64,000 bases of DNA from the IMG/VR virus record IMGVR_UViG_3300049215_000771, positions 1 through 64,000 of that record. One strand, written 5' to 3'. The notes beneath the pieces are model-generated. The model was not told where the DNA came from. It searched no databases and was given only the letters and a program-made list of their open reading frames with translations. Of the stretch, positions 1 to 64,000 are shown one piece after another; positions within the stretch are counted from its first letter, which is position 1, and the number at the start of each line of letters is the position of its first letter. A program made the translations under genes and the position numbers.

Positions 1-159
1 TCAAAAGACAAAGAAAAGCACCTGGCGAATGCCGTTAGAAGTGGCTGGTCCAGGGAGAAAATACTGGCCGAAGTTGCCAAGTGCGTATGCGTGTGTGCGA
101 ATTGCCATCGTAAACGGCACTGGAACGGCAAGCGGCTCGTGTTTAGGAGCGTGGTGTAA
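1..159 (+). CDS. HNH-type endonuclease, C-terminal part (5' end outside window)
   Basis: Frame 1 reads ...EKILAEVAKCVCVCANCHRKRH..., typical end of small phage HNH nucleases; stop lies inside tRNA-Trp. Confidence 0.6.
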   Translation, partial: SKDKEKHLANAVRSGWSREKILAEVAKCVCVCANCHRKRHWNGKRLVFRSVV

Positions 160-215
160 TGGTAACATTTCAGTCTCCAAAACTGACGTTCTCGGTTCGA
201 GTCCGAGCGCTCCTG
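145..215 (+). tRNA. tRNA-Trp(CCA)
   Basis: Cloverleaf; anticodon arm TCAGT-CTCCAAA-ACTGA; GGTTCGAGTCC T-arm. Confidence 0.92.
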
Positions 216-227
216 CTGTGATTGCTG

Positions 228-256
228 TTTACAAAACCCGATTTCCGTAGTAATAT
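228..256 (+). promoter_or_regulatory. sigma70-type promoter
   Basis: TTTACA-N17-TAATAT, same spacing as 9 other copies in the window. Confidence 0.6.
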
Positions 257-283
257 CTGAAGCCAACCCTGGAGGGCATAGAT

Positions 284-493
284 ATGACTAAAACAGAAAG
301 GGCCGCTATCGAACGAGTGAATCCAGAAGCAAGATACCGTCGATGCCTGGGACACTGGTGCGGTCACAAGGAATTTTTTAGCACAAGTGCAGCGAATCGC
401 TTCTGCCCCAAATGCGAGGCGAAGAAAAACCAGATTGCTCAATCGTCATCGGGCATTCGTATTGTGGGCGGCGGCGATAATTGGGAAGGATAA
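284..493 (+). CDS. small Cys-rich (Zn-finger-like) hypothetical protein
   Basis: CLGHWC...CPKC; GGAGG RBS upstream. Confidence 0.6.
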   Translation: MTKTERAAIERVNPEARYRRCLGHWCGHKEFFSTSAANRFCPKCEAKKNQIAQSSSGIRIVGGGDNWEG

Positions 494-495
494 AT

Positions 496-714
496 ATGCG
501 GACTGAGATGACTTCGGAAGAATTGTCCTTGGCGGAAGTGTTGAAGCCGTTGCTTTCCAAAGGAAAGTCACAAGCCAAGGTCAAGTTGACGGTGAATTTT
601 ACAAGTGGCGTCAACGGCGGCATTCTGGTCAAGGTCGAGGAAGATGGTAGCGAAGCGAAGCATCTGGCGTTTCCTTGGCGATCTGTGGCTCAATCTTTGA
701 CGCAGGGTATGTAA
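496..714 (+). CDS. hypothetical protein
   Basis: ORF packed between previous gene and tRNA-Gly. Confidence 0.55.
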   Translation: MRTEMTSEELSLAEVLKPLLSKGKSQAKVKLTVNFTSGVNGGILVKVEEDGSEAKHLAFPWRSVAQSLTQGM

Positions 715-787
715 GCGGGTGTAGCTCAGTGGCTAGAGCGCCACGTTGCCAACGTGGATGTCGTGGGTTCAAATCCCATCACCCGCT
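715..787 (+). tRNA. tRNA-Gly(GCC)
   Basis: Cloverleaf; CCACG-TTGCCAA-CGTGG. Confidence 0.93.
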
Positions 788-797
788 CTGTAGGTTT

Positions 798-868
798 GCG
801 GGCATGATGTAGCGGTAGCCTACCTGCTTGCCATGCAGGAAGTCCGGGTTCGACTCCCGGTGCCCGCT
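798..868 (+). tRNA. tRNA-Gly(GCC), second variant
   Basis: Cloverleaf; CCTGC-TTGCCAT-GCAGG. Confidence 0.88.
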
Positions 869-870
869 CT

Positions 871-995
871 GTGGGGATAGTGTAACGGCAGCACGGGAAA
901 AACAGTCTCAGCGCCAATTTGTCCTACGGGAATGCTTAGTTGGGATTACATTCCATTCGGAGGACCAAGTGTAGGTTCAACTCCTACTCCCCACA
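871..995 (+). ncRNA. tRNA-scaffolded Y-RNA-like chimera, copy 1
   Basis: Acceptor GTGGGGA/TCCCCAC, D arm, T arm GTAGG-TTCAACT-CCTAC; anticodon arm replaced by AGTCTCAGCGCCAATTTG-TCC-TACG-GGA-ATGCTTAGTTGGGATTACAT. Confidence 0.75.
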
Positions 996-1018
996 CTTAC
1001 AAGAAAGGAAAGTGAAAT

Positions 1019-1450
1019 GTGAACGGGAAGAAGGCGAGTGTCAAACACCGCATCGAAACCACTAAGATCGCTGGACTCCCCTCGCCGATCAACCCCGTCC
1101 GCCAACATCGCCATCGTGGATCGAGCAAAGGTGGTGAAGGTTTGGAAAGAGCCAGGGCCAAGAAACGCAGGGATAAGATGAAGGAACTGGCGAGGTCTGA
1201 ATTCGCCTATACGGTCAAGGTGAAACTTCCCTACATGGGAATGGAAGACCCCCAAGAAGTTGTCGGCCATATCAACGAGATGGCTTGCCGGCTTCGCTTC
1301 ATTACTCACGAAGATCGTCGAGGGCGTTCTGTGATGGTGAGGGCCGAAATGACAGATGCTCGTGAAGTGTGGGCCAGGGTCGTCCCATCGGGTATGCTGC
1401 AAGGCCCGGAGAAATACTTGTGGGGCGGTTTGAACAGGGAAAAGTCTTGA
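1019..1450 (+). CDS. basic hypothetical protein
   Basis: 143 aa ORF, AAGGA RBS upstream. Confidence 0.55.
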   Translation: MNGKKASVKHRIETTKIAGLPSPINPVRQHRHRGSSKGGEGLERARAKKRRDKMKELARSEFAYTVKVKLPYMGMEDPQEVVGHINEMACRLRFITHEDRRGRSVMVRAEMTDAREVWARVVPSGMLQGPEKYLWGGLNREKS

Positions 1451-1507
1451 TGGTAAGACGCCGGCTTTGGAAGCTGGAGACTGCGGGTTCGACTCCCGCT
1501 TCCCTGA
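1435..1507 (+). tRNA. tRNA-Pro(TGG), atypical (A8)
   Basis: CAGGGAA/TTCCCTG acceptor; CCGGC-TTTGGAA-GCTGG. Confidence 0.8.
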
Positions 1508-1516
1508 CTGGCGTAT

Positions 1517-1591
1517 CGGGGTGTAGCTTAGTTTGGCTAAAGCGCATGGTTCGGGACCATGAGAGCGCAGGTTCGAGTCCTGTCACCCCGA
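1517..1591 (+). tRNA. tRNA-Pro(CGG)
   Basis: Cloverleaf; CATGG-TTCGGGA-CCATG. Confidence 0.93.
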
Positions 1592-1682
1592 CTCGGTTGT
1601 TGGCTTCAGTCTACGTCAGTAGTGCCTCCAACAATACAACAGATGAGGGCGGCTTTTTACCGGGATCATCTGACCGATTCTT

Positions 1683-1755
1683 CAGGGAGAAGTCTTGTTG
1701 GTAAGACGCCTCGTTCGGATCGAGGAGGGTGCGGGTTCAACTCCCGCCTCCCTGA
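1683..1755 (+). tRNA. tRNA-Pro(CGG), atypical (A8)
   Basis: CAGGGAG/CTCCCTG acceptor; CCTCG-TTCGGAT-CGAGG. Confidence 0.8.
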
Positions 1756-1785
1756 CTTGAAGCACCTGGCCTTGAGGGGTTAGTT

Positions 1786-2127
1786 ATGTCAGTGCTGGGC
1801 AAGGATGATAAAGGTCGAGTCTGGTTCAAGTCGGATTGGTATCTCTCCGACATCACTGAGGCAATCGACTTCAAGGTTACGAATGAAAGTTTCTTGTGGT
1901 CGAAGTGGTTCAAACTGGTAGCCACAGTGCCTTACAACAAGGAATTTCATGGCACGATGCGAAATTCCAACGGGTACGAGTATTCTCCCAAATACTACGA
2001 CCAAACCATCGGCTGGTACAAGTCGCTGCAACAGGCGTCGATGGCGCTGGAGAACTTGATGCCTTTGTTGGGGATTCATGAGATCAGCCCCATCGACGGT
2101 ATGCCTTACATGAGGAAGAATCAATAA
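1786..2127 (+). CDS. hypothetical protein
   Basis: 113 aa ORF with GAGGGG RBS, ends at next tRNA. Confidence 0.65.
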   Translation: MSVLGKDDKGRVWFKSDWYLSDITEAIDFKVTNESFLWSKWFKLVATVPYNKEFHGTMRNSNGYEYSPKYYDQTIGWYKSLQQASMALENLMPLLGIHEISPIDGMPYMRKNQ

Positions 2128-2202
2128 CAGGGTGTGGTCCAGCTTGGAGTGGACGCCAGGTCGGGAACCTGGAGATCGGTGGTTCAAATCCACCCACCCT
2201 GA
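2128..2202 (+). tRNA. tRNA-Pro(GGG), C33 variant
   Basis: CCAGG-TCGGGAA-CCTGG; T arm GGTGG-TTCAAAT-CCACC. Confidence 0.8.
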
Positions 2203-2209
2203 CTTGTAT

Positions 2210-2278
2210 TGCCGGGGTACTGGTGTACGGTTGTGGCTCTGAACCACGACTTGCGGGGTTCGACTCCCTGACCGGCAG
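2210..2278 (+). tRNA. tRNA-Gln(CTG), reduced D arm
   Basis: GTGG-CTCTGAA-CCAC; T loop TTCGACT. Confidence 0.7.
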
Positions 2279-2313
2279 CTTGCTTCGTAGGTGCGGGCTG
2301 GGACTCAAGGCGG

Positions 2314-3126
2314 TTGTGGAGTGAGGTCCAGTTCAGGAGCGGCCCGGATAAAATGGGGAAACCGGGACGAAGCAAATTTCAGGAGAGCGTCGTGTCCGAC
2401 AAGATTGGTTTTCCTGTCGGTTTGGCTGACGGCCTTATCAAAGAAGAAAAAGTCGCCCGCCGTCCCATCGTCGATTGGGACAAAGAAATTCCCGACATGG
2501 AAGAAGGTTGGGTCTACGCCCGACGTGGCAACAAGAAGGGAAAGCGACTTCGGAAGTTCCTTCAGCCAATGGCTGGTTACTACCGGGACGACAGCCCCCT
2601 CATCTGGATGCCAAGGGTCAACGATCTCGTGACTGCTGAGGCGAAGCGATGGAAGGCTTTGGAATACAGGGTCAGGGAGATCACACCACTGTTGAAAGTG
2701 TTTGAACTTGTTCGTGACAACGCCCCATTCTGCTGTGTCCATATCACGGACCACTGGCCGGAATGTACCTGGGTGAAATTCCCCCGTACCAGCGACGGTT
2801 CCTACGGCAACAGCATTGGTGTCTCATGGGATTGGGTGAAGGGCAAGGAAAAGCCCAACTTGCCACAAAAGCAAGATATTGGAGATGCCTGGTTCGCCTA
2901 TGAAAGCCGTTCGAGCGAAGTCAGGCGACGTGTTGGTTTGTTCGAGTCGTTGTTCCAGATGGCGCTGGAGAAACGATACGCCGATGAATTCTACAGACAC
3001 AGGGACCGCACGTTTCTTCGGAACCTGGTCATCAATGGGCGAACCTATCTTGTCGGCAGGAAGGAAGGCGGCGGATTTGGTGTCATCGCCTATCCAGAAG
3101 ACATCATTACGGAAGTCGTGAAATGA
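2314..3126 (+). CDS. hypothetical protein
   Basis: 270 aa ORF; start may be ATG 2353. Confidence 0.65.
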   Translation: MWSEVQFRSGPDKMGKPGRSKFQESVVSDKIGFPVGLADGLIKEEKVARRPIVDWDKEIPDMEEGWVYARRGNKKGKRLRKFLQPMAGYYRDDSPLIWMPRVNDLVTAEAKRWKALEYRVREITPLLKVFELVRDNAPFCCVHITDHWPECTWVKFPRTSDGSYGNSIGVSWDWVKGKEKPNLPQKQDIGDAWFAYESRSSEVRRRVGLFESLFQMALEKRYADEFYRHRDRTFLRNLVINGRTYLVGRKEGGGFGVIAYPEDIITEVVK

Positions 3127-3386
3127 TTATCGCTGGCGGTCGTTACAGAAGTGGTACTCGATACGCCCGTGAAGTAACATCCAAACACGAGCCGTTGCTC
3201 GAACAGTTGGGATGGAAGTTGAAAGATGGTGTGTGGCAAACGGACGATCAGAAGGTGGTGGATGAAACCTTGTCCAAAGGCATCTATTGCAGCCGGACGC
3301 ACTTGTTTTTCTTCTCCAGGGAGTATGTACAGAAAGCACTTCCCAACAGATGGAAGGTTGGACTCAACGAAATTCTCGGTCCATAG
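3123..3386 (+). CDS. hypothetical protein
   Basis: ATGA overlap with upstream gene. Confidence 0.55.
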   Translation: MIIAGGRYRSGTRYAREVTSKHEPLLEQLGWKLKDGVWQTDDQKVVDETLSKGIYCSRTHLFFFSREYVQKALPNRWKVGLNEILGP

Positions 3387-3449
3387 CTCAGTTGGCAGAG
3401 CATCACCCTGATAAGGTGGGGGTCGGTGGTTCAAGTCCACCTGGACCGA
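3377..3449 (+). tRNA. tRNA-Ile(GAT)
   Basis: Cloverleaf; TCACC-CTGATAA-GGTGG. Confidence 0.9.
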
Positions 3450-3474
3450 CTGGTAGTTGTTAGAGGCGTCCTCC

Positions 3475-3669
3475 AGTGTCCTGCGGGATAGACGCTTCGT
3501 AGCCAGGATGAGCGGCAGCTATCCGTCCATATGCCATGCGTATATGACGTTTCCAACCGTCACACCCTCCAGGTGCGGCACACGCCCCCTGTGGCGGTTG
3601 GGATTGGTTAGTCACGGAACAATCGCAAGGTCAAGGCCGTGCCAGGGTGACAAAACCCTGCTGGACACT
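3475..3669 (+). ncRNA. candidate structured ncRNA
   Basis: Closing stem AGTGTCC/GGACACT encloses GGATAG/CTATCC, TCCAACCGTCACA/TGTGGCGGTTGGGA, CACGG/CCGTG, CAGGGT/ACCCTG. Confidence 0.45.
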
Positions 3670-3721
3670 AACCGCTGGAAATATCTGAGACTTCTACTAT
3701 GATATGGTAGGAGTCTGCAAC

Positions 3722-4111
3722 ATGAACACCAGAGAGAAAGGCGAGTACGCCTGCATCAAGATTCAAGAGGAAGCACTTCTGCGGGGCTACATCATTAGTC
3801 GCCCGACGATGGAAGGTTCCCGATACGACATGATTCTGGACGATGGCGAGAAGCTACAGAAGGTCCAGGTCAAGTACGCAAATGCGGAAGGTGATGGAGT
3901 TACCTACGCAACGCTCTCAAAAAAGAGTGGCGGTAAAGCATACACCGCAAAGGAAGTGGACTTGTTGATGGTTTTCATCCCAAAACTCAACAAGATATGC
4001 GCCTTCGGCCCGGAGGTTTTTGCAGGTCGTACCAAACTATTCATCAGGTACGGCCCGCCGAGGAATGGGCAGAAGAAGGGATGTGTGAACGCTACGGATT
4101 ACTTCTGGTAA
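3722..4111 (+). CDS. PD-(D/E)XK endonuclease (group I intron/tRNA-associated family)
   Basis: KGEYA...RYDMILD...KVQVK...Y..KEVD..M pattern. Confidence 0.8.
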   Translation: MNTREKGEYACIKIQEEALLRGYIISRPTMEGSRYDMILDDGEKLQKVQVKYANAEGDGVTYATLSKKSGGKAYTAKEVDLLMVFIPKLNKICAFGPEVFAGRTKLFIRYGPPRNGQKKGCVNATDYFW

Positions 4112-4112
4112 T

Positions 4113-4187
4113 CGGGGTGTAGTTCAGCTTGGCTAGAACGCATGGCTGGGGGCCATGAAGTCGCAGGTTCAAATCCTGTCACCCCGA
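4113..4187 (+). tRNA. tRNA-Pro(GGG)
   Basis: Cloverleaf; CATGG-CTGGGGG-CCATG. Confidence 0.92.
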
Positions 4188-4200
4188 CTGTAGGGCTGAG

Positions 4201-4866
4201 ATGATGAAGAAGTGGAAGAAAAAGAAACAAAAGCAGAAGCAACACAAACAGCCCAAACGCCCTGCGGGATTTCACGAGGCTCTTGAAGGCCCGATGTATG
4301 TCCTGTACTTCGACGGCATGTGTTCTCCGGTGAACCCGCAAGGAATTTGCATCGGTTCATTCATCTTGTACGACACCCACGGCATCCAGGTGGGAAAAGG
4401 AAGAGAACTCATTTGTAGGGAGACGAACGAAGCTACGAACAATACTGGCGAGTGGGCAGCGCTGGTCCTGGGACTGCGATTTGCAAAAGACCTGGGTGTG
4501 AAGCGATTGGAAATTAACGGCGACTCGCAGATCGTTCTCGGTTCTCTCACAACCTTCAAGCGGCCTGCGGTTCACTTGCAGAAATGGAAAGACGAGGCTC
4601 ATTCCTTCTTGAGTGAGATCGAGTGGACTGCGAATCACATTCCGAGGGAGGATAACGCCGAAGCCGACGCCTTGGGCAACGAGTTGTACGAACAGATCAT
4701 TGTCTCTGAACCATTCGATGAGTCGAAGCTGGGAGACAATCACTGGTACAACAAACCTCCTACGGATAAGCAGCTTGCTTACCTGAAAAGGCTCGGATAC
4801 GATGGGGAGCCTCCGACAACAGGCAAGGAGGCGTCCGACCTGATTGGTAGTCTGAGATCAGCCTGA
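4201..4866 (+). CDS. rnhA: ribonuclease HI-like protein with C-terminal extra domain
   Basis: LYFDG...ATNNTGEW.AL..GL...GDSQIV...HIPREDNAEADAL; C-terminal PPTDKQLAYLKRLG domain. Confidence 0.85.
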   Translation: MMKKWKKKKQKQKQHKQPKRPAGFHEALEGPMYVLYFDGMCSPVNPQGICIGSFILYDTHGIQVGKGRELICRETNEATNNTGEWAALVLGLRFAKDLGVKRLEINGDSQIVLGSLTTFKRPAVHLQKWKDEAHSFLSEIEWTANHIPREDNAEADALGNELYEQIIVSEPFDESKLGDNHWYNKPPTDKQLAYLKRLGYDGEPPTTGKEASDLIGSLRSA

Positions 4867-4871
4867 CTAAT

Positions 4872-4970
4872 GCCGGCGAAGCCCGATTGGTAGGGCATCT
4901 TCTCTTCGCTATTTGTCCTTCGGGAATGATTGAAGGGATTACATTGTAGGTTCGACTCCTATCGCCGGCT
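4872..4970 (+). ncRNA. tRNA-scaffolded Y-RNA-like chimera, copy 2 (minimal)
   Basis: GCCGGCG/CGCCGGC acceptor, D and T arms; insert TCTCTTCG-CTATTTG-TCC-TTCG-GGA-ATGAT-TGAAGGGA-TTACAT. Confidence 0.72.
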
Positions 4971-4995
4971 CTCGCCTCACAGGAGAAAGTAGAGA

Positions 4996-5241
4996 ATGGA
5001 ATTTACCAACGATGAACTCATCGTCCTGCGACAACTGTTCCAGAAATGGGAACTGACCAACGGGCGCACGGTCGAAGAAGAAATTCTCAACATCGACTCG
5101 GCTCCCTATGTCGTGGGGTTCAAACCGGAGCCTGGTCAACATAGGCTGCCACGATCTGAGTGGGCAGAATTCGTCAAGAAACTGAAAGAAATCGTCAGGC
5201 CGACTGCCGAGCATCATTACGACATCGGCGGCGAGGGATAG
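4996..5241 (+). CDS. hypothetical protein
   Basis: AGGAG RBS. Confidence 0.6.
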   Translation: MEFTNDELIVLRQLFQKWELTNGRTVEEEILNIDSAPYVVGFKPEPGQHRLPRSEWAEFVKKLKEIVRPTAEHHYDIGGEG

Positions 5242-5243
5242 AT

Positions 5244-5318
5244 TCCGGGGCTGGGGTTGCTGGTAATCCCGTCTGCCTTTGAAGCAGAACTGCGAAGGTT
5301 CGATTCCTTCCCCCGGAG
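5244..5318 (+). tRNA. tRNA-Gln(TTG)
   Basis: TCTGC-CTTTGAA-GCAGA; TCCGGGG/CCCCGGA acceptor. Confidence 0.8.
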
Positions 5319-5450
5319 CTAAGAAGTTCCGAACCGGAATTGAACACGGCGGTCTTCTGTGTAGAATGTAAATCGAGGCCAACTGGTTTCCGACGTGGAA
5401 GTGGCTGTTGTCGAATAGTTTCGCAACACTTTTCACAAAGGAGAACGCAG

Positions 5451-5825
5451 ATGGTTGAGATTTACAATGTTGGAACGGATGTGCCTTACGACCTGCCGGA
5501 TCAGGATGATCGGTTTGAGTGGCTGGTGTACTGGTACGAGGATGGAGGTTACGACGGCAACGGGGAATGTGTCGGCTACAACAAGGAAGATGGTATGCTG
5601 TACACGAAGAACCTGGGCCACTGCTCGTGTTATGGACCGTTCGACGGTTGGGGAACTGACTGCACGAAAGTCACGCCGCACGAGTTCTTCCGGGAAAAGG
5701 ACTCGATCTTCGATCCTGATAACATGGATGTCATCAAGAAGAAGGTCGCAGAACTGATCCCTTGGGCCGTCCCTTCGGGGCCGGTCTTCAAGGATAAGTT
5801 CAACTTGCTCGGAGAAGCGAAGTAA
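5451..5825 (+). CDS. hypothetical phage protein (HCSCYGP motif)
   Basis: AAGGAG RBS; acidic/aromatic phage-type ORF. Confidence 0.7.
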   Translation: MVEIYNVGTDVPYDLPDQDDRFEWLVYWYEDGGYDGNGECVGYNKEDGMLYTKNLGHCSCYGPFDGWGTDCTKVTPHEFFREKDSIFDPDNMDVIKKKVAELIPWAVPSGPVFKDKFNLLGEAK

Positions 5826-5930
5826 CGATTCGGCGGTCCTAGACTGGCGTGGAAGTGGCCCTTCGGGGCCACGCCACACGATTCGGCGGTCCTAGACTGG
5901 CGTGGAAGTGGCCCTTCGGGGCCACGCCAC
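5825..5930 (+). repeat. perfect 2 x 53-bp tandem repeat with a TTCG hairpin
   Basis: ACGATTCGGCGGTCCTAGACTGGCGTGGAAGTGGCCCTTCGGGGCCACGCCAC twice. Confidence 0.9.
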
Positions 5931-5984
5931 AAATCCTACGGGTTATTCTAGGTTACACCCGTAGCTGTTTTGCGAGACATCAAC

Positions 5985-6221
5985 ATGATGAACGGGCCGG
6001 ATTACAGCGACAACTGCCCCGATTGTGGGGAACCGCTGGCAGTACACCGGGGAGTGGTCCCCCTGACTGCTACAAGGTACTGTGCGAGTTGTAACTGGTG
6101 CGAAGTCACTGACGGCGACCGCCAGGCCAACGCCAGGGAAGATTGGTACGTTCGGAATGTGCGAAACAGGGAAGACAACAAGATCGTCATGGATGAAGAC
6201 GATGAATATGATGGTGGGTAG
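5985..6221 (+). CDS. Zn-ribbon hypothetical protein
   Basis: CPDC...CASC. Confidence 0.55.
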   Translation: MMNGPDYSDNCPDCGEPLAVHRGVVPLTATRYCASCNWCEVTDGDRQANAREDWYVRNVRNREDNKIVMDEDDEYDGG

Positions 6222-6336
6222 CTCAGTGGTAGAGCGACGTAAAAAGTCTCAGCGCCAATTTGTCCTTCGGGAATGCTTAGTTGGGATTACATGCCATTTA
6301 AGCCGTAGGTCGCAGGTTCAACTCCTGCCCCACCAG
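6212..6336 (+). ncRNA. tRNA-scaffolded Y-RNA-like chimera, copy 3
   Basis: TGGTGGG/CCCACCA acceptor, TAGCTCAGTGGTAGAGC D arm, GCAGG-TTCAACT-CCTGC T arm; same ~50-nt core as copy 1. Confidence 0.75.
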
Positions 6337-6338
6337 CT

Positions 6339-6875
6339 ATGACAAACATGCTTGATGCACACGACACACACTGCTGTCTGGAACACGGTTGCAAGTACGG
6401 CGATGAAGATTGCCCGGTTGCAACAGGTGTTAGGAAACAACAAGGGCTGTGCGAACAATGTGGCCTCGAAACTGAAGGCTACTACGGCGCAGCCGAGCGG
6501 ACCCGTGAAGAACAAGAAGCCTACTTGAATTTCTTGTGGGAAGACATGCACTTCCGTCCCGCTCGCCAGGTCGAGAAGGTTCACTGCCTGGTCTGCGACA
6601 AGGAACTGGAGTACGAGCCAGGACCAAATCACACCGGCAACGTAATGGACGCCGGCTTCATGTTGGTAAGTTTCCATTACGGCAGCCGACACGACCAGTG
6701 CCACGGCTACCACGGCAGGAAGACGATGAGGGGGAAAGACAACCCCATGCACGATCTCCTGGCGTGTGATGAGATCGAAGCCTTCATCTGTGACGATTGC
6801 TTCGAGAAGAAGTTCAACAAGATGAAGGGCTACGACATCCGACAGGAACGGACGAGAACGAAAAAGTTCAACTAA
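6339..6875 (+). CDS. Cys/His-rich hypothetical protein
   Basis: HCCLEHGCKYG.EDCPV and further CxxC pairs. Confidence 0.7.
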   Translation: MTNMLDAHDTHCCLEHGCKYGDEDCPVATGVRKQQGLCEQCGLETEGYYGAAERTREEQEAYLNFLWEDMHFRPARQVEKVHCLVCDKELEYEPGPNHTGNVMDAGFMLVSFHYGSRHDQCHGYHGRKTMRGKDNPMHDLLACDEIEAFICDDCFEKKFNKMKGYDIRQERTRTKKFN

Positions 6876-6882
6876 CAACATT

Positions 6883-6959
6883 CAGGGATTAGCTCAGTTT
6901 GGTTTCAGAGCGCCTGCCTTGGGAGCAGGAGGTCGGAGGTTCAAATCCTCTATCCCTGA
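6883..6959 (+). tRNA. tRNA-Pro(TGG)
   Basis: Cloverleaf; CCTGC-CTTGGGA-GCAGG. Confidence 0.92.
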
Positions 6960-6976
6960 CTACGGAGGGTCGCCCC

Positions 6977-7468
6977 ATGAAGAAGACAAAGAAGGACAAG
7001 TTGAAGGTCGGCTGGACCGACAAGTGGACAGGAGAGAAGAAGGTGGAACCAACCACTCTCTACCTCGACTACCACGAGTCCCGGAGCGGCGGTGAAATCT
7101 GCGAGGGCCAGGAGAACGATCCGTGGCCGAGCCACGAAGATGAGTTTACCGAATGGTCCCCGAACCGCCTGCACAAGACTGGCGATAAGGCTCAGTGGCA
7201 GCGGGAAGCAATTCAGGTTGACTTCGACCCGCTTGTTGGCCAAGATGTATGGCTGGTGGTTGTTCGGTACTACACTGGTTGTACCTTCGGGCGCACCTGT
7301 GGATGCTGGAGCATCATCGGCGTGTACGAACACCAAGGCCAGGCTGAGAAGGTCCGGGCCGGTATCAACGACGACAGCTTCATGCCGTCCTGCGGCTACA
7401 AGTGTTGGATCGGATATTTCGAGGGACTGGAAGACGTGGAGGTTCACCGCATGACGGTGGAAGCGTGA
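6977..7468 (+). CDS. hypothetical phage protein
   Basis: GGAGG RBS; V.Y.TG.TFG...W.GYFE motif common in phage ORFs. Confidence 0.7.
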   Translation: MKKTKKDKLKVGWTDKWTGEKKVEPTTLYLDYHESRSGGEICEGQENDPWPSHEDEFTEWSPNRLHKTGDKAQWQREAIQVDFDPLVGQDVWLVVVRYYTGCTFGRTCGCWSIIGVYEHQGQAEKVRAGINDDSFMPSCGYKCWIGYFEGLEDVEVHRMTVEA

Positions 7469-7872
7469 TGGGACGAGAAAACCAACTCGAAATCCTTCGA
7501 GAAACTATGCTCAGGGTAGCGGCGGCGGAAACGTCCTGCTATCCTGAAGTATATGATAAAGAAAAATCTCCACTCGACGGGCACTGCGGCGCTGTGTCAG
7601 CGATGGTACAAGGCGTATTTGGTGGTGATATTGTGACCGGCAAGGTCAACGGCGTCACCCACTACTGGAATCGGTTCGATGACGGCGTAGAAGTCGATCT
7701 CACATCATGTCAGTTTGGCGGTGATGGATATACACCACTGAAGAAAGGCCGGAAGGTCAAGCCCAGGACCGGGCCGCTTCCTTTGCGATTTATTGTGTTC
7801 GCTGATAAGGTAAATAAAGCCTTGTCGAAGCCGGTCAGGAAGATGCACAAAAAGCAAGAAGGTCGAGAGTAA
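7468..7872 (+). CDS. YunG-like (papain/transglutaminase-fold) protein
   Basis: GHCGAVSAMVQ..FGGDI....HYWNR....EVDLT..QF. Confidence 0.65.
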   Translation: MGRENQLEILRETMLRVAAAETSCYPEVYDKEKSPLDGHCGAVSAMVQGVFGGDIVTGKVNGVTHYWNRFDDGVEVDLTSCQFGGDGYTPLKKGRKVKPRTGPLPLRFIVFADKVNKALSKPVRKMHKKQEGRE

Positions 7873-7946
7873 GGGGGCGTAGCTCAACTGGTTAGAGCGC
7901 CAGCCTGTCACGCTGGAGGTTGCGGGTTCGAGTCCCGTCGCTCTCG
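7873..7946 (+). tRNA. tRNA-Asp(GTC)
   Basis: Cloverleaf; CCAGC-CTGTCAC-GCTGG. Confidence 0.93.
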
Positions 7947-7960
7947 CTCCGTTTCTTTGC

Positions 7961-7989
7961 TTTACAATCCCAAAGTAACGTGGTATCAT
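7961..7989 (+). promoter_or_regulatory. sigma70-type promoter
   Basis: TTTACA-N17-TATCAT. Confidence 0.55.
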
Positions 7990-8063
7990 GGGGTCATAGC
8001 TCAATTTGGGAGAGCGCCTGCCTTGCACGCAGGAGGTTACGAGTTCGAGTCTCGTTGGCTCCA
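7990..8063 (+). tRNA. tRNA-Ala(TGC)
   Basis: Cloverleaf with G3:U70; CCTGC-CTTGCAC-GCAGG. Confidence 0.93.
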
Positions 8064-8065
8064 CT

Positions 8066-8248
8066 ATGAAAGAAACAGCCGAACTCATTATCGAGCAGGC
8101 GAAGAAGATCGAGGCATATGAGGAAGCCTTGGCGACAATCTTGTTCAATGTCCTGCGAACCAATGATTCCTTCTTGAAGTTTTGCGTCAAGAACGAGATT
8201 GAGCGGGTGTGTCCCAGGGCTGTCGAAAAAGCGGAACAAATGCTGTGA
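8066..8248 (+). CDS. hypothetical protein
   Basis: Short helical ORF in the gene chain. Confidence 0.5.
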   Translation: MKETAELIIEQAKKIEAYEEALATILFNVLRTNDSFLKFCVKNEIERVCPRAVEKAEQML

Positions 8249-8520
8249 GACGACAACGCCGCCAACATCCTGATGGCTCGATCTGCGAGGAAGGCATTCG
8301 TAATGTCCCAAGGGGCTGGAAGCCTTGCTGCGAATCTCTCAAGTACCGTGTGAAAGCCTGCATCTACGATGTTCGCATTCAGTGGTTCAGCAAGGCGAAA
8401 TGTTGGGGCGTCCGACTGACGGACGGAACCAGCGCCTTCATCACGATTCACTACTGTCCATTCTGTGGGACGGCACTGGAGCCAGCCAGCACGGGGGACG
8501 GGAGAGGGATTGAGGTATGA
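8245..8520 (+). CDS. Cys-rich hypothetical protein
   Basis: CC...I.YCPFCG.L. Confidence 0.6.
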   Translation: MRRQRRQHPDGSICEEGIRNVPRGWKPCCESLKYRVKACIYDVRIQWFSKAKCWGVRLTDGTSAFITIHYCPFCGTALEPASTGDGRGIEV

Positions 8521-8819
8521 GCGACTTCAGCTACTTCAAAGGCTTCCCCAAACTTCCCAACCGGGACAAGGGCGATCTGCCGAACCTCCCGATTCGATGG
8601 CGGCTCTCGACGGACGCCTTCGGTGTTGATGCTGAAGATATTCCTCAGCAACAGGCCGAGAAGTTGTTGGAGCAAGCTGGTCTGAAGCATATGTTGGTTT
8701 TGGTGTTGCTCCAGGTTGGCGGTCGCCAAAGTGGAAGCATCAAAATCGACGATGACAAGACCAGGACCACGAAGTTTCTGCACTACGGCCCGAAGGAGAG
8801 AAAATGCTCGTCGGTGTAG
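8517..8819 (+). CDS. hypothetical protein
   Basis: ATGA coupling, GAGG RBS. Confidence 0.55.
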
Positions 8820-9277
8820 TGATGGGATCGCAGTCGGATTGGGAGACAATGAAGGGGGCGACCGAGATATTGGATATGCTCGTCATTCCCTACGAAGCCA
8901 AGGTGGTGTCGGCACACAGGACGCCTGACCTGATGTTTCAATATGCGGAGAGGGCTGAAGGAAGGTTGGATGCCATTATCGCCGGGGCAGGAGGAGCAGC
9001 CCATTTGCCTGGGATGCTGGCCTCAAAAACACAAGTGCCTGTCTACGGCGTGCCGGTTCAATCGAAAGCCTTCAATGGCCTGGATTCGCTGTTGTCGATT
9101 GTGCAGATGCCCGCTGGTGTTGGAGTAGCGACGTTCGCTGTGGGCCATGTTGGAGCAAGGAATGCGGCGCTGCATGTGGCACAATGGTTGGCGAAGTTCG
9201 ATGACAGGATCGCCGTGAAGTTGAGGAATTTTCGGGCCAACCAGATGGAAATGGTGTTGAGGGCGAAGTTGGAGTGA
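8804..9277 (+). CDS. purE: N5-carboxyaminoimidazole ribonucleotide mutase
   Basis: VMGSQSDW...VSAHRTP...[13 protein letters not shown]...[13 protein letters not shown]. Confidence 0.96.
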
Positions 9278-9489
9278 TGATGGTTGTTGTGTTGCGGTGG
9301 TATTACGATGGAAGGGACGGAACACCGATCCTTCCTGAATTGTCTGGAGTGTTTGGGCCGTTTCCTGACCGTGCGGCAGCGAACAAGTGGATCAGCACTG
9401 CATCGACATGGGGTGGTTGGGGCGAGTACAAATACCAGGTTGAAGACCTACATACACCCGTGGTGGAAGATGAAGCAGGCTCGACTTAA
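9274..9489 (+). CDS. hypothetical protein
   Basis: Coupled to purE stop. Confidence 0.5.
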
Positions 9490-9676
9490 CATCCTGGATT
9501 ATATGTCGCCGGTCAACGCCTTGGAGTTTGTCAGAATTCTTCACGAACACAAGGATGCGAAAGGAGTTGTCAAGATCGACCTGGGGCATGGGATGATTGT
9601 GGATTGTCAACTTGATGGTAAGTTCAATCCGCCACGGTCGATTGATTCGCCGCCAACGCCGGAAGACGAACGATAG
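9470..9676 (+). CDS. hypothetical protein
   Basis: Short ORF before tRNA-Ala. Confidence 0.5.
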   Translation: MKQARLNILDYMSPVNALEFVRILHEHKDAKGVVKIDLGHGMIVDCQLDGKFNPPRSIDSPPTPEDER

Positions 9677-9680
9677 TAAT

Positions 9681-9752
9681 GGGGTCATGGTGAAATTGGG
9701 ATCACGCTAGAATGGCATTCTGGAATTCGGGGTTCGAGTCCCCGTGGCTCCA
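9681..9752 (+). tRNA. tRNA-Ala(GGC)
   Basis: G3:U70; CTAGA-ATGGCAT-TCTGG. Confidence 0.88.
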
Positions 9753-9753
9753 C

Positions 9754-9903
9754 TGGATCAAACCGGCCCCGGAAGGGGCTAACTCGCAGGGCGTAGTCCC
9801 GTGCAAGTTCTCGTAGCCAACAGCGCAAGTTGTTGGACTGGACCCTAGCGGGGGCTGTAATGGTTGTCAGTCACCCACCCTGGAGAACCATCAAGTTGAT
9901 CCA
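9754..9903 (+). ncRNA. candidate structured ncRNA between tRNAs
   Basis: TGGATCAA/TTGATCCA closing stem; GGCCCC-GGAA-GGGGCT, CCAACAGC-GCAA-GTTGTTGG, GTTCTC/GAGAAC. Confidence 0.5.
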
Positions 9904-9911
9904 ATTTGTTC

Positions 9912-9985
<74 letters not shown>

Positions 9986-10004
9986 CTGCGGGCATTTGGT
10001 GAGC

Positions 10005-10075
10005 GGGCATTTGGTGAAAGGGTATCACGCTACTATGACACGGTAGAATACCAGGTTCGAGTCCTGGACTGCCCA
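10005..10075 (+). tRNA. tRNA-Val(GAC), second variant
   Basis: CTACT-ATGACAC-GGTAG; 15-bp duplication GCGGGCATTTGGTGA at 9988-10017. Confidence 0.8.
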
Positions 10076-10087
10076 CTGGAGAAAGCG

Positions 10088-10312
10088 ATGATGTACTACA
10101 GCTACAAGAAAACCATCCGAACGACTTCAACCAGGCCCGAAGGCGAGGTTGAAGAATTGGTGATCGAGCAATGCACCGGCCCGGAGGCGAAAGCCAAGAT
10201 GGAAGAAGCCGACAAGATAACGGAAGGTGCCGAGAAGAAGATGGAACAAACCTTCGCCAAGATGGATCGCTTCTTCAACAAAATGAGTGAAGCCTTCAAG
10301 GAACTGTGGTGA
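10088..10312 (+). CDS. hypothetical protein
   Basis: GGAG RBS. Confidence 0.55.
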   Translation: MMYYSYKKTIRTTSTRPEGEVEELVIEQCTGPEAKAKMEEADKITEGAEKKMEQTFAKMDRFFNKMSEAFKELW

Positions 10313-10472
10313 TGGTTTTCGGGCATGTTATTGCTGGCGCAGGGTTGTTTCTCCTGGTTTTGAACAGGCTGGGGTCGAAGTGGGATGACCCTGTGGCAAA
10401 TAGCCAAGCGTTCAAGATTGGATTGGGCATGTTTGGTATTGGTGAGACATTGGCCTGGGGAATTTACACGCT

Positions 10473-10543
10473 GGGGTCATGGTGAAATGGGATCACACCT
10501 GGTTCGCAATCAGGAATTCGGGGTTCAAATCCCCGTGGCTCCA
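10473..10543 (+). tRNA. tRNA-Ala(CGC)
   Basis: G3:U70; CCTGG-TTCGCAA-TCAGG. Confidence 0.9.
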
Positions 10544-10553
10544 CTGACAAACG

Positions 10554-10979
10554 ATGGCCTTGAGGGTTAGTACGATGGATGCCCCTGTGACCGAAGTTGT
10601 GTCGGCTCCCGTTGAGCCTGCGAAACGTCATCCGAGTGCGCTGGCTCCGCTGGCGGCTTTCAACGACCAGAAAACGCTGCTGAAGTTCTACCCGCAGGAA
10701 GATGGTTCCTGCCTGGTGGTCTTCTGGTGCCCCGGCTGTAAAGAAACCCACACCTACAAGGTGGGAACCTTCATGGGCGTCGGCGAGTGGGGCTTCATGA
10801 AGGACAAGCCGGTGAGGATGGACGGCTGGAAGTTCAACTGTGATCTCGAACATCCGACCTTCAGCCCGTCGCTCAAATACGACAAGTGCCATCTGTGGGT
10901 CGAGAATGGCGTCATCGACTATGGATACGACTGCGACCACAAGCTGAAGGGCAAGAAAGTGCCCCTGGAACTGTTCTGA
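10554..10979 (+). CDS. DUF6527-like Cys/His protein
   Basis: FWCPGC...W.FN.D...PTFSPSL...CH..V.NG.I.Y..DC.H.L.G. Confidence 0.7.
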   Translation: MALRVSTMDAPVTEVVSAPVEPAKRHPSALAPLAAFNDQKTLLKFYPQEDGSCLVVFWCPGCKETHTYKVGTFMGVGEWGFMKDKPVRMDGWKFNCDLEHPTFSPSLKYDKCHLWVENGVIDYGYDCDHKLKGKKVPLELF

Positions 10980-11593
10980 TGCTTCCCGATAAGCTGAACC
11001 TATATTTCGACGGATCGTGCGGGCCTAACAACCCAGGCGGCACGGCAGGATATGCGTGGCGACTGGTGGACCCCGATACCGGCAAAGTATTGGCCCAGGA
11101 CTGCGGCGAAGTATGCCGAGGCCCAACGGCGACGAACAATATCGGCGAGTGGGGCGCTGTCAAGGCGGGGCTGGAACACCTTGCCGAGAAGGGCTGGAAG
11201 GGAGAACTCAATATCCGAGGCGACAGCCAGTTGGTGATATACCAGCTAATCGGCAAGTATAAATGTCGCAAAGACACATTGATTCCCTTCTACGAGGCGT
11301 GTATGCTTATCTTGGAAGGCTGGACGTGGGACGCTCACTGGATTCCAAGGGAGCAAAACGATGAATGCGACCGAATGTCCAAGCAAGCCTACGCCCCTGG
11401 CAGACGAGGCACAGGAGATATACAACGACCTGTGGAACGATTGCAAAGAGATTCGGGAGATCATGGAGGAGTACGGTCTGAGTTGGTCGGACGTGGCAAG
11501 AAGTCTCGAAGAACACGGGCCACACAGCGGAATGGACCTGGACAAACCCAACCGCTGCCGGGTGAGGAGACGCCAGAAGTGGCGTTCGATTGA
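10979..11593 (+). CDS. rnhA: ribonuclease HI-like protein (second paralogue)
   Basis: LYFDGSC...ATNNIGEW...GDSQLVIYQL.G.YK...WIPREQNDECD. Confidence 0.88.
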   Translation: MLPDKLNLYFDGSCGPNNPGGTAGYAWRLVDPDTGKVLAQDCGEVCRGPTATNNIGEWGAVKAGLEHLAEKGWKGELNIRGDSQLVIYQLIGKYKCRKDTLIPFYEACMLILEGWTWDAHWIPREQNDECDRMSKQAYAPGRRGTGDIQRPVERLQRDSGDHGGVRSELVGRGKKSRRTRATQRNGPGQTQPLPGEETPEVAFD

Positions 11594-11600
11594 TGACTGA
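11361..11600 (+). CDS. RSIDD-tagged hypothetical protein
   Basis: Ends RRRQKWRSIDD*; overlaps the RNase H tail in another frame. Confidence 0.6.
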   Translation: MNATECPSKPTPLADEAQEIYNDLWNDCKEIREIMEEYGLSWSDVARSLEEHGPHSGMDLDKPNRCRVRRRQKWRSIDD

Positions 11601-11901
11601 ACAGGAACATGATGCCAGCCTGGGTCGTATGATACGACATTTCGCCAGGTTTCACGGCGGGGCGATCCTGACGTGTTTTATTCTGATCTGTTTCTTCGGC
11701 GATGGCCAGAAAACAGGACACTGGATCATGTGGACTAGCGTAGGCTGCGGGGCGGTAATCACCTATCTGTTGTGGAGAAGCGACAGAAGGCGTCGGAAGG
11801 AAGAAGAAATGTCCGGTGGGTGTGACGGAAGCACAAGGGTCTACGAAGCCCTTAGAACAGGTTCGACTCCTGTACCGGATACTGAAAGGAAAGATGGTTG
11901 A
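11593..11901 (+). CDS. membrane hypothetical protein
   Basis: Two hydrophobic segments; reads through tRNA-Arg. Confidence 0.5.
   Translation: MTEQEHDASLGRMIRHFARFHGGAILTCFILICFFGDGQKTGHWIMWTSVGCGAVITYLLWRSDRRRRKEEEMSGGCDGSTRVYEALRTGSTPVPDTERKDG
11811..11881 (+). tRNA. tRNA-Arg(ACG)
   Basis: AGGGT-CTACGAA-GCCCT; T loop TTCGACT. Confidence 0.85.
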
Positions 11902-12097
11902 CTACAACTACCCTTTCGTTTGCCCTCACTGCGGTAGCAAATGGTCGGCGGCTGAGTTTCTGGAGGAGCATATCTGGTATGACCACCAGGATGTAACGAA
12001 GGCTGAGATCGCCGATTGGTTCGCCAAGGAGTACAACCTCGATCCTGACGAAGTAAGCCAGGAAGATGTTGACCGGGAGTGGGAAGGTCGAGGATGA
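11894..12097 (+). CDS. C2H2 zinc-finger-like protein
   Basis: FVCPHCG......LEEHIWYDH. Confidence 0.6.
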   Translation: MVDYNYPFVCPHCGSKWSAAEFLEEHIWYDHQDVTKAEIADWFAKEYNLDPDEVSQEDVDREWEGRG

Positions 12098-12351
12098 AAC
12101 TTTTCTGCGTCAGTTGTTTGATTCGGAACACCAGACAGGCCATGTCTGGTTACATCTTCGCTGACGATGAAGAAGAAGCCCGGAAGATATTTCGACAATA
12201 CCTTCCAGTTGAACATGACATCGTGGTAGACGAGATCGAACAGGAGAAGGGTCTGCTGACGATGGTGACGAACGACCGGGCGGTACTGTTGAAGTATTAC
12301 CCGAAAACAACCGATAGGTGTACTGGAGGCACACAGCCCTGCGAAGGCTGA
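12094..12351 (+). CDS. hypothetical protein
   Basis: ATGA coupling. Confidence 0.5.
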   Translation: MKLFCVSCLIRNTRQAMSGYIFADDEEEARKIFRQYLPVEHDIVVDEIEQEKGLLTMVTNDRAVLLKYYPKTTDRCTGGTQPCEG

Positions 12352-12379
12352 GGAGCGGGTTCGACTCCCGCATCGGTTA
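12309..12379 (+). tRNA. tRNA-Arg(GCG)
   Basis: CAGCC-CTGCGAA-GGCTG; AACCGAT/ATCGGTT acceptor. Confidence 0.82.
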
Positions 12380-12380
12380 C

Positions 12381-12468
12381 TGCGACCAAATGCCAGAAGG
12401 GATTACATTCATTTGATAAGTGAAATGCTGGCCTAGCCAGCTAGTCTCTTCACCAGTTGTTGGTCGCA
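12381..12468 (+). ncRNA. free-standing Y-RNA-like element A (no tRNA body)
   Basis: TGCGACCAA/TTGGTCGCA terminal stem; ATGCCA-GAAGGGA-TTACAT...AG-TCTCTTC-ACCAGTTG; T-run follows. Confidence 0.7.
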
Positions 12469-12492
12469 ATTTTCCAACACGGGGCCGGAACA

Positions 12493-12834
12493 GTGGCGGT
12501 TAAAAGGAAAACGGTCGAATGTGAGTGTGGCGAAGTTTTCAACGACCTGCGCACTCATCTCCTGGGCAACCTAATCTTTGGTCCCTGGAAGGCCAAAACG
12601 CATCGTGTGAGGGAAACAAAGTCCAAAAGCGGTGGCGATATACTTGTCGCCGTGTGGGAACGAACAGTAGAATGTGGGAAGTGCGGCGGCGAACTGCTGA
12701 AGGAAAAACGACAGTACGAGTTGTCACCACCAGCAGATGTGACAAAACCAGAACCAATCAGCTACTACAGCAGTAGGGAGTTGATTGTCCGAGGGTCCGA
12801 GGGAGCAGATGGAATAATTCGGATGACGGCGTAG
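12493..12834 (+). CDS. Zn-ribbon hypothetical protein
   Basis: VECECGE...VECGKCG; start uncertain. Confidence 0.5.
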   Translation: MAVKRKTVECECGEVFNDLRTHLLGNLIFGPWKAKTHRVRETKSKSGGDILVAVWERTVECGKCGGELLKEKRQYELSPPADVTKPEPISYYSSRELIVRGSEGADGIIRMTA

Positions 12835-12844
12835 ATAGATTGAT

Positions 12845-12915
12845 GCCCGGTGGGTGTGACGGAAGCACGCAGCGCCTCGAACGCTGTAGAACGGGTTCGA
12901 CTCCTGTACCGGGTG
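12845..12915 (+). tRNA. tRNA-Arg(TCG), C33 variant
   Basis: CAGCG-CCTCGAA-CGCTG. Confidence 0.8.
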
Positions 12916-12988
12916 CTAAAGGTCGAGCATTTAAGTTCCTACGAGTAATCGTAGGCAGACTCTTTCTCGACCTTGAATCAGCGAGTGT

Positions 12989-13078
12989 ATTGTGGTCCAA
13001 ATGCTAAGGTGGGATTACATCTTTTCCAACAAGAAGAAGCCGAAAGGCAGTCTCATCACCAATTTGTTGGACCACAAT
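12989..13078 (+). ncRNA. free-standing Y-RNA-like element B (no tRNA body)
   Basis: ATTGTGGTCCAA/TTGGACCACAAT terminal stem; ATGCTAA-GGTGGGA-TTACAT...GCC-GAAA-GGC-AG-TCTCATC-ACCAATTTG; T-run follows. Confidence 0.72.
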
Positions 13079-13105
13079 TTTTCAACATGAAAGGTAGTGT
13101 GCTAT

Positions 13106-13183
13106 ATGGCTAAAGAAAAATCTCCGAAGAAGGAAAAAAAGAAGCCGAAGAAGAAGGACAAGGACAAGAAGCCGAGCAAGTAA
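13106..13183 (+). CDS. 25-aa Lys-rich peptide
   Basis: MAKEKSPKKEKKKPKKKDKDKKPSK*; AAGG upstream; stop abuts the next tRNA. Confidence 0.55.
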   Translation: MAKEKSPKKEKKKPKKKDKDKKPSK

Positions 13184-13277
13184 GCCCTTGTAGCTCAATT
13201 GGTAGAGCATCTGACTCTTGTGCTAGAAAGCACCCAAGTTAATCAGAGGGTTCAGGGTTCGAGTCCCTGCGAGGGCA
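13184..13277 (+). tRNA. tRNA-Lys(CTT) (or Asn GTT) with 21-nt insertion in the anticodon loop
   Basis: Normal acceptor, D and T arms; TCTGA-CTCTT[GTGCTAGAAAGCACCCAAGTT]AA-TCAGA; A73 favours Lys. Confidence 0.75.
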
Positions 13278-13279
13278 CT

Positions 13280-13707
13280 GCGAAGGAGAACTGGCGTTAC
13301 CTTAACCATCAGGGAGGCTGTTCGATTGTACTTCGCTGTCACAAAACCTCACGCTTCGGCAATGGGGGACAATGCTCGTGTAGCGAAGAAGGCGTAAGCC
13401 CACTGGAAACGGTGAGAGTCCCGTAGCTGTCCATGCTAATGGTCATGGAGAAATTCAGTAGTCCTTGGTCGGAAATCAAGGATGATGCTAGTTGGCGGGG
13501 TGACGGCCCACCAAGGCTGGACCGCATGGACCGGCACATGCAGCTTCGGCGAAGAAATTGTGTCGCCACGAGAGCTAATCGACAATCTCTGGACAAGGCC
13601 CATTCAGGGCGCAAGCCTATCTTCGGATGGCGAGTGTACTCTGACCCGTAGGGATGAAGCGGACTCCTGCCCCGGACTGATTCCGCAGAGAGGGGCCGAT
13701 TAGCAAT
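13280..13707 (+). ncRNA. candidate large structured ncRNA (~430 nt)
   Basis: No convincing ORF; many tetraloop hairpins (GGC-GTAA-GCC, CACTG-GAAA-CGGTG, TCCTTGGT/ATCAAGGA, GGC-GCAA-GCC, TATC-TTCG-GATG). Confidence 0.5.
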
Positions 13708-13709
13708 AT

Positions 13710-13783
13710 GGTGGTGTAGGTTAGCTGGCTAAACCGCCTCTCTCATAAGGAGGAGATCGTGGGTTCGAGTCCCACCACCACTA
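13710..13783 (+). tRNA. tRNA-Met/Ile2(CAT)
   Basis: CCTCT-CTCATAA-GGAGG. Confidence 0.85.
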
Positions 13784-13788
13784 CTACT

Positions 13789-14031
13789 ATGGACGACAAA
13801 ATCTTCAAGGTGCCGGACGCAGGCGAAAACGTCGTTATCCGAATCTTGCCGCCGAAGAAGGTTATGCCGTTTTATGCGACAAGGGTTCACAGGCTGCATC
13901 AGAAGAACAAAGCCTGCCCGATCTGTGAGTACGAGAAGCAATTGTCGGAAAAGCAGAAAGCCAATGGCGCAGGTGGAAGGAAGAAGAAGCGCTGGAGGAA
14001 TATCGACGAGCCTTGGGAGGCTTCGTCGTAG
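13789..14031 (+). CDS. gp32-like SSB N-terminal fragment with RSIDD-type tag
   Basis: GENVVIRILPP...H...CPICEY then KKKRWRNIDEPWEASS*. Confidence 0.6.
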   Translation: MDDKIFKVPDAGENVVIRILPPKKVMPFYATRVHRLHQKNKACPICEYEKQLSEKQKANGAGGRKKKRWRNIDEPWEASS

Positions 14032-14059
14032 GTCGCCCTTAGCACGAGGAGGAGTCCGA

Positions 14060-14599
14060 ATGAAAACGATTTGGTCTGCTTTTTCCATCGGGATCATCTT
14101 GATCTTGCTGGGTTGTCATCCGACACCCGCCCCCAATGCGACGGCTCAACCGGCCAAGGCAGCACCGGCTGCGGCTGGCGGGCAGAACGCCGTCGAGGAG
14201 CAAGGCAAGTATGTGAATTCGGCGAGCGCCAGGCTCGTCAAACTCATCAACCTGGGCAACGAGGCCGGCTTCAAGTTGCCGCATCACTCGTTCAGCGGCG
14301 GTGGGGGTTGGCTGTCTTCTGGTGAGGACAAGTGGGTGTCGCTGTACACCGTGCGGTTGGAGTCCACCAAGGACTACCGATTCCTGGCGGCGGGCGACAT
14401 GGATGCGAAGGTGTTGAACCTTCAGGTCTGCAACGTGGACGGCAAGGTGTTGGCGAACGATACTGACAATGACAGTCAGGCCGTGCTGAACTTCACGCCG
14501 AAGCAGACGGATCGGTACACCATCAAGATCAGGCTCAGGTCGTCGAAAGGCGGCGAGCAAGCGTTCTGTTTCGCCATGATGATGGAACGCAAACGGTAA
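14060..14599 (+). CDS. putative lipoprotein with PPC-like beta domain
   Basis: Signal peptide ending LLGC; AGDMDAKVLNLQV...F.P....Y.I.I. Confidence 0.65.
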   Translation: MKTIWSAFSIGIILILLGCHPTPAPNATAQPAKAAPAAAGGQNAVEEQGKYVNSASARLVKLINLGNEAGFKLPHHSFSGGGGWLSSGEDKWVSLYTVRLESTKDYRFLAAGDMDAKVLNLQVCNVDGKVLANDTDNDSQAVLNFTPKQTDRYTIKIRLRSSKGGEQAFCFAMMMERKR

Positions 14600-14630
14600 A
14601 CTCACTGCTCGCAGTGAGTTTCACTGCGAG

Positions 14631-14702
14631 GGGCGTTTAGCTCAGTGGTAGAGCGCCTGGATCACACCCAGGAGGCCGCTGGTTCAATCCCAGCAACGCC
14701 CA
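14631..14702 (+). tRNA. tRNA-Val(CAC)
   Basis: Cloverleaf; CCTGG-ATCACAC-CCAGG. Confidence 0.9.
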
Positions 14703-14779
14703 CTTCCGATGATACGCTGTAGCGTGTCGTCAGGCTGAAACAACAGCGTATTGGCCGCAATGCGACCGATGGGAAGTTA

Positions 14780-14904
14780 GGCCGGGTAGTGTAACGGTAG
14801 CACGGGTAAAAGCAGTCTCAGCGCCAATTTGTCCTACGGGAATGCTTAGTTGGGATTACATCCATTACCAGGACCAAGTACAGGTTCAATTCCTGTCCCG
14901 GCCT
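14780..14904 (+). ncRNA. tRNA-scaffolded Y-RNA-like chimera, copy 4
   Basis: GGCCGGG/CCCGGCC acceptor, D and T arms; core identical to copy 1. Confidence 0.75.
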
Positions 14905-14920
14905 CTGTAGGAACACAACG

Positions 14921-15130
14921 ATGAAGGTTTGCGATGCCTGTGGTTGTTCTGATGCCAAGCATCAGGAAGTCGGCGGTGTCGGGGTGGAAGTCAAAGGCTA
15001 CCATCACCAGCATCATACTCACCGTGGAAAGCCCTGGTATTGGACTCTGGATTTGTGCCCGAAGTGTGCAGGTCAATTGAAGGATGAACTTGATGCTGTA
15101 ATTCGGACTTTCAAGGAAGGTGGAAGCTAG
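14921..15130 (+). CDS. Zn-finger hypothetical protein
   Basis: CDAC...DLCPKC. Confidence 0.6.
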   Translation: MKVCDACGCSDAKHQEVGGVGVEVKGYHHQHHTHRGKPWYWTLDLCPKCAGQLKDELDAVIRTFKEGGS

Positions 15131-15285
15131 GTGGCGGAACCAGACGCACCACTGACAAGAACGCAGGTGGCGGTACGCTAACCCATCATGTATGTCCGGG
15201 GAGGGTGTCGGCTGTAGCCTCGTACCCCTGCATGGTGGTGTCCCCGACAGGACTGTACTTTGTAGGTTGGACTCCTACCCTAGCA
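15126..15285 (+). ncRNA. tRNA-like RNA with ~110-nt central insertion
   Basis: GCTAGG/CCTAGC acceptor, Leu-type TGGCGGAA..AGACGC D arm, GTAGG-TTGGACT-CCTAC T arm; insert hairpin CCATCATGTA/TGCATGGTGG. Confidence 0.55.
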
Positions 15286-15299
15286 CTGGAATCATTTAT

Positions 15300-15369
15300 T
15301 GCGGGGGCGCTGGGCCGCAGGCAGGTCTTTGAAGCCAGCCGTGGAGAGTTCGATCCTCTCACCCGCTGC
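15300..15369 (+). tRNA. degenerate tRNA-Gln(TTG)
   Basis: CTTTGAA loop, GAGAG-TTCGATC-CTCTC T arm, imperfect stems. Confidence 0.5.
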
Positions 15370-15380
15370 TTGGAGAAGTG

Positions 15381-15680
15381 ATGGCAACCATCAAGATTGA
15401 CGAACTCAGGCAATGGGTTCAACAATACAAGGATGACGAAATCATCAGCGTCGGCCAGGCTGGTGCTATCAAGGCGATGGATTACTTCCTTGAAGTTTTC
15501 GGTCGTCATGGTGATCTGGTTGATGGCGGCGGCGTGCTGGTGACGAAATCGGCTCAAAACGAAACTCGCCGTTGTATCGAAATCCTCAACGCCTTCATGG
15601 GCAAGATGTCGTTGTTGGCGCTGATGAGTCTCAGCGACGAGGAACGACAGAAGGCATTGTTTGGGGATGACGATGACTAG
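15381..15680 (+). CDS. hypothetical protein
   Basis: GGAG RBS. Confidence 0.6.
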   Translation: MATIKIDELRQWVQQYKDDEIISVGQAGAIKAMDYFLEVFGRHGDLVDGGGVLVTKSAQNETRRCIEILNAFMGKMSLLALMSLSDEERQKALFGDDDD

Positions 15681-15912
15681 GCATGATGAGTTCACCCATA
15701 CCATTTCAAGTGACAATGCCCCGGAACGACTGAAGGGCAAGATCGTCAAAGCTGTCCTTACCGAAGGACAGCTTTCTTTCGAGATAGACATGCCCGACGA
15801 CCCCACTCCCAATGAGTTGGGATATTTCAAATGGTTCACTGGAGAATTGGTGGACAAGTTGAAATCCCAAACCGGCATCGGCATGACCTGTAGGGGATTG
15901 GAGAAGAAATAG
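15673..15912 (+). CDS. hypothetical protein
   Basis: Overlapping start in gene chain. Confidence 0.55.
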   Translation: MTRHDEFTHTISSDNAPERLKGKIVKAVLTEGQLSFEIDMPDDPTPNELGYFKWFTGELVDKLKSQTGIGMTCRGLEKK

Positions 15913-15918
15913 ACAGAT

Positions 15919-15991
15919 TCCCAGGTAGCTCAGTTGGTAGAGCGGCTGACTGTTAATCAGCATGTCGGGGGTTCGAGTCCCTCCCTGGGAG
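15919..15991 (+). tRNA. tRNA-Asn(GTT)
   Basis: Canonical cloverleaf; GCTGA-CTGTTAA-TCAGC. Confidence 0.95.
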
Positions 15992-15993
15992 CT

Positions 15994-16665
15994 ATGATGA
16001 AAGTTAATCAACACCTTGCCTGGACGGAAAAATACGCCAAGATTTCCAATAAGGTGTATCCAACGGAGTTGCTGGTCAGAATTCTAGCTGGCGGCAATTA
16101 CCCCAGGATGAAGATCAAAACCAGTCTGACTGGTAAGGCGCTCGATGTTGGGTGCGGTGATGGGCGTAATTTCGGCCTCCTGAAAGATGTAGGCTTCAAA
16201 GTCTACGGCACAGAGATCACCGAGGGCATCGTGTCCGTTCTGCGGGCTGCATATCCAGATGTTGAATTGGCTGTCGCCTTCAATCACTCCTTGCCCTACC
16301 CTGATGGATTTTTCGATTGCATTGTTGCGGTTCATTCCTGCTACTATCTCGAAGATGGCGTAAAATTCGCTCAGGTTGTCAACGAGTTCAAAAGAGTGCT
16401 GAGGCCGGGCGGGTTGTTCGTAGGAACCATACCCGACACTAGGAACAGTGTGCAAAAAAATGCCGTAATACACCCCGACATGGAGTGTGTGATTACAAGC
16501 GATCCATTTGGTTTGCGAAATGGATGTAGGATGCAGTTGGCAAATTCCGAAGAACGGGTGCATAACTTGTTGGAGCCGGAATTCAACGATGTGTCGGTGG
16601 GGTCGTTTCACGACAACTATTTTGGCTCGGTGGTATCCGGGTATATGTTCGTCGCATACTCATGA
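15994..16665 (+). CDS. class I SAM-dependent methyltransferase
   Basis: ALDVGCGDGRN...LPYPDGFFD...RVLRPGG. Confidence 0.88.
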   Translation: MMKVNQHLAWTEKYAKISNKVYPTELLVRILAGGNYPRMKIKTSLTGKALDVGCGDGRNFGLLKDVGFKVYGTEITEGIVSVLRAAYPDVELAVAFNHSLPYPDGFFDCIVAVHSCYYLEDGVKFAQVVNEFKRVLRPGGLFVGTIPDTRNSVQKNAVIHPDMECVITSDPFGLRNGCRMQLANSEERVHNLLEPEFNDVSVGSFHDNYFGSVVSGYMFVAYS

Positions 16666-16982
16666 AATACAAAGTTCACAAATGCTGTCAGTCTGCTAGT
16701 GGCGGCAGCCATGTTACGATCTATGACGCCGACCTGGAGTTCACGGTTAATCGGGGCGATATTCAAGTCATTCTCCCTCCAGGGCAAGAAGCTGCCGTGG
16801 ACGTGCAAGAAGCTGCCGAGGCGATCAAGAAAGGCGCAGAAACAGCATTGACGCCTCGTGGGGTTGGTGCGATAATCAAACTTAGTCGGGTCGTGATACA
16901 TATGGTGGATTTCAAGCCCAGGAAGTTCGAGCAGTACACGACCGAAGAACTGGATCGCATCTGTGAGGGCGGTCTGCTTTGA
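16662..16982 (+). CDS. hypothetical protein (possible EF-G domain IV/S5-fold resemblance)
   Basis: AIKKGAETAL...V.IHMVD...F spacing recalls EF-G domain IV; weak. Confidence 0.45.
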   Translation: MKYKVHKCCQSASGGSHVTIYDADLEFTVNRGDIQVILPPGQEAAVDVQEAAEAIKKGAETALTPRGVGAIIKLSRVVIHMVDFKPRKFEQYTTEELDRICEGGLL

Positions 16983-16984
16983 TT

Positions 16985-17064
16985 GCCGCAGCACGACAAG
17001 GGTGGCCGACACCTATCATATGCTCTGGTTGTTGGTTGTAGGGTTCAAATCCCTGCCTGCGGCG
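16985..17064 (+). ncRNA. tRNA-like RNA with extended anticodon arm
   Basis: GCCGCAG/CTGCGGC acceptor, GTAGGG-TTCAAAT-CCCTGC T arm; no 7-nt anticodon loop. Confidence 0.5.
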
Positions 17065-17067
17065 TTT

Positions 17068-17139
17068 GCGAGGTTGGCATAGCGGCTGTGCGGTAGCCTT
17101 CCAAGCTACTTTAGACGGGTTCGACTCCCGTACCTCGCT
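17068..17139 (+). tRNA. tRNA-Gly(TCC)
   Basis: GTAGC-CTTCCAA-GCTAC. Confidence 0.9.
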
Positions 17140-17161
17140 CTACCTTGTAGGAGGAAATGGA

Positions 17162-17587
17162 ATGATCTTTCAGCTTGAGTGGACGACTTATGACAGCGCC
17201 ATCATCCATCACTTTGAGGCTCCTGAAGGGGCCACGCTGGAACAGTTCCAGGCGTTATGCGACAAGTTGATGGAAGAATCGCTTCAGGACGCTGTTGAAG
17301 GCAAGCCTGGGCGTTCGCCGATGCACGAAAACCCGCCGTACTGGTTGGGTTATATGTATGGTGTTGAGGAAGTCGCCGCCCGGCTTGCCGATCACGGATA
17401 CAAGGAAGTCAAGTTCGCCACGGTCAACTACACGCACGGCAGCATTATCGACGGCAAGAAGCCGGAAGAAGGTTGTGAAGATTTCGGTTACGGCAAGACC
17501 CTCACGGGTGATACACGGGAGAAGGTCGCCGCCTATAACCAGAAGATGAGCGAGGACAATAAGGAACGTCGCCAACGCAAAAGCTGA
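17162..17587 (+). CDS. hypothetical protein
   Basis: AGGAGG RBS. Confidence 0.65.
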   Translation: MIFQLEWTTYDSAIIHHFEAPEGATLEQFQALCDKLMEESLQDAVEGKPGRSPMHENPPYWLGYMYGVEEVAARLADHGYKEVKFATVNYTHGSIIDGKKPEEGCEDFGYGKTLTGDTREKVAAYNQKMSEDNKERRQRKS

Positions 17588-17645
17588 TTTGACTAGCTTC
17601 CGATTGTGAACTAGGGTTGTTACAACCCTCACAATAGGAGCAATC

Positions 17646-17855
17646 ATGAAGATCATCTGTGCGTGGTGTCAAGCTGACATGGGCGAGAAGGAGCCGCTGG
17701 AAGATACACAGATTTCCCATAGCATCTGTCCTTCGTGCATGGAAGTTGAAATCCAGTGCCTCCGTAGTTCAATGGCAGAACGCCAACTTGGTAAGTTGGA
17801 GGCTGTGGGTTCAATTCCCACCGGAGGCTCTTCAGATGTCGCAACAAAGGTCTAA
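17646..17855 (+). CDS. small Zn-finger protein
   Basis: ICAWC...SHSICPSC; AGGAG RBS. Confidence 0.6.
   Translation: MKIICAWCQADMGEKEPLEDTQISHSICPSCMEVEIQCLRSSMAERQLGKLEAVGSIPTGGSSDVATKV
17758..17829 (+). tRNA. tRNA-Thr(GGT)
   Basis: CCAAC-TTGGTAA-GTTGG. Confidence 0.92.
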
Positions 17856-18060
17856 GGATGCTAATTCGTCTATCCTCGAACGCTTCAAGGAGATGGAAGC
17901 GTCCTATGGTTACTCCTGGGACGAAGCTAACAACCAGCCTCGTCGCCTTGGTCAAACACATCGCTACATCGACGAGCCGTTCGAGGACTCCAGCACTGCC
18001 CAGCCGAAAGAGCCGAAGGAACATGGCGACCTTTGCTTCTGTAAAGACTGCCTGTCGTAA
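17836..18060 (+). CDS. hypothetical protein with RSIDD-like motif
   Basis: HRYIDEPFEDSS, C-terminal CFCKDC. Confidence 0.55.
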   Translation: MSQQRSKDANSSILERFKEMEASYGYSWDEANNQPRRLGQTHRYIDEPFEDSSTAQPKEPKEHGDLCFCKDCLS

Positions 18061-18098
18061 GGACAGCACGCATAATGGTCGCTCGGTAGTGGGTTGAT

Positions 18099-18464
18099 AT
18101 GGACAACATCGACGACTTGCTGAAGGATTTGTACAGCAAAGAACCCCGCAAGCGGCGCAAGAAGAAATATCGCAGCATTGACGACCCCTGGGAAGATTCA
18201 AGCGAATTCAAGCCCTTCAAAAAGCCGACAATCAAATCCTTCAAGCCTGTTGAGCGGTATTACTACAATGCCGTCATACGGGATCAAAGCGGGTCGATGG
18301 GTGAGGCGAAGTTGTTTTCTGTTGGGCCGACCTTGCACAAGAAGATCATGGAGGCTATGATTGGAACGGGGCAAATGCAAAGTATGTCAACGGTCGATCC
18401 TGTATCTGGAAACGAAGGCGCACATCCAGTTCGGCGGGATGGCCCCTCCAGTTCAGAAAGATGA
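18099..18464 (+). CDS. RSIDD-tagged protein with gp32-like SSB central fragment
   Basis: KKKYRSIDDPWEDSS then KPVERYYYNAVIR...KLFSVGPTLHKKIMEAM. Confidence 0.6.
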   Translation: MDNIDDLLKDLYSKEPRKRRKKKYRSIDDPWEDSSEFKPFKKPTIKSFKPVERYYYNAVIRDQSGSMGEAKLFSVGPTLHKKIMEAMIGTGQMQSMSTVDPVSGNEGAHPVRRDGPSSSER

Positions 18465-18629
18465 TTTGTGCCCTGTGTGTTGGGTCGATATTCACCCGGA
18501 TGAAGAAGTTCCCAAACTACCTGGTTGGCAATATATGCTGCGAGAGGTAGCAACTGTTGGGAAGAAAGGCAAACGAAGGAAGTACCTTGCCGAATCTCAC
18601 AAAGCAGAAGAAGTGGTCCGGGAAGAACT

Positions 18630-18708
18630 GTCGGCGGAAGCGAAACTGGTAGGGCACCAGGACGGTCTGCAAAACCGCTGCTAAGAGGTTCAACTCCTCC
18701 TGCCGACT
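18630..18708 (+). tRNA. tRNA-Cys(GCA), atypical D arm
   Basis: CGGT-CTGCAAA-ACCG; U73; GAGG-TTCAACT-CCTC. Confidence 0.7.
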
Positions 18709-18710
18709 CT

Positions 18711-19058
18711 ATGATAATCACACCAATGCAACTGTGTCCTGGCATGGCCGAGGCTACCAGGCCCGAAAAGATCGAACTTCTTCGGGAGATCGACGCTGAG
18801 ATTGGTCGTCTCCAGAATAAGCGTATGAACAACACGCTGATGCAGCTTGTGGGTGTTGTTGTGATATTCGCCGCACAACTCATCAACATCTACTTCTGGC
18901 CGACGCCTACGGGCAACGAAGATGTTGATTTTTGCATCAAGTGGTCTTGGCCTGTCTGGATGTTGGTTTGGGGTGCGATCATTATCTGGCGTGGAAGTCG
19001 GATCAGCAAACAGATCAGGGACAAGATCGACGAATTCTTCATGGAACTGCAAACGTGA
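18711..19058 (+). CDS. membrane hypothetical protein
   Basis: Two hydrophobic segments. Confidence 0.6.
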   Translation: MIITPMQLCPGMAEATRPEKIELLREIDAEIGRLQNKRMNNTLMQLVGVVVIFAAQLINIYFWPTPTGNEDVDFCIKWSWPVWMLVWGAIIIWRGSRISKQIRDKIDEFFMELQT

Positions 19059-19483
19059 CGGATGATTGCAAAGTTTCCGAGAAAGCTGAATGCTATGGGC
19101 ATCTCGATCAGGCGCTTGGCCAGTATGAAAACCTCAGATTCCTTAAAGATATGAGGGTGCAGAATCGCCAATATATGGGCGACGGGATCGACGAGAAGTT
19201 TGTCTGGACGGTCAATTATGATCGTGGCATGAAAGTTTTGCGGAAATTGATTGCTTGCTACGTTCCCGAAGACCTGGTTGATTGTACTTTCAAGTACGTT
19301 GCTGCCATGTACGATATGGAGTGGCGGCGGTACGAGCAGGACAAGCAGGCTGGCAAGGTGAAGGCTGGTTCTGAAGATTACAGGAATTACTCCTGGCGTG
19401 GCAATGGGCCGAGGCCATACTTCGAGGAGTTGATTTCCACTTTCATGAAGAAAAAGAAGCATCGCAGCATTGATGACGAGTAG
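19055..19483 (+). CDS. RSIDD-tagged hypothetical protein
   Basis: Ends KKKKHRSIDDE*. Confidence 0.6.
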   Translation: MTDDCKVSEKAECYGHLDQALGQYENLRFLKDMRVQNRQYMGDGIDEKFVWTVNYDRGMKVLRKLIACYVPEDLVDCTFKYVAAMYDMEWRRYEQDKQAGKVKAGSEDYRNYSWRGNGPRPYFEELISTFMKKKKHRSIDDE

Positions 19484-19495
19484 CATATCTAAAAT

Positions 19496-20425
19496 ATGCT
19501 CAAGATAGAACCAACCTACAATCACGTCCGGCATCTCATTCGGACCCGACCCGGCATTATCATCACGAATGCTTGCAACCTTGCCTGTGGCGGGTGCTAC
19601 GCCCAATGCGGTAAGTTCTCCAAGGACAAGCTGTGGTTTATTTCCTTGGATCAGTTCAGGGAGAACCTGGAATATATCGCCAAATATATGTACCAGGGTA
19701 AAGTCGAGTTGTTGAACGGGGAGGTAGTCGATATAAACCCGGAACGGCACGGTATCGACATGATCGGGGGCGAGCCTTCCATACACCCGGAATGGGAGAA
19801 GATTTGGGAGCTAATGACTGACGAATACAAGTCGTTGAAGTTTTTGGTTTCCACCAACGGGCGGGTGACATTCCCGAAAGCCGACAACGTGGGTTTGCAT
19901 CTTGACTACAAAACGAAAGATACACCTTCCCAGCATGAGTTTGTCTCAACACTTGTGGCCCCGATTGATGTTGTTGGTATTCAGGACCGTGGTTACTACT
20001 GGAAAACTGCACAAACAGATTGCGGTATCTGGAAGTCGTTGGGTTGTGTAAATCCAATCTACAAGAACCAGATTTCGCTTTGTTCGGTTGCTTCAAGTTG
20101 GAACGATCTTCTTGATCTGGACCTGGGATGGCCGTTGACGCCGGGCGGGAACCCGTTCTCGAAGTTGACCGACAAGGACGTGCGAGAGAAAGCCAGCAAG
20201 GTTTGTTATCGTTGTGGTTGGTCGAAGAAGATGAACCTGCCAGAAGACCAGCGTTCGGAAGGTTACGACCTGGTGAGCGCAACGAACCTGGAAACCTTGA
20301 CTCAAAATGGAAGAAACAAACCCTACAAACTCATCTACAGGGAGGGGGATGAGATCAAGGTTGGCGAATTGAAGGGTTCCAGGGAACTGGTGCAATTGGA
20401 AGTCAGGAAGAAGATGGCCGGCTAG
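19496..20425 (+). CDS. radical SAM protein
   Basis: CNLACGGC (CxxxCxxC), GGEP, STNG. Confidence 0.85.
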   Translation: MLKIEPTYNHVRHLIRTRPGIIITNACNLACGGCYAQCGKFSKDKLWFISLDQFRENLEYIAKYMYQGKVELLNGEVVDINPERHGIDMIGGEPSIHPEWEKIWELMTDEYKSLKFLVSTNGRVTFPKADNVGLHLDYKTKDTPSQHEFVSTLVAPIDVVGIQDRGYYWKTAQTDCGIWKSLGCVNPIYKNQISLCSVASSWNDLLDLDLGWPLTPGGNPFSKLTDKDVREKASKVCYRCGWSKKMNLPEDQRSEGYDLVSATNLETLTQNGRNKPYKLIYREGDEIKVGELKGSRELVQLEVRKKMAG

Positions 20426-20428
20426 TAT

Positions 20429-20499
20429 TGCCTCGTGGTGTAATGGTAGCACTGCTGACTCTGGATCAGCCAGTCTTCGTTCGAGTCGAAGCGAGGCAG
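20429..20499 (+). tRNA. tRNA-Gln(CTG)
   Basis: GCTGA-CTCTGGA-TCAGC. Confidence 0.9.
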
Positions 20500-20500
20500 C

Positions 20501-20529
20501 TTTACAATGGCTTGAAAGCGTGGTAGAAT
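20501..20529 (+). promoter_or_regulatory. sigma70-type promoter
   Basis: TTTACA-N17-TAGAAT with TG extension. Confidence 0.65.
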
Positions 20530-20549
20530 CCCACCCAGGAGGGTTCATC

Positions 20550-21056
20550 ATGCCGCAACAGTTGTTCATTCCATCGCTGGGTACGATCATCACGCTGGCC
20601 GAGAACTGGCAGTTCAAGCTGTTCTTCGAGCATCGGAATGAAACGCTGCTCAAGGCGCTTTGTGAGAACCCCTACCCGGAAGCCGCCGACCCCAAGAAGA
20701 TCACGGACGGGCGGTATTCCTGGCGCTGTGGCCAGAAGTATTGGGGCTGCAACCCGGAGCATCACGAGGGCAGCGAACTGCTCCGCTACCTGGAGCCGAT
20801 GGACGAGAAGGAACTGGAGGACGCCCACCACACCTACCGTTCCACCAACGCCAGGCGGGAGCCTTACTTGTTGGTTACGATGCCGGCTGGACAACAACTG
20901 AAGTTCGACCGCATCTACATCCGGGCTGGCGTCACGGCGTACAATTCCGTGACGTTCAGGACGACGAAAATCGGCCCGGACAAGAAGTTTCACTCGAAGC
21001 GGTTTTGGGTGAAGTTGCAGGATGCAAACAATGTCATCTGTAACGTGATTGGATAG
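20550..21056 (+). CDS. conserved jumbo-phage-type hypothetical protein
   Basis: W.F.LF.E.RN...DRIYIR.G...YNSVTF...RFWVKL.D.N; AGGAGG RBS. Confidence 0.7.
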   Translation: MPQQLFIPSLGTIITLAENWQFKLFFEHRNETLLKALCENPYPEAADPKKITDGRYSWRCGQKYWGCNPEHHEGSELLRYLEPMDEKELEDAHHTYRSTNARREPYLLVTMPAGQQLKFDRIYIRAGVTAYNSVTFRTTKIGPDKKFHSKRFWVKLQDANNVICNVIG

Positions 21057-21082
21057 GAACATGAAGAACTTGTGCTGACAAC

Positions 21083-21580
21083 ATGAAAAACCTGATGCAG
21101 AAGGCTGTGGATGTTTTCCACGATCAAGTCATCAGTATCATGCCAGGCGTTGTGAGCGCCGGCCTGATCGAGTCCATCAAGGTCATTGCTTGGGGTTCTC
21201 CGACACCCATCAGGCAGCTTGCTTCGGTGCATCAGGGTGATAAGGCAATCTCGATTCGGCCCTTCGATCCGCAAATCGCCGGGGCCATCCACAAAACCCT
21301 GGAAGCCGCAGAACATAACTGCTACATCAGCAAGGGTGTAGTGACCGTCAATATCCCCAAGTGGACAACCAGCGCCGATAAAGACCGGGCCACGGCCCAG
21401 GTTCGGCGGCTCGAAGAAGACACAAAGGTAATCATTCGGAATATCCGAAAGAAAGCCAGGCAGCACCTAACCGGCAGCGAGGACGAGATTCGCAAGGCCG
21501 AGAAGGAACTTCAGACGATGACGGATACATATGTCTCCCAGGTCGTCACCATCGCCAACAACAAAATCAAAACTTTGTGA
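21083..21580 (+). CDS. frr: ribosome recycling factor
   Basis: PI.QLASV...I.PFD...KV.IRNIRK...EKELQTMTD. Confidence 0.85.
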   Translation: MKNLMQKAVDVFHDQVISIMPGVVSAGLIESIKVIAWGSPTPIRQLASVHQGDKAISIRPFDPQIAGAIHKTLEAAEHNCYISKGVVTVNIPKWTTSADKDRATAQVRRLEEDTKVIIRNIRKKARQHLTGSEDEIRKAEKELQTMTDTYVSQVVTIANNKIKTL

Positions 21581-21631
21581 ACCTTGGCGGCGGCTGCGTG
21601 TCTTACTTGTGTTCGCCGAAAGGAGCCAAAG

Positions 21632-21985
21632 ATGGCCGAGTTTGCCGAGATTCCTGGTCAGCATCGAGTTCCTGTTCAGCCGATCAAGCCGAGCCAGGTG
21701 GTTCGGAAGAAGACCGAGATCATCCCTGATGGGGTGCTGGAAGCCTTCAACGAACTGATCGCCGAAACATGGGACGGGCGGCGGTCTTCCTTCAAGCTGA
21801 AGGATGTCCGGGCGCTTGCCAAGAAGAAGCTGGACGGCAAGGAAGTGAAGTCGGAATGGCTCGATGTGGAGCCGATCTACGAGAAGGCGGGCTGGCGAGT
21901 GAAGTTCGACAAGCCTGGTTGGGACGAGAACTACGATGCCTTCTTCGAGTTCACCAAGAAGCGGAGCAGCAGCGCCGATGATTGA
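21632..21985 (+). CDS. conserved phage hypothetical protein
   Basis: IPD.V.EAFNELI...WLDVE..Y..AGW.V.FDKP. Confidence 0.7.
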   Translation: MAEFAEIPGQHRVPVQPIKPSQVVRKKTEIIPDGVLEAFNELIAETWDGRRSSFKLKDVRALAKKKLDGKEVKSEWLDVEPIYEKAGWRVKFDKPGWDENYDAFFEFTKKRSSSADD

Positions 21986-22343
21986 CGTAACCGCAGAACG
22001 GAAGCATATTCAAGACCTGATCGCCGTAGAGAAGGCGAAGCGTCGTCCGAAGAAGGAACGCATCGAGTTCTTGCAGGAACGCATCGAGATGCTGGACATC
22101 ATCGAAGGCACCAGGGACGACGACGACGGGTTCTGCTGGATGCTGGAAGTGAAGGAGTACAGCGACGTACTCAAGGACGACTCGATCTGCATAATCCCGT
22201 TGAAGGCTAAAACAAAAGATCAGGCCATCAAGGAAGTGACCCGCTTGCTCAAGCGTGAATTCAAGAAAAAAGATGAGATCAAGCGGGTTCGTTTGTATCA
22301 GGCGCACTTGACAAAACAGTTCCGACTTGATGAAATCAAGTAA
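21978..22343 (+). CDS. hypothetical protein
   Basis: Coupled ORF. Confidence 0.6.
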   Translation: MIDVTAERKHIQDLIAVEKAKRRPKKERIEFLQERIEMLDIIEGTRDDDDGFCWMLEVKEYSDVLKDDSICIIPLKAKTKDQAIKEVTRLLKREFKKKDEIKRVRLYQAHLTKQFRLDEIK

Positions 22344-22346
22344 GAC

Positions 22347-22421
22347 GCCTCGTTCGTCTAGTCCGGTCTAGGACACGGCCCTCTCAAGGCTGAAACAGGG
22401 GTTCAAATCCCCTACGAGGTA
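22347..22421 (+). tRNA. tRNA-Glu(CTC)
   Basis: CGGCC-CTCTCAA-GGCTG. Confidence 0.92.
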
Positions 22422-22424
22422 CTT

Positions 22425-23285
22425 GTGAACGATAGGATGCGAGTCTGGTTCACGCCTCAGATGATAGCCCCCGACAAGGTTATCATGGAGGAATTGCAAG
22501 GGATTGCTGCTCAATACGATGCGGCGGGTGGCGACTTGAAGATGTCGGCTTTCGATCAGTTGATGGCTGAGTCCGACAAACTTCAGGCTGAGTTATGGCG
22601 ACGTGCAGTGGAGCGAGAAGAAGTGTTGCAATACAGACCGCCCGAATTGGCCGATGCGATCTTCCCTCAACTTGAAGGGGAGAAGTGGGGCTACATCAAC
22701 ATCAACGAGTTGGCTACTCAGGCAGCCGAGTTGATCGGGCCTATGCTCGACGAGAAGGTTGGCAACATTTTTCTGGACCCCGACCAGTGCGAGAAGTGGA
22801 AGAATTGGGTCCACAAGTTGAAGGGAATCGACTACTCGTGGGGTGGATACATGGAGGATCGGTCGATTGTGTGGGCCGGGCACTATCACGAGCCTGGCGC
22901 AACGATCCACCTGGGCGTTGACTTCTATGTGCCTGTTCGCACGAATGTCCACCTGCCGGTCCCTGGGACGTTGTTGTACAAGTTCCAAGACCCTGACAAG
23001 AACGGCGGCTGGGGTGGGAAGTTGGTGTTCGACACGGCGCTGGGCTACATGGTTTTTGGCCACCTGAACAACATGGTTTTGATGGAAGCGAAGAAGCATT
23101 ATCCGAAAGGAACCATCATCGGGTCGATTGCTGAGTCGAACGAGAACGGCGGTTGGAGTCCTCATCTGCATGTTCAACTCATGAGGAAGTACGATCCTCA
23201 TGTGGACGGCTACGGCAAAAAGTACGATGGCATGGAGAGGGATTTTCCCAATCCTTGCAAGGTGTTTGATGAGACACCGATGTAA
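22425..23285 (+). CDS. M23 family metallopeptidase
   Basis: HLGVD...FGHL...ENGGWSPHLH. Confidence 0.85.
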   Translation: MNDRMRVWFTPQMIAPDKVIMEELQGIAAQYDAAGGDLKMSAFDQLMAESDKLQAELWRRAVEREEVLQYRPPELADAIFPQLEGEKWGYININELATQAAELIGPMLDEKVGNIFLDPDQCEKWKNWVHKLKGIDYSWGGYMEDRSIVWAGHYHEPGATIHLGVDFYVPVRTNVHLPVPGTLLYKFQDPDKNGGWGGKLVFDTALGYMVFGHLNNMVLMEAKKHYPKGTIIGSIAESNENGGWSPHLHVQLMRKYDPHVDGYGKKYDGMERDFPNPCKVFDETPM

Positions 23286-23459
23286 TTCTTCGATCACCGA
23301 GGCGACAAGAAGGGCTGTGTCAGCGCTATGCTGCTGAAGAGTCGTAACTTGTTGCTTGCAGAAATGGAGAAGTGTGATGTTCGATGCGTTCGCTGTCACC
23401 GCCTGAAGACAGCGAAAGAGTTTGGTTACTACAAGGCAATACTTGCCTCCTTGGTCTAG
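23286..23459 (+). pseudogene. HNH endonuclease remnant
   Basis: FDHRGDK...AEMEKCDVRCVRCHRLKT, lacks its N-terminus, in frame just after the M23 stop. Confidence 0.55.
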
Positions 23460-23515
23460 TGGTATGACGCCACTCTCGTAAAGTGGAAGGGGGAGTTCGA
23501 TTCTCCCAGGAGGCT
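23445..23515 (+). tRNA. tRNA-Thr(CGT)
   Basis: CCACT-CTCGTAA-AGTGG. Confidence 0.9.
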
Positions 23516-23541
23516 CTGTCGGAAGTAAGTGTGACGTTGCT

Positions 23542-23592
23542 GCTACCTTAGTGTAAACAATCAGCACGCCGCCCTGCGAAGGCGGAAGAACG
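23542..23592 (+). pseudogene. 5' two-thirds of a tRNA-Arg(GCG), T arm missing
   Basis: TAGTGTAAACAATCAGCAC D arm, CCGCC-CTGCGAA-GGCGG; no T loop or 3' acceptor strand follows. Confidence 0.5.
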
Positions 23593-23793
23593 GTGGGCGA
23601 CCCTGGCGACCGGATGGGTGAACCGGGTTCAGGGAGCAGTAGACCGATGCGGCATCAAGCATGACGCTTTCCGACAACTTATCTCCAACTCGTGGCTTGA
23701 CGGGCAAATCAACCAACGAGAAGGAGATTCCAATGAGCAAGTACATCGAGCCAATGTCGAAGCGACGTAGGGGGTTTCCCCAGCGAACGACAA

Positions 23794-24231
23794 GTGAAAC
23801 GAGGCGTCCGAGTAGTCCACGGCGACAAGCTACTCGAAGAAAAGCTGGGCCGCAACGATCCGTGTCCGTGTGGGAGCGGGAAGCGGTTCAAGAAGTGCTG
23901 TATGCACACCGGCTTTTTTTCGATGGAACGAACCGGGGGCACTATGAACGCTAACGAGTGGCTGCAAAGCAACAACAAGGAACCGTACCAGACCGACATT
24001 TACGACAACTGGTACTGGATGACGTATCTGTACTATCACGGCGAGGTTTTCACGCAAGAAGAAATCGACGCCAACGGAGATGGGCACTGGACGCTGCCCA
24101 TCCCGATCTGGAACCATCTCCAGGCCAAAACCACCTACCCGTACTGCAAGATGTACAAAACTAGGGAGGAAGCCCTGGAGGATTTCCGACAAGCCTACGA
24201 TAAGGCTGTGGCGGAAGGATGGAGTGGATGA
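23794..24231 (+). CDS. SEC-C motif protein (possibly two genes, second from ATG 23944)
   Basis: [20 protein letters not shown]. Confidence 0.7.
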
Positions 24232-24245
24232 CAGAAGCCAACAAA

Positions 24246-24552
24246 AGCACCAGCAACCGCATCAGGGACGGACCTGCCCAAACTTGTGTGAGTTTGGGCG
24301 GCATTCAACTTGATGATATGACGTTCCTAGAGTCTTGGACTTATGGGCGTTTTCTTCACCGGCCACCGGCTTCGAGCCGAGTTCGGGAAGTAGTCAGGGT
24401 TGCCCTGGTGCTGGCAGGCCACCATGAGCGGGGATTCCTTCATAGAATAGCCGAACTAAGGCGAACCGGGTTGATAGGTTCGCACGAATAAGGCAAATAA
24501 AGATGGAGCGTGACCGTAGATAATCGTGCCAGGCTGCCTATAATATGGCAGC
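24246..24552 (+). ncRNA. candidate structured ncRNA
   Basis: AGCACCAG/CTGGTGCT, GCCCAAACT/AGTTTGGGC, GCGAACC/GGTTCGC, GCTGCC/GGCAGC stems. Confidence 0.4.
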
Positions 24553-24556
24553 ACTT

Positions 24557-24628
24557 GCCCCGTGGGTGTGACGGAAGCACGGCAGTCTTCTAAGCTGCTA
24601 GGACCGGGTTCGACTCCTGGACGGGGTG
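24557..24628 (+). tRNA. tRNA-Arg(TCT)
   Basis: GCAGT-CTTCTAA-GCTGC. Confidence 0.85.
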
Positions 24629-24631
24629 CTA

Positions 24632-24933
24632 GAGGGTTTGGGCTTCGTTGGGTTCTGGCACAACCAAACACTAAAAGATGCCTTGATTCACCGGAAGTGG
24701 TCGGGTGGAATTCAGACGAGCTACCAAACCTTCGATACACGCCGAGTTCTAATTGGGGACTTGTTCGCCTGGTAGATTACAATGTTATTTCCGGGAGGGG
24801 ACGAAAAACCGAAAGGTGATGTTTTCAGGTTAGGCCACCGGCTAATATGGGTTGGGTTCTGATGGTTCTTGGCTCCCCAGCCATAATGTTGTCGCTCCCA
24901 AGCACAACGAGGACTTATCAGGCTACCGACCCA
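24632..24933 (+). ncRNA. candidate structured ncRNA
   Basis: GAGGGTTTGG/CCAAACCTTC, ACC-GAAA-GGT, TGGGTTGG/CCGACCCA stems; fills the gap between two tRNAs. Confidence 0.4.
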
Positions 24934-24936
24934 CCT

Positions 24937-25007
24937 GCCCCCAGGGTGTGGCGGACGCATACCAGTTTCCTAAACTGATGGGCCAGGTTCGACTCCTGGT
25001 GGGGGTA
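24937..25007 (+). tRNA. tRNA-Arg(CCT)
   Basis: CAGT-TTCCTAA-ACTG. Confidence 0.82.
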
Positions 25008-25009
25008 CT

Positions 25010-25429
25010 GTGAAGTTTCAAGTTGGCGACATTGTGAGGATCAAAGATGGAGTGATTGGAGCGGGTCAGACAGGGATCATTGAAGAAATTAAGCCCTGGA
25101 ACATCAACAGCCCGCTTGCCGAACTTCGTGAGGATTTCCATTTCTGTGTCCTGGAAGATGGAGTTCGAGCCAAGTTCACGGCGGATTTGCTGGAGAAAGT
25201 TGGTGCCTTGAAGTACCGCCTGGGCGACAGGGTACTCATCAAGACGCCTGGGTTGACTGGTTACGGCGAAGTGGGAGTTGTTGTTGACCCTATTGACGAC
25301 TTGACCATTACTGTGGAACTTCCCAAAGTCCCTGGTCAATCCAACGAGCAGTGGCATCGGGTCAAATATACGGATGATGACATTCAGAAAGTCGGTCCTA
25401 GTTCCTGGAGGTCAATCGACGATGACTGA
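25010..25429 (+). CDS. tandem SH3/KOW-like protein with RSIDD tag
   Basis: FQVGDIVRI and YRLGDRVLI repeats; ends WRSIDDD*. Confidence 0.65.
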   Translation: MKFQVGDIVRIKDGVIGAGQTGIIEEIKPWNINSPLAELREDFHFCVLEDGVRAKFTADLLEKVGALKYRLGDRVLIKTPGLTGYGEVGVVVDPIDDLTITVELPKVPGQSNEQWHRVKYTDDDIQKVGPSSWRSIDDD

Positions 25430-25614
25430 AGAGCGCAGGCAGCAGTTGTTGGATGTCGTTCAGAAATACAACGACATGATGCGGGCCGACACGAAGGACA
25501 TGACCAACGAGGAGCGTGTGTTCTTCATGGAGTGTCATATCGAGGCCATCAGCAAGCCGTTGGAAATGTTCAAAGGGGCCGTGGCAAAAGGCCAAGGGGA
25601 CAAGAAATAAAATT

Positions 25615-25716
25615 GGGCGGGTAGCTCAGTGGCAGAGCGGCGATGACGCTGGACGGTTTTATAGTTGCCGGTTGCAGCTAATCGCAAGGTCGCTGGTTCA
25701 AATCCAGCCCCGCCCA
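25615..25716 (+). ncRNA. tRNA-like RNA with extended anticodon arm
   Basis: GGGCGGG/CCCGCCC, canonical D and T arms; GCGAT..ATCGC encloses ~36 nt instead of 7. Confidence 0.65.
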
Positions 25717-25784
25717 TTCGGTCAATTACTTTAACCCCTCCTGGAGCCAGGCCGTCCCAGGAGAAATCAAAACCGGCCAGGTGA

Positions 25785-26027
25785 ATGTACAAATGCCATC
25801 TTTGTGGAAGACAAGTTTTGGCTGGACAGCCGAGACAGTTGATCGTGTATAAGGAACCCTACACCCATCCTTACCGACACGATGCGTTTCAGAAGTGGGT
25901 GCAGAATCCAAGAACGAAGAAATGGAAGTGGGATTGGGTTGATGATGGCGGTGGACATGGCGAGCGGATCGTGAGCGAAATTCCGGTCTGTTTGGCCTGC
26001 AAGCAGGCTTCGGAGCGGCCTAAGTAA
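25785..26027 (+). CDS. Zn-finger hypothetical protein
   Basis: YKCHLC...G.G.RIV.E..VC.AC. Confidence 0.6.
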   Translation: MYKCHLCGRQVLAGQPRQLIVYKEPYTHPYRHDAFQKWVQNPRTKKWKWDWVDDGGGHGERIVSEIPVCLACKQASERPK

Positions 26028-26049
26028 TAGCTCCGATAATTTAGCCCCA

Positions 26050-26159
26050 GGGTGCGACAGGATCAACCGGGGCCAGCCTACCACGAACCTGGGTATCCCT
26101 CAGAAGTATGGTGGGGCACAAGCCAAGGCTGCGTTGATGTCAATAAACACGTTGCACCC
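26050..26159 (+). ncRNA. candidate small structured RNA
   Basis: GGGTGCGAC/GTTGCACCC closing stem, ATCAAC/GTTGAT inner stem. Confidence 0.35.
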
Positions 26160-26162
26160 AAT

Positions 26163-26233
26163 GCCGGTATCGTATAGTGGTATTACCCCTGTCTTGTAAG
26201 CAGGTGACGAGGGTTCGATTCCTTCTACCGGCT
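26163..26233 (+). tRNA. tRNA-Thr(TGT)
   Basis: CCTGT-CTTGTAA-GCAGG. Confidence 0.9.
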
Positions 26234-26235
26234 CT

Positions 26236-26508
26236 ATGGATTGCTACTGTGAACACATGAGAGCGACCGAAGAAGGTCGCAAAATCCTTCAGGAAGAAAA
26301 CATACCTGATGGATTCTGTGGTTGGTGTGGCGGCGTTGAAGACGTTCGTACTTGCAACAACCCCGGCCATGTTCGTCCGTATCCCGGCCCCGTTCCTTGC
26401 ACTGGTTGCTGGTGTGATGAATGTTACGAGATCGAGGCGCAAGCCTACCTCAAGTGGGAACAGGAGAATCCCGATGACGAATCTGCCGGAACAGAAGAAG
26501 CTGGATAA
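26236..26508 (+). CDS. Cys-rich hypothetical protein
   Basis: G.CG.C...PGH.R.YPGPVP.TG.WCD.CY. Confidence 0.6.
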   Translation: MDCYCEHMRATEEGRKILQEENIPDGFCGWCGGVEDVRTCNNPGHVRPYPGPVPCTGCWCDECYEIEAQAYLKWEQENPDDESAGTEEAG

Positions 26509-27216
26509 AGGCGAGATGTCGGTCGAAGAACTGATTGCCATCCTTCAGAAGTTGCCGCCCGGCACAAGGATGGAAGTCAGGGCCGGCTCTCACCAGGATG
26601 ACGCTTATGTTCCGAAAGTGCGGGTCTGGCTCTATCAGAAACGCCAGATCAGCGCCACTATCGAGGCCAGCTACAACGGCCATCACTACAACTACCCGGA
26701 ACACTACAACGGCGTCGAGGAAATTACCAACCAGGTTCTCGGCCAATGAATATCACTGGTGGGCTGCAACGCTTCAAAGGCAAATTCTTTGAATGTTGCT
26801 TGAGCAGTAAAGACTACCCCTATTGGGCCAGATATGGAATGAAGGGGAGTGAAAGCTATAAACGCTGTCAGCACTGCGACTGTGAAGTGTGCAGGAAAAA
26901 ACGCCAGGAAGGGAACTTGATGCGATGCGAGAAGAAACACAGATGCCTGGCGTGCCTGAACCACGAGATGAGGGAGTGGGCGGCAAAAGCAATCTGACTT
27001 TCTGGCAGGATGTCAAGCGGCTGGCTTTCTGGCGTTGCTGGGCGAATCCATACTGGTACTTGTTGTTGGTTTTGTTCGTGTACTGGCCCATCTACAACAG
27101 ATTCAGCATTGATGGTTTGGAGTTGCATTGGTTCTGGTGGATATACGCAATACTTGGCCCTCCATTCTGGCTGGTGATGGCGGTGGCCTGCAATAGAACA
27201 AGGCCAGTTGTGTGAC

Positions 27217-27314
27217 GGGAGCGTGGTGTAAAGGTAGCACACGAGACTTATAATCTCGGCCAAACGGTAGCGCCTGATTAGCGCTAGGTGAGGGTTCAAG
27301 TCCTTCCGCTCCTA
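27217..27314 (+). tRNA. tRNA-Ile(TAT) with oversized variable region
   Basis: CGAGA-CTTATAA-TCTCG; ~31-nt variable region with TAGCGC/GCGCTA hairpin. Confidence 0.75.
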
Positions 27315-27498
27315 CTGAGGATCATCATGACGGACAAGCAGCAACACACGATCCGGGTGGCTCTCAACTTCCTTTCTGAGCAATTGGATGTTGGTGGAAA
27401 AACACCGGAACAAGTGCAGCACTTGCGACAACTCGGCCTCATGTGGCTGGGGAATTGTCCGTTGTCGAAAGAAGATGTTGAAAATGCTATGAAAGTAT

Positions 27499-27569
27499 GC
27501 CCCTTGAGTGTGGCGGACGCACGGCACCCTCCGAAGGTGTAGGTACAGGTTCGACTCCTGTAAGGGGTA
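27499..27569 (+). tRNA. tRNA-Arg(CCG)
   Basis: GCACC-CTCCGAA-GGTGT. Confidence 0.85.
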
Positions 27570-27572
27570 CTA

Positions 27573-27878
27573 ATGGCCTCCTGGACGGATTTCTTCAAGT
27601 TATGGTCGTATGCGAGAAAGAACCCAATGCCAGCAACAAGTGTAACGGGAATCGGGTCTAGTCTGAATACTGAAGGCAAAGGGTATTCGGTCATCATTCT
27701 GGTGGACGAGAAGGCTCACCACAAGATGACGGATGAAGTTTTCCGCAAGGCTGATTACGTCATCACAAAAAGCGGCAAGTACATCAAGACCCGTGATGGC
27801 CAACATCCGGTGATTTTGAACACGCCTGCCGAGCCGAAGGAAAAAGACAAAAAATATCGGAGCATCGACGACGCATAA
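27573..27878 (+). CDS. RSIDD-tagged hypothetical protein
   Basis: Ends KDKKYRSIDDA*. Confidence 0.65.
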   Translation: MASWTDFFKLWSYARKNPMPATSVTGIGSSLNTEGKGYSVIILVDEKAHHKMTDEVFRKADYVITKSGKYIKTRDGQHPVILNTPAEPKEKDKKYRSIDDA

Positions 27879-27908
27879 ATGATTTTGAAGGAGCGGTGTA
27901 GATAAGGC

Positions 27909-28763
27909 ATGAAATGCCTTCAATCAAGAAATCCGCTTTGCTATCAAAATGTTCGCTGGCTCTATATCAATAGTGCGTGGCTCCCGGCTGTCACAGTTTG
28001 CGACCAGAAGTTGTACAAGCCAACGCTGTGTGTGTCTGGTGGTGGCGGTGGTGGCGGTGGTGGCGGTGGTGATGATGGCTGCGATGTTACAAACCCGATA
28101 GCATTTGTTCAATCAGCAGTCCTTGGTGACACAAGTATCGAATTCAACTCGCCCGTGACCAAGTGCAATTTGTTGGTGGTTTTTGTCGTGGTGGACAACA
28201 ACGCCGTTTCTCCAGACCCGTCAGCCACGGTCACAGATACATTGGGGAACACCTATACGCAGGTGGATTATGCGTATGAAAGGGTGGTAGGTTCAACACC
28301 GCCACTGGATGTGTACCAAGTGAGCATTTGGTACACCATATCCAATGGAACTGGTTCCAATGCGATTACGGTGGTGGACAACAATGAAAATGGGCAATAC
28401 TTGTTTGCGACAGCCATTGAATACACTGGCATTGTTGACATAGACGGACACCAGGCCCAATCCTACACCAATAGCGATGATTCGCAGCCGGTTAATTGGA
28501 CGATTACTTGCCCGGCGACTCACGACAACGACCTGGCAATCGGTTTCATTTACGGGGCGAATTCGCCAAGTCCATCAACCGAGTGTAACAGTCGATTTAC
28601 GGCTGAAGACATTGGTAATAATGCTGGTATTTTCGACATCATTGGCGTGAGTGGAACAACGACGATCAGCGGAACCGCCACCGGCACGGATCAGTTGTCT
28701 TCTGACTCGCCACCCTACTCTGGCGGCTACGAAGTGATTGGCGTGTGCTTCAAAGGAAGCTGA
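27909..28763 (+). CDS. Thr/Gly-rich beta-domain protein (virion/surface-like)
   Basis: Poly-Gly linker; TVTDTLGNTYT motif; acidic Thr-rich composition. Confidence 0.6.
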   Translation: MKCLQSRNPLCYQNVRWLYINSAWLPAVTVCDQKLYKPTLCVSGGGGGGGGGGGDDGCDVTNPIAFVQSAVLGDTSIEFNSPVTKCNLLVVFVVVDNNAVSPDPSATVTDTLGNTYTQVDYAYERVVGSTPPLDVYQVSIWYTISNGTGSNAITVVDNNENGQYLFATAIEYTGIVDIDGHQAQSYTNSDDSQPVNWTITCPATHDNDLAIGFIYGANSPSPSTECNSRFTAEDIGNNAGIFDIIGVSGTTTISGTATGTDQLSSDSPPYSGGYEVIGVCFKGS

Positions 28764-28797
28764 TGAAAGAAACCTTCCAGATCGGCTAGATAGCTTC

Positions 28798-29505
28798 ATG
28801 ATGAAGTTTAGTCAATTCCTGGAACAGCGTGAACGCCTGGACGAGATGGCGGCTCGTCGAAGTAAGAAGCGAAGTCAAAGCAAATGGGGACCGGGCGGCA
28901 AGAAGCCCGTCGCCATTTTAACTGCTTTTCAGGGCGGCAGCCGTCCTTTGGCACGCCTTGTGCAGAATAGAGCAGCGAACCGCAAGCTGGTGCAAGCCTT
29001 CAAGGACAAGGGGTTGAGTTTTTACCCTGTTCACGGCATGGGCCAGGAAGAAGTTCGCTACCTGTGGGGGCTGATTCGCTTCCGTAACCCCACTGAGGAA
29101 GAATCTTTCGTCGTTCAGCCCATTGGAGACATGCCTGAACAGGAGTTCATGTCAATTATTCAGGGATTCTTGCAGGAGTTCAACCAGTACGCTGCCGCCA
29201 CGAAATTACCATCCGAGCAGGACGCTTTTTTGCTGCATCCTAACGGAAATCGTAGTATCATAGGGTCGGAGGTAGGGGATCGGACTCCGCAGGACGACTA
29301 CTTCTCCCAGCTTCACGGAGGGCCGAGGGCACCAGATGCCCAGCTAAGTCCTTACGAGTTGACTGGCGAGACGAACCCTTTGCGGCGGGTCGTCAACCGG
29401 ATTAGAGGGCGTGCCGACATGAACCAGCCTGCCGACCGTAGCAAAATCGGCCAGCGTTTCTCCGTCCGACAGCCTCAACCGCCGCAAGAAGGCGATGAAA
29501 CATGA
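28798..29505 (+). CDS. hypothetical protein, possible head-packaged (MKFSQFLE N-terminus)
   Basis: ILTAF...N..AN.KL......GL.F..V.G...E...EESF.V. Confidence 0.65.
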   Translation: MMKFSQFLEQRERLDEMAARRSKKRSQSKWGPGGKKPVAILTAFQGGSRPLARLVQNRAANRKLVQAFKDKGLSFYPVHGMGQEEVRYLWGLIRFRNPTEEESFVVQPIGDMPEQEFMSIIQGFLQEFNQYAAATKLPSEQDAFLLHPNGNRSIIGSEVGDRTPQDDYFSQLHGGPRAPDAQLSPYELTGETNPLRRVVNRIRGRADMNQPADRSKIGQRFSVRQPQPPQEGDET

Positions 29506-29700
29506 GTTATTTTACCCTCAAGTATCTGGAACTCAAACTTGCGTTTGGCGAATTCGGCAAGCAGAAGAAGTATCAACGGCTTTGCCTTGAGCGAAATGCG
29601 ACAACGACTGCTGCGAGATTGGAAATTGCCAAGGAAGTTCTTGATGGTCCCGGCGTCAACAGCCTGGAGTCCTGGGCGCACGACACTTACTTGAAAGAAC

Positions 29701-30159
29701 ATGCGAAGAAAGAAACAACCTGAGAAACCCAAGCGGCCCAAGCAGGAAAAGCGCTGGCTCTCGCTATCGAAGCTGGAGGGTGTGCGTTGGATATGGGCTG
29801 ACAATTGGTGGGATTGGGTGTTGTCGGGGGTTGTCGAATATCAAGGCAAGCGGTACTATGCTGTTTGTGTTGATGAAAACTACGACAAGCGGTACAAGTG
29901 GTTCCGGCGCTATCTGATGGTAGATTTGCCGGAAGATGTGTGGAAAGACGAACTGGAGAGGCACGCTTTCTTTGTTGAGAAGGTTGGCAGTCACTTCGAG
30001 TTTGACGTAGAGCGTCAATGTCGGAAAGGCCCGGAGAAGTACCTGAAAGATTCTCGGACCTGGCATGAGTTCTACGAAAGGTATCCCAGCCCGACGCAGG
30101 GCGGGGAAGTGCGGGACTACAAGCAATACCCGCACATTGGCTGGTTTGAGAACGACTAA
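29701..30159 (+). CDS. hypothetical protein
   Basis: 152 aa aromatic-rich ORF. Confidence 0.6.
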   Translation: MRRKKQPEKPKRPKQEKRWLSLSKLEGVRWIWADNWWDWVLSGVVEYQGKRYYAVCVDENYDKRYKWFRRYLMVDLPEDVWKDELERHAFFVEKVGSHFEFDVERQCRKGPEKYLKDSRTWHEFYERYPSPTQGGEVRDYKQYPHIGWFEND

Positions 30160-31063
30160 CCTGGAGGATAGGTATGCGCCGCCTAGCTACGAGTTCGTGT
30201 CGTCTCGTTTCGAGAAGTTCGGGTTCCCGCTCGTAATTGACGAAACGATCATTCCCGACGACGACACGACGTTGTTTGTTTGCAGTGGGATGCAAAGGCT
30301 CAGGAACAAGTTTCTGACGCCGGATGGAAGCAAGCACGGCTCTCTACAGTCGTGCATTAGGACCAACGATCTGGAGTTGGTCGGCGATGGATCGCACCTT
30401 ACATATTTTCAAATGCTTGGTAATTTCTCATTTGGTGGGGATTACGAGCAGTCAGTTGAGCTATGGCACAATCTGCTCACTGATCTTCAGATCAAAATCG
30501 AACCAGTTCACTGTCATCCTGACAATCCTGGGCACCACCAGTTGTGGCGCAAGCGGGGATATGATACAGTTGACGATGTGTCGTGCGTCTGGAGTGACGG
30601 CCAGATTGGGGGCTACTGCTGCGAGGTTTATAGCCGGGGGTTGGAGATTGGCAATCTTGTCAATACCCTTGGGCATTCGACGGACGTGGGGTTTGGCTGG
30701 GAAAGGTTGTTCCTCATTGTCGAGGGCAAGGAGAGGGTCGATCAAACCTCCTTGTTCCTCAATCATCACCCAATTGTGGCGGATCACGCCCGGACGCTGG
30801 AAATCCTGTGGAAAAACAACGTAGTTCCTGGTACAAAGCATAGGAACTATGTTTGCCGCAGGCTCCTGCGGAGGATGCTGCGATACCTGAACGGCACAGA
30901 GAAATTCGTCTTTGACGAATGGCTCTCCCAGGAAAGAACGCAGCTAGAGCGTCGTGTCCGAGAGGCGAGAAAAATATGGCACAGGTACAAGCACCAGCCA
31001 TCCGAGTGGTGGTGGACGACCTGTGGTATATTGCCTGAAGAAGTTCCACTACTAGGGAGATGA
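30146..31063 (+). CDS. alaS: alanyl-tRNA synthetase, catalytic core only
   Basis: DTTLFVCSGMQ...QSCIRTNDLELVG...FQMLGNFSFG...DVGFGWERL...ADHAR...YVCRRLLRR; no editing or C-Ala domain. Confidence 0.85.
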   Translation: MRTTNLEDRYAPPSYEFVSSRFEKFGFPLVIDETIIPDDDTTLFVCSGMQRLRNKFLTPDGSKHGSLQSCIRTNDLELVGDGSHLTYFQMLGNFSFGGDYEQSVELWHNLLTDLQIKIEPVHCHPDNPGHHQLWRKRGYDTVDDVSCVWSDGQIGGYCCEVYSRGLEIGNLVNTLGHSTDVGFGWERLFLIVEGKERVDQTSLFLNHHPIVADHARTLEILWKNNVVPGTKHRNYVCRRLLRRMLRYLNGTEKFVFDEWLSQERTQLERRVREARKIWHRYKHQPSEWWWTTCGILPEEVPLLGR

Positions 31064-31350
31064 TGATGGATGAACGCACCCCAAAAAAGGAGATGACCAC
31101 TACGGAGGCGGCGAAGGCGAAAGCCCTCGATCAGTTCATTCGGCGTAAGCGTTACGCCGCACAGATTGAGAAGATCGACAACGCCGGCCTTCACGCCGGT
31201 CAGCCGATGTACTTCTACTGTGATACTTGTGGCATTCCCACGGAGGTCTTGCCGGAAGACTACCTGTTCTGCCCCTACAAGATGTGTTCTCAGTGCAAGG
31301 GGATGGAAGAAGAAGGCTGGCTGGAGGAAGCCATCAAGTTGAAGGAATAG
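31060..31350 (+). CDS. Zn-ribbon hypothetical protein
   Basis: IDN..L.AG.PMYFYC..C...C..C. Confidence 0.65.
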   Translation: MMMDERTPKKEMTTTEAAKAKALDQFIRRKRYAAQIEKIDNAGLHAGQPMYFYCDTCGIPTEVLPEDYLFCPYKMCSQCKGMEEEGWLEEAIKLKE

Positions 31351-31373
31351 GGAGCAGTTACCCCGGATGCTGT

Positions 31374-31402
31374 TTTACAAACAAGGGCATCCGGGGTACT
31401 AT
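31374..31402 (+). promoter_or_regulatory. sigma70-type promoter
   Basis: TTTACA-N17-TACTAT. Confidence 0.6.
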
Positions 31403-31433
31403 CCCCTAGCTGGAGGATTCAAGTGAGGTTGAG

Positions 31434-31862
31434 ATGAACAAGATTGAAAGAAAAGACGCCCATGCTTTTTTTGACAGCCTGATTGCTGGGGAGTCGCCTG
31501 AAGAAAAAATCGCCATCCTTCGAGACATCTTGGTGGATGAGTTTTGTTTCAATGGGATGCCAGAAGAAGTTTCTGAATTGGAAGCTGCTGTCTATGCCGT
31601 CATGAGCAGTCCGCAGGGGGCTTCGCAGAAGATTCAACAGATCAAGTTGGTTCGGGAAAAAACCGGCCTGGGCTTGAAGGAAGCGAAGGAATTCGTCGAA
31701 TCTTTGACGCCAGGGCATCCTTACTACGGCCAGAAGCAGTACCGTCAAATTGATCGGTTGTTGCCGACCCCGCAGGATTACACGGATACGGCGCTGGTGA
31801 ACCGGCTCAACAAGATCGCCAGGGCGTACAACAGGCCGGGAATCTGCTTTACAAACGCCTGA
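31434..31862 (+). CDS. ribosomal L7/L12 C-terminal-domain protein
   Basis: KIQQIKLVREKTGLGLKEAKEFVE. Confidence 0.75.
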   Translation: MNKIERKDAHAFFDSLIAGESPEEKIAILRDILVDEFCFNGMPEEVSELEAAVYAVMSSPQGASQKIQQIKLVREKTGLGLKEAKEFVESLTPGHPYYGQKQYRQIDRLLPTPQDYTDTALVNRLNKIARAYNRPGICFTNA

Positions 31863-31876
31863 TGTCGTAGTAGAAT
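31848..31876 (+). promoter_or_regulatory. sigma70-type promoter (tRNA-Gly/Ro60 unit)
   Basis: TTTACA-N17-TAGAAT. Confidence 0.65.
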
Positions 31877-31903
31877 GCTTGTTGCCCTTTCTTCCGAAGG
31901 CAA

Positions 31904-31974
31904 GCGGGTATGATGTAGCGGCAGCCTGTCACGTTCCCAACGTGAATGTGGGGGTTCGACTCCCCCTACCCGCT
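31904..31974 (+). tRNA. tRNA-Gly(CCC)
   Basis: TCACG-TTCCCAA-CGTGA. Confidence 0.88.
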
Positions 31975-32077
31975 CTCAAGTAAGTTGTTGGGATGTTCCC
32001 ACGTTCGCCCAAACCGTCGTTGTAGGCGGCAAGGTCGTGGTGGTTGCAGGACTCCCAAATGAAAGGTAGGTGATACG

Positions 32078-33943
32078 ATGGCAAACAAGAATCTGTTCAG
32101 CAAGCCGGGCGCACAGGGCCAGCATGTCGGTAGCGTTCCGAACGCCGACACCAAGAACGAGGCTGGCGGCAAGGCTTATTCCATGTCGAACGAGGCTGCC
32201 CTGGCGCAGTTCGTGGCGACTTCGTGCCTCAACGGTACGTTCCACACGTCGGCCAAGGATCAGCTTGATACCGTCAAGAAGCTGCTCGCCGGCTGCACCC
32301 CGGAGTTCATCGGCAAGGTTGCCATCTACGGTCGCCAGAGCGCCTTCATGAAGGATTTGCCGGCATTGTGCATCAGCCATCTGGCTGCCGACAACGGTGG
32401 CGGCAAGAACGCTGGTGATCCGTCCCGTCGTTCCGCCCCGTCGTGGACGGGTGGTCCGACCACGCCTGAGCAGGAGGCGAAGCAGGAAGTTCTCAACAAG
32501 GTTTTCCCGCACGTCATTGATTCTGGCACGATGGTCCGTAACTTCGTGCAGATGATCCGTTCCGGCGTGCTGGGCCGCAAGTCGCTGGGCTACAGCCTCC
32601 GTCACCTGGTTCGCCAGTGGTTCGAGAACCGCAGCCCGGCTACGATCTTCCACAACAGCATCGGCAACAACCCGACGCTGGGCGAAGTGATCCGTATCGC
32701 CCGTCCGAAGCCGAACACCCCGGAGAAGGCGGCTTTGTTCGCCTACCTGACGGGGGCGAAGGTCGTTGATGACGCCGAGGGGAAGGTACTCCGTACCTAC
32801 TTCAAGGACGACAGCGACGGCCAGGTGAAGGTTGCCTACGAACACCCGTTCGCCAACCTGCCGCAGATCGTGCAGCAGTTCGAGGCGTGGAAGGCGGACC
32901 AGACGCTTCCTCAGCCGAAGCTGAACTTCCGTTTCCTGGACGGCATCAAGAAGCTGTCTACTGCCGAGTGGACGGAAATCGCTCGGAACGCCAACTGGTT
33001 GACCACGTTGAAGTCCATGAACACCTACAAGGAGCATGGCGTATTCGATCAGCCTGGTATGGTGGAACTGATCTCGGCTCGGCTGGCTGACGCCAACGAA
33101 GTCGCCAAGGTCCGGGTTTTCCCGTACCAGATTCTCATCGCCTACCTTGCCTCCGAGGGCAAGGCTCCGCAGAAGGTCCGTGATGCTTTGCACGACGCAC
33201 TGGAAGCTGCTACTCGCAACGTGCCGGTGTTGACGGGCAAGGTCTACATCTGTGTGGACGTGTCGGGTTCGATGACGACGGGTCGGGTTACGGGCGACCG
33301 TGGCTCGGCGACGACGGCGGCTCGTTGTATCGACGTGGCGGCGCTGTACGCAGCCTCGCTGCTTCGTGTCAACAAGAGCGCCGAAGTCATTCCGTTCGAG
33401 GTAGGTGTCGTCCTGCCGAGCAAGCTGACGTTGGAACCACGGGACACCGTGATGACCAACGCCCGCAAGCTGGCGTCCATCGGCGGCGGTGGTACGAACT
33501 GTTCGGCTCCGCTGAACATGCTCAACCAGCGCAACGCCAAGGGCGATGTCGTTGTCTTCGTCAGCGACTACGAGTCGTGGGCCGATGGTCCGAACGCTCA
33601 CAACGGCAAGGCTACGGCCATGCTGGAGCAGTGGGCCATCTTCAAGAAGCGCAACCCGGACGCCAAGCTGGTTTGCATCGACTTGACGCCTCGTGCCAAC
33701 CACCAGGTTGTCGAGCGCCCGGACATCCTCCAGGTTGGCGGTTTCTCCGACAACGTGTTCAACGTCGTGGCTCGGTTCGCCGAGAGCGGCTGGGACAAGA
33801 ACTTCTGGCTCCAGGAGATCAACAAGATCGACCTGGACGCCTTGGGCGACCTGTGTGGCTCGAAGGCGAAGAAGCAAGATGCAGTGCAGGTTGAAGTCAC
33901 CGAGGCTGTCGGCGGTGATGAAGAGTCCGAAGAACAGCAGTAA
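32078..33943 (+). CDS. Ro60/Rsr TROVE + vWA domain RNA-binding protein
   Basis: NEAGG.AY...LAQ...FPYQ.L.AY...VDVSGSM...GGGGTNCSAPL...VSD.ESW...GGFSD.VF. Confidence 0.93.
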   Translation: MANKNLFSKPGAQGQHVGSVPNADTKNEAGGKAYSMSNEAALAQFVATSCLNGTFHTSAKDQLDTVKKLLAGCTPEFIGKVAIYGRQSAFMKDLPALCISHLAADNGGGKNAGDPSRRSAPSWTGGPTTPEQEAKQEVLNKVFPHVIDSGTMVRNFVQMIRSGVLGRKSLGYSLRHLVRQWFENRSPATIFHNSIGNNPTLGEVIRIARPKPNTPEKAALFAYLTGAKVVDDAEGKVLRTYFKDDSDGQVKVAYEHPFANLPQIVQQFEAWKADQTLPQPKLNFRFLDGIKKLSTAEWTEIARNANWLTTLKSMNTYKEHGVFDQPGMVELISARLADANEVAKVRVFPYQILIAYLASEGKAPQKVRDALHDALEAATRNVPVLTGKVYICVDVSGSMTTGRVTGDRGSATTAARCIDVAALYAASLLRVNKSAEVIPFEVGVVLPSKLTLEPRDTVMTNARKLASIGGGGTNCSAPLNMLNQRNAKGDVVVFVSDYESWADGPNAHNGKATAMLEQWAIFKKRNPDAKLVCIDLTPRANHQVVERPDILQVGGFSDNVFNVVARFAESGWDKNFWLQEINKIDLDALGDLCGSKAKKQDAVQVEVTEAVGGDEESEEQQ

Positions 33944-33950
33944 CCCTTCG

Positions 33951-33995
33951 GGGGTTGGGCGTCTGTTAGCAAGGGCGTCCCAACCCCCTTTTTTG
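33951..33995 (+). terminator. rho-independent terminator
   Basis: GGGGTTGGGCGTC..GGCGTCCCAACCCC followed by T-run. Confidence 0.75.
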
Positions 33996-34404
33996 CGAGG
34001 GCGGCATGGATTTCACGCTTACCATTGGCGACAAATTGTCCACTTTCACGCCCAACACTGACGCTGCACGGGCCTACTTGCAGAAGCACGGCCTCCCGAA
34101 TCCCTGGGAAGTTTCGACACACGAATTCAGCTTGCCCATGCACATGACCCACATCGAGGTCGAGGCCAAGCTGACCCTGGAGACGAAAGATGAGCGGGGA
34201 AAATCCTCAACTTGACATCGTTGCCGAGTCCCTTGCGCAACATCCGAACGTCAAGCAGATTCTTGGCTGCATGAACAAAGAAACAGATGGCCTGCACGTC
34301 GTCATTGACGGCGAGCAGTACATCGTCACCATCCGGCCTCGCCATGATGGTGAAAGTTTCACCTTGTACGAGATGCAGGAACTTGGTCCGAAGGGACATG
34401 CCCA

Positions 34405-34773
34405 ATGAGGCATATGATGCACGCTAAGTTGGTGTACGAACACGCCGGTCGTCCCACTTGGACGATCTGTGATGTTATCTTGTACGAGCCGAACGACGAG
34501 ACGGCGAAGGTTATTGCCGTGTTCACGCAGCTTGATGCCCACCGGGGCGTGAGCATCACCAACTCCGTCGAGAGCGCCTGTGCCGCTTTCTGTGAAGATC
34601 GCAACGTATACCCTGACCAGTGTGTTTTCATCGAGCGGTATGAACATTCGCCCGAAGACCTGGACATGATTTTTCTCGATGAGTATGGCCAGAATCCTCG
34701 CTGGAAACGTCTTGCAAAGGAGCAATCGGCGGGTATACTAGCTGTTTTGCCCAAACCTAGCCTCGTGGTGTAA
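34405..34773 (+). CDS. hypothetical protein
   Basis: G.SITN..E.......F.E.Y......P.W motif. Confidence 0.6.
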   Translation: MRHMMHAKLVYEHAGRPTWTICDVILYEPNDETAKVIAVFTQLDAHRGVSITNSVESACAAFCEDRNVYPDQCVFIERYEHSPEDLDMIFLDEYGQNPRWKRLAKEQSAGILAVLPKPSLVV

Positions 34774-34888
34774 CGGTAGCACAACGGTCCTCTGAAAAGG
34801 GATAGTCTCGACACTATTTGTCCTTCGGGAATGCCGTTGGGATTACATTCATAATCCGTGTGTCCTGGTTCGAGTCCAGGCGAGGCGA
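34759..34888 (+). ncRNA. tRNA-scaffolded Y-RNA-like chimera, copy 5
   Basis: GCCTCG/CGAGGC acceptor, D and T arms; AGTCTCGAC-ACTATTTG-TCC-TTCG-GGA-ATGCC-GTTGGGA-TTACAT; residual TTCATAA-TCCGT. Confidence 0.75.
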
Positions 34889-34890
34889 CT

Positions 34891-35244
34891 ATGGAAGATA
34901 TAAGGAGTCATCCTGCTTTGCAGGCGGCATTTGCAAGGGGTAGGGCAATGAAAGAACAACAGCCCGACGAGCCAATTGGAAATCTCCAACCCCTGGGTCT
35001 TGAGAACCCCCACCTGCCGATCTGGTCCTCGATGTTGGACAATCGCTTCCTGTGCGAAGTCCAACGCATCGACGCCGATTATGGCACTTTCGTCATTTTC
35101 GACGTTCACGATGGCAACAAGCCTGTTTTCAACCGGAAGGTTCCGCTCATGTACGGAGCGCCTTTCGGCCCGGACGTTGACGATGTTGCCCGGTGGGAAG
35201 AAATGGGCATCCAGTTTGTGGATACAGGAAAGGTTGAACCATGA
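34891..35244 (+). CDS. hypothetical protein
   Basis: W...LD.RF..EV.R...V.L.YGA.FGPDVDDV..W. Confidence 0.65.
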   Translation: MEDIRSHPALQAAFARGRAMKEQQPDEPIGNLQPLGLENPHLPIWSSMLDNRFLCEVQRIDADYGTFVIFDVHDGNKPVFNRKVPLMYGAPFGPDVDDVARWEEMGIQFVDTGKVEP

Positions 35245-35831
35245 CCAGACCAGCCGACGACCGTTACTCTGTTGAGGAAACCAAACTCACCCCTGAAGAA
35301 GTTGCGCAACTCGAAGCCGAGGCCAAGCAGCCCCACCCTGGCCCTTCTGAAGAAGAGCGCATGGCCTGTTTCAAGGACGAGAACCCCTATCTCCACATCT
35401 ATGCCCAAGAACAGTGGCATGGCGAAGCATTCATGGTCGCCAACATGCAGGCGTTGCTTTTGCTTCGCAAAGCCATCGACGATGCTCTCCTGAATGGACA
35501 TGGCTACGTTCCGGCTTTCGTTGGTGATGGCGAAGGTTACAACACGCTTATCGCCAAGATGGACGATCCCAGGGAATTCGACAACCTGGCTGTTCCCTAC
35601 AACGACGAGATCGCCCAGGAAACAAGGGAACTGGCTGTCTGGCCGTGGAAACTTCCCAGGATCAGGCAAGCCGGCGACGACGCAATGGCCTGGATTGAGA
35701 AGAAATACACCAAGGAAGAAGCTGAAGAAATCATCGCCAGCCTCAAGGAAGATCGTGAAAGGGAACAAACAGCACGACAGGGAGGCGACAGCATTCTCGC
35801 CCAGCAGAAGAAAGATCGAGGCGAAGCATGA
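35241..35831 (+). CDS. hypothetical protein
   Basis: LHIY.Q..WH.EAF...F..DGEGY. Confidence 0.65.
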   Translation: MTRPADDRYSVEETKLTPEEVAQLEAEAKQPHPGPSEEERMACFKDENPYLHIYAQEQWHGEAFMVANMQALLLLRKAIDDALLNGHGYVPAFVGDGEGYNTLIAKMDDPREFDNLAVPYNDEIAQETRELAVWPWKLPRIRQAGDDAMAWIEKKYTKEEAEEIIASLKEDREREQTARQGGDSILAQQKKDRGEA

Positions 35832-36190
35832 TCGAGCCTGAACGAATCTTGTACTACTTCGAGCATGTCGCTTTGCTTTTTTGCGAAGCGGAAGTTATGG
35901 GCGAAGCGCAGGAAGATGGTTCCCGTCCGATTCACTACGAGTGGTCGGATGAGTTCAAGAAGAGTATGGAGAAATTCCTCTCTTGCTTCTACATATTCTG
36001 TCATGTCGGGACTGCGAGTATGCACAAGTGCCAGCACCCCGATTGGGAGGAAATGTTCCTGAAGTGGGAGAAGGAAATGATTGACAGTGGGCATATGAAG
36101 CCCTATGATGTCAGGAAGCAGGAAGGCCCGCTGTCCAGTGATGCACTGGACAAAGCGATGGGCAAATTCCTTATCCAAAATCAGAAATGA
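35828..36190 (+). CDS. hypothetical protein
   Basis: ATGA coupling. Confidence 0.6.
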   Translation: MIEPERILYYFEHVALLFCEAEVMGEAQEDGSRPIHYEWSDEFKKSMEKFLSCFYIFCHVGTASMHKCQHPDWEEMFLKWEKEMIDSGHMKPYDVRKQEGPLSSDALDKAMGKFLIQNQK

Positions 36191-36194
36191 AGAT

Positions 36195-36268
36195 GGCGGC
36201 GTAGCTGAGTTGGCTCAAGCGCCTTGCTCATAACGAGGAGTACGTCAGTTCGATCCTGACCGCCGCTA
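36195..36268 (+). tRNA. tRNA-Met(CAT)
   Basis: CCTTG-CTCATAA-CGAGG. Confidence 0.88.
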
Positions 36269-36270
36269 CT

Positions 36271-36300
36271 AAACGCCACTCGATTTCGAGTGGCGTTTTT
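36271..36300 (+). terminator. rho-independent terminator
   Basis: AAACGCCACTCGA-TT-TCGAGTGGCGTTTTT. Confidence 0.8.
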
Positions 36301-36314
36301 GCTAGGATAGGGCC

Positions 36315-36992
36315 ATGAAAAACCGACCCTGGCTCGCATACCCAAAGAAGGAAGGCGAAAACATAAAGTTTCGCATTCTTCCCCCATTCCGGCCACTGAG
36401 CCTACAGTGGCATACGTTCGCTCGTGCTATTGATACAGCCTATCACACCTTCCAATGTCCCAGGCGGCTCGTTGCTGCTCGTTGGGAGGGGTATTGTCCG
36501 GCCTGTGAATACGTCAAAGAACTCTATGGTGCCGGCCTCGCAACTGGAGATATTGAAGAGGCCAAGCGACTGAGGGCGTGGGAGCGACATTACTACAACG
36601 TCTTCGACCGAGCGGATAATTTTCCCAAGGGGTTCGCAGCCTTCAAAGCTACACACCAACATCTTCTGACTTATATTCTTGGCGATCCTGACCAGGGCAT
36701 TGCAGCCTGTGGCGATATTACCGACATGACTACAGGTCGAGATGTCATTGTTCACTGTGATAAGATCATGGCGGGGAAGTACCCCAACTACCAGGTGATC
36801 TTACTTCAACCCGGCCCGTTCAATGAAGAAGCAGAAATTTGCAACTTTTTCAGTGAGTGGCCGGATGATTTTGAAGATGTGCCTCAAGACCACACCACTC
36901 AAATTGAATACGTTATCGAGCATTTCTATCGTCATTCGCCCAGGAAGCGACGTATGTGGCGTTCGATAGATGAACCCTGGTCTTCGCAATAA
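36315..36992 (+). CDS. divergent gp32-like ssDNA-binding protein with RSIDD tag
   Basis: KEGENIKFRILPP...CPACE...RHYYNV...GDITD...GRD...YPNY; ends RRMWRSIDEPWSSQ*. Confidence 0.7.
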   Translation: MKNRPWLAYPKKEGENIKFRILPPFRPLSLQWHTFARAIDTAYHTFQCPRRLVAARWEGYCPACEYVKELYGAGLATGDIEEAKRLRAWERHYYNVFDRADNFPKGFAAFKATHQHLLTYILGDPDQGIAACGDITDMTTGRDVIVHCDKIMAGKYPNYQVILLQPGPFNEEAEICNFFSEWPDDFEDVPQDHTTQIEYVIEHFYRHSPRKRRMWRSIDEPWSSQ

Positions 36993-36993
36993 C

Positions 36994-37022
36994 TTTACAA
37001 TTCCACTGATTCGGGGTACTAT
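36994..37022 (+). promoter_or_regulatory. sigma70-type promoter (near-leaderless ileS)
   Basis: TTTACA-N17-TACTAT, 6 nt before the ATG. Confidence 0.65.
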
Positions 37023-37028
37023 CCACTC

Positions 37029-39797
37029 ATGGGCACTCACAAAGACACACTGCTTCTCCCTCAGACCACACTCCCGATCAAGGCCGACTTGCCGGCCAAC
37101 GAGCCAGCAGTCTACAAAGCGTGGAATGAAAGCGACCTGATCCGGCGTATGCGCCGGGACGGGGACAATCCTTTCATCCTCCACGACGGCCCACCTTACG
37201 CCAATGGCGACATCCATATCGGTCATGCTCTCAACAAAATCTTGAAGGATTTTGCCGTCAAGGTCCAATACTTCAACGGGCGAGGCGTTGAGTTCGTGCC
37301 GGGTTGGGACTGCCACGGTTTGCCAATCGAACAGAAGGCTCGTCAACTCCACCCGGAGAGTCGAGACGAGTACGGCCTGCGGCAGATGTGCCGGCAGTAC
37401 GCCTCTCAACAGATCGACATCCAGCGTGAACAATTCAAAGCCCTGGGCGTCATCGCCGATTGGGAGCATCCATACACGACAATGGATCGTTCCTTCGAGT
37501 CGATGGTCTACAATCGACTTTGTGAACTTCTCGGCAAGGAGATGTTGATTCAGGGCAAGAAGCCCGTTTTCTGGTCCTGGGCCGAGCAAACGGCGCTGGC
37601 TGAGGCGGAAGTCGAGTACAAGGATCGCACCGATCCTTCGATCTATGTTGTGTTCCCGACTCAGGAAGCAACTTTTCCTGGTGGTTTTTTGGTGTGGACA
37701 ACTACGCCCTGGACTTTGCCTGCTAACGTCGCTGTTGCCCTGCACCCGGACCTGGATTATGTTCCTGTCAAGTTCAAGGACTATCCCTGGCCGCTCGTGG
37801 TCGCCGAAAATCTGGTGGAAGAACTGGCTGCCAAGGGCATCGTTGAAGGGAAACATTGGGTCAGCAAGTACAAAGGCAAAGACTTCTTGGGTTGGAAGCT
37901 GAAGCATCCGATCAATGGAACTGTGTCTGTCGTCATCAACGCCGACTTCGTGAAGGCTGACACTGGCACAGGTTGCGTCCATATCGCCCCTGGGCACGGC
38001 GAAGATGATTATTTCGTCGCCAGAAGCTACGGTCTGCCACTCGTTATGCCTGTTGGTCCAGATGGTAAGTACACCGAGGGCAAGTACGCCGGCCATTTCG
38101 TTTTCGACGCCAACAAGCAAATCCCCGAAGATTTGAAGACCAAGGGTTTGTTGCTTCATGAAGAAAAAATCACGCACAGCTACCCGCATTGCTGGCGTTC
38201 GGATACTCCGGTCATCTACCGGGCCACGCCACAATTGTTCCTGGATTTGAGCAAGATTCGGGAGTCCGTGTTGAAGGAATTCGCAGCCGTCGAGTTCCTG
38301 CCCGAAGCGTCGAAGAATCGCATGAAGCCGATGCTTGAATCCAGGCCCGACTGGTGCCTCAGTCGCCAGCGTATGTGGGGAGTTCCTATCGCTTTCGTTC
38401 GCAACAAGGAACAGGGCGTTTTTTCCTCTCATCCCGATGTGGTGAGATATACGCAGCGCATGTTGCAAGAAGAAGGCATTGACGTGTGGTGTCGGAAAAT
38501 GGTTGAAGAATGCCAACCGCCTTCTTGGTATGGGGCTATGTTCGTTGGTCTGACCAGCCAATACTTCGAGAAATGCACCGACATCTTAGATGTCTGGTTC
38601 GATAGCGGCCTCACCTGGAACACCCTCAACGGTCGCCAGGCGGACGTTTACCTGGAAGGGAACGATCAACACCGTGGTTGGTTCCAAAGCAGCTTGTGGC
38701 TGTCGGTGGCGCTGACGGGGAAGGCTCCGTACAAGAAGGTCATCACACATGGATTCGTCGTTGACCAAAACGGCGAGAAAATGTCGAAGCGGAAGGGGAA
38801 CGTCGTTGATCCGAACGACGTGGTGAGGAAGTACGGCGCTGAAGTTCTCCGCTATTGGGCGGCGTCCATCGACTACACGAAGGACATGACCTGTGGCGAA
38901 GACATCATGAAGCGTTGTGCCGAGGGACACAAGAAGCTGAGGAATACTTTCAGATTCCTCATCGCCAACATGATCGAGCCTGCCGGCGATATGGAGGGAC
39001 AGTACCTTCCGGTGGATCGGTGGATTCTCGACAAGGCGTGCCAGGTGTTCACGGAGGTTCACGATGCCTTCGAGAAATACGAATACTACAAGGGTCTGCA
39101 CAAGTTGACGGAGTTTGTCAACACGGACCTGAACGCCATCTATTTCAACGCCGTGAAGGATCGTTTGTACTGTGACGGCAAGAACAGTTTCGTGAGAAAC
39201 AGTGCCAACGTGACGATGATTTTACTGGCTGAGGGTTTGTTGAGTCTCGTGGCCCCGTTGTTTACCTACACGGCTCATGAAGTGTTCCAACATGCCCCTG
39301 ATTTCTTCAAGCTGGGACGCAAGGACATCTTCGATGTGACGTATGTTCAACCCGTACCGCTGCCCAAGTACGACTTCGTTGAATATCTGGACGAGGAATA
39401 CTGGAAGGCAGCTTTGAACGCTTTCCATGTCGAGTTCGACAAACTCAAGGCAGCGGGCCAGGTGAGAGACACGCTGGAAGTCAATATCGAACTCAAGGCA
39501 GGGGCGAGTCACCATTTCTTTGCCAAGGCCGAGGATTGGTTTGTGGTTTCTGACGTAACCGGAATGCCTACGGATGGCGAGCCGTTGGCTGAGTTTATGG
39601 CAATGGGTGATACTTACCGCATCGTCCGGGCTAGACAGGGAAAGTGTGACCGTTGCTGGAAGCGCAAGGCAGAAGGCAACTTGTGTCTACGGTGTCGCAA
39701 AGTATTGGAGGAAACCTGGACTTCGGCCTGCAAGGTCAAGTCTGATTTACAACCAGACCAGAACGTGGTAGAATCCTCCCCGGAGAAACAAACATGA
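37029..39797 (+). CDS. ileS: isoleucyl-tRNA synthetase
   Basis: HDGPPYANG.IHIGH, GWDCHGLPIE, WTTTPWTLP, DQHRGWFQS, KMSK, C-terminal CDRCW Zn finger. Confidence 0.97.
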   Translation: MGTHKDTLLLPQTTLPIKADLPANEPAVYKAWNESDLIRRMRRDGDNPFILHDGPPYANGDIHIGHALNKILKDFAVKVQYFNGRGVEFVPGWDCHGLPIEQKARQLHPESRDEYGLRQMCRQYASQQIDIQREQFKALGVIADWEHPYTTMDRSFESMVYNRLCELLGKEMLIQGKKPVFWSWAEQTALAEAEVEYKDRTDPSIYVVFPTQEATFPGGFLVWTTTPWTLPANVAVALHPDLDYVPVKFKDYPWPLVVAENLVEELAAKGIVEGKHWVSKYKGKDFLGWKLKHPINGTVSVVINADFVKADTGTGCVHIAPGHGEDDYFVARSYGLPLVMPVGPDGKYTEGKYAGHFVFDANKQIPEDLKTKGLLLHEEKITHSYPHCWRSDTPVIYRATPQLFLDLSKIRESVLKEFAAVEFLPEASKNRMKPMLESRPDWCLSRQRMWGVPIAFVRNKEQGVFSSHPDVVRYTQRMLQEEGIDVWCRKMVEECQPPSWYGAMFVGLTSQYFEKCTDILDVWFDSGLTWNTLNGRQADVYLEGNDQHRGWFQSSLWLSVALTGKAPYKKVITHGFVVDQNGEKMSKRKGNVVDPNDVVRKYGAEVLRYWAASIDYTKDMTCGEDIMKRCAEGHKKLRNTFRFLIANMIEPAGDMEGQYLPVDRWILDKACQVFTEVHDAFEKYEYYKGLHKLTEFVNTDLNAIYFNAVKDRLYCDGKNSFVRNSANVTMILLAEGLLSLVAPLFTYTAHEVFQHAPDFFKLGRKDIFDVTYVQPVPLPKYDFVEYLDEEYWKAALNAFHVEFDKLKAAGQVRDTLEVNIELKAGASHHFFAKAEDWFVVSDVTGMPTDGEPLAEFMAMGDTYRIVRARQGKCDRCWKRKAEGNLCLRCRKVLEETWTSACKVKSDLQPDQNVVESSPEKQT
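39746..39774 (+). promoter_or_regulatory. sigma70-type promoter
   Basis: TTTACA-N17-TAGAAT. Confidence 0.6.
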
Positions 39798-40204
39798 GCG
39801 AAGAAACCAGTATCACAAAGGAGTCCTTCCATGAAGCGCTAACCGCTGTGGTGACTTCCATCGCAGATCGGGCCGACGCCGAGATGCAAAAGGAAAAACC
39901 GTGGGCCGAATTGTGGGAGGCTTCCGAGGGTGGGCTGCGGTCCCTGCTCTCGGAAGCCGACCACCAGATGAAGGGTCCAGTATTCGCCCTTTGTGACATC
40001 ATCAAGAAGCGATTCGGCATCAAGAAAATCTCCGGTAAATTGTACGATTTGTTCAAGGCTCTGCCTTTCGCTATGTGGGAAGTCAGAGAACATATCAGCA
40101 ATACACAGGGAATGTCCTGTTGTGCTGACAAGGCACGGGAAGCCTACTACCAGGAGGTTCTTGAAGAAATCAACCGCATTAAAGGGGAAGAAAATGGCGG
40201 GTAA
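39794..40204 (+). CDS. hypothetical protein
   Basis: GGAG RBS, helical. Confidence 0.6.
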   Translation: MSEETSITKESFHEALTAVVTSIADRADAEMQKEKPWAELWEASEGGLRSLLSEADHQMKGPVFALCDIIKKRFGIKKISGKLYDLFKALPFAMWEVREHISNTQGMSCCADKAREAYYQEVLEEINRIKGEENGG

Positions 40205-41549
40205 AACGATTCACATCCTGGGCGGCGGGACCGTCAGCCATGTACGCAATCATCTAGCGTTGGCCGCACCCGCCTACGGTGGCACGGCCCGCCGCCTTTT
40301 CGACATCTGTGGCGACCAGTCGTTCATGGAACGTCGCCTTCATCTGACCATGATGGCCGGGGGTTATGGTTATCCCGGTGACAATCGCCAGATCAAGCTG
40401 GAAACAAACGAAGATGTGGCGGCGCTGTTGAAAGTTATCGCCGCCGACCCGGATACCAAGATCATCTTCATGACCTGTGCCCTGGTGGATTTCTACGGCG
40501 CTGTCGGCATGGTGAAAAGTGGCAAGCACGCCGAGCGGCTGCACAGCCGGACTCACAACAGGGGCCAATTCGTCGGCGAAGGCAACGATATGATGTTGTT
40601 TCCGAAGCCCAAGTTGCTGCCGGAAATTCGCAAGGACCGCAAGGACATTTACCTTGTCGCCTTCAAGACGACGACCGAGGCCACGGAAGACGAGCAATAC
40701 GCTGCCGCCCTGCATCTCCTGAAGGAAAGTTCCTGCAATCTCGTTCTCGCCAACGACGTGGTGACGAGAACCAACATGATCGTGACGCCCGAAGAGGCCC
40801 GCTATCACGTCACCAAGAATCGTGAGGAAGCCCTTTGGAACCTGGCGCAAATCGCCATCCTTCGGTCGCAACTGACCTTCACCCGTTCTACCGTCATCGA
40901 CGGCGAGCCGATCTCCTGGTACTCCGATCTGGTCCCCAACAGCTTGAGGGCCGTGGTCAACCACTGCATCTCCAGGGGAGCCTACAAGCCTTTTAACGGA
41001 GCCACGGTTGGGCATTTTGCTTGTAAGATAAACGACACAACTTTTCTTACAAGTATCAGAAAGTCCGACTTCAACCATCTGCCTGACACTGGCCTGGTGA
41101 TGGTCAAAACGGACGGCCCGGACTCCGTGATCGCCTATGGCGCAAAGCCAAGCGTGGGCGGGCAAAGTCAGCGCATCGTGTTCCACGATCACCCGGAGTA
41201 CGACTGCATCGTACACTTTCACTGCCCGAAGAAGGCAGGGTCGGAAGTTCCCACTGTCTCCCAGCGGGAGTTCGAGTGTGGATCGCATCAGTGTGGTCAG
41301 AACACGAGCAGTGGCCTGACGAAGTTCGGCAATCTGAGCGCTGTTTACCTGGATGAACACGGGCCGAACATCGTGTTCAATCATGAAATCAACCCGCAAG
41401 AAGTCATCGCCTTCATCGACAACAATTTCGATCTTTCCGGCAAGACGGGTGGGCTGATCCTCAGCTTGAATGACTACTTGCCGCATACGGAGGAACAATG
41501 TTCCAATATCACGGCAACAACGAGTGTCAATGTGTCATCTGCCGGCTGA
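40194..41549 (+). CDS. CoaB/DFP-like ligase domain fused to class II aldolase/adducin-like domain
   Basis: GGGT...ALVDF...LVAFK...LVLAND; then GHFA...KPSV...IVHFH...CGS. Confidence 0.7.
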   Translation: MAGKTIHILGGGTVSHVRNHLALAAPAYGGTARRLFDICGDQSFMERRLHLTMMAGGYGYPGDNRQIKLETNEDVAALLKVIAADPDTKIIFMTCALVDFYGAVGMVKSGKHAERLHSRTHNRGQFVGEGNDMMLFPKPKLLPEIRKDRKDIYLVAFKTTTEATEDEQYAAALHLLKESSCNLVLANDVVTRTNMIVTPEEARYHVTKNREEALWNLAQIAILRSQLTFTRSTVIDGEPISWYSDLVPNSLRAVVNHCISRGAYKPFNGATVGHFACKINDTTFLTSIRKSDFNHLPDTGLVMVKTDGPDSVIAYGAKPSVGGQSQRIVFHDHPEYDCIVHFHCPKKAGSEVPTVSQREFECGSHQCGQNTSSGLTKFGNLSAVYLDEHGPNIVFNHEINPQEVIAFIDNNFDLSGKTGGLILSLNDYLPHTEEQCSNITATTSVNVSSAG

Positions 41550-41986
41550 AACGTGAAGGTCTGACGGATGAGCAGATCGAACAGCACCAACGGCAGTGGG
41601 AACAGGAGGCGCTGGAGAAACAAGGTTGGTTCGGGCACTACTGCAATGACGAACGCTACCCAACTGGTGCCAACTACCACACGCATGGCCTGCCGGCGAC
41701 GATGAACCACATGGACCTTCAGTTGGTTGTCCCGCTGGACATGAAAACGGCCCACGGCATCTTCACTGGAGTTGTCGATCTCATCAAGGAGGGGAAGGTT
41801 TTCCATGACGGAGACACCGCTGACAAAGTGGTGAGAGGCTACAGGGTCAAGTTTATCGAGATGACGGAAGGCGAACGGCAGGTGTTGAGGATCATCCTGC
41901 CAGATCAACGGGGCAACCTGGAGCAATGGGAGATCGAAGGTAATCTGGCTCTCCAGTACGAGCCGTTTCTTGACACCGAGGCGTAA
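41498..41986 (+). CDS. DUF4262-like protein
   Basis: GW..H...NYHTHGL.....H.DLQ...LRIILPD..G. Confidence 0.6.
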   Translation: MFQYHGNNECQCVICRLKREGLTDEQIEQHQRQWEQEALEKQGWFGHYCNDERYPTGANYHTHGLPATMNHMDLQLVVPLDMKTAHGIFTGVVDLIKEGKVFHDGDTADKVVRGYRVKFIEMTEGERQVLRIILPDQRGNLEQWEIEGNLALQYEPFLDTEA

Positions 41987-42274
41987 CCCCGCCTATCCGG
42001 GCGGGGTTACTTGTTCAGGAGTTTGACGTGCAAACCTATGTTGTGACGTTGAAGGTGAACTTCGAGGATGGTCGGATTGACTCCCAGGAAACGGCGGCTG
42101 ATTTCCTGGGCAATATCGTCCGCCAGATCGGGGAACACACTGTCGCCAAAAGCGTTGTCGGCGAGATTTTCGATTTTCAGTCCAACAAGGCGATGGGCGG
42201 GGCCACCTATAAGGACGACAAGTTGACGGCGATTACCGCCGACGAACTTGCCAGGTTCAACGAGGGCCAATGAT

Positions 42275-42823
42275 ATGGGCGTTGATTTCAATGTCGGCGG
42301 CAAAAGCGTCGGGGCACATTGGTCCTACAGTGGATTCAACGAGTTCCGACATAAACTTGCCGCCGCCATCGGTATTGACCTGGACCAGATGGAGGGTTTC
42401 GGCGGCAAATACGAGCCAATTCCGATGCCATCTTTGGCTGATGTGCTGGAGGGCAAGGCCGAAATGCCCTCCGAGGAAGACATCAGACAAATGGCTTTGG
42501 AGCGTGCCGAGAAGTATGTCGCCAGCCAGGGCAAGACTTCCTGGGATACCATCAACGACCCGCTGAAGCCCCTGCTTCATCACTCTGATTGTGACGGCGA
42601 TCTTACACCTGAAGAATGCGCCCAGGTCGCTCCCAGGCTGAAGGAGATTGTGACGGGCTGGGACGACAAGTGGAAGTTGACCATCAATCCTGAGTTCCGG
42701 GAGAAGATGCCCCACTACCCGGAGACGATGGAGATGGACAACTACGACAAAACCAACGCCCTGAAACTGGTTGAGGGAATGCAGGAGGCCGTGAGGCTCG
42801 GCGTTCCACTGGAGTTTTGTTGA
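42275..42823 (+). CDS. conserved phage hypothetical protein
   Basis: WSYSGF..FR..LA...L..HSDCDG.L..EEC. Confidence 0.7.
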   Translation: MGVDFNVGGKSVGAHWSYSGFNEFRHKLAAAIGIDLDQMEGFGGKYEPIPMPSLADVLEGKAEMPSEEDIRQMALERAEKYVASQGKTSWDTINDPLKPLLHHSDCDGDLTPEECAQVAPRLKEIVTGWDDKWKLTINPEFREKMPHYPETMEMDNYDKTNALKLVEGMQEAVRLGVPLEFC

Positions 42824-43365
42824 TGTCGAAACTTGTTGACTTCTACCTGGGAGAAACTACAGCCGGGGTCGGTTGGCATTCCGACATCGTTGGTATTTGG
42901 ACTGACGAGCATTGGGAAATGAATCACGACTTCATCCAGTGGATTTTCCCTCTCAAAACGCCGTCGTCTTTCAACCCGGATGCTCCGTTGTTGTCCGAGG
43001 AGGACATCGAAACCTTCAAGAAAAGCAATCACCTTCACAATCTGGTGCTTCAATCGTTCGAGCGATTCCTTCGTTTCGTTGGGTTGGAGATGGAATTGAA
43101 AGGCGGAACTCCGGTCCAGAATGGGTGGGCTTCTGATCTGGAGGTCAAGAAGGGTCGCAATTGGGAGGACCGGGAGTGGATTTGGAAGCACCCCAACCAC
43201 AACTGGCTTCGCATCACCCGTGTCATTGCCAGCTTGAAGTTGTTGGGCCTGGATGTTTGCTCGAAAAGATTGTTTGAGTACATCCAGCAACTCTACAACG
43301 ATGGCTACGGCTCCCCCGACAGTTTTGGTTACTGGCAGAAAGCCGCAGAAGGACTCATTGAATGA
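42823..43365 (+). CDS. opioid growth factor receptor (OGFr) conserved-region protein
   Basis: E..HDFIQWIFPL..PS.FNP.AP.L...NHNWLRITRVI.SL. Confidence 0.85.
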   Translation: MSKLVDFYLGETTAGVGWHSDIVGIWTDEHWEMNHDFIQWIFPLKTPSSFNPDAPLLSEEDIETFKKSNHLHNLVLQSFERFLRFVGLEMELKGGTPVQNGWASDLEVKKGRNWEDREWIWKHPNHNWLRITRVIASLKLLGLDVCSKRLFEYIQQLYNDGYGSPDSFGYWQKAAEGLIE

Positions 43366-43956
43366 TCCGGCGCAAACACCCGATGCCTCATGGCTGGAAG
43401 CCTGTTCCTGAATTCGTCAGCTATAAGGGCAAAAAGACCCGTGTGCAGACGCATGGGGATGGTGTATATTACAAAGATATTGGTGGGGAAGTGGTCCTCG
43501 TCAATATCGGGCCGGAAGAAGTGACGGTGAGTTGCACTGCGGGCATCAGCAAAAACGAAGCACTGCGTTACGCTGTGGAAATTTGTTCGATGGAAGTAGG
43601 AGACGCCGTTACTCTTCTATAGCATCTCTAACCCATAAGGGAGGTACGATGCTTTGGAATGAGGGGAAGTTGCGGCAGCCGGATGTGGACTGGCGATGGG
43701 AAAGAACCAAGACCGGAGAGAAGCTGACGTTGACGCATATTCCTACAGGAAAGAAAGTTACTTCTGAAGAAGTTAGGTTGGGAAGAAGCGTTGACAAGCT
43801 GTACGCCCAAAAAAGAAAACGACAGGTCTACGAAGACCTTTTCGACAAGCTGGAGGAAGTCGTGTATGGTCCTCAACCGAAAGGCCGTGTAGGAATCAAC
43901 GGCTGATACTTACATACCAGTGACCGGCGCATTTTTGCCGGTCACTGGAGGGCTAA

Positions 43957-44475
43957 TTGGAAATTACGATTTGTGGTCACAGGAGGGCAGTACAGATACT
44001 CAAAGAAAAGCCGAAGGAACTTGACATCTTGATGATTTCGAGTCCTGAACCATATGGCAGTTTCTTTGGGGTTGAGGGATCGGAGCAAATTCCCGAACTC
44101 GCACGGGAATGCAAAATGATCGCATTCCACGATATTGACTTCCCCCGCCCCGGCTACCATCCTCCGTCGAAGGAGGACATTCAGGAAGCGTTGAAATGGG
44201 CGAAGGGCAAGAAGAAGATCATCGTGGCGTGCCAGGCGGGTATCTCCCGCAGCAGTGCAACAGCGTATGTCATCAAATGCACCACGACGGACCCAAGAAG
44301 TGCTTTGTTGATATTGGACGAGGACAAACACAGTCCCAACATGATGATTATCCGGCACGGAGCAGACATCTTGCAGAAGCCGGAAATGGTCGATATAGTG
44401 TTGGACTGGAAATATCGCTCGGAGGAAAGCAGAAATGCCTGGAACCTCGACGACACCGATCAGATTGTGTCCTAA
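43957..44475 (+). CDS. tyrosine/dual-specificity phosphatase-like protein
   Basis: CQAGISRSSA (CX5R), FHD, PN. Confidence 0.8.
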   Translation: MEITICGHRRAVQILKEKPKELDILMISSPEPYGSFFGVEGSEQIPELARECKMIAFHDIDFPRPGYHPPSKEDIQEALKWAKGKKKIIVACQAGISRSSATAYVIKCTTTDPRSALLILDEDKHSPNMMIIRHGADILQKPEMVDIVLDWKYRSEESRNAWNLDDTDQIVS

Positions 44476-44709
44476 GCCCGATGGCGGGCGAGTCGAATCT
44501 GGCCCGGTCCAGTTCGGAGATGACTGGCCGGGCTTGTTCATCCGTGGCGATGACTGCATGAGGCTGTTTCTGGACCTGCGCCACGTCATGGCGGCTCTTG
44601 ATGGCGATACTGATGTTTTCATGCTCGCCCAGGCGAAGGCGAATCTGAAACACATAATGGAAACCATCAACGGGCAAGTAAACCTTGCGAACAGGAAGGA
44701 AGATGGGCA

Positions 44710-45105
44710 ATGACCGTCCTGGAACAACTGGCCGAATTCGTCAAGGACGCCGAGGGCAAGATGGCGCAAAGCAAGTGGCTCGCCGATGATACAATGAATG
44801 TATACGTCAGGCGTGGCTTCCATTACATCGACGGGCTGCCCCGCATCTGTCTCGACATCGCCAGCGTCACGGTTGCCGTGGAGCAGCAGGGAACGTGGAC
44901 AGGTTTCATTTGGAAGGCTCACGACTTGAATCCGTGGGACTGCACTTTCGTTGAATGCGTTCACAACCCTCATCTGGCTTCGTGGTTGTTGAGGAATGGA
45001 TTTGCGCCGACGGAGGGCATGGAGTCCTACTACTTGCCGAAAGACCCGGAAAAATGGAAAACCTCATCCCAATCTTCAAGGACATCAATCCCTACTACGT
45101 TCTGA
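44710..45105 (+). CDS. GNAT-like hypothetical protein
   Basis: LDIASV.V....QG...FVECV.NP.L...L.R.GF. Confidence 0.55.
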   Translation: MTVLEQLAEFVKDAEGKMAQSKWLADDTMNVYVRRGFHYIDGLPRICLDIASVTVAVEQQGTWTGFIWKAHDLNPWDCTFVECVHNPHLASWLLRNGFAPTEGMESYYLPKDPEKWKTSSQSSRTSIPTTF

Positions 45106-45461
45106 TCTGGTTGTTTTTCCTTCACTGGTTTGGCGATTTCCGTTGTCAGACCAGATGGATGGCGGACAACAAAAGCAAGAACGTGTTCGCCCTGATGTTT
45201 CACATACTTGTGTATGGGTCGGTGTTGGCAGTGGGGACTGTATTGTTGTTCCCGAAATCCAACATGGTCCATAAAGACCCCTGGATGGCCTGGTTGGTTG
45301 TGAACATGGTGTTGCATATGGTGACGGATGCTATCACCAGTCGGATTACCAGCAGGCTTTGGGAGGAGAAAAACGTCAAGGGTTTCTTCGATACAATCGG
45401 ATTTGACCAGTTCATTCACGCAGCGTGCCTTATTGGAACAACCCAGGTATTCCTCACATGA
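45053..45461 (+). CDS. DUF3307 membrane protein
   Basis: H..GDF..Q..WMA..K...H...H..TD...GFDQ.IH. Confidence 0.75.
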
Positions 45462-45810
45462 CATCTGAAGAACTCGCTAACTGGAAGATTGAGTCGTTGG
45501 CGAGAGCCATCAACTGGTTGACGGCACGGGCCACTCAGGGGGACGAGCGCCGGGCGGTCTTAATTTCTCAGGAGGATTGGGACGAGTTTCAACAGGCGGT
45601 CGAGGGGACTTTCCGTGCTAAAGAAAGTGACCTATCAGGGGCTTGACGGACCAATCGAAGTGGAATATGACAGTGAAGCCCCCTGCCGGGTTTGCGGGCT
45701 GCCTGTGAAAGAAGCGTCTGTTGGCGGAACAGATGTCTGTCCGTGGTGTGATGCCGGTTTTCATCGTGATGGCCGGCGCTGGAGTTATTCCGATCTGATG
45801 AGGTACACTC

Positions 45811-46194
45811 ATGGCAAAGGTGAAACTGTGCCCCAAGAAGTTGGGCAAGGAGATCGAATCGCTGAGGGGTGAAATGCCCCTGGAACAACTGTCCGAGGCC
45901 AGCGGCCTTTCTGTCGAGTACCTTCGCAATCTGGAGGCGGGGGACGTGCAGAAGGTCAAGAAGAAGGAACTCAAGCGGCTGGGCAAGGCGTTGCAAATGC
46001 CGACACCCTGCATCAAGATGATGGGTCTGGACCCTGCCGACGTTCCCGACAAGATTCTGTCGCAATTGGCCGGCACTGTTCAGCAGGCGATCAAGGCGTG
46101 CATCGCCGCTCGTCACGAGACGAACGGCAAGCATATCGACCTGACCAAAGAAGATGATCCCGCCAACAAGAAGAAGAAGAGCAAGAAGAAATGA
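45811..46194 (+). CDS. XRE-family HTH protein
   Basis: LEQLSEASGLSVEYLRNLEAG. Confidence 0.75.
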   Translation: MAKVKLCPKKLGKEIESLRGEMPLEQLSEASGLSVEYLRNLEAGDVQKVKKKELKRLGKALQMPTPCIKMMGLDPADVPDKILSQLAGTVQQAIKACIAARHETNGKHIDLTKEDDPANKKKKSKKK

Positions 46195-46697
46195 TCGAGA
46201 AGATCATCTCTGGCGGTCAGACCGGAGCCGATCAAGCTGGCCTACGGGCAGCTAAAGCGGTTGGCCTCGCTACGGGTGGATGGCTCCCCCAAGGGTGTAT
46301 TACTTTGGACGGGCCACGCCCGGACCTGTTGGAAATTTATTCCATGCAGGAACACCCCAAGAAGGGTTATCCAGCCCGTACCGAGGCCAACGTCAGAGAC
46401 TCAGACGGCACAATCCGCTTCGCCGAGAAGTTTGGCTCGCCCGGCGAAAAATGCACCCTCAAGGCCATCCATTGGTTCAGGAAGCCCTATTTGGATATTC
46501 CCATTCTCGCTATGTACAACGGCAAGGAGTGGGTTGCCAAAGCCATTGGTTATTCTCCCGCCGATGTTCTGGCCTGGGTGAAAGAAAACAACATCCGTGT
46601 ACTCAACGTCGCCGGCAACAGCGAACAAACCTGCAAAGGTATCGGCGACGTTGTACACGACTTCCTCGTGAAAGTATTCGGGGTGACGCATGATTGA
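46191..46697 (+). CDS. SLOG-family (putative molybdenum-carrier/YpsA-like) protein
   Basis: KIISGGQTGADQAGL...RTEANVRDSDGT...LNVAG. Confidence 0.85.
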   Translation: MIEKIISGGQTGADQAGLRAAKAVGLATGGWLPQGCITLDGPRPDLLEIYSMQEHPKKGYPARTEANVRDSDGTIRFAEKFGSPGEKCTLKAIHWFRKPYLDIPILAMYNGKEWVAKAIGYSPADVLAWVKENNIRVLNVAGNSEQTCKGIGDVVHDFLVKVFGVTHD

Positions 46698-47694
46698 TTT
46701 CGAGCGTGGGTCCAAGGTGACGGGATCGAAGTTCTACTTCCTCACGGGCGATGAAGCACTCATGGAGTGGAACCTCATCAACTTCATGCTGGCCTATCAT
46801 CAGCGCAACGGCTGGAATTTTGTCATTCCTCCGTACCTCATCAACAAAAACACCGGCACCCAGGCTGGCATCTTGCCTCGCTTCGAGGGCGACTACTACC
46901 AGACCCAGGAAGGGCTGATGCTGATTCCTACCGCTGAAACGCCGCTGGTGGGGATGCACAGCGATGAAATCTTCAAGGAAGAAGACTTGCCCATCAAGTA
47001 CGTCGCCTTCTCGCCGTGTTTTCGCAAAGAAGCCGGCAGCTACGGAGCGAAGGACAAGGGCTACAAGCGGGTTCATCAGTTTCACAAGATTGAACTTTTC
47101 GCTATCACGACGCCTGACCAGTCGGGCATCATGCAGGAGCGTATGGTTTTCGAGATCGGCGAGATGCTGACCGGAATGGGCGTCAACTGGCGCTCGGTGG
47201 AACTGCCGCCCGAAGAACGCAGCCCGGTGTCGAATAAAACCATTGACTTGGAAGTGAAAGTCGGCGATGATTGGTTGGAGGTTTCGTCGATTTCCAACAC
47301 AGGCGACAACCAAAGCAAACCGGCACAGATTCGCTACAAGCCGAAGAACGGCGGCAAGAACATCAAATGTCACTTGCTCAATGGGTCTGGCGTGGCTTTG
47401 CCCCGGCTGATGTTGGCGTTGGCGGATCGTGCCGACGTGTGGGCTAATCCGTTTCCGCCTTTGAAGGCTTTCGCCAAGCGCCCGCTGACGGTTGCCAACC
47501 TTGCAGTGGCTCTACGCTGTAAGCCTGACGACATCATTGCCCGCCTGAAGCATTATTGTGCCCATCCCGACGCCAAGTTGTGGGACGCCATCATTACTCC
47601 TAGCACGGTGGTCGATCCTGAGATGGCCCGGCTGCTCGCAAGGGAGAATGGTTATGGACTTGAAATTGAGGACAAGGAGCGACCCACGGAATAA
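46690..47694 (+). CDS. serS: seryl-tRNA synthetase catalytic core lacking the N-terminal arm, with IF2_N-like C-terminal domain
   Basis: LIPTAE.P, FRKEAGSYG, RVHQF.KIE, EVSSISN, H.LNGSG.A.PR. Confidence 0.88.
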   Translation: MIDFERGSKVTGSKFYFLTGDEALMEWNLINFMLAYHQRNGWNFVIPPYLINKNTGTQAGILPRFEGDYYQTQEGLMLIPTAETPLVGMHSDEIFKEEDLPIKYVAFSPCFRKEAGSYGAKDKGYKRVHQFHKIELFAITTPDQSGIMQERMVFEIGEMLTGMGVNWRSVELPPEERSPVSNKTIDLEVKVGDDWLEVSSISNTGDNQSKPAQIRYKPKNGGKNIKCHLLNGSGVALPRLMLALADRADVWANPFPPLKAFAKRPLTVANLAVALRCKPDDIIARLKHYCAHPDAKLWDAIITPSTVVDPEMARLLARENGYGLEIEDKERPTE

Positions 47695-48107
47695 ATACGT
47701 CCGCTATACAGTGGGTGGCGGATACGTTATGCCTGGCGGGGTTTGGCTTGAGAGGGACGCCTGGCGATATGACGACCCACTATCATTCGATGGTATTTTC
47801 ACAATCGCTCGCACCGAGAAGAACAAGGGGCGATTCACCAAAGAAAATGCCAAAATAATCGCCGACACATTCGCCTGGTACAACAACAATATACCTTGTC
47901 CGACTTGGACTGACTGGAAAGAAGCTGGTGTGTGGAGGCCAGATTGGATATGCTGGTGGAGACTTAGCGCCAAGGAAGCGATTCGCCGGATGCAGCCTAT
48001 GATCCGGGCCATGAGGAAGCATGGTATCGTGATCTGCACTTTGTATACAGATCGGTTGTCGGGTATAAAATACCGAGACAAATACCAGGTCGTTGCGGAA
48101 TGTCCTC

Positions 48108-48548
48108 ATGGCTAGGAAAAAAGCCAAGAAGCCCCTTGACGATGACACAGGCGAGCCTGTAGAACAGGAACAGCCCCGACGCCAGGTGGGTAACGAGGGG
48201 CTTATAACTCCTCCAACCAAGGAACAAGTAGAGGCGATAGGGGTTGACATCACGGTTGAGTTGGCTACACTAGGCGAGTCGCAAGCGGCAGTCGCAGCGG
48301 CGCTGGCGAAAGCTGAGATATATGGCGAGCGTATCGACGACAACAAATGTCCTGTCGCCAATTACTTGAAGAAAATGGTGAACTTCCCGCAACACACCTA
48401 TGTTTCGGTACAACACAAAGAAGTTCACTTGCTGGAACATTTCGGGGGTGATACGCTATTGAGCGTCCCCCTGCCGAAAGGCGTGATGAAATTCATCGAA
48501 GCGTGGGACAACGGCTCGTACAAAAAACTTGCCGATGTCATGGAGTGA
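48108..48548 (+). CDS. hypothetical protein
   Basis: I.G.R.....CPVANYL...LP..V..FI..WD.G.Y..L. Confidence 0.6.
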   Translation: MARKKAKKPLDDDTGEPVEQEQPRRQVGNEGLITPPTKEQVEAIGVDITVELATLGESQAAVAAALAKAEIYGERIDDNKCPVANYLKKMVNFPQHTYVSVQHKEVHLLEHFGGDTLLSVPLPKGVMKFIEAWDNGSYKKLADVME

Positions 48549-48577
48549 GTTCCCTTTTACTCAGGAGGTCTTAGACC

Positions 48578-48988
48578 ATGAAGAAGTTCCTTTCTCTCGC
48601 CCTTGTGATGGGAGCGATGTTGCTCCTGACCAACACTGCCAACGCTCAGTGCCGTATCTTCGGCGGACGCTGCGGCGGGTATTCCTGCGGGCCTGTCTAC
48701 TACAGCCAGCCGGTTTACTACAGCCAGCCGGTTTACTACAGCGTTCCGTCCTGTGGCCAGGTCTACTACAGCCAGCCGGTGTACTACTCGGCTCCTGTGA
48801 CGACCTATTACTACAACGGGTGCGGCCCGTATTCGTGTGGAAGGGTGTATTACAGCACTCCGGTCTACACACAGCCCTATACCTACCCGGCCCCCTCCGT
48901 CGATGCGACTGGCGGCATTCCCACACCAGCCGATCAGCCGAAGAAGATTACGCTTCCGGCTCCAAGTTCCATCGACCCCGGCAAGTAA
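48578..48988 (+). CDS. secreted Tyr/Pro-rich repeat protein
   Basis: Signal peptide ending ANA; repeated VYYSQP; AGGAGG RBS. Confidence 0.7.
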   Translation: MKKFLSLALVMGAMLLLTNTANAQCRIFGGRCGGYSCGPVYYSQPVYYSQPVYYSVPSCGQVYYSQPVYYSAPVTTYYYNGCGPYSCGRVYYSTPVYTQPYTYPAPSVDATGGIPTPADQPKKITLPAPSSIDPGK

Positions 48989-49015
48989 GCTGCATGTCAC
49001 CTAGCCCTTCCCCAA

Positions 49016-49047
49016 ACCCCGGCTGTTGCGAGCAGCCGGGGTTCTTT
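49016..49047 (+). terminator. rho-independent terminator
   Basis: AACCCCGGCTG..CAGCCGGGGTT-CTTT. Confidence 0.6.
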
Positions 49048-49049
49048 GC

Positions 49050-49078
49050 TTTACAGACCCACGATTTCGTAGTATCAT
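49050..49078 (+). promoter_or_regulatory. sigma70-type promoter (gltX)
   Basis: TTTACA-N17-TATCAT. Confidence 0.65.
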
Positions 49079-49110
49079 GTGGCTACACCCTAACTGCAAG
49101 GTGCCGCCGC

Positions 49111-50442
49111 ATGTCTGACCCTATCCGAACCAGGTTTGCTCCGAGTCCGACTGGCTTCCTGCATATCGGCGGGGTCCGCACGGCCTTGTACAACTGGCTT
49201 TTGGCCCGCAAGATGGGCGGCAAGTTCGTTCTGAGGATCGACGATACCGACACGGGGCGCAATGTTCAAGAAGCCCTCCAGCCCATTCTTGATGGCTTCA
49301 AGTGGCTCGGCCTGAATTGGGACGAAGGACCGGAAGTGGACGGACCCTATGGCCCGTACTACCAGTCCCAGCGAACCAAGATTTATCAGGGCTACTTTGC
49401 CATTCTCCAGTCACGCAACGAAGTGTACCAGGACAAGGGCGCTTGGCGTTTGAAGATGCAGACTGGCGATCAACAACTCATGATCGACGACCTGGTTCGG
49501 GGACGTGTGACCTGGGATGTGAAGAATTTGACGCACCGAGGCGATCCGGTGATCGTCCGCAGCGATGGTACGTTTCTCTACAACTTCGCTACGGTTTGTG
49601 ACGATCACGACATGAAGATCACTCATGTCCTTCGTGCCGAGGAACATCTTTCCAACACACCAGTTCAATTGAAGATTTACGAGGCGTTGGGCATGAAGCC
49701 GCCGTTGTTCGGACATCTTCCTTTCGTGTGTTCCCCTGGCTCCAAGAAGAAACTGAGCAAGCGTGATGCAGTGCCGGTGACGGTCGAATACTACAAAAAT
49801 GTCGGTTATACACAGTCCGGCATTCTCAACTACTTGGCGTTGCTGGGTTGGTCGCTGGACGACCGCACTGAGTTGTTCACCCTTCAGGAGTTGATTGACG
49901 GTTTTTCCATCAAGGGCATCCACAACGCCCCGGCCAGCTTCGACCCGAAGAAGATGCTGCATATCAATGCCGAGCATATGAAGCTGTTGCCCAATGTCAA
50001 AGTGGATCGCTGTGCCGATCACCTTCGGTCGCTGGGTATCGAGCCGGATATGGAGATGGTTAAGAAGGTCGTGGAGGCGTGTGGCGACCGTATCAAGACG
50101 TTCAACGATATTTCGGGTTATGGTATTTTCTTCTTTCGTGACCCGGAGTATAACGAGGAAGCATTCCAGAAGCGACTTGGCGGGGAGCATTTTGATCCCG
50201 CCTACAAGTTCGTGTTGGGCATCAAGGAAGTCACGCCGTTCGATTCCAAGACCTTGGAAGCAAAACTCCATGAGTATTGTGAACAGAACGGCCTGAAGGT
50301 GGGCGATATGGTTCACGCCATTCGCATCGCCATCACCGGCCAACCTATTGGGCCGGGTGTGTTTGACTGCCTCTCTATCCTTGGGCCAGACGAATCGGTA
50401 CGCCGGTTCAATATGGCCTGGAGGAAGAAACGAGGCTTGTAA
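49111..50442 (+). CDS. gltX: glutamyl-tRNA synthetase
   Basis: RFAPSPTGFLHIGG, LRIDDTD, KLSKR, anticodon-binding domain; short acceptor-binding insertion. Confidence 0.95.
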   Translation: MSDPIRTRFAPSPTGFLHIGGVRTALYNWLLARKMGGKFVLRIDDTDTGRNVQEALQPILDGFKWLGLNWDEGPEVDGPYGPYYQSQRTKIYQGYFAILQSRNEVYQDKGAWRLKMQTGDQQLMIDDLVRGRVTWDVKNLTHRGDPVIVRSDGTFLYNFATVCDDHDMKITHVLRAEEHLSNTPVQLKIYEALGMKPPLFGHLPFVCSPGSKKKLSKRDAVPVTVEYYKNVGYTQSGILNYLALLGWSLDDRTELFTLQELIDGFSIKGIHNAPASFDPKKMLHINAEHMKLLPNVKVDRCADHLRSLGIEPDMEMVKKVVEACGDRIKTFNDISGYGIFFFRDPEYNEEAFQKRLGGEHFDPAYKFVLGIKEVTPFDSKTLEAKLHEYCEQNGLKVGDMVHAIRIAITGQPIGPGVFDCLSILGPDESVRRFNMAWRKKRGL

Positions 50443-50528
50443 ATCTTGGCGTATTTGTGGTTGTCAAGCCCACAAAATCTGCTAAGATTGTTTGGGGTTT
50501 CAACTTTTTCTTCAAGGAGTGACGGACG

Positions 50529-50762
50529 ATGAGTGCAACGAAGACAGCAGCAGCAACCGGAGCCACGACTTCCACCAAGCAGCCGGCGAAAGCCGGGGCC
50601 AAAGCGAGCATCAGTGCTTGCAGTCAGGGCAGCAAACTCTGCGAGGACGCCATCCGGGAGAAGGCGTACCTGAAGTGGGAGAAAGCTGGCTACCCGCCGA
50701 GCGACGGCGTGCAGTTCTGGCTTGAGGCCGAGTCGGAACTGGCGGCGGAAGCTGCTGAGTAA
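50529..50762 (+). CDS. DUF2934 protein
   Basis: IREKAYLKWEKAG.P......FWLEAE.EL. Confidence 0.8.
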   Translation: MSATKTAAATGATTSTKQPAKAGAKASISACSQGSKLCEDAIREKAYLKWEKAGYPPSDGVQFWLEAESELAAEAAE

Positions 50763-50844
50763 CCCTGTTCTGCCGGCCCACAGGAAGGCAGAGTCTTGGC
50801 CTCCGTGGTCGGGACTCTGCCTTCTTCAGTTTAGGGACACGATC

Positions 50845-51348
50845 ATGTGTGAACAGTGTATGGCGGAAACCAAAACCTACGGGGAAGTTCTTCCCTGTTG
50901 GTGGTTGGTGCAGGCGACGAAAGATGGTCATGAGATGAAGGCAGGCGACTACGGGCTTGTCGTCTGTAATGATCCCGACTATATCTGGTCCGGGACGCCA
51001 CGCAAAGACCCATCGTTCGGGATGACGGACGAAGAATTCGACAATATGTCGGATGATGTTGGCAGGGAATGGGATGATTTCATGGATTATGTTGATGAGT
51101 TGCGGAAACACTTCAACAGTGATCCTATGACCGGCTACAGCCTGGTTACGGCAGCCAAGGAAGCAGGCTGGGATCGGGAGACGCATGGTTTCTTGCTCGT
51201 TTGGCTGTCGCATCGGATGGCTGAAGTGATCGAGCGGAACCCAACAGCCGACGAAGCCATCTGCGAGCGATTCGCCCTCGAAGACGAGAAAACCTGGGGC
51301 TACAAAAGGGACGAGCATAATGTCCCAAGGAAACATCAGGATGGGTAG
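50845..51348 (+). CDS. hypothetical protein
   Basis: MCEQC.A start, acidic. Confidence 0.6.
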   Translation: MCEQCMAETKTYGEVLPCWWLVQATKDGHEMKAGDYGLVVCNDPDYIWSGTPRKDPSFGMTDEEFDNMSDDVGREWDDFMDYVDELRKHFNSDPMTGYSLVTAAKEAGWDRETHGFLLVWLSHRMAEVIERNPTADEAICERFALEDEKTWGYKRDEHNVPRKHQDG

Positions 51349-51660
51349 CGGATTTTTTCCCGGCATGGTTGTCGGTTTGATCTTGGGCGTGCTGGCCACG
51401 ATGATTGGCCTCGCTATCTTCGCTAAGGCCAGCACACCCAATACCAAAGAACGGGAGCGTGACCCCGCTGACTGGTGGAAGGATGGAGGCGAGCCGCCAT
51501 GTTGACGTATTGGTTTGGGTTGAGTCTGAACGTGTTGGCAATTTTCATGGCTTGTTCGTTCAGAAACAAGTGGGCGTCATACTTCTGTATATGGATCAAC
51601 GTGCCAGGAGTTTTTGGGAGCCTGTTCAACATCTTGTATGTCTTGTTGCTTAAATAGGAC

Positions 51661-51909
51661 ATGAAGAAGTTTGTACAGGGTCGAGACTACTATATCGAGA
51701 AAGGCCGTTGGGTTTTTACAGAAGACTACTTGAGAAGAAGGGGCTTCTGTTGCAACAACAATTGTCGGCATTGTCCGTATCGGGCGGTTAGCTCAGATGG
51801 AAGAGCGTCAGACTTACATTCTGAAGGTCACAGGTTCGATCCCTGTACCGCCTACTCAGATGAAAAGGAGCAAGATGGCACTATTGAAAGGGTTCCCGAA
51901 AAGCAATGA
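51661..51909 (+). CDS. DUF5522-like Cys-rich protein
   Basis: DYY......VFTE.YL..RG.CC...CRHCPY. Confidence 0.65.
   Translation: MKKFVQGRDYYIEKGRWVFTEDYLRRRGFCCNNNCRHCPYRAVSSDGRASDLHSEGHRFDPCTAYSDEKEQDGTIERVPEKQ
51782..51854 (+). tRNA. tRNA-Val(TAC)
   Basis: TCAGA-CTTACAT-TCTGA. Confidence 0.92.
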
Positions 51910-52496
51910 GTTGTTTCCCCAACCCAGGGAAGTGAAAGTCAGATGCAGGGTCAGGAAAGGTAAAAGTCAACATTTCAACACCTATTGCATCCTTCTCAGG
52001 GATTACCATCGGGAACTGCGTGATGGGGCGTATGTTGAAGCCGAGAAGATTCGGACACTGATGGAGGAGTCGGCGCAGGCGATGACTTGGGATGAGTGTT
52101 GTGTGGCGAACCATCTTTCTGCGGAGCTATGGGAAGCCTCCGAGGAAGAAATGAGTCGTTTACTGGTAAAATACCTTGAAGATTGAACCAGGCAACTACA
52201 TATGGCGAGCGAGGAGCGGCGACCAACAAGTGGTCGTTCTGTCCGCCCTGGGTATGGGACCGGATGGAAGGCTCTACGTTCGCATTGAAGGTTCTAACAC
52301 CGGCATTCCATTCGACGAATGCGAGCGCCCCAAGGAGATCAGTGTATCACGGAAACCAAGACCCAAACGACTCTTTTGACATCATTATGTGCTTGTTGCT
52401 GATCTTGGTGATGATTCTGATGGGAGTGAGCAGTTTTCTTATATTCACAGGAATGGCTCACATGCACAGAATGGTCATCAGGTAAGTATATAAGGC

Positions 52497-52913
52497 ATGG
52501 AGAGGATTTGTAGCTTCGCTGAGTATGTTCTAATTCAGGAAGGCAGCCGCCTTACTTCGTCCAAGACCGGCTTGTACCCGCTTGGCTATGGCGGCATCGG
52601 CCTCTACCCCGATGCGGATTACCTGACTCACGCTGCGGACGCTATTTTGTACCTCACTCAAGACAAAAGGCTTTACAACAACCAAGACGAAGCACCGTTC
52701 GACATCACCCACCTGCCCGGACACGAGTTGTTCGGTGATAAAGTCAACAGTGGTGATGGCGATCCGTTCAATATCGAAGACCTTCCAGGTAAGCCTGTGC
52801 CGCCAAAAGACAGCCCGATGCCTGGCAAGATCGTACCGTTCAAGAATTGGATCAAACTGGTCCAGAAACCTAAAACAATTTCGCCCCCAACACCGCCCGG
52901 ACTCCCCAAATAG
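52497..52913 (+). CDS. hypothetical protein, possible virion protein
   Basis: SFAEYV..QE N-terminus; LYPLGYGGIGLYP; TATATA just upstream. Confidence 0.6.
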   Translation: MERICSFAEYVLIQEGSRLTSSKTGLYPLGYGGIGLYPDADYLTHAADAILYLTQDKRLYNNQDEAPFDITHLPGHELFGDKVNSGDGDPFNIEDLPGKPVPPKDSPMPGKIVPFKNWIKLVQKPKTISPPTPPGLPK

Positions 52914-53252
52914 AAAGGGGTCAGATGTGAAAGACATTGCCGAATACGTCAACCACAAAGTTGACGGGTGGGCTGAAACTATGCTTCTGCCCGGCCAGCT
53001 TGTCTTCATCAACGCCCAAGAAGGCATCCAGCTAACCACTGATGTCAAAGACTACGGGAAGCTACAAGTCATTCACGCTTCTATCGCTCCACTGCATACG
53101 ATTGACACGCCTCCTACAGTCGAGGAGTTGTTTTTTCGCACAGCGGAGATACTACAATTGTTCTTCGGAAATCGTGGCTTCGCACAACAACCACTTGATG
53201 AGCGCCGCCCGGAGATGAGGCACTACTTCTCCATTTTGGAAAAGGAGGATCA

Positions 53253-55010
53253 ATGAACAAGGAAATCTACAAGCCAGACCTGTTTGACTGGCATGAAGGC
53301 AAGCAGACCTTCTATATCACCACTGCCATTGACTACCCGAATGCCAAACCACACATCGGTACGGCCTTCGAGAAGATCGGTGCAGACATCCAGGCTCGCT
53401 TCTGGCGATTCCTGGGCCATGAAGTCTTCTTCCTCATGGGGAACGATGAGAACACCGTCAAAGTGTTGAAGGCTGCACAAACCGATGGTTACTCCAGTTA
53501 CAAGGAGATGACCATCAAAGCCTACGCCGACCGCATGGCCGAGGAGTTCAAGGAAGTCTGGCGGGCGCTGGATATTTCCAACGACGATTTTATCCAGACC
53601 AGCGAGCAACGCCACAAGATTGGCGTGCAGCACTTCATTCAGACCGTGTATGACGCCGGTTTCATCTACAAGAAGCCTTACGCCGGCTGGTACTGTGAGG
53701 GGTGTGAGGAATTCAAGCTGGAGAAGAACCTTCAGGACGTGGCCGGTCACAAAATCTGCCCGAACCACCCACTGTCGCTGGTGTGGCGTGAGGAGGAGAA
53801 CTACTTCTTCAAATTGTCGGCGTTCAAACAGTGGATTCTGGATTTGTACGTTCCGGCTTTCGACTCGCCCTACACCGAGGTTCTTCCCGCAGCCCGGCTC
53901 AACGAAATGGAGAATTTCGTCAAGGGTGAACTGGATGATATTTCCATCAGTCGCAAGAACGAAGGCTGGGGCATTCCGGTTCCCTGGGACGAATCCCAGG
54001 TCATCTACGTTTGGTTCGACGCCTTGTTGAACTACCTGACTGGCATTGGTTTCCCCGACCCCAAGTTCCAGAAGTGGTGGCCGGCACGGTGTCACGTCAT
54101 CGGCAAGGACATCACCCGCTTCCACTGTGCCTTGTGGCCGGCAATGATCCATGCCTACAACCAGAAGGCCACGGTGAAGCTGTGTGCCCCGGAGAAGGTG
54201 TTCGCACACGGTTTCATCTACCAGAAGAAGGGGGATGAGGCTATCAAGGTGTCGAAAAGCGGCACCAGCATCAACCCGATGGACCTGGTTGAGAAGTACG
54301 GCAGCGATGCCTACAGGTACTACTTCATGTCGAAGTGTTCCTTCGCCCACGACGGCGAGTACAGCTTGCAGCACTTCAATGAAGTCTACAATGCTGAACT
54401 GGCGAACAACCTGGGCAATCTTGCCAGTCGGGTCGGGAATATGGTCCTCAAGAATCTGGAGGGCATCATTCCGAGCAAGGAGGCGATTGAGAAAACGGGC
54501 AACTTGACGGACGTTGGCTACAACTTCTTCACCATCGAAAGCCTCAACGAGTGGGTGAAGGCGACGGAAGCCTTTGACTATCGCCGTGGCCTGGGTATCG
54601 TGTGGGAAATTCTCATCCGTGCCAACAGGTACTTCGACGATAGGAAGCCCTGGACCTTGGCCCGGAAGAAGGGTGAGCCGCTGGACCAGGATAAGGTGAT
54701 CCAGCTTGCTTCTACCCTTCGCAACACTGTTGCCATGATTCGGTGTGTGGCGATTTTGCTGAAACCTTATCTCCCCAGGGCATCGGAAAAGTTGTATAAT
54801 ACCTACGACTGGCCGGTGAAATGGGAAGACCTGAGCTACAATCATCTCCTGGAGATCGTCAAGGAGAACGATTGTGGGTCGAGGGACGAGTTCCGGCTGA
54901 ATCCGACTGCACTGGTGAAGGATGAAAACAACAAAACAGGCGACATCCATTTCCTCAAGTACCCAGCCTTGTTCCCCAGGGTTGAACTTAAAAAAGATGA
55001 GGCAGTCTAA
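53253..55010 (+). CDS. metG: methionyl-tRNA synthetase
   Basis: FYITTAIDYPN..PHIG, YVWFDALLNY, IGKDI.RFH, KVSKS, LAN.LGNL. Confidence 0.95.
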   Translation: MNKEIYKPDLFDWHEGKQTFYITTAIDYPNAKPHIGTAFEKIGADIQARFWRFLGHEVFFLMGNDENTVKVLKAAQTDGYSSYKEMTIKAYADRMAEEFKEVWRALDISNDDFIQTSEQRHKIGVQHFIQTVYDAGFIYKKPYAGWYCEGCEEFKLEKNLQDVAGHKICPNHPLSLVWREEENYFFKLSAFKQWILDLYVPAFDSPYTEVLPAARLNEMENFVKGELDDISISRKNEGWGIPVPWDESQVIYVWFDALLNYLTGIGFPDPKFQKWWPARCHVIGKDITRFHCALWPAMIHAYNQKATVKLCAPEKVFAHGFIYQKKGDEAIKVSKSGTSINPMDLVEKYGSDAYRYYFMSKCSFAHDGEYSLQHFNEVYNAELANNLGNLASRVGNMVLKNLEGIIPSKEAIEKTGNLTDVGYNFFTIESLNEWVKATEAFDYRRGLGIVWEILIRANRYFDDRKPWTLARKKGEPLDQDKVIQLASTLRNTVAMIRCVAILLKPYLPRASEKLYNTYDWPVKWEDLSYNHLLEIVKENDCGSRDEFRLNPTALVKDENNKTGDIHFLKYPALFPRVELKKDEAV

Positions 55011-55181
55011 TCCCTACTCCTGGATGTTTGCCGGCGCATTCGCCCTGGGATTGTTCTTGGGTAATTGGCTTACAGGTCCGTTCATCGTTGATGGGCGGAC
55101 CTTTAGTCAATCTGCTTGCGTCGGACTCATTGCTGCTGCATTGTTCCTGTTGATTTGGCCGGTCGTGCGATACATAAATAG

Positions 55182-55418
55182 ATGAAATTCTTCGTGGGCG
55201 ATACGGTTCACGTTTGCACGACCGATCCAGTGACAGGAATGTGGAAGCACCTATATGACGCTACTGTGGTGGAAGCGGACGAGTGGAAGGCTCGTGTCCT
55301 GGTGCGAGAGGGAACATATGGTTTCTGGTATTACCAGGAAGACGGCAAAAAGATTGGAATATCCACACGGTATATATCAAAGAAAATCGACGGGTGGAGA
55401 AGTATTGACGACGAGTAG
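55182..55418 (+). CDS. SH3-like small protein with RSIDD tag
   Basis: MKFFVGDTV...; ends GWRSIDDE*. Confidence 0.65.
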   Translation: MKFFVGDTVHVCTTDPVTGMWKHLYDATVVEADEWKARVLVREGTYGFWYYQEDGKKIGISTRYISKKIDGWRSIDDE

Positions 55419-55503
55419 TTAGTAGGATATGCTGAGACTTTGGGAGTGTGGGCAAATTCTTTCTTGTGGCAATCACAGGCAATACAGTTCTCACGCTCCC
55501 GAT

Positions 55504-55585
55504 GGGGTTATAGCTTAATGGAAGAGTGGCGAGGTAAGGCCCAAGTGGTCCCTCGCAGGTAGGGGTTCGACTCCCCTTAGCTCCA
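55504..55585 (+). ncRNA. tRNA-like RNA with enlarged anticodon loop
   Basis: GGGGTTA/TAGCTCC (Ala-like G3:U70), AGGGG-TTCGACT-CCCCT; GCGAGG..CCTCGC encloses 16 nt. Confidence 0.6.
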
Positions 55586-55660
55586 CTGAATGAAAGGCAT
55601 CCTGATACTTCTGATTCTCTCCCTAATCATCGCCATCACCGCAATCCTGACGAGGAAAAA

Positions 55661-56179
55661 ATGAGCGAACAGTTCACTTTGTTTTGGGGCGAGCGCCCTT
55701 TCTCCCAATGGTCGCCGTCTACCTTTACGGTCGATGGCGTAACCTACAACTGCGCCGAACAGTACATGATGGCGATGAAGGCTAAGTTCTTCAAGGACGA
55801 CGAGAAGCTGCAAGAAATTATGCAGGCCGAGCATCCCGCCGATCAGAAGCGCCTGGGTCGGCAAGTGCGCAATTTTGAGGCAACCCGTTGGGATGAAGTC
55901 GCCAGGGACATCGTGTACAAGGGCAACTACGAGAAATTCAGGCAGAACGCAGACATGCGAGAAAAACTGTTCGCCACGGCAGGAACGACCTTGGTGGAAG
56001 CCAGCCCGAAGGATAGGATATGGGGCATCGGTATGGGTGCCAAAAACCCCGATGCACTGGATCGCTCCAAATGGCGGGGTCGCAACTGGCTGGGCGAAGT
56101 TTTGACCAAAGTGCGAGACGATCTTCTCAAGGAGAAGGAGGACGGCCTTGTTCATGCTCACAAGAAAGTTCAGGGTTAA
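55661..56179 (+). CDS. NADAR family protein
   Basis: FSQW...AEQYMM..KA..F...K.LGR.V..F...KF.QN...LVEASP.DRIWGIG...G.N.LG. Confidence 0.92.
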   Translation: MSEQFTLFWGERPFSQWSPSTFTVDGVTYNCAEQYMMAMKAKFFKDDEKLQEIMQAEHPADQKRLGRQVRNFEATRWDEVARDIVYKGNYEKFRQNADMREKLFATAGTTLVEASPKDRIWGIGMGAKNPDALDRSKWRGRNWLGEVLTKVRDDLLKEKEDGLVHAHKKVQG

Positions 56180-56320
56180 ATCCGGCCAGCACAAGGGGCG
56201 TGAAGGAAACCTGGTCAGTATTCCCTGGCTGGGCAACCTTTGGAACTTGCGCATGACACTCAACGTGCCTTCAACTCGTCGCCTGGCCTCCGATACATGG
56301 TGGCCTCAAGATAGGCGTGA

Positions 56321-57337
56321 ATGGATCAAGGTATGGTCATGGGAAACGGAAGAATGTACGACACCACCAAACCCTACAAATCTCGTATCCTGAAAGCCAT
56401 CGAGTCTACTTGGGAGTCGCCCTACTCCCACATCACCCGCTGGCCGAATCAGCCCTACCCCATCATTCGCCCACGGCACGACTGCGCCTTGGAAGTCGAT
56501 CACACGGATGGTATTGGCACGAAGGGAATGCTCCACTACCAGTACGGAACCTGGAAGTATGCAGCCCAGGACGCCCTGGCGATGAATCTCAATGATTTGT
56601 TGGCTGTTCGGGCCACTCCGTACAAGTTGCAGAACCACATCAGTCTCGAACATGACAATCACGACGCTATCGTGGCAATCGTCGAGGCTCTGGCCGGGTT
56701 TTGTAAAGAATACAAAATTGCCATGACTGGCGGCGAAACGTCCATCATGAATAACATGCGGGGCATGGACCTGAGCGTAACTGTTACAGGTTTCGTGCGC
56801 AGCTTGAAGGGCAGCTTACTACAAACAGGCGACTTGTTGGTGGGTTTGCCTAGCAGCGGCGTCCATTCCAACGGGTTCACCGCAATCAGGAATTTTTTTG
56901 ATGGTGCTGGCCTCGTCCAATTCAACGAGCCGACTGCCATTTATTGGGGGCAGGTGTTCCCGCATCTGGATTCCATCAACGCTTGCATTCATGTTGCGGG
57001 TGGTGGTTTTACCAGGTTGCGGGACTTCATGCAGCATAACCAGGCTGTGAGGGTCAACCGCTACAAGACACGCCATCCCATCTTCGATGAAATCTACAAG
57101 GTGGGCACGGATGGTGTTTATGAGAAGTACATGCCGACGAGGGTGTTGACGGACGAGGCAATGTACAAAACCTTCAACTGCGGGATTGGTATGATCCTGT
57201 CGGTGCCTCCTAGTGAGGTTGTGAAGGTTCTTACTCCTTTAGGGGGTGAGATTATCGGGGAGGTCGTGCCCGGTGATGGAAGCCGGATCACCATCGACTC
57301 GATTTTTAGTGATAAAGTGGTGGAATTCAATGGATAA
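56321..57337 (+). CDS. purM: phosphoribosylformylglycinamidine cyclo-ligase (AIR synthase)
   Basis: TDGIGTK, DALAMNLND, GGET, SSGVHSNGF, TFNCGIGM. Confidence 0.9.
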   Translation: MDQGMVMGNGRMYDTTKPYKSRILKAIESTWESPYSHITRWPNQPYPIIRPRHDCALEVDHTDGIGTKGMLHYQYGTWKYAAQDALAMNLNDLLAVRATPYKLQNHISLEHDNHDAIVAIVEALAGFCKEYKIAMTGGETSIMNNMRGMDLSVTVTGFVRSLKGSLLQTGDLLVGLPSSGVHSNGFTAIRNFFDGAGLVQFNEPTAIYWGQVFPHLDSINACIHVAGGGFTRLRDFMQHNQAVRVNRYKTRHPIFDEIYKVGTDGVYEKYMPTRVLTDEAMYKTFNCGIGMILSVPPSEVVKVLTPLGGEIIGEVVPGDGSRITIDSIFSDKVVEFNG

Positions 57338-57537
57338 GGAACAAGCAAAGTTGATCGCTTCCTTCGAGCAGGGAGCGGCTGGTCTTGGTGAATTTGCGGT
57401 CATGTTGGGGTCGTATCATGCGGCCCTGTGTGAGCAAGGGTTCCAGCGACATGAGGCGTTGGAGTTGGTGAAAGGATTGCAGAAGATTCTGTTCAGCCGG
57501 ACTTTCAACCAGATCGCCCCGGAGCAGAAGCCTGATT

Positions 57538-58113
57538 ATGACGACGAAGGCATGTCCTAAGCGAGTCATTATCACGAAACCCGACTACTTGTTGGGCAAA
57601 ATGGGTGTTCTCAAAGGAGATCGCTTCAAGTACCCCAGCCAGAGTTTTTGGGTTCAACCTGTTCTCCTGGACGATGGGAGCGAAGTCCTAGCGCTGGCAT
57701 ACGAGGAGTGTATGGACGAAGCACCTATCAAAATTGATGTGGACCCAACTGTGGTCTACGACTACCAGGAATGTCTACAGCGAGCCATCTGTCATCATTG
57801 CGGCAAAGCGCTGCATTGGAAACTCGCCAACATCCTGAACAACAAAGAACATTTCCACGATGACCGTTTCTGCTATGCGGTTTGTTGTCTGACCAGGTAT
57901 TCGATGGTCCCGGAGAAGGTGCGGATTGTCGCATCACTCGATGTTCCTGAATGCACCGAGGACGACAAAGACGATGAACTGAAGATTGAGGATGAAGAGT
58001 TCCTTCGTGAATTGCAGAAGATGAATCTGCAAACCAAGGATCAGATCGACGACTTGCTCATTCTTTCTGGAGTGAAACCACGTCCCTATGAGGATGATGA
58101 CGATTTGAAGTGA
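57538..58113 (+). CDS. hypothetical protein
   Basis: CHHC and CC pairs; acidic tail. Confidence 0.55.
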   Translation: MTTKACPKRVIITKPDYLLGKMGVLKGDRFKYPSQSFWVQPVLLDDGSEVLALAYEECMDEAPIKIDVDPTVVYDYQECLQRAICHHCGKALHWKLANILNNKEHFHDDRFCYAVCCLTRYSMVPEKVRIVASLDVPECTEDDKDDELKIEDEEFLRELQKMNLQTKDQIDDLLILSGVKPRPYEDDDDLK

Positions 58114-58149
58114 TGGGTCTGAAGCCTATGATACACCAAGGAGTGTATC

Positions 58150-58437
58150 ATGGGTCCAGAACAAGAAGACACCGGCCAGTTCAAACGCATCGCCATCCCC
58201 CTGGTCAGGAGGATATATCCTCAACTTATTGCGAACAAGATCGTAAGCGTTCAGCCGTTGTTGGGGCCGACAGGATTGACGTATTATCTGCGCCATCGGT
58301 ATTCGCAGAATTCACAAAGTCAGCCGCAACCGACAACTATTGACGGCGCTTTTGAGAATCCGCCGACCAGGAAGAAGCAGATCAAGAAGAAGAAATACCG
58401 TAGCATCGACGATCCGTGGAGCGCTGATGGTTCCTGA
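58150..58437 (+). CDS. major capsid protein (gp23-like) N-terminal fragment with RSIDD tag
   Basis: IPLVRRIYPQLIANKIVSVQPLLGPTGL.YYLR.RY then KKKKYRSIDDPW. Confidence 0.75.
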   Translation: MGPEQEDTGQFKRIAIPLVRRIYPQLIANKIVSVQPLLGPTGLTYYLRHRYSQNSQSQPQPTTIDGAFENPPTRKKQIKKKKYRSIDDPWSADGS

Positions 58438-58696
58438 TGACAGTCAAATTCGGGACGCCGTAGAAACCTGTTTCGATGAAGGTACGCAGGACGCCATGAA
58501 GTACCTGAAGGAATACGGCGAGGAAGAATTCAAGAAGGTTCTCCAGGAGGAACCGCCGCCCGGCGTCGGTTTCCATCCTGGGAGTCTTCTTGACAAGTTG
58601 CGCCAGTGGAACGGCGTATTCAAAGCCAAGATGGAAGATGCCAAACGTGGCAAGAAACGCCGCCGTACCATCTGGCGCAGCATCGACGCAAGGTAG
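58427..58696 (+). CDS. RSIDD-tagged hypothetical protein
   Basis: Ends KKRRRTIWRSIDAR*. Confidence 0.6.
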   Translation: MVPDDSQIRDAVETCFDEGTQDAMKYLKEYGEEEFKKVLQEEPPPGVGFHPGSLLDKLRQWNGVFKAKMEDAKRGKKRRRTIWRSIDAR

Positions 58697-58725
58697 TTTA
58701 CAAATCTGTGTTTTCGTGGTATCAT
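58697..58725 (+). promoter_or_regulatory. sigma70-type promoter
   Basis: TTTACA-N17-TATCAT. Confidence 0.65.
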
Positions 58726-58750
58726 TCCGTTGAATACACACGGAGATACC

Positions 58751-59185
58751 ATGCCTACCAAACAAGTAATCGTGTGGCGGCAAGACCTGCAAAACGTCCC
58801 GAAGGGCAAATTCGGGGCGCAGATGGGTCATGCTGCCCATTTGTTCCTCACGGAGCAAGTCCGGGCCGAGTACGGCGGTAAGGGGCCGAAACTCCGTGCT
58901 GGCGAATCTGGCCGGGTTGAAATCCGTCTGACTCAGGCCGAGATGGATTGGATTCTTGGCAACTACCGCAAGGTGGTGGCCTGGGTCCGTTCCGAAGAAG
59001 ATTTGATGACGGTTTACAACAAGGCCAAGGAACTCGGTCTGCCCGTGCATCTCGTCACCGACGATGGGTTGACGGTTTTCGACAAACCCACGAAGACTTG
59101 TATTTCCATCGGTCCTGCCGAGGAATCGGAAGTGGACAAGGTGACGGGAGAGGCCGGGCCTCTTGGAAAGTTGAAGTTGCTATGA
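58751..59185 (+). CDS. pth2: peptidyl-tRNA hydrolase, Pth2 family
   Basis: KQVIV.R.DL...KGK..AQ.GHA...KVV...V.D.G.T....T.T...IGP....VDKVTG...L.LL. Confidence 0.9.
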   Translation: MPTKQVIVWRQDLQNVPKGKFGAQMGHAAHLFLTEQVRAEYGGKGPKLRAGESGRVEIRLTQAEMDWILGNYRKVVAWVRSEEDLMTVYNKAKELGLPVHLVTDDGLTVFDKPTKTCISIGPAEESEVDKVTGEAGPLGKLKLL

Positions 59186-59526
59186 GCCAGGATTTTCTCT
59201 GGACATTCTTCAACCAACTCCCCATTGGGGCGAAGTTCAAGATGTCCGATGATCCCCAGCCGGTGTACGAGAAGCGCAGCGAGTACCAGGCGTGGCGGCG
59301 GACGGACCCTTGGGGATTGGGACAGCCCGGCAAGACCATGATGGTTCTTGACGGGCATGTTGAAGTGATGCCCGTCGATGTCGCCGAATGTTACTGGTGT
59401 GGTGGCGAATTCGCCATGATCGACCTGGTGTATATTCCAAGGAAGGGTGACAATCCCGACGCCGAGCCTCGCCGATTCATGTGTGCCGATTGTGATTTAG
59501 GCGATGCAGATGAAAGCAAACCATGA
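59182..59526 (+). CDS. hypothetical protein with C-terminal Zn finger
   Basis: CYWC...CADC. Confidence 0.55.
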   Translation: MSQDFLWTFFNQLPIGAKFKMSDDPQPVYEKRSEYQAWRRTDPWGLGQPGKTMMVLDGHVEVMPVDVAECYWCGGEFAMIDLVYIPRKGDNPDAEPRRFMCADCDLGDADESKP

Positions 59527-60050
59527 TTCCGGTCTTTGTTACCGACAAACACGCCCCACAAACCAGCCCTTGTTATTTCTGCTACACTGGCTCATCTGGC
59601 GTGGCAGAAGCCTTCAAGTCCTGGGATGATGGTCTGGCGAGATTTGTTGCCGATATTCTTCGGGAAGGCCCGGAGGCCAAACCGACGCATCAGATATGCA
59701 GAAGTTGCTATGAAGCCGGCAAACATCGCCAGCGTAGTCGATGCCAGAACTGTGGGAAATTAGCAAGCCTGCTGCGAACGGCCAACGATTCGATGACGAA
59801 TACTTGGGCGGATATTGGCCCGGACCATGTTATCTTGTGTGAAGTATGCCAGAAGGTGTACTACGACACGGACAAGCGACAATGGACGTTCAAATATGAC
59901 GGCGGCGGCAAGCTGATAATACCGTATACGAGCAAGGTTCCGCTGACGGACGAAGACATTCTCCTGCTTAGACGGCTATGGCGGGAGTACCCGGACTGGA
60001 AAACCAGGAACAAGATGCCGACATTGCACCGGAGGATCGACGATGATTAG
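59523..60050 (+). CDS. Cys-rich protein with RSIDD-type tag
   Basis: Several CxxC; ends LHRRIDDD*. Confidence 0.6.
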   Translation: MIPVFVTDKHAPQTSPCYFCYTGSSGVAEAFKSWDDGLARFVADILREGPEAKPTHQICRSCYEAGKHRQRSRCQNCGKLASLLRTANDSMTNTWADIGPDHVILCEVCQKVYYDTDKRQWTFKYDGGGKLIIPYTSKVPLTDEDILLLRRLWREYPDWKTRNKMPTLHRRIDDD

Positions 60051-60660
60051 GGGCACCAGACACTTATTCGGTGCAGAGGCTCGATTATTTCACGAAATAA
60101 CGAGCGAGTTGCGTAGAATAACTATACAGGAAGGCTACCAGGAGTTCATCCCCTCCGCACTGTGCGAGGTGGAAGTCTTCACAGGGAAGGCGGGGCCGGA
60201 AATCCTGGGTCAGATGTACACGTTCAAGGACAAGAAGGAACGTGAAATATGCCTTGTGCCAGAGATAACTGCTGTGGTACAAAGTATATATACTGCCGAC
60301 TGGTCCAAGTATCTCCCCAGGCCGGTGAAAGTGTTCTACCTGGCCCGATGTTACAGGTACGAGCGGCCACAGGAAGGTCGCTATAGGGAGTTCTGGCAGT
60401 TCGGTGTTGAGAACTTGGGCGGCAAGACATCCAAGGAAGAGATGATTGATCTGCTCAGGAAGTCTTTGGAGGCGTGTGGCATCGAGTTTGTCATCAACGA
60501 TGGCGTCAAACGAGGGCTGAATTACTACGTTGAAGATGGCTTCGAGGCTGAAGTGGCAGCACTTGGCGCTCAGAAGCAAGTGGCCGGTGGAGGCCGGTAT
60601 AGTGAAGGCATCGGATGGGCCATTGGAGTTGATAGGCTGATGCTGGCGAAACAAAAATGA
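60043..60660 (+). CDS. hisS: histidyl-tRNA synthetase-like catalytic core (no anticodon-binding domain)
   Basis: RGT, MYTFKD, L.PE.TA, YRYERPQ.GRYREF.QFGVE, RGLNYY, GGGRY, GWAIGVDRL. Confidence 0.85.
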   Translation: MIRGTRHLFGAEARLFHEITSELRRITIQEGYQEFIPSALCEVEVFTGKAGPEILGQMYTFKDKKEREICLVPEITAVVQSIYTADWSKYLPRPVKVFYLARCYRYERPQEGRYREFWQFGVENLGGKTSKEEMIDLLRKSLEACGIEFVINDGVKRGLNYYVEDGFEAEVAALGAQKQVAGGGRYSEGIGWAIGVDRLMLAKQK

Positions 60661-61202
60661 CGTATGCTATTCTGGTCGTGATGCTGATGGGATTCGGCTA
60701 CATTGGCTGGAAGCTGCACAGGTTGGAGAAACGATTGGCTGCAAATGAAGCAGGCCAGAAAACCAACAATGAGCAGATAGTTCAGGTCAATCAGCGAGTT
60801 GTTGCAACAAATCAGTTGTTTGGCAACCTCGACACGAAGATTGACAAGACGAACAAGAAGGTCGGTGAAATCGACAAACGCACAACTCCTGGTGCGATGA
60901 CGAAAGAACAACTCGACTTCAAGGAGGACTTGGAGAAGAGATGGAAAACTACGATGGAGAAGGCTAGGACGGACCTGGCCGAGCAGCTTGTTCTGGATAA
61001 GGACAAGTTGAAGGCCGATGTAGAAAAGTACAAAGCCGGGTTTGAGGCAACGGTCAAGAAGGCATATGATGAAGCGTGTGCCAAGATCGACTTCGAGCGG
61101 GTAGAGTACAAGAAAACCATCACCAAGAAGCGGCGAGAGTTTAGCCGCAGCCACAAGGCGGTAACACCGCAAAGAAGTTTCAGGTCGATAGATGATGAAT
61201 AA
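60657..61202 (+). CDS. membrane-anchored coiled-coil protein with RSIDD tag
   Basis: N-terminal TM helix; ends RSFRSIDDE*. Confidence 0.65.
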   Translation: MTYAILVVMLMGFGYIGWKLHRLEKRLAANEAGQKTNNEQIVQVNQRVVATNQLFGNLDTKIDKTNKKVGEIDKRTTPGAMTKEQLDFKEDLEKRWKTTMEKARTDLAEQLVLDKDKLKADVEKYKAGFEATVKKAYDEACAKIDFERVEYKKTITKKRREFSRSHKAVTPQRSFRSIDDE

Positions 61203-61572
61203 CCCACAGGTCTTCGGATTCGCTTCAGCCCCGCATACGGGGCATGGTCCGATGGCCGCACAACTGGCGAAGGACTTGAAGGCTCGCATTGAGGCGTGGA
61301 TCGACTCGATGATCGAGCCTGATGGTCCATGTGGCGGGCCGAAGGAAGATTTCCTGCGGAACCTGAAAGACTCCTCCCACGAGGGGTCCGATCCGGCGTA
61401 CCTGTTGTGGATGTGCGATCAGATCGTGGAAAAATCCCAGGAATGGCCGGCGACACGCCTGCATCGGTGGGTCGGTTATATCCAGGGTTGTCTGGTTCAT
61501 GGCGGCATTTCCACGCTCGAAGACGAGAAAACCGCCGTCCGTGAAGTAAAAAAATCGTTCTCTGAGGGGTAG
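61192..61572 (+). CDS. hypothetical protein
   Basis: LLWM...HRWVGYIQG.L...G. Confidence 0.6.
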   Translation: MMNNPQVFGFASAPHTGHGPMAAQLAKDLKARIEAWIDSMIEPDGPCGGPKEDFLRNLKDSSHEGSDPAYLLWMCDQIVEKSQEWPATRLHRWVGYIQGCLVHGGISTLEDEKTAVREVKKSFSEG

Positions 61573-61699
61573 ATTTGCGAACCTTCCCCCGTCGAGAGCG
61601 TCTTTAAGGTGTATCTCGACGGGAAAGCCTGGCGGCGGGAACACCAAACCACCAAGGACCAGGCTAAATAGGAACGTACACCCGTTCGGAGGATGATTT

Positions 61700-62425
61700 A
61701 TGTCAGCATTGTCTCAGCAAAAAGTTCTGGTAGTCAACCGATTCCAGGTTCCGATCAACGTCGTGACCCTGGAAGACGCACTGAAGAAGCTGACCGGCAC
61801 ATACAAGAACGGGCAGCCGAAAGCAGTGATCGTTGACTGCTTGAACGCCCACGCCGAGTGGGAGTGGGATGACTGGCGTGAACTCATCCCACACGCAAAC
61901 GCTTGCCCGGAATGCCGTCGCCTGCTGGACCAGGATCAGATCGAGGAGATCAAGCCAGAATACGGCGAGCCGGTGAAGGTTTGCAAGGACTGTCAGGTTC
62001 CGATTGGCGAGCCGGGTATCAAGTGCCCGAATGCCATCCTTCGTATCCCGACTGTTATTCGTCTGACCCGGTATGACAAGCTGCCGCAGGCGAAGATCAA
62101 GTACAACCGTCGCACCATCTACCGCAGGGACAACAACACCTGCCAGTATTGTGGCGCACGACCGGGGACGAAGGAACTGTCGCTTGACCACGTTATTCCT
62201 CGTGCCCAGGGCGGTAAGACCGTGTGGGAAAATATCGTGGTCGCTTGCACGGACTGCAACGCTCGGAAGGCAGACCGCACCCCGGCCCAGGCCGGTATGA
62301 AGCTGCTCCGTCAGCCGAAGAAGCCGAAGTTCAACCTTTATTCTGGAGACATCCGGGTGAAGGATTGGGAAACTTGGCTGGGTGTGGCCTACTGGCTGAC
62401 CGAACTCAAGAACGACGAGGAGTAA
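61700..62425 (+). CDS. HNH endonuclease (McrA-like)
   Basis: RD...CQYCG...SLDHVIPRAQGG...WENIVVAC..CN.RK. Confidence 0.9.
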   Translation: MSALSQQKVLVVNRFQVPINVVTLEDALKKLTGTYKNGQPKAVIVDCLNAHAEWEWDDWRELIPHANACPECRRLLDQDQIEEIKPEYGEPVKVCKDCQVPIGEPGIKCPNAILRIPTVIRLTRYDKLPQAKIKYNRRTIYRRDNNTCQYCGARPGTKELSLDHVIPRAQGGKTVWENIVVACTDCNARKADRTPAQAGMKLLRQPKKPKFNLYSGDIRVKDWETWLGVAYWLTELKNDEE

Positions 62426-62473
62426 CCCTTGGCCGGGCGTATAGAATACGCCCGGCTATTTCTATATACAGGC

Positions 62474-62644
62474 ATGAAACGTGTCACTTTCAAGGAATGG
62501 CTGGAAAAACGGGAAGGCAAGGTCAAGATTGCCGGCAAACCCGTGCGCCGACTCCCGCCTCCAAAACCTGGCGAAGATTCCGTGAAGACCGTCGATGGCC
62601 TTCACCAGTACAAGCCCATGTCCGAACTTCCTCCTGGGCTTTAG
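62474..62644 (+). CDS. small protein with FKEWLE N-terminus
   Basis: MKRVTFKEWLEKRE; TATATA just upstream. Confidence 0.5.
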   Translation: MKRVTFKEWLEKREGKVKIAGKPVRRLPPPKPGEDSVKTVDGLHQYKPMSELPPGL

Positions 62645-62652
62645 TTTTGATC

Positions 62653-62681
62653 TTTACAACCAGTGTATTTCGAGATAGAAT
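62653..62681 (+). promoter_or_regulatory. sigma70-type promoter
   Basis: TTTACA-N17-TAGAAT. Confidence 0.6.
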
Positions 62682-62714
62682 CTGGTCATGACTGTTTTCT
62701 AACCGAGAAGAACC

Positions 62715-62987
62715 ATGACCACCAAAGTCACCCAAGCGGAATGCGAAGAGGCCAGGCCCGTTTGTGATCTGGTCTACACTGTCATCAAGGATCACCCGGA
62801 AGGGATCAATTATCCCGACCTGATCCGTGAAATCAGGCTGCGGGGATGCACGATTTCTGATCTTTCGGAGCGTGTGCATTTTTCGCTGCACTGTATGGTT
62901 TGTCACGGGGTTTGCGATAGGCTGGAAGCGCCGACCCTGGAGCGTATCTACCAACTTCCGGCACTGGAGAAGAAGTCCAATGAGTAA
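62715..62987 (+). CDS. winged-helix-like hypothetical protein
   Basis: Helical pattern ending in R.Y.L. Confidence 0.5.
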   Translation: MTTKVTQAECEEARPVCDLVYTVIKDHPEGINYPDLIREIRLRGCTISDLSERVHFSLHCMVCHGVCDRLEAPTLERIYQLPALEKKSNE

Positions 62988-63778
62988 GCGCAAGAATCAG
63001 TGGTTCGAGGAACGCAAGGTCCAGCAGCCGGCGACTGTTTGTCTTTGAGGCAGCCAACACCCTTCTCGTCGAACTTCAGTTCGGCGAAGGCGGCACGGAC
63101 TCAAAGCTGTTCGTTGCTGACCTTCTACTCACCTACCAACGCTACGCCGCCATCAAAGGCTTCAAGACAGAACTCCTCTCCGAAGAAAATGGCAAAGCCA
63201 TGCTCAAGGTGATGGGGAAGAATGTCTGGACGGCCTTCAAGAATGAACCCGGCAAGCACGTTGTTCAGCGTGTGCCTCCGACCGAGCGTTCGGGGCGGTG
63301 GCAAACATCTGTGATTTCCGTCGCCGTCCTGCCGCTGCCCCCGGAAAACAAGCTGGTTCCACTCCAAGAAAAAGACTTGGAAATTACCACGCAAACCGGC
63401 AAGCAGAAGGCGGGCGGACAAAACGTCAACAAAGTCGCCAGCGCCGTCAGGATGAAGCATAAGCCTACGGGTCTGTCTGTATTCATCAACGGGCGGGACC
63501 AAGGCCAGAACAAGAAGGAAGCCCTGCATGTTCTGACGGCCAGGGTCAACCAGCTTCGTCTCGACAAGACCGCCTCCGATTACGACAATCTGAGGACGGG
63601 ACAGATGAAGGGAATCGGCGACAAACTCGGTGGTAGGGGCGACAAGATTCGTACCTACAACTTCATCAAGTCGAGGGTGGTGGATCACAGACTCGGCGTG
63701 AAGACCGGAAACATCAAGGAAGTGATGAAGGGAAACCTCACACTCCTGTTCGACAGTCAAGAAAAAGATGAAGAATAA
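62980..63778 (+). CDS. class I peptide chain release factor (PxT type), probable +1 frameshift at CTT-TGA 63043-63048
   Basis: +1 frame: LVELQFGEGG.DSKLF...G.HVVQRVPPTE.SGR.QTS...AGGQNVNK...KIRTYNF...RV.DHR. Confidence 0.85.
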
Positions 63779-63783
63779 CAAAG

Positions 63784-63821
63784 AAAAGGCCAGGCCGATT
63801 TGATTCGGCCTGGCCTTTTTT
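63784..63821. terminator. bidirectional terminator between convergent genes
   Basis: AAAAGGCCAGGCCGA..TCGGCCTGGCCTTTTTT. Confidence 0.85.
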
Positions 63822-63833
63822 CCCTTTTTTGTT

Positions 63834-63998
63834 TCAATTAGCCTTGAATCGGACATATTTGTGGGCTGTCCAGAAGTCGGAAGCGAGTTCCGGGTTCTCG
63901 ATGTAAGCGTAAGGCATTTCAAAGTAACCACTCATGCCCCAGCTTGCGCCCCAGGAATTGCGGACCTTGACCATCTTCGTGGCGTCGTTATAGCCAAC
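63834..63998 (-). CDS. papain-like C1 cysteine peptidase, C-terminal part
   Basis: Reverse strand VGY...VRNSWGASWGMSGYFEMPYAY...DFW. Confidence 0.85.
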   Translation of the reverse strand, partial: VGYNDATKMVKVRNSWGASWGMSGYFEMPYAYIENPELASDFWTAHKYVRFKAN

Positions 63999-64000
63999 TG

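What the first reader, a model, noticed from the sequence alone, without database searches (positions are those of the whole stretch)
11361..61202. Shared 'RSIDD' peptide tag on at least 13 proteins
Seen: the motif [WYHF]-R-[SNYR]-I-D-[DEA](-P-W/F), usually after a basic stretch, occurs in ORFs starting at 11361, 13789, 17836, 18099, 19055, 25010, 27573, 36315, 55182, 58150, 58427, 59523 and 60657. In 11 of them it is at or within a few residues of the C-terminus. The bodies are mostly unrelated (SH3-like, Zn-finger, membrane coiled coil, capsid and SSB fragments). Codons differ (Ser = TCG, AGC, TCA, AGT; Arg = CGT, CGC, AGG, AGA, CGG), so selection is on the peptide and it is not a DNA repeat. 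Inference: a short linear motif docking many adaptors onto one hub, such as a protease/unfoldase, a modifying enzyme, or a compartment or packaging receptor. I do not recognise it as a described signal.
Basis: partly seen in the sequence, partly recalled or inferred. Interest (0 to 1): 0.92.

Follow-up and report, generated by a model that had tools for sequence, protein, structure and literature searches.

The report
Shared peptide tag in a megaphage
A giant bacteriophage (genome of at least 533 kb) puts the same ~8-residue peptide, [W/Y/H/F]-R-S-I-D-D(-P-W), on the flexible end of roughly a tenth of its small proteins, many of them copied pieces of its own capsid-building proteins; this looks like an undescribed address label that docks them all onto one still unknown partner.

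Summary
All 13 motif sites exist, all in + strand coding frames (0.06 expected); 11 lie 0-7 residues from the stop (P=3e-11). Arg uses six codons, Ser both codon families, and flanking DNA is unrelated, so selection acts on the peptide. The window is the first 64 kb of a 533-673 kb megaphage; 16 more tags occur in ~115 kb fetched elsewhere in that genome (about 100 extrapolated). The tag also occurs in a small subclade of relatives, but not in 200 kb sampled from a 595-kb relative or in cellular proteins.

New finding: many carriers are 57-130 aa mini-proteins built as a copied segment of a larger phage protein, a K/P-rich linker, then the tag. Five recurring blocks of the intact T4-type major capsid protein, the tail of a head-core protein, a probably inactive prohead-protease core and a PrkA fragment are represented. 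The capsid pieces are old and under purifying selection.

Best reading: a terminal docking motif on bait-linker-tag adaptors (about 0.85). The receptor is unidentified. I favour prohead or capsid targeting, analogous to the T4 capsid targeting sequence (0.35), over protease delivery (0.2) or another hub (0.25). No paper contains the motif.

The parts
11361..11600 (+). 79-aa ORF ending ...RRRQK-WRSIDD-stop (tag 11580-11597)
   Evidence: no family hit
13789..14031 (+). 80-aa ORF, a copy of the N-terminal part of the SSB-like protein 36315, ending ...RKKKR-WRNIDEPW-EASS-stop (tag 13993-14016)
   Evidence: 29% identity over 65 aa to 36315 residues 14-78; recovered by the tail HMM as P0010
17836..18060 (+). 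74-aa ORF with an internal variant HRYIDEPF (17959-17982), 27 residues before the stop
18099..18464 (+). 121-aa ORF with the tag near the N-terminus (RKRRKKK-YRSIDDPW, 18168-18191)
   Evidence: shows that the tag also occurs at the N-terminal end
18932..19483 (+). 142-183 aa ORF (start 18932 TTG or 19055 GTG) ending ...MKKKK-HRSIDDE-stop (tag 19460-19477)
   Evidence: orphan body
25010..25429 (+). 139-aa ORF ending ...GPSS-WRSIDDD-stop (tag 25406-25423); two beta-rich repeats, SH3/KOW-like by eye only
   Evidence: no family or phage hit
27573..27878 (+). 101-aa ORF ending ...KEKDKK-YRSIDDA-stop (tag 27855-27872)
36315..36992 (+). 225-aa SSB-like protein ending ...RKRRM-WRSIDEPW-SSQ-stop (tag 36957-36980)
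   Evidence: PHROG 1192 ssDNA-binding protein, E 1.8e-4; no homologue in 5.8e9 proteins
55182..55418 (+). 78-aa ORF ending ...KKIDG-WRSIDDE-stop (tag 55395-55412)
57538..58113 (+). 191-aa ORF without the RSIDD tag; its C-terminus copies the scaffold protein's C-terminal peptide (DLL[VI]LSGVK). It lies directly upstream of the tagged capsid N-arm piece
   Evidence: the peptide occurs only here and at the end of the scaffold genes (L032:9064-9960, L023:3347-4243)
58150..58437 (+). 95-aa mini-protein: copy of major capsid protein residues 55-102 (87.5% identity), Q/P/K-rich linker, then KKKK-YRSIDDPW-SADGS-stop (tag 58396-58419)
   Evidence: Pfam Gp23 profile 3-62, E 1.4e-14; mapping to own MCP; pS 0.75 and pN 0.14 against the parent
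58427..58696 (+). 89-aa ORF ending ...KKRRRTI-WRSIDAR-stop (tag 58673-58690)
   Evidence: gene called in the public assembly
59523..60050 (+). 175-aa Cys-rich (Zn-ribbon-like) ORF ending ...MPTL-HRRIDDD-stop (tag 60027-60044)
   Evidence: weak Zn-ribbon Pfam hits
60657..61202 (+). 181-aa ORF with a hydrophobic N-terminal segment and a coiled-coil-like body, ending ...PQRS-FRSIDDE-stop (tag 61179-61196)
   Evidence: hydropathy 1.47 at residues 1-19

Best explanation
The motif is a genuine short linear docking peptide, an 'address tag': aromatic-R-(S)-I-D-(D/E), often followed by P-W. It sits at the end of a flexible K/P/R-rich linker, usually at the C-terminus and occasionally at the N-terminus, on about 10% of the proteins sampled from this megaphage. 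The carriers are small, mutually unrelated 'bait' modules. In the conserved core set the bait is a copied segment of one of the phage's own head-assembly proteins. Each carrier therefore works as a bivalent adaptor: the bait binds whatever normally binds that segment, and the tag binds one common receptor. Shown here: peptide-level selection, terminal and linker placement, the bait-linker-tag architecture, the head-protein origin of many baits, and restriction to one phage subclade. Inferred: all tags bind one receptor (my confidence about 0.85). Further inferred, and my preferred specific mechanism: the receptor belongs to the prohead (scaffolding core or inner shell), so the tag acts as a capsid-targeting signal that loads many diverse small proteins into, or tethers them to, the assembling head. 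This would be the functional counterpart of the T4 capsid targeting sequence, in a phage with a T4-type head module. The confidence value below refers to this specific version.
For: Peptide-level selection, not DNA-level. Enrichment and terminal bias. Tag at either terminus: 18099 ORF and L021:16317-16796. Linker enriched in K 3.2x, P 2x and R 1.6x. Orthologous mini-ORFs in other phages keep the tag while the linker diverges. Head-protein baits: five recurring MCP blocks (55-102, 237/252-313, 318-368, 400/409-448, 438-475) mapped on the intact own MCP; the C-terminal 'NPYVP' region of the 663-aa head-module protein; a prohead-protease (S77) core lacking the Ser motif. 14 of 27 small hits of a tail HMM against 1.84e9 proteins derive from two head proteins. 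The pieces are old and constrained (pS 0.75-0.97, pN 0.13-0.34). Pieces and tag co-occur: mature-MCP pieces found outside the MCP gene in relatives all carry the tag or a variant (HRSITDPW, RRTIDDFW), while the 595-kb relative LR756511.1 has neither near its head module. The phage has a T4-type head module: Peptidase_S77, coiled-coil scaffold, Gp23 MCP. In T-even phages a diverse set of small internal proteins shares only a short capsid targeting sequence (PMC3012670). A neighbouring ORF copies the scaffold's C-terminal peptide, which shows that terminal head-protein peptides are reused modularly here.
Against: No receptor was identified and no binding or packaging evidence exists. The tag is C-terminal in 26 of 29 cases, whereas the T4 signal is N-terminal and removed by the protease. 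The tag's I-D-D, with Pro at the next position, does not look like the probable protease site in this clade's MCP (L-x-N-E) or like T4's L/I-x-E. The 21 kb around the true head genes hold no tag. Tagged genes instead sit in translation and replication neighbourhoods. Two carriers have hydrophobic N-terminal segments that fit poorly with encapsidated cargo. The copied MCP blocks are integral parts of the fold rather than obvious surface peptides, so what they bind is unclear. The phage encodes ClpP and a MIDAS-competent vWA protein, which are equally untested alternative receptors.
Confidence: 0.35

Rival explanations
1. Adaptor or degron for an energy-dependent protease. The tag docks on an unfoldase or adaptor site (as the SspB XB peptide docks on ClpX) or is itself a degron. 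Tagged proteins, and whatever their baits hold, are then delivered for degradation, for example to time early regulators, remove misfolded capsid protein, or destroy host sensors that bind capsid, protease or SSB segments.
For: The architecture body - flexible linker - short terminal peptide, usable at either terminus, is that of known AAA+ protease adaptors and degrons (established knowledge). The phage encodes a ClpP-family protease 2.3 kb from a tagged PrkA fragment. Many carriers are fragments that are unlikely to fold alone. Tagged genes lie among replication and translation genes rather than late structural genes.
Against: No ClpX/ClpA-like partner was seen in the ~190 kb examined. The motif resembles no known degron class (from memory, not tested). 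Long-term purifying selection on about 100 proteins that exist only to be degraded needs a further rationale.
Confidence: 0.2
2. Docking onto a different hub: a MIDAS-containing vWA protein (the tag's I-D-x-P resembles integrin-type acidic ligand motifs), a replication or DNA-associated hub (analogous to SSB tails), a cytoskeletal or compartment receptor, or a modifying enzyme that recognises the tag.
For: The window encodes a Ro60-vWA protein with an intact DxSxS...T...D MIDAS. An SSB-like protein and its fragment carry the tag. The tandem tag array follows the PolA-like, NUDIX and DnaB genes. Carriers include probable membrane-anchored and Zn-ribbon proteins, consistent with a general localisation system.
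Against: The evidence is purely circumstantial, since no co-occurrence or binding test was possible. The resemblance to integrin ligand motifs is recalled from memory and could be coincidence. It does not explain why head-protein segments dominate the conserved core set.
Confidence: 0.25
3. Co-translational signal: the peptide acts inside the ribosome (arrest, termination control or bypass, like TnaC or the T4 gene 60 nascent peptide) in a phage that remodels translation.
For: Most tags are close to stop codons. The window is a translation island with 38+ tRNAs, at least five aminoacyl-tRNA synthetase-like genes, PTH2 and RF-like genes. There is a loose W-x-x-I-D resemblance to TnaC (from memory).
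Against: The distance to the stop varies from 0 to 12 residues, with cases at 27, 92 and 143. N-terminal tags exist. All three stop codons are used. No conserved downstream RNA was found.
Confidence: 0.03
4. Not a functional peptide: a DNA repeat, a mobile 3' cassette or a chance match.
For: None beyond the recurrence itself.
Against: Third codon positions are near random while positions 1-2 are invariant. Arg and Ser switch between codon families. Downstream DNA is unrelated. There are 0 hits in the five other frames, and shuffles give 0.06.
Confidence: 0.01

Closest known systems
T4 capsid targeting sequence (CTS) of the internal proteins IPI/IPII/IPIII and Alt
   Same: A short conserved peptide is the only feature shared by a diverse set of small proteins in a phage with a gp21-type protease, gp22-type scaffold and gp23-type capsid protein (PMC3012670; head module shown). 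The carrier genes lie outside the head gene cluster.
   Different: The CTS is N-terminal, about 10 residues, unrelated in sequence, and removed by the prohead protease at L/I-x-E. The tag here is C-terminal in 26 of 29 cases, has Asp rather than Glu and Pro after it, occurs on about 100 proteins rather than a handful, and many carriers are pieces of head proteins.
Encapsulin cargo-loading peptides
   Same: A C-terminal ~10-residue peptide after a flexible linker targets unrelated proteins to the inside of an HK97-fold shell.
   Different: The consensus differs (Gly/Ser/Leu-rich); there are one or a few enzyme cargos encoded next to the shell gene; no self-fragment baits.
SspB-type ClpX adaptors and terminal degrons
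   Same: Substrate-binding body, long disordered linker, short terminal docking peptide; the signals work at a free terminus.
   Different: No sequence resemblance; the cognate unfoldase was not found; the number of carriers is far larger.
Shared C-terminal tails that dock on a replication hub (bacterial SSB tip, T7 gp2.5/gp4 acidic tails, T4 clamp-binding tails)
   Same: Several unrelated proteins share a short acidic/aromatic C-terminal peptide for one partner; an SSB-like protein carries the tag here.
   Different: Those tails need the terminal aromatic residue or carboxylate, or a hydrophobic clamp motif. Here 0-12 residues follow the motif, N-terminal copies exist, and most carriers are not replication proteins.
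Poxvirus ankyrin/PRANC (F-box-like) protein families
   Same: A virus encodes many adaptors with variable binding modules and one common C-terminal module that plugs into a single hub.
   Different: PRANC is a folded ~30-40 residue domain that binds a eukaryotic host ligase; there is no homology or shared host biology.

Membership tests
T4-type capsid targeting sequence | Phage has the T4-type prohead module (S77 protease, coiled-coil scaffold, Gp23-family MCP) | tested here: met
   L032 and L023 head modules; Peptidase_S77 E 1.3e-25; MCP 478 aa Gp23 family
T4-type capsid targeting sequence | Signal is the N-terminal ~10 residues of the carrier | tested here: not met
   26 of 29 tags are within 0-8 residues of the C-terminus, one is internal and two are N-terminal
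T4-type capsid targeting sequence | Signal ends in the prohead-protease site (L/I-x-E followed by a small residue) and is cleaved off | tested here: inconclusive
   The tag has I-D-D (E in 4 of 29) followed by Pro, Asp, Glu, Ala, Arg, Trp or the stop. The clade's MCP propeptide appears to end at L-x-N-E. Cleavage cannot be tested in silico
T4-type capsid targeting sequence | Carriers are found inside proheads and virions | not testable with these tools
   No proteomic data; uncultured phage
Encapsulin cargo-loading peptide | C-terminal short peptide after a flexible linker | tested here: met
Encapsulin cargo-loading peptide | Gly/Ser/Leu-type consensus, with the cargo gene adjacent to the shell gene | tested here: not met
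   The consensus is aromatic-R-S-I-D-D-P-W. No tag occurs in the 21 kb around the MCP gene
AAA+ protease adaptor peptide or degron | Unstructured terminal peptide that works at a free end | tested here: met
   Terminal position at either end; K/P-rich linker
AAA+ protease adaptor peptide or degron | Cognate protease and unfoldase present | tested here: inconclusive
   ClpP found (PF00574). No ClpX/ClpA-like gene in the ~190 kb with annotations. About 70% of the genome was not examined
SSB-tip or T7 gp2.5-type acidic tail | The aromatic residue is the very last residue, with a free carboxylate | tested here: not met
   In long-form tags 2-12 residues follow the Trp of P-W; short forms end in D/E/A/R; N-terminal copies exist
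Type VII secretion signal YxxxD/E | Y-x-x-x-D/E after a helix-turn-helix of a ~100-aa WXG-like substrate, in a host with T7SS | tested here: inconclusive
   The pattern [WYHF]-x-x-x-D fits, but R and I are also invariant and the bodies are unrelated and include beta-rich, Zn-ribbon and 225-aa proteins. The host hint is Acidobacteriota; T7SS presence was not tested
DNA repeat or mobile cassette | Conservation at the nucleotide level, including flanks | tested here: not met
   Third positions are random, codon families switch, and downstream identity is 0.26
MIDAS (vWA) acidic ligand motif | Hydrophobic-Asp-x-Pro type ligand plus a MIDAS-competent vWA receptor in the same genome | tested here: inconclusive
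   The tag contains I-D-D/E-P in long forms. The Ro60-vWA at 32078-33943 has DVSGS...GGGT...SD. Binding is not testable here, and the resemblance to integrin ligands is from memory

The most novel reading that the evidence does not exclude
The phage runs a protein-fragment-guided targeting system. It keeps short copies of segments of essential phage proteins (capsid protein, head-core protein, prohead protease, SSB, PrkA) as baits and fuses each to one universal handle. A single effector or receptor (protease, sequestering body or capsid) is thereby directed to whatever recognises those segments, for example host immune sensors that detect capsid or SSB proteins, or the proteins of competing phages and satellites. 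This would be a modular bait-and-handle logic not described for any virus of bacteria.
Probability: 0.15. Interest if true: 0.92.

Novelty: new variant of a known kind. Interest (0 to 1): 0.8.

Why it matters
Short targeting peptides are the handles by which viruses organise their proteomes, and they are directly usable tools: the T4 capsid targeting sequence and encapsulin peptides are already used to load cargo. This is a sharply defined 6-8 residue signal with about 100 natural carriers in one uncultured megaphage. It offers (i) an entry point into the cell biology of the largest phages, where nearly all small proteins are unannotated; (ii) a ready-made list of proteins that share one fate or location; and (iii) an unexpected class of conserved mini-genes that are copies of segments of the capsid protein and other head proteins, which points to regulation of assembly, cargo tethering or counter-defence by molecular mimicry. 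Identifying the receptor would make all of these testable.

Tried and rejected
- **Megablast, window 36-44 kb against phages:** no match.
- **Literature search for the motif strings:** nothing relevant. Broader searches on huge phages found no description.
- **The search for homologous proteins scored on the tail region only:** returned only the query, because the tool needs several shared 5-mers. Replaced by a tail HMM search.
- **SSB identity of 36315:** PDB phmmer gave only noise; there are no homologues in 5.8e9 proteins; the single-sequence AlphaFold model has pLDDT 37 and is unusable, so no fold search was run.
- **AlphaFold model of the own MCP with 20 close relatives:** pLDDT 42 and unusable, so the copied blocks could not be assigned to structural elements.
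- **tblastn of three orphan tagged bodies against 50,697 phage records:** no match.
- **T4 late promoter TATAAATA:** absent from the window, so expression timing could not be inferred.
- **Intergenic k-mer enrichment:** gave a motif that turned out to be a shared insert in tRNA genes, not a promoter.
- **Split gene, intron or intein reading of the capsid pieces:** rejected. An intact 478-aa MCP exists. The pieces are scattered, have their own starts, are saturated at synonymous sites against the parent and have no intein-sized extensions.
- **Prohead-protease cleavage site reading:** not favoured (Asp rather than Glu, Pro next, many tags end at the motif).
- **Cellular origin of the tail:** the genome-contig scan found true tags only on phage-like contigs binned with Acidobacteriota.
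- **Look-up of window:10554-10976:** failed because the gene start differs in the public gene calls.

Full report
**What the window is.** The 64-kb window has 53% GC, about 100 genes almost all on the + strand, and at least 38 tRNA genes (Rfam adds three more). It encodes Ile/Val-type, Glu/Gln-type, Met-type and class II aminoacyl-tRNA synthetases, a Ro60-vWA protein, an L7/L12-like protein, PTH2, and short RF-1-like and HisRS-like proteins. Exact-protein look-ups place it at positions 1-64,000 of IMGVR_UViG_3300049215_000771 (532,729 bp), which corresponds to a 673,178-bp scaffold in ENA/JGI. It is an uncultured megaphage with no close relative among deposited phages. The nearest is the unannotated 595-kb LR756511.1, with 81.5% capsid-protein identity.

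All are in + strand coding frames and none in the other five frames. In 103 called proteins the motif occurs 12 times against 0.06 expected from residue shuffles. Ten of these 12 lie within 8 residues of the C-terminus (P = 3e-11). Over 29 tags from this genome, the first two codon positions of R, I, D and D are invariant while third positions are near random. Arg uses six codons and Ser both codon families. The 60 nt after the stop codons are unrelated. Selection therefore acts on the peptide, and a DNA repeat or mobile cassette is excluded. The bodies are unrelated: 2 of 406 pairs are similar.

**The motif is sharply defined.** A PSSM built from the six core positions separates true tags (at least 16 bits) from everything else, with nothing in between, across ~178 kb. 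The consensus is [K/R-rich, P-rich linker]-[Y/W/H/F]-R-S-I-D-[D/E]. It is followed either by 0-1 residue and the stop, or by P-W plus 2-12 residues. R, I and the first D are invariant. The 12 residues upstream are enriched in K (3.2x), P (2x) and R (1.6x) and depleted in hydrophobic residues, as expected for a flexible linker. The tag can also sit at the N-terminus, as in ORF 18099-18464 and L021:16317-16796. This argues for a docking motif rather than a signal that needs a free carboxylate or acts at termination.

**It is genome-wide and lineage-specific.**
- A degenerate DNA scan of IMG/VR and a tail-alignment scan found further tags in this contig near 117, 122, 159, 238, 245-247, 351, 454 and 518-524 kb. 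Together these are 16 more tags in ~115 kb, including a tandem array of five tagged mini-ORFs.
- Extrapolation gives roughly 90-110 carriers in the genome.
- True tags also occur in a handful of related contigs, and on three contigs binned with Acidobacteriota MAGs that are evidently phage sequence.
- They are rare around the capsid genes of 80 relatives: 5 in 1.02 Mb.
- They are absent from 200 kb sampled from LR756511.1 and from genuine cellular proteins.
- A profile of 32 tails searched against 1.84 billion representative proteins returned 28 hits at E <= 1e-3. Twenty-six are 38-126 aa proteins with the tag at or near the C-terminus, one is the 225-aa window protein 36315, and one is a spurious 2270-aa hit.

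**The unexpected part: what the carriers are.**
- ORF 58150-58437 is not a degraded capsid gene. It is a 95-aa mini-protein made of capsid-protein residues 55-102, a linker and the tag.
- The phage has an intact 478-aa Gp23-family capsid protein within a normal T4-type head module: a 663-aa core protein, an S77 protease, a coiled-coil scaffold and the MCP.
- Other tagged mini-ORFs, scattered over the genome, copy MCP residues 237-310, 318-368, 400-448 and 438-463. One 160-aa protein carries the tag at its N-terminus, followed by a diverged copy of MCP 307-478.
- The same blocks recur in other phages. The blocks abut rather than overlap, and they skip the propeptide and the insertion domain.
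- Against the parent gene the pieces are saturated at synonymous sites (pS 0.75-0.97) but conserved in protein (pN 0.13-0.34). They are old and under purifying selection.
- Orthologous C-terminal pieces in three phages keep the bait and the tag while the linker diverges. More distant relatives carry variant tails (HRSITDPW, RRTIDDFW) on the same mini-ORFs.
- Further tagged fragments are a family copying the 'NPYVP' C-terminal region of the 663-aa head protein, an S77 protease core that lacks both termini and the GISSRG serine motif, a PrkA C-domain fragment, and a copy of the N-terminal part of the SSB-like protein 36315.
- 14 of the 27 small HMM hits derive from two head proteins. The profile included some bait residues, which may inflate this share slightly.
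- Next to 58150, the untagged ORF 57538-58113 ends in a copy of the scaffold protein's C-terminal peptide. This is a second example of a reused terminal peptide.

**Mechanism.** The data support a modular architecture of bait, flexible basic linker and universal tag. Because the tag is invariant across unrelated carriers and works at either end, the simplest reading is that it docks on one receptor (about 0.85). Because the conserved baits mimic segments of head-assembly proteins, the ancestral role is probably coupled to whatever binds those segments.

- **Prohead or capsid targeting (0.35, preferred).** In T-even phages a highly diverse set of small internal proteins shares only a short capsid targeting sequence that loads them into the scaffolding core (PMC3012670). 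This phage has the same type of head module.
- **Points against it.** The tag is C-terminal. It does not resemble the likely protease site. It is absent from the head-gene neighbourhood. Tagged genes lie among translation and replication genes. Two carriers look membrane-anchored.
- **Delivery to a protease (0.2).** This fits the architecture and the presence of ClpP, but no unfoldase was seen.
- **Other hubs (0.25).** These include the MIDAS of the Ro60-vWA protein. They remain open.
- **Excluded or nearly so.** A ribosomal nascent-peptide role (0.03) and DNA-level explanations (0.01) are effectively ruled out.
- **Counter-defence.** A decoy reading of the baits is compatible with any receptor and is given as the novel case.

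**Comparison with known systems.** The tag works like the T4 capsid targeting sequence, encapsulin cargo-loading peptides or SspB-type docking peptides. It fails at least one defining feature of each (position, consensus, cleavage site or gene context), so it is not a member of any of them. No paper in the searchable library contains the motif. I rate it a new variant of a known kind (a shared terminal targeting or docking peptide). The tagged self-fragment mini-proteins have no described counterpart that I know of.

**Limits.** Only about 30% of the genome was read. Both structure predictions failed. The SSB and SH3-like labels are weak or untested. Expression timing is unknown. No protein-peptide complex prediction was possible with these tools, so the receptor is inferred, not shown.

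Noticed in passing
window 942, 4935, 6283, 12399, 13011, 14852, 34839 (core GGGATTACA); also 25615-25716, 27217-27314, 34759-34888: Seven copies of a conserved ~60-nt element, each followed by a tRNA-like T-arm. Rfam-130 nt tRNAs here that ARAGORN missed. These are probably tRNA genes sharing a long insert (an intron or an unusual variable arm). Leu, Ser, Tyr, Lys, His, Phe and Cys tRNAs are absent from the ARAGORN list.
   Followed up: partly
L119, L123 (JAYVUD010000059.1 / JAYVUD010000002.1) and L121 (CAVSYW010000005.1, a 933,350-bp contig): The only 'cellular' genomes with true tags are MAG contigs binned as Chloracidobacterium and Acidobacteriaceae. They carry the same tagged capsid pieces, so they are phage sequence. 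This hints at an Acidobacteriota host. The 933-kb contig could be an even larger relative or a mis-assembly.
   Followed up: partly
window 57538-58113: This 191-aa Cys-containing protein has a last stretch (DLLILSGVK...) that copies the C-terminal peptide of the scaffold protein. It lies directly upstream of the tagged capsid N-arm piece, mirroring the scaffold-then-MCP gene order of the true head module.
   Followed up: partly
L028 14930-15058; L057 12659-12811; L014 4450-4647: Relatives carry stand-alone untagged ~65-aa copies of the capsid protein propeptide (MCP residues 4-48), ending at the likely maturation site (…L-x-N-E).
   Followed up: no
window 32078-33943; 13184-13278 and 55504-55586: A Ro60-vWA protein with an intact MIDAS motif sits in the tRNA island. 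Two odd tRNA-like genes with four-base 'anticodons' could be Y-RNA-like partners.
   Followed up: no
window 55661-56179; L126 15832-16515 and 17002-17643: There is an ADP-ribose theme: NADAR in the window, and Macro and microbial PARG domains flanking the N-terminally tagged capsid-like protein elsewhere in the genome.
   Followed up: no
window 60043-60660, 63200-63778, 31434-31862: Short versions of translation proteins occur without the tag: a 205-aa HisRS-like protein, a 192-aa RF-1/PCRF protein, and a 142-aa protein matching only part of the L7/L12 C-terminal domain.
   Followed up: no
L112 7080-7682 (scaffold ~248-251 kb): The genome has a ClpP-family protease gene, as well as CCA-adding/PolyA-polymerase, two more aminoacyl-tRNA synthetases and Peptidase_C39 and SprT-like genes, close to tagged ORFs.
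   Followed up: no
L024:9587-10054 (contig ~238 kb): A tagged paralogue of the prohead protease keeps the conserved His-containing motif but has GFKMVG where the true proteases have GISSRG, and lacks both termini. It is probably a catalytically dead protease core.
   Followed up: partly

Follow-up and report, generated by a model that had tools for sequence, protein, structure and literature searches.

Introduction

Y RNAs and their protein partner Ro60 form a conserved RNA-surveillance system; its role in bacteria and phages is not yet well understood. The known Y RNAs dock on the outer surface of the Ro60 ring via a conserved end helix, and their apical module gates the ring or tethers an exoribonuclease such as PNPase (PMC4201824). 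The characterised Y RNA genes lie within a few kb of Ro60 (PMC4201824). Of the bacterial forms, YrlA (RF02553; crystal structure 6cu1) has been likened to a circularly permuted tRNA whose acceptor stem is closed (bioRxiv 10.1101/312249). Its consensus leads from the 5' Ro-binding strand through the inner stem, CUAC, the T arm, the closed acceptor stem, the D arm and the inner stem to the 3' Ro-binding strand. The small 'second' Y RNAs compared in this work are YrlB (RF02565), which is the second Rsr-bound RNA of Salmonella Typhimurium, the YrlB of M. smegmatis and Yrn2 of D. radiodurans. The Rfam family is narrow: in BLASTN searches, YrlB had orthologs in other Salmonella serovars alone (PMC4201824). 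Phage-encoded Y RNA-like RNAs that bind a phage Ro60 have been documented (PMC4201824; PMC12135203), and complexes of a phage Ro60, its two Yrl RNAs and host PNPase form in vitro (PMC12135203).

The locus described here lies in the first 64 kb (the window) of the 532,729-bp IMG/VR viral contig IMGVR_UViG_3300049215_000771. Two free-standing elements, A and B, are most probably small phage Y RNA genes of the Yrl family in a minimal, YrlB-like form; from this identity we infer discrete transcripts, binding to Ro60 and a downstream effect. The positions of all features are listed in Table 1.

Results and Discussion

Genome setting

The window carries a dense array of 38 tRNA genes, all on one strand, with small ORFs and several aminoacyl-tRNA synthetase genes interspersed among them. 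At least seven Y-type RNA genes, one Ro60 gene and a large tRNA and aminoacyl-tRNA synthetase repertoire are located within these 64 kb. As Ro60 and the Y-type RNAs share one block with the tRNA and synthetase genes, the Ro60 system appears to be part of the translation and tRNA toolkit, in this case that of a very large phage. A nucleotide search of annotated phages with the window gave a tRNA match to mycobacteriophage Myrna and nothing more. Upstream of element B lies a tRNA-Arg(UCG), followed by a 72-nt spacer that holds a stable hairpin. Element A starts 1–2 nt past a tRNA-Arg(GCG), the 3' end of which is placed at 12379 by Rfam and at 12380 by ARAGORN.

Table 1. Coordinates of the Y RNA-like elements and their parts, the tRNA-shaped genes and the Ro60 gene in the window
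Feature	Position	Strand	Remarks
Element A, free-standing, Y RNA-like	12381..12468	+	88 nt; fold z -5.36; R2 39.8 bits
A terminal stem, 5' strand UGCGACCAA	12381..12389	+	pairs with 12460-12468, 9 bp
A conserved internal loop, 5' side AUGCCA	12390..12395	+	
A inner stem, 5' strand GAAGGGAUU	12396..12404	+	pairs with 12443-12451; covaries in 150 relatives
A apical domain	12408..12441	+	two hairpins, 12408-12424 and 12427-12441, on a three-way junction
A inner stem, 3' strand AGUCUCUUC	12443..12451	+	
A conserved internal loop, 3' side ACCAGUUG	12452..12459	+	aligned to family consensus ..CCUUG
A terminal stem, 3' strand UUGGUCGCA	12460..12468	+	followed by A, then UUUU (12470-12473)
Element B, free-standing, Y RNA-like	12989..13078	+	90 nt; fold z -4.57
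B terminal stem	12989-13000 / 13067-13078	+	12 bp
B internal loop, 5' side AUGCUAA	13001-13007	+	
B inner stem GGUGGGAUU/AGUCUCAUC	13008-13016 / 13049-13057	+	9 bp
B apical hairpins	13020-13037 and 13039-13048	+	second hairpin GAAA-capped
B internal loop, 3' side ACCAAUUUG	13058-13066	+	
B U-run	13078-13082	+	
tRNA-shaped gene	871..994	+	core 904-951 replaces the anticodon arm; ends approximate
tRNA-shaped gene	4872..4969	+	core 4899-4944 directly replaces anticodon arm and variable loop
tRNA-shaped gene	6212..6336	+	core 6245-6292; ends approximate
tRNA-shaped gene	14780..14904	+	core 14814-14861; ends approximate
tRNA-shaped gene	34759..34888	+	core 34804-34848; 816 nt past the Ro60 stop codon
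Ro60/Rsr ortholog, presumed protein partner	32078..33943	+	621 aa; Pfam vWA_Ro60 1.4e-13

Predicted fold of elements A and B

Elements A and B are paralogous and have the same predicted fold, which is of unusually low energy (z -5.4 and -4.6). The fold common to both consists of a terminal stem, an internal loop, a 9-bp inner stem, the segment ACAU and two hairpins on a three-way junction. Terminal stems of 9–12 bp had been proposed in a first-pass annotation made from the sequence alone, and the folds agree (9 bp in A, 12 bp in B). The internal loop has AUGC(C/U)A on its 5' side and ACCA(G/A)UU(U)G on its 3' side; over 47 aligned elements A8, U9 and G10 of the loop are invariant and C11 is nearly so. 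In A, the 5' strand of the terminal stem aligns to the family consensus ggGcCGAAUGC and contains the variant Ro-binding motif GACCAAAUG, which extends into the loop. The conserved ACAU of this element (12405–12408) follows directly on the 5' strand of the inner stem.

The inner stem has the form NNNGGGAUU / AGUCUCNNN. The covariation reported for it earlier is correct: the stem is real and extends to 9 bp (GAAGGGAUU/AGUCUCUUC in A, GGUGGGAUU/AGUCUCAUC in B), with one double change between the copies. Together with four in the terminal stem, this makes five compensatory double changes between A and B, next to one one-sided change and zero broken pairs. Double changes with every pair intact support selection at the RNA level.

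For the apical domain of A, the minimum-free-energy and centroid structures agree. The first-pass annotation had a single short hairpin in place of the tRNA body; the replacement holds, but the apex is formed by the two hairpins of the junction. Neither a T-loop or D-loop motif nor any tRNA-like match was found in 12408–12441 of A, and no T or D arm is present within 12405–12442 (A) or 13017–13048 (B). As they do not have the tRNA-like domain, A and B are assigned to the YrlB-like minimal Y RNAs.

Ro-binding motif and comparison with known Y RNAs

The motif of the two copies (GACCAAAUG / GUCCAAAUG) is one base off the published GNCGAAN0-1G (CAAAUG versus CGAAUG). The earlier suggestion that the 5' strand resembles the Ro-binding strand GNCGAA(N)G is thus right as to resemblance, but the match is imperfect: the G of CGAA is A in both copies, and the 3' strand compensates with a U. 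Four of 150 relatives, L190 and L202:7813-7872 among them, carry this A:U variant.

The Rfam YrlB model aligns to B over its full length with 27.5 bits (E 0.0034, search of 851 nt; curated cut-off 97 bits), so that B remains below the gathering threshold, and it gives no match for A. The YrlA model scores A at 18.2 bits (E 0.66; threshold 69 bits), and this match carries little weight since it is lost in a 95-nt Rfam scan. By curated criteria, A and B are outside both Rfam YrlA and YrlB. We count against the Y RNA reading that these thresholds are missed, that CGAA is altered, that Ro60 is 19–20 kb away and that neither promoter nor terminator is called.

With YrlB, the two elements share small size, a Ro-binding stem formed by the 5' and 3' ends, the absence of a complete tRNA-like domain and the coexistence of a tRNA-like Y RNA in the same genome; in copy B the blocks AAUGCU, GGAUUACAU and AUUUGU also occur in the same order. 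They differ at the apex, which in YrlB is a single long hairpin with a pyrimidine-rich loop and in A and B a three-way junction with two hairpins, and in their location, as YrlB belongs to the rsr operon and A and B to a phage tRNA array distant from Ro60. The stem, internal loop and inner stem are also those of YrlA (GNCGAAUGC ... G-G-A-(C/U)-U-A-C ... UUGUC), and in relatives YrlA-type elements share Ro60-adjacent arrays with the minimal family. Unlike YrlA, A and B have no T arm, closed acceptor stem or D arm; the tRNA-like parts of the window are confined to the five embedded copies, in which the connectivity is reversed.

Yrl1 and Yrl2 of Thermus phage phiLo, which are bound by the phage Ro60 (PDB 9l5y), are likewise phage-encoded Y RNA-like RNAs with a phage Ro60 in the genome. 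The likeness drawn here is one of description, namely a stem-bulge-stem build with a CGAA-type motif, and the phage Ro60 folds match. The phiLo RNAs, in contrast to A and B, are located directly upstream of Ro60, and their binding is experimental, whereas that of A and B is predicted. Metazoan Y RNAs are similar in length (about 100 nt or less), in the pairing of their ends into a conserved bulged helix for Ro60 and in a variable apical module. They show no detectable sequence homology to A and B; they are RNA polymerase III products with a La-binding U tail and the motif GGUCCGA.

Independent family model and Ro60-linked relatives

Relatives were gathered via the Ro60 protein and comprise one viral locus and 80 metagenomic loci with a Ro60 that is 41–46% identical. 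A pairing script applied to these loci found 131 elements of the same build, 52 of them minimal (57–93 nt) and 79 of the YrlA type with T arm, closed acceptor stem and D arm. The covariance model R2 was made from 45 minimal Ro60-adjacent elements of other contigs, with the window sequences excluded; model R1 contained the window copies and was therefore not used as evidence. On the window (filter off, both strands), R2 scores A at 39.8 bits (E 8.6e-9) and B at 38.5 bits (E 2.1e-8, with no non-standard pair). Nothing else on either strand of the whole window is above 15 bits.

Over 83 sources (960 kb), R2 gave 236 matches at E <= 1e-3, every one on the Ro60 strand. Among the best 150 of these, 129 follow Ro60, at a median of 227 nt, and 14 precede it, and 67 of 82 loci have at least one such match. 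The first element after the Ro60 stop codon is minimal in 46 of 60 loci. In the best 150 matches, 93.6% of cells are paired, compared with 31–58% when the partners are slid by 1–3 columns; both helices covary, with double changes in 14 of 16 pairs and a covariation score of 0.654 against at most 0.113, counts that are biased towards the model structure to which the alignment was fitted. The apical hairpins are not conserved across relatives; the 'different effector domain' attributed to A and B in the first-pass annotation is a description only.

The family connects to described RNAs through its long members. In the same arrays, the R2-matched element L196:11530-11641 reaches 77.1 bits with Rfam YrlA (gathering score 69), which ties the family to the described Y RNA-like RNAs. 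In the closest viral relative (Ro60 42% identical), a 58-nt element, L118:9909-9966, lies 35 nt upstream of Ro60; it shares the core and matches the GUCGAAUG motif perfectly. Ro60 occurs together with many tRNAs and with dispersed arrays of such elements in two other large viral contigs, L202 and L200; in L202 the copies are spread over more than 10 kb. The nearest annotated phage is Myxococcus phage Mx1 (Ro60 39.8% identical), where two tRNAs enclose a YrlA-like element that the annotation lacks. Regex scans of Mx1 found no copy with the exact motifs of the window, and the diverged YrlA-like elements were found by Rfam and R2. A and B extend a class of small Y RNAs that curated Rfam thresholds miss; members of this class are the most frequent first neighbours of Ro60, in more than 40 metagenomic loci.

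A loose 14-base pattern (AATG, a gap and GGGATTACAT) was also run on viral contigs. It matched 113 stretches, four of which passed a pairing filter; none had the rest of the module, and the matches were set aside as chance.

Ends of the elements

The T-runs described earlier behind both elements are present, but they are short (4 and 5 T, with AA before them), and a terminator scan of 11700–13400 called neither 3' end on the + strand. No promoter was detected beside A or B in the same region. The structured RNA between the strands of the closing stems measures 70 and 66 nt, and each U-run has 4–5 nt; neither element shows the short-loop, GC-rich hairpin with at least five U directly behind it by which an intrinsic terminator is recognised. 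A 3' flank of 11–12 nt, AATTTT(T)C(C)AAC, is common to A and B and absent elsewhere in the window. As a feature of the family the flank was rejected, being present in 4 of 150 relatives.

Taken alone, the short U-runs and the common 3' flank would fit decayed YrlA-type genes that now act only as terminators or processing hairpins and have no role at Ro60, as would the distance from Ro60 and the altered CGAA motif. We regard such decay as improbable. The unpaired AUGC, ACAU and CCARUUUG are needless for a terminator and are nonetheless conserved between the copies and in distant Ro60-adjacent relatives, every pair has been kept through the five double changes, and the terminator scan made no call at either site. 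The minimal build is, moreover, the commonest first element beside Ro60 (the 46 of 60 loci above), which argues for a maintained class and not for decay. The proviso of the first-pass annotation that the elements might be terminators only is argued against by the scan and by the conserved loop nucleotides, and A and B continue to be treated here as minimal Y RNAs.

At the 5' side, a tRNA ends 13 nt or less upstream in 11 of the 150 relatives. Formation of the 5' end coupled to a tRNA is hence an occasional arrangement and no rule. A mild T-enrichment is seen 3' of the 3' stem in the 150 relatives.

Ro60 ortholog of the phage

The Ro60 ortholog has a sequence match of 3.8e-18 to PDB 2nvo (D. 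radiodurans Rsr). Its structure was modelled with AlphaFold from 32 homologues, the Mx1 protein being left out of the alignment (pLDDT 78, pTM 0.80). The 13 best PDB fold matches of the model are all Ro60, Rsr or the phage phiLo Ro60 (E 1e-17 to 2.5e-13); these matches, to the human, Xenopus, Deinococcus and Thermus phage phiLo proteins, span about 560–600 columns, and the next match is at 1e-2. Pfam TROVE scores the protein at 16.7 bits, below the cut-off, and passes in the two closest relatives. With a full-length Ro60 ortholog, the defining protein partner of Y RNAs is present in the window. A and B are located 19.0–19.6 kb upstream of the Ro60 gene on the same strand.

The first-pass reading of A and B as minimal Y RNAs is supported by this ortholog, by the R2 E-values of about 1e-8, by the YrlB match of B and by the near-consensus motif.

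Proposed mechanism

A and B would be transcribed from the + strand as part of the tRNA array. For A, the 5' end probably arises when the abutting tRNA-Arg is processed at its 3' end; the 3' ends of both elements may be defined by the terminal stem and short U-run, or else by additional processing. Both ends of each RNA would then pair into the long stem, and the phage's own Ro60 ring is predicted to dock on this stem and its internal loop (CAA followed by AUGC, opposite CCARUUUG followed by UUG). Once docked, the RNAs could regulate Ro60, either through the access of other RNAs to the ring or by a tether to a host exoribonuclease, the latter patterned on known Y RNAs with PNPase. As the apical hairpins vary between relatives, we view A and B as occupying or gating Ro60, not as recruiting a specific effector. 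This occupying or gating step is the weakest part of the proposal.

The PNPase complexes formed in vitro by a phage Ro60 and its Yrl RNAs (PMC12135203) would also suit genuine Y RNAs that are aimed at host factors, for example as decoys or sponges for a host Rsr, PNPase or another RNA-decay or defence nuclease, and a change of binding partner might account for the altered CGAA base. The phage, however, has a Ro60 of its own and the module co-occurs with Ro60 genes (67 of the 82 loci), and we consider a host target unlikely. The phage Ro60 is retained as the presumed partner of A and B.

tRNA-embedded copies and permutation of the module

The core of A and B also occurs, in reverse order, within five tRNA-shaped genes of the window. 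In A and B the half ending in GGGATTACAT leads and the half beginning AGTCTC trails; in the five genes the AGTCTC half is first and the GGGATTACAT half last. The embedded order is AGUCUCNNN, CCAAUUUG, a 3–4-bp hairpin capped by UACG or UUCG, GAAUGC, NNNGGGAUU and ACAU. When the halves of A and B are swapped and aligned to the embedded modules, 36–43 matches per 45–48 positions are obtained, versus 20–28 in native order, with shuffled sequences far lower. The reversal was first noticed at 12381–12468 and 12989–13078, and both the observation and the coordinates are exact. The 10-mer GGGATTACAT has seven exact copies in the window, all on the + strand, where about 0.06 would be expected from base composition.

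A consensus fold computed from the embedded modules and two more from other contigs shows both helices of A and B; at the level of predicted folds, the claim that both forms fold alike is upheld. The minimum-free-energy fold of 4872–4969 has acceptor, D and T arms plus the module arm, and Rfam describes 34759–34888 as a tRNA with a long insertion (39.2 bits). The embedded genes have an open acceptor stem, and a UNCG tetraloop closes their Ro-binding stem.

The connectivity of A and B is that of the YrlA consensus minus its tRNA-like part. It is the free-standing form that has canonical Y RNA topology, both of its ends lying in the Ro-binding stem, and the embedded form is the permuted one. The first-pass annotation was therefore right that two topologies exist, but it had assigned the permutation to the free-standing elements, whereas relative to YrlA it is the embedded form that is permuted. 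The embedded genes of the window are the un-permuted, tRNA-topology counterpart of YrlA.

Seven copies on one strand in two topologies, with terminal stems that are inverted repeats at the DNA level, could also be expected of an autonomous module that has nothing to do with Ro60, for instance a small self-cleaving ribozyme or a MITE-like DNA repeat with terminal inverted repeats. We judge this to be highly improbable. No Rfam ribozyme family matched, even at E up to 10. The terminal repeats have diverged between copies and yet stay complementary, which points to selection on RNA pairing and not to a transposase site, and the family is tied to Ro60 genes and to the Ro60 strand.

For a Ro60-binding module, we tentatively suggest that the phage may keep it in two natural connectivities: as the minimal Y RNAs A and B, and as five tRNA-topology genes, in which a 7-bp acceptor stem is open, both D and T arms are present and the UNCG-closed Ro-binding helix takes the position of the anticodon arm. 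Both connectivities in one genome would provide a natural experiment on the parts needed for Ro60 binding and bear on the proposed tRNA origin of YrlA. Should the tRNA-topology genes mature like a tRNA, by RNase P, RNase Z and CCA addition, they would be a natural 'un-permuted YrlA'. If true, this would be direct evidence that YrlA began as a tRNA in which the anticodon arm turned into a Ro60 site, and would offer a means of coupling Ro60 to tRNA-handling enzymes during infection; A and B would then be a stripped version merely occupying or gating Ro60.

The tRNA-topology copies are more novel than A and B. A search with a 20-base pattern of the embedded form matched the source contig alone, and no description of the arrangement was found in the literature searched. 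The same tRNA-topology arrangement is present in two other contigs, L119 and L124, the copy in L119 being cut by the contig end just 3' of Ro60.

tRNA-shaped genes carrying the probable Ro60-binding module

Five genes of the tRNA array hold the probable Ro60-binding module with its halves in reverse order relative to the free-standing Y RNA-like elements. Each combines D and T arms with an open 7-bp acceptor stem; the module replaces the anticodon arm or lies within it, and a UACG or UUCG tetraloop caps it. They are YrlA, the bacterial and phage Y RNA in which the Ro-binding stem is open and the tRNA-like acceptor stem closed, but connected as an ordinary tRNA is. None of the five was detected by ARAGORN, and Rfam called a tRNA in only one (34759–34888). 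In three, a mini hairpin adjoining the module is kept (952–964, 14862–14872 and 34787–34799). Read by eye, these have a stem of 2–3 bp and a 7-nt loop (AUUCGGA, AUUACCA and CUGAAAA, respectively) with U at the second position, and they look like residual anticodon loops.

Features of the window
Feature	Position	Strand
tRNA-shaped gene with Ro60-binding module	871–994	+
tRNA-shaped gene with Ro60-binding module	4872–4969	+
tRNA-shaped gene with Ro60-binding module	6212–6336	+
tRNA-shaped gene with Ro60-binding module	14780–14904	+
tRNA-shaped gene with Ro60-binding module	34759–34888	+
Over-long tRNA gene	13184–13277	+
Over-long tRNA gene	25615–25716	+
Over-long tRNA gene	27217–27314	+
Over-long tRNA gene	55504–55585	+
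Paralogous RNase H-like ORFs (Pfam RVT_3/RNase_H) within tRNA array	4201–4866, 10886–11593	+
Aminoacyl-tRNA synthetase gene cluster	30065–31063, 37029–39797, 46690–47694, 48529–50442, 53253–55010, 60043–60660, 61700–62425	

Related loci

Two metagenomic contigs, L119 (2470–2584) and L124 (11480–11640), both carrying related Ro60 genes, show the same tRNA-topology arrangement, in the order D arm, AAAA, AGUCUC.., ..CUUG, capped hairpin, AAUG.. and ..GGAUUACAU. The L119 copy lies directly 3′ of Ro60 and is truncated where the contig stops. The large viral contigs L202 (IMGVR_UViG_3300034782_000062; 1223–12696) and L200 (1511–2327) contain Ro60, many tRNAs (23 in 14 kb in L202) and 6–10 Y RNA-like elements, which in L202 are scattered, like those of the window, across more than 10 kb. 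At two further related loci, a fluoride riboswitch (L188, 12121–12184; L162, 3352–3414) is located a few hundred nucleotides downstream of the Ro60/Y RNA array.

The tRNA array of Myxococcus phage Mx1 (OR576727.2) contains unannotated YrlA-like elements, the first flanked on both sides by tRNA-like genes with spacers of 3 and 1 nt. Mx1 also has a tmRNA (117.7 bits), which overlaps a short CDS bearing the annotation 'Hef-like endonuclease'. These Mx1 features lie at 8255–8383, 8607–8710 and 9732–10109.

Other features of the window

The stretch from tRNA-Arg(UCG) to the free-standing element at 12989–13078 contains a stable 56-nt hairpin (12919–12974, + strand; z −4.26); it consists of a 9-bp outer stem and an inner stem of 7 bp capped by a GUAA loop, and its first 19 nt resemble 12084–12102. 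The four over-long tRNA genes (82–102 nt) have anticodon-loop insertions or a long extra arm, ARAGORN assigning 4-base anticodons to two of them, and may contain small introns or be unusual tRNAs. The synthetase cluster comprises genes of the class I Ile/Val/Leu type and of the Glu/Gln type, a MetRS, a class II core and, as a short ORF, an AlaRS-like sequence. It also includes a 205-aa HisRS-like fragment; the HNH endonuclease ORF about 1 kb downstream suggests that this gene was split or invaded.

What the first reader, a model, noticed from the sequence alone, without database searches (positions are those of the whole stretch)
13106..13277. tRNA-Lys with a masking insert, directly preceded by a Lys-rich mini-ORF
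Seen: the tRNA has 21 extra nt in the anticodon loop. Removing 13220-13240 gives Lys(CTT); removing 13217-13237 gives Asn(GTT). The insert forms GTGCT-AGAA-AGCAC and its AAG can pair with the CTT anticodon. The 25-aa ORF ending at 13183 has 14 Lys codons, 11 of them AAG. Inference: either a protein-spliced mini-intron or nuclease-activated reserve tRNA (tRNA-Lys is the classic PrrC target), with the peptide as a sensor of AAG decoding.
Basis: partly seen in the sequence, partly recalled or inferred. Interest (0 to 1): 0.68.

Follow-up and report, generated by a model that had tools for sequence, protein, structure and literature searches.

The report
Anticodon-masked tRNA-Lys in a giant phage
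A 532-kb bacteriophage carries one lysine tRNA gene, whose anticodon is buried in a unique 21-base hairpin insert and which sits directly behind a lysine-rich mini-gene; the insert is real and transcribed, but nothing shows that it is ever cut out.

Summary
Window 13184-13277 is a high-scoring, bacterial-type tRNA (A73) with a 28-nt anticodon loop. Removing 21 nt restores a perfect CUCUUAA loop, giving Lys-CUU. Three independent assemblies and two RNA-library contigs carry the insert, so it is not an assembly error.

The window is the start of a 532,729-bp tailed phage with about 59 tRNA genes. It encodes several aminoacyl-tRNA synthetases, including its own LysRS, and a Ro60-like protein with Y-RNA-like RNAs. 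It also encodes T4 Rnl1-like and Rnl2-type RNA ligases.

The insert does not qualify as any known intron type:
- It has no bulge-helix-bulge motif.
- The phage has no splicing endonuclease or RtcB.
- 21 nt is far too short for a group I intron.
- It is absent from the one related phage with a comparable tRNA-Lys(CUU) gene and from IMG/VR.

Only unspliced RNA was seen. My best reading is an unspliced, non-decoding, anticodon-masked tRNA-like transcript, either recently disabled or a decoy (0.45). Activation by cutting and re-ligation is a live rival (0.25).

The mini-ORF's AAG bias matches genome usage. However, in a related 527-kb phage the ORF just upstream of tRNA-Lys(CUU) uses AAG 26 times and AAA never (p about 1e-10).

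The parts
12985..13095 (+). Y RNA-like (YrlB-like) hairpin RNA just upstream of the mini-ORF. It carries AAUGCU..GGGAUUACAU and AGUCUCA..CCAAUUUGU closed by GUGGUCC/GGACCAC.
   Evidence: Rfam RF02565 YrlB at 12989-13078: 27.5 bits, E=0.0032, below the gathering score. Fold z=-2.5. The same module recurs, circularly permuted, inside tRNA-like genes.
13087..13110 (+). Translation-initiation motif ATGAAAGGTAG-N8-ATGGC of the mini-ORF.
   Evidence: The 11-mer occurs only twice on the + strand of the 532-kb genome. The other copy lies at the same distance before the ATG of the Ro60-like gene at 32078.
13106..13183 (+). Lys-rich mini-ORF MAKEKSPKKEKKKPKKKDKDKKPSK (14 Lys: 11 AAG, 3 AAA). Its TAA stop abuts tRNA base 1.
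   Evidence: RNA-library contigs join it to the tRNA.
13184..13277 (+). Bacterial-type tRNA-Lys(CUU) gene with a 28-nt anticodon loop. A73 discriminator, no encoded CCA.
   Evidence: Rfam 62.2 bits; ARAGORN Lys(ctt) i(35,21); A73 versus G73 of tRNA-Asn.
13220..13240 (+). The 21-nt insert, in one of three equivalent registers. It holds the hairpin GTGCT-AGAA-AGCAC, a CC bulge, AAG paired to the CTT anticodon, then TT.
   Evidence: It is unique in the genome and has no significant similarity to the mini-ORF.
32078..33943 (+). Ro60/Rsr-like protein gene. This is context: it is the presumed partner of the Y RNA-like RNAs and shares its start motif with the mini-ORF.
   Evidence: Pfam PF25045 vWA_Ro60 at 1.4e-13, plus a weak TROVE match.

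Best explanation
This is a genuine, transcribed tRNA-Lys(CUU) gene in the tRNA array of a jumbo myophage of bacteria. A lineage-specific 21-nt hairpin has been inserted into its anticodon loop.

Shown:
- The cloverleaf and every loop residue flanking the insert are intact.
- The insert extends the anticodon stem into an interrupted helix that pairs C34-U36 with AAG.
- The RNA exists unspliced and contiguous with the upstream mini-ORF.

Inferred:
- RNase P, RNase Z and CCA addition would release a roughly 94-nt tRNA-like RNA that cannot decode.
- With U35 and U36 buried, LysRS probably charges it poorly.
- The insert is not a conventional intron. The molecule is therefore either a recently disabled tRNA gene or a non-decoding tRNA-scaffold RNA.
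- The second option fits a phage that already builds several RNAs on tRNA scaffolds (Y-RNA-like chimeras). A possible role is as a decoy for enzymes that attack or bind tRNA-Lys.

The Lys-rich mini-ORF is probably a real small ORF, because its start motif is shared with the Ro60-like gene. Its position may reflect a recurrent link between AAG-rich ORFs and tRNA-Lys(CUU), not a sensor that has been demonstrated.
For: - RNA-library contigs X7 13011-13307 and X11 13039-13248 carry the insert with 0 differences and 0 gaps, and no joint was seen.
- The MFE shows a 2x4 internal loop, a 3-bp helix, a 2-nt bulge and a 5-bp helix, which is not a bulge-helix-bulge.
- The phage has no tRNA_int_endo and no RtcB.
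- The insert is unique in the genome.
- The related 527-kb phage G002 has tRNA-Lys(CUU) with a normal 7-nt loop.
- A pattern for an 8-38-nt insert after CTT in a tRNA-Lys frame finds nothing else in IMG/VR.
- The other insert-bearing tRNAs of this genome carry their inserts at different loop positions (31/32, 34-37, 37/38), so no single cutting rule fits them.
- Five tRNA-like genes here carry a Y-RNA-like module in place of the anticodon loop, next to a Ro60-like gene.
Against: - Precise removal restores a textbook CUCUUAA loop, and the body shows no decay.
- This is the phage's only tRNA-Lys gene, yet the phage encodes its own LysRS.
- The fold (CU free, anticodon paired to the 3' end of the insert, hairpin, 3-4 free nt) matches real tRNA-Lys(CUU) introns of eukaryotes, archaea and giant-virus arrays.
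- RNA ligases and a kinase that could reseal a cut anticodon loop are present.
- The RNA evidence comes from assembled contigs, which drop rare or short species such as mature tRNA.
- All sampled copies are clonal, so selection on the insert cannot be measured.
Confidence: 0.45

Rival explanations
1. Masked reserve pre-tRNA. Two endonucleolytic cuts in the extended anticodon arm, made by a host anticodon nuclease or an unidentified phage nuclease, release the 21-mer. The phage's end-healing kinase and its Rnl1-like or Rnl2-type ligase then rejoin the halves into a working tRNA-Lys(CUU), which the phage LysRS charges.
For: - A T4 Rnl1-like ligase lies at about 102.2-103.5 kb.
- There are three PF09414 ligases, one adjacent to an AAA_33 kinase beside the second tRNA block.
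- The phage encodes LysRS.
- This is the only tRNA-Lys gene.
- Exact excision gives a perfect loop, and both junctions read N|UU.
- The fold resembles an intron.
- A second phage-like contig, L202, has tRNA-Lys(CTT) with A73 and CCA plus a 27-nt insert at the same place.
Against: - No spliced form was seen.
- No nuclease candidate was found: EndA and PrrC-type AAA_13 are absent.
- There is no BHB motif.
- Cuts at the two PrrC-like 33|34 positions would give a GUU anticodon, not CUU.
- The insert is not conserved in the relative G002 and has no counterpart in IMG/VR.
- RNA repair genes are common in jumbo phages for other reasons (PMC7824862).
Confidence: 0.25
2. Translation-coupled control. 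The AAG-rich ORF that ends at the first base of the tRNA reports the supply of Lys-tRNA(CUU). Fast translation drives ribosomes onto the tRNA's 5' end and blocks its folding and RNase P cleavage. Stalling at early Lys codons leaves the tRNA free to be processed.
For: - The only strongly Lys-rich small ORF in 532 kb abuts the only tRNA-Lys gene.
- It has a start motif shared with a real gene.
- It is co-transcribed with the tRNA in RNA-library contigs.
- In G002, the ORF ending 5-6 nt before tRNA-Lys(CUU) uses 26 AAG and 0 AAA. The genome baseline for AAG is 0.36-0.42, and the same ORF otherwise uses A/T-ending codons (GAA 18, GAG 5). This gives p of about 1e-10 to 2e-12.
- No other tRNA shows a comparable effect, with one weaker oddity at Val-CAC.
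Against: - AAG use in the window's mini-ORF equals the genome bias (p=0.23).
- The tract is purine-rich, so all its frames are open anyway.
- No terminator or alternative-hairpin switch was found.
- L124 and L202 have tRNA-Lys(CTT) with upstream ORFs that are neither Lys-rich nor AAG-biased.
- Homologues of the G002 ORF occur unlinked to tRNA-Lys, with 10 AAA to 16 AAG and 5 AAA to 18 AAG.
- Avoidance of slippery A-runs in Lys-rich tails could explain part of the bias.
Confidence: 0.15
3. The gene was captured, intron included, from a eukaryote, archaeon or giant virus. In a bacterial host the intron is an unspliceable relic.
For: - Metagenome hits to the same pattern are almost all archaeal or eukaryotic tRNA-Lys(CTT) genes with introns ending in AAGA or AAGT before AATC.
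- In giant-virus-like tRNA arrays (L197, L227, L169), only tRNA-Lys(CTT) carries a 22-23-nt intron, with the same fold.
Against: - The body is bacterial in type: A73, an 8-nt D-loop and a TTCGAGT T-loop.
- Its identity to the archaeal, fungal and bacterial hits is equally about 60 of 73 positions.
- The nucleotide after CTT is G, so the canonical 37/38 cut would give G37.
- The giant-virus copies have U73.
Confidence: 0.07

Closest known systems
Protein-spliced introns of eukaryotic, archaeal and giant-virus tRNA-Lys(CUU) genes
   Same: - A short insert (about 9-38 nt) follows the anticodon.
- The anticodon is paired to the 3' end of the insert, with an internal hairpin and a few free nucleotides before the 3' stem strand.
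   Different: - The host is bacterial: the phage has a portal and tail sheath, RRF, an M23 peptidase, a lipobox protein and bacterial-type aaRS.
- There is no BHB motif, endonuclease or RtcB in the phage.
- The canonical 37/38 position would leave G37.
- The tRNA body is bacterial-type with A73.
T4 tRNA-Lys restriction and repair (host PrrC anticodon nuclease; phage Pnkp and Rnl1)
   Same: - tRNA-Lys is the molecule at stake.
- The phage encodes an Rnl1-family ligase, other RNA ligases and a P-loop kinase.
   Different: - In T4 an ordinary host tRNA is nicked once and resealed. Here a phage tRNA carries 21 extra bases that would need two cuts.
- PrrC acts on the UUU isoacceptor.
- No nuclease was identified.
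Phage tRNAs with anticodon-loop changes that escape host tRNA nucleases (T5; PMC10264068, and the PARIS commentary PMC11455837)
   Same: A phage-encoded tRNA, Lys among them, has an altered anticodon loop in a setting of defence and counter-defence.
   Different: Those are point changes in a 7-nt loop that still decodes. Here the loop is 28 nt and the anticodon is base-paired.
YrlA and YrlB Y RNA-like RNAs bound by bacterial Ro60/Rsr, also found in mycobacteriophages (PMC4201824)
   Same: - They are non-decoding RNAs built on a tRNA-like scaffold and processed by tRNA enzymes.
- This window holds several such chimeras, a YrlB-like RNA 10 nt upstream of the mini-ORF, and a Ro60-like gene.
   Different: - The tRNA-Lys insert has no Ro60-binding module.
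- It keeps all the anticodon-loop residues.
Leader-peptide attenuators of amino-acid operons (trpL, hisL, pheL; established knowledge)
   Same: A very short ORF, rich in codons for one amino acid, sits directly upstream of a gene for that amino acid's decoding or supply.
   Different: - The downstream gene is a tRNA.
- No terminator/antiterminator pair was found.
- The codon bias in this window is not above the genome level.

Membership tests
tRNA (Rfam RF00005) | Cloverleaf with conserved D and T arms and acceptor stem | tested here: met
   62.2 bits against a gathering score of 29. All four stems are paired.
tRNA (Rfam RF00005) | Seven-nucleotide anticodon loop with a free anticodon | tested here: not met
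   The loop is 28 nt, and C34-U36 are paired to AAG in the MFE of the arm.
tRNA-Lys (bacterial identity set) | U35, U36 and discriminator A73 | tested here: met
   CTT, with A73. The phage's tRNA-Asn has G73, and Myrna tRNA-Lys(CTT) has A73.
tRNA-Lys (bacterial identity set) | Aminoacylation with lysine | not testable with these tools
   A phage LysRS gene exists, but there are no charging data.
Archaeal/eukaryal protein-spliced tRNA intron | Bulge-helix-bulge: two 3-nt bulges on opposite strands separated by 4 bp | tested here: not met
   The fold gives a 2x4 internal loop, a 3-4-bp helix, a 2-nt bulge and a 5-bp hairpin. Cuts in those bulges would not leave a 7-nt loop.
Archaeal/eukaryal protein-spliced tRNA intron | Canonical 37/38 position giving a normal loop | tested here: not met
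   Position 37/38 would give CUCUUGA, with G37. Only the 34/35 to 36/37 registers give CUCUUAA.
Archaeal/eukaryal protein-spliced tRNA intron | Splicing endonuclease (PF01974) and RtcB or Trl1-type ligase available | tested here: inconclusive
   PF01974 and PF01139 are absent from the phage, while Rnl1-like and Rnl2-type ligases are present. The host genome is unknown.
Archaeal/eukaryal protein-spliced tRNA intron | A spliced product exists | tested here: inconclusive
   Only the unspliced form appears in RNA-library contigs and no joint was seen. Contigs cannot show absence.
Group I self-splicing tRNA intron (bacterial and phage type) | Catalytic core of more than 200 nt (P3-P9) | tested here: not met
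   The insert is 21 nt, and there is no Rfam intron match in the window.
Leader-peptide attenuator | Short ORF enriched in the regulatory codon | tested here: met
   14 Lys in 25 codons, a composition unique in the genome. The AAG share itself is not above genome usage.
Leader-peptide attenuator | Alternative terminator/antiterminator structures | tested here: not met
   There is no terminator-like site on the + strand in 12300-14100.
Leader-peptide attenuator | Conserved linkage in relatives | tested here: inconclusive
   The linkage is present in G002 (26 AAG, 0 AAA) and absent in L124 and L202.
T4-type tRNA anticodon-loop repair | Rnl1-family ligase plus an end-healing kinase | tested here: met
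   PF09511 at 60.6 bits; AAA_33 kinase adjacent to a PF09414 ligase. A phosphatase domain was not examined.
T4-type tRNA anticodon-loop repair | Nuclease cleavage of this RNA at defined sites | not testable with these tools
   The phage has no PrrC-type AAA_13, and the host is unknown.
Y RNA-like RNA (YrlB), for the element at 12985-13095 | Match to the family model | tested here: inconclusive
   27.5 bits against a gathering score of 97, E=0.0032. It shares GGAUUACAU, AAUGCU and AUUUGU with the model consensus.
Y RNA-like RNA (YrlB), for the element at 12985-13095 | Encoded near a Ro60/Rsr gene on the same strand | tested here: met
   The Ro60-like gene at 32078-33943 is on the same strand, but 19 kb away. 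A tRNA-like chimera with the same module lies 0.8 kb after it, at 34759-34889.

The most novel reading that the evidence does not exclude
A bacteriophage keeps its only tRNA-Lys(CUU) as a latent precursor whose anticodon is hidden in a eukaryote-like mini-intron. The phage activates it by a cut-and-religate step that uses its own RNA-repair enzymes. An AAG-rich leader ORF fused to the tRNA's 5' end tunes its release according to AAG decoding. This would be the first protein-dependent, non-group-I tRNA splicing in a bacterial system, tied to the arms race over tRNA-Lys.
Probability: 0.15. Interest if true: 0.85.

Novelty: new variant of a known kind. Interest (0 to 1): 0.5.

Why it matters
tRNA-Lys is a favoured target of bacterial anti-phage nucleases (PrrC, RloC, PARIS), and phage tRNAs are now seen as counter-measures.

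A phage tRNA-Lys whose anticodon is physically masked is a concrete test case. This phage also encodes LysRS, RNA ligases and a Ro60/Y-RNA system. The molecule is either dead weight, a decoy, or the first short protein-processed tRNA intron in the bacterial world. One tRNA-seq or Northern experiment would tell these apart.

Separately, the AAG-only ORF in front of tRNA-Lys(CUU) in a related megaphage is a clean, codon-specific signal. It points to functional coupling between a tRNA gene and its upstream reading frame.

If the insert is simply a recent disabling insertion, the finding is ordinary.

Tried and rejected
- Assembly artefact: rejected. Three assemblies and the RNA contigs agree.
- Asn(GTT) reading: rejected on the discriminator base, and because an intact tRNA-Asn exists.
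- Mobile or repeated element: rejected. The insert is unique in the genome.
- Insert copied from the end of the mini-ORF: rejected. The local alignment gives p=0.13.
- AAG excess in the mini-ORF: rejected. It equals genome usage.
- A general rule that ORFs upstream of tRNAs favour the cognate codon: rejected for G000, G002, G003 and G004. The exceptions are Lys-CUU in G002 and a weaker Val-CAC case.
- Close relatives of the locus: none found, whichever neighbour gene was used.
  - Neighbouring methyltransferase, RNase H-like and PurE-like genes gave nothing in IMG/VR.
  - The Ro60-like gene gave one contig with no tRNAs.
  - Exact-protein look-ups returned only identical DNA.
- First IMG/VR pattern (GACTCTTG..CAAGTTAATC): 15 hits, none of them a tRNA.
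- First metagenome pattern: it had a spacing error of mine (11 N instead of 9) and found nothing. The corrected pattern was used.
- Rfam found no YrlA match on the tRNA-like chimera at 34759.
- Rfam found nothing in 13279-13709.
- The homologues of the G002 ORF have no Pfam or PHROG assignment.

Full report
**What the window is**

The 64-kb window is the first part of a 532,729-bp IMG/VR virus record. That record was cut from a 673,178-bp metagenome contig. It comes from moss metagenomes.

The record is a tailed phage: it has a portal protein (phrog_213), a tail sheath (phrog_23) and tail fibres. Several genes point to a bacterial host, namely a ribosome recycling factor, an M23 peptidase, a lipobox protein and bacterial-type synthetases.

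The phage carries about 59 tRNA genes. Roughly 40 lie on the + strand of this window and a second block lies at 472-499 kb. The window also encodes:
- several aminoacyl-tRNA synthetases;
- a Ro60-like protein at 32078-33943.

**Checking the observation**

- The tRNA at 13184-13277 scores 62.2 bits against Rfam tRNA, with the extra bases confined to the anticodon loop.
- ARAGORN with introns allowed draws a perfect cloverleaf for Lys(ctt) with a 21-nt intron.
- Because TT stands at both ends of the insert, three registers (13218-38, 13219-39, 13220-40) give the same product, CUCUUAA.
- The alternative Asn(GUU) reading is formally possible but unlikely. The discriminator is A73, as in Myrna tRNA-Lys(CTT), whereas the phage's own intact tRNA-Asn(GTT) at 15919 has G73.
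- The insert is real DNA. The JGI, ENA/NCBI and Logan assemblies are identical over the region.
- The mini-ORF is as described: 25 aa with 14 Lys (11 AAG, 3 AAA), and its stop codon touches tRNA base 1.

- AAG makes up 65-67% of Lys codons genome-wide, so 11 of 14 is unremarkable (p=0.23).
- Many ordinary ORFs in this array end 0-7 nt before a tRNA.

What does stand out is the ORF's composition and place. It is the only small ORF in the genome with 13 Lys in a 20-aa window (one 80-aa ORF reaches 9), and it sits in front of the only tRNA-Lys gene.

**Is the insert an intron?**

By the defining features of known classes, it is not.
- At 21 nt it cannot be a group I intron, and Rfam sees nothing of the kind.
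- The predicted arm runs stem, CU opposite UUAA (a 2x4 internal loop), the helix CUU(G)/(C)AAG, a CC bulge, then the hairpin GUGCU-AGAA-AGCAC.
- That is not a bulge-helix-bulge. Cuts in its bulges would not leave a 7-nt loop.
- The canonical 37/38 position would leave G37.
- The phage lacks the splicing endonuclease and RtcB.

The RNA evidence shows only the unspliced form.
- In two metatranscriptomes, contigs cover 13011-13307 and 13039-13248 with no differences and no gap. The precursor, joined to the mini-ORF, is therefore present in RNA libraries.
- No joint was found.
- These are assembled contigs. Mature tRNA-sized or rare species would be missed, so absence is not proven.
- No promoter or terminator beyond chance lies between the flanking genes, which fits one long transcript.

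**Comparative evidence on the insert**

The insert is unique in the genome and is not derived from the mini-ORF.

Portal-protein relatives are plentiful. The one complete relative, G002, is 527 kb long, shares 58% portal identity and has 63 tRNAs. Its tRNA-Lys(CUU) has a normal loop plus an extra variable-arm hairpin, on a different body.

I searched for any 8-38-nt insert after CTT in a tRNA-Lys frame.
- The pattern found nothing else in IMG/VR.
- Nearly all of those are archaeal or eukaryotic genes with ordinary introns.
- Some lie in dense tRNA arrays where only tRNA-Lys(CTT) has a 22-23-nt intron: L197, L227 and L169. L197 carries RING-finger and lipase genes, which suggests a giant virus.
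- Those introns fold exactly like the one here.
- One hit, L202, is phage-like. It has Dam methylase and PRPP synthetase genes, and its tRNA has A73 and an encoded CCA. It carries a 27-nt insert at the same place.

The architecture is therefore intron-like, but in bacterial viruses it is very rare and not conserved. Exon identity does not favour a foreign origin, since it is about 60 of 73 positions to hits from all three domains.

**Context within the phage**

Several other tRNA-like genes in the genome have enlarged anticodon loops:
- 25614, with 29 extra nt;
- 55504, with 11 extra nt;
- 89409, an Ile2/Met(CAU)-like tRNA with an intact CUCAUAA loop and 12 extra nt on its 5' side;
- 498892, with 36 extra nt at position 37/38.

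Their inserts sit at different loop positions, so no single ruler-type or motif-type endonuclease rule fits them all.

Five more tRNA-like genes carry a shared module, AGUCUCAGCGCCAAUUUGUCC-UNCG-GGAAUGC..GGGAUUACAU, in place of the anticodon loop.
- The same module appears circularly permuted as free-standing hairpins at about 12381-12470 and 12985-13095.
- The second of these hits Rfam YrlB weakly.
- Together with the Ro60-like gene, this matches the YrlA/YrlB arrangement described for bacteria and mycobacteriophages (PMC4201824).

This phage therefore routinely makes non-decoding RNAs on tRNA scaffolds, which raises the prior that the Lys gene is another one.

Some facts point the other way.
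- The Lys gene keeps every loop residue, so exact excision would restore function.
- The phage has its own class II LysRS.
- It has a T4 Rnl1-like ligase and three PF09414 ligases. One of these lies beside a P-loop kinase next to the second tRNA block.

**The mini-ORF**

Its start region, ATGAAAGGTAG-N8-ATGGC, occurs only twice in the genome. The other copy precedes the Ro60-like gene at the same spacing. A real translation start is therefore plausible.

The strongest support for a link between Lys codons and tRNA-Lys(CUU) comes from G002.
- There, the roughly 190-aa ORF that ends 5-6 nt before tRNA-Lys(CUU) has a Lys-rich tail.
- It uses AAG 26 times and AAA never, in a 41% GC genome where AAG is 36-42% of Lys codons.
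- The same ORF prefers GAA, CAA, GAT and AAT for other amino acids. This gives p of about 1e-10 to 2e-12.

The link is not universal.
- Homologues of that ORF in other phage tRNA arrays are not adjacent to tRNA-Lys and use 10 AAA with 16 AAG, and 5 AAA with 18 AAG.
- tRNA-Lys(CTT) in L124 and in L202 is preceded by ordinary ORFs.
- No general trend toward the cognate codon exists for other tRNAs. The one other oddity is the lipoprotein gene before tRNA-Val(CAC), which uses GTG for 7 of 10 Val codons.

**Verdict**

The interpretation stays open.

| Reading | Confidence |
|---|---|
| Unspliced, anticodon-masked, non-decoding tRNA-like transcript (a recent disabling insertion or a decoy) | 0.45 |
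| Nuclease-plus-ligase activation | 0.25 |
| Translation-coupled control by the mini-ORF (can combine with either reading above) | 0.15 |
| Capture of a foreign intron-bearing gene | 0.07 |

No step of any processing pathway is shown; all are inferred. The decisive data would be read-level RNA evidence for or against the 13219|13241 junction.

Noticed in passing
window 880-1010, 4872-4971, 6212-6337, 14780-14905, 34759-34889; also 12381-12470 and 12985-13095: A family of Y RNA-like RNAs. Five tRNA-like genes carry a conserved roughly 48-nt module (..CCAAUUUGUCC-UNCG-GGAAUGC..GGGAUUACAU) in place of the anticodon loop, an architecture like YrlA. Two free hairpins hold the same module circularly permuted (YrlB-like; Rfam E=0.0032). 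GGGATTACAT occurs 8 times in the genome, all on the + strand.
   Followed up: partly
window 32078-33943: A phage-encoded Ro60/Rsr-like protein (vWA_Ro60 at 1.4e-13, weak TROVE match). Its start motif ATGAAAGGTAG-N8-ATGGC is shared only with the Lys mini-ORF. One 42%-identical relative was found in IMG/VR.
   Followed up: partly
L118 (G002:C1) minus strand 13488-12907, upstream of tRNA-Lys(CTT) at 12901-12819: In a related 527-kb phage (41% GC), the ORF just before tRNA-Lys(CUU) uses 26 AAG and 0 AAA while keeping A/T-ending codons for other amino acids. Homologues elsewhere are less extreme. In L127 a homologue sits next to an RlaP nucleotidyltransferase gene.
   Followed up: partly
window 14060-14599 and tRNA-Val(CAC) 14631-14703: The lipoprotein gene just upstream of tRNA-Val(CAC) uses GTG for 7 of 10 Val codons, against a genome mean of 0.25. 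Only 0.5% of ORFs reach that share.
   Followed up: partly
window 13470-13520 (inside called ORF 13482-13703): A stretch resembling 16S rRNA (GCTAGTTGGCGGGGTGACGGCCCACCAAGGC). It attracts high-depth foreign contigs whose continuations read like 16S (..ACGGGTAGCTGGTCTGAG). Rfam finds no family match in 13279-13709.
   Followed up: partly
window 27217-27315; L117 5633-5731 (G002): A tRNA-Ile(UAU) with a normal anticodon arm but two extra hairpins in the variable region is conserved between the two megaphages. G002 also has Lys, Asn, Cys and Glu tRNAs with an extra GNRA-capped hairpin in the variable arm.
   Followed up: partly
window 25614-25717 and 55504-55586; G000 89409-89493 and 498892-499001; L116 9941-10024; L121 2018-2123: Further tRNA-like genes have 11-36 extra nucleotides in the anticodon loop, at differing positions. 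The 55504 type has a counterpart in G002 with a different loop content. G004 has a tRNA-Leu(UAA) with a 22-nt insert.
   Followed up: partly
G000 121393-121540, 80837-80930; window 25614-25717: Two tandem tRNAs have the amber anticodon CUA, and a SeC-like tRNA has UCA. ARAGORN also reads UUA in the odd tRNA at 25614. Stop-codon reassignment or suppression in this phage was not examined.
   Followed up: no
G000 about 248.1-249.7 kb, 450.2-451.8 kb, 93.4-94.1 kb, 102.2-103.5 kb and 502.0-503.6 kb: The phage encodes its own LysRS and AspRS, a T4 Rnl1-like ligase and three PF09414 RNA ligases. One of these ligases lies next to an AAA_33/KTI12-like kinase beside the second tRNA block.
   Followed up: partly
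L227 (29 tRNAs in 5.3 kb), L197, L169, L205: These are dense metagenomic tRNA arrays of eukaryote-virus type (RING-finger, lipase and nanos-finger genes; Ile-AAU and Ala-AGC tRNAs). In them tRNA-Lys(CUU) is the only, or nearly the only, intron-bearing tRNA.
   Followed up: partly
whole record: The 532,729-bp 'provirus' record starts about 710 bp into a 673,178-bp contig. The remaining roughly 140 kb, which the virus caller cut off as host, was not examined, so the true genome may be larger.
   Followed up: no
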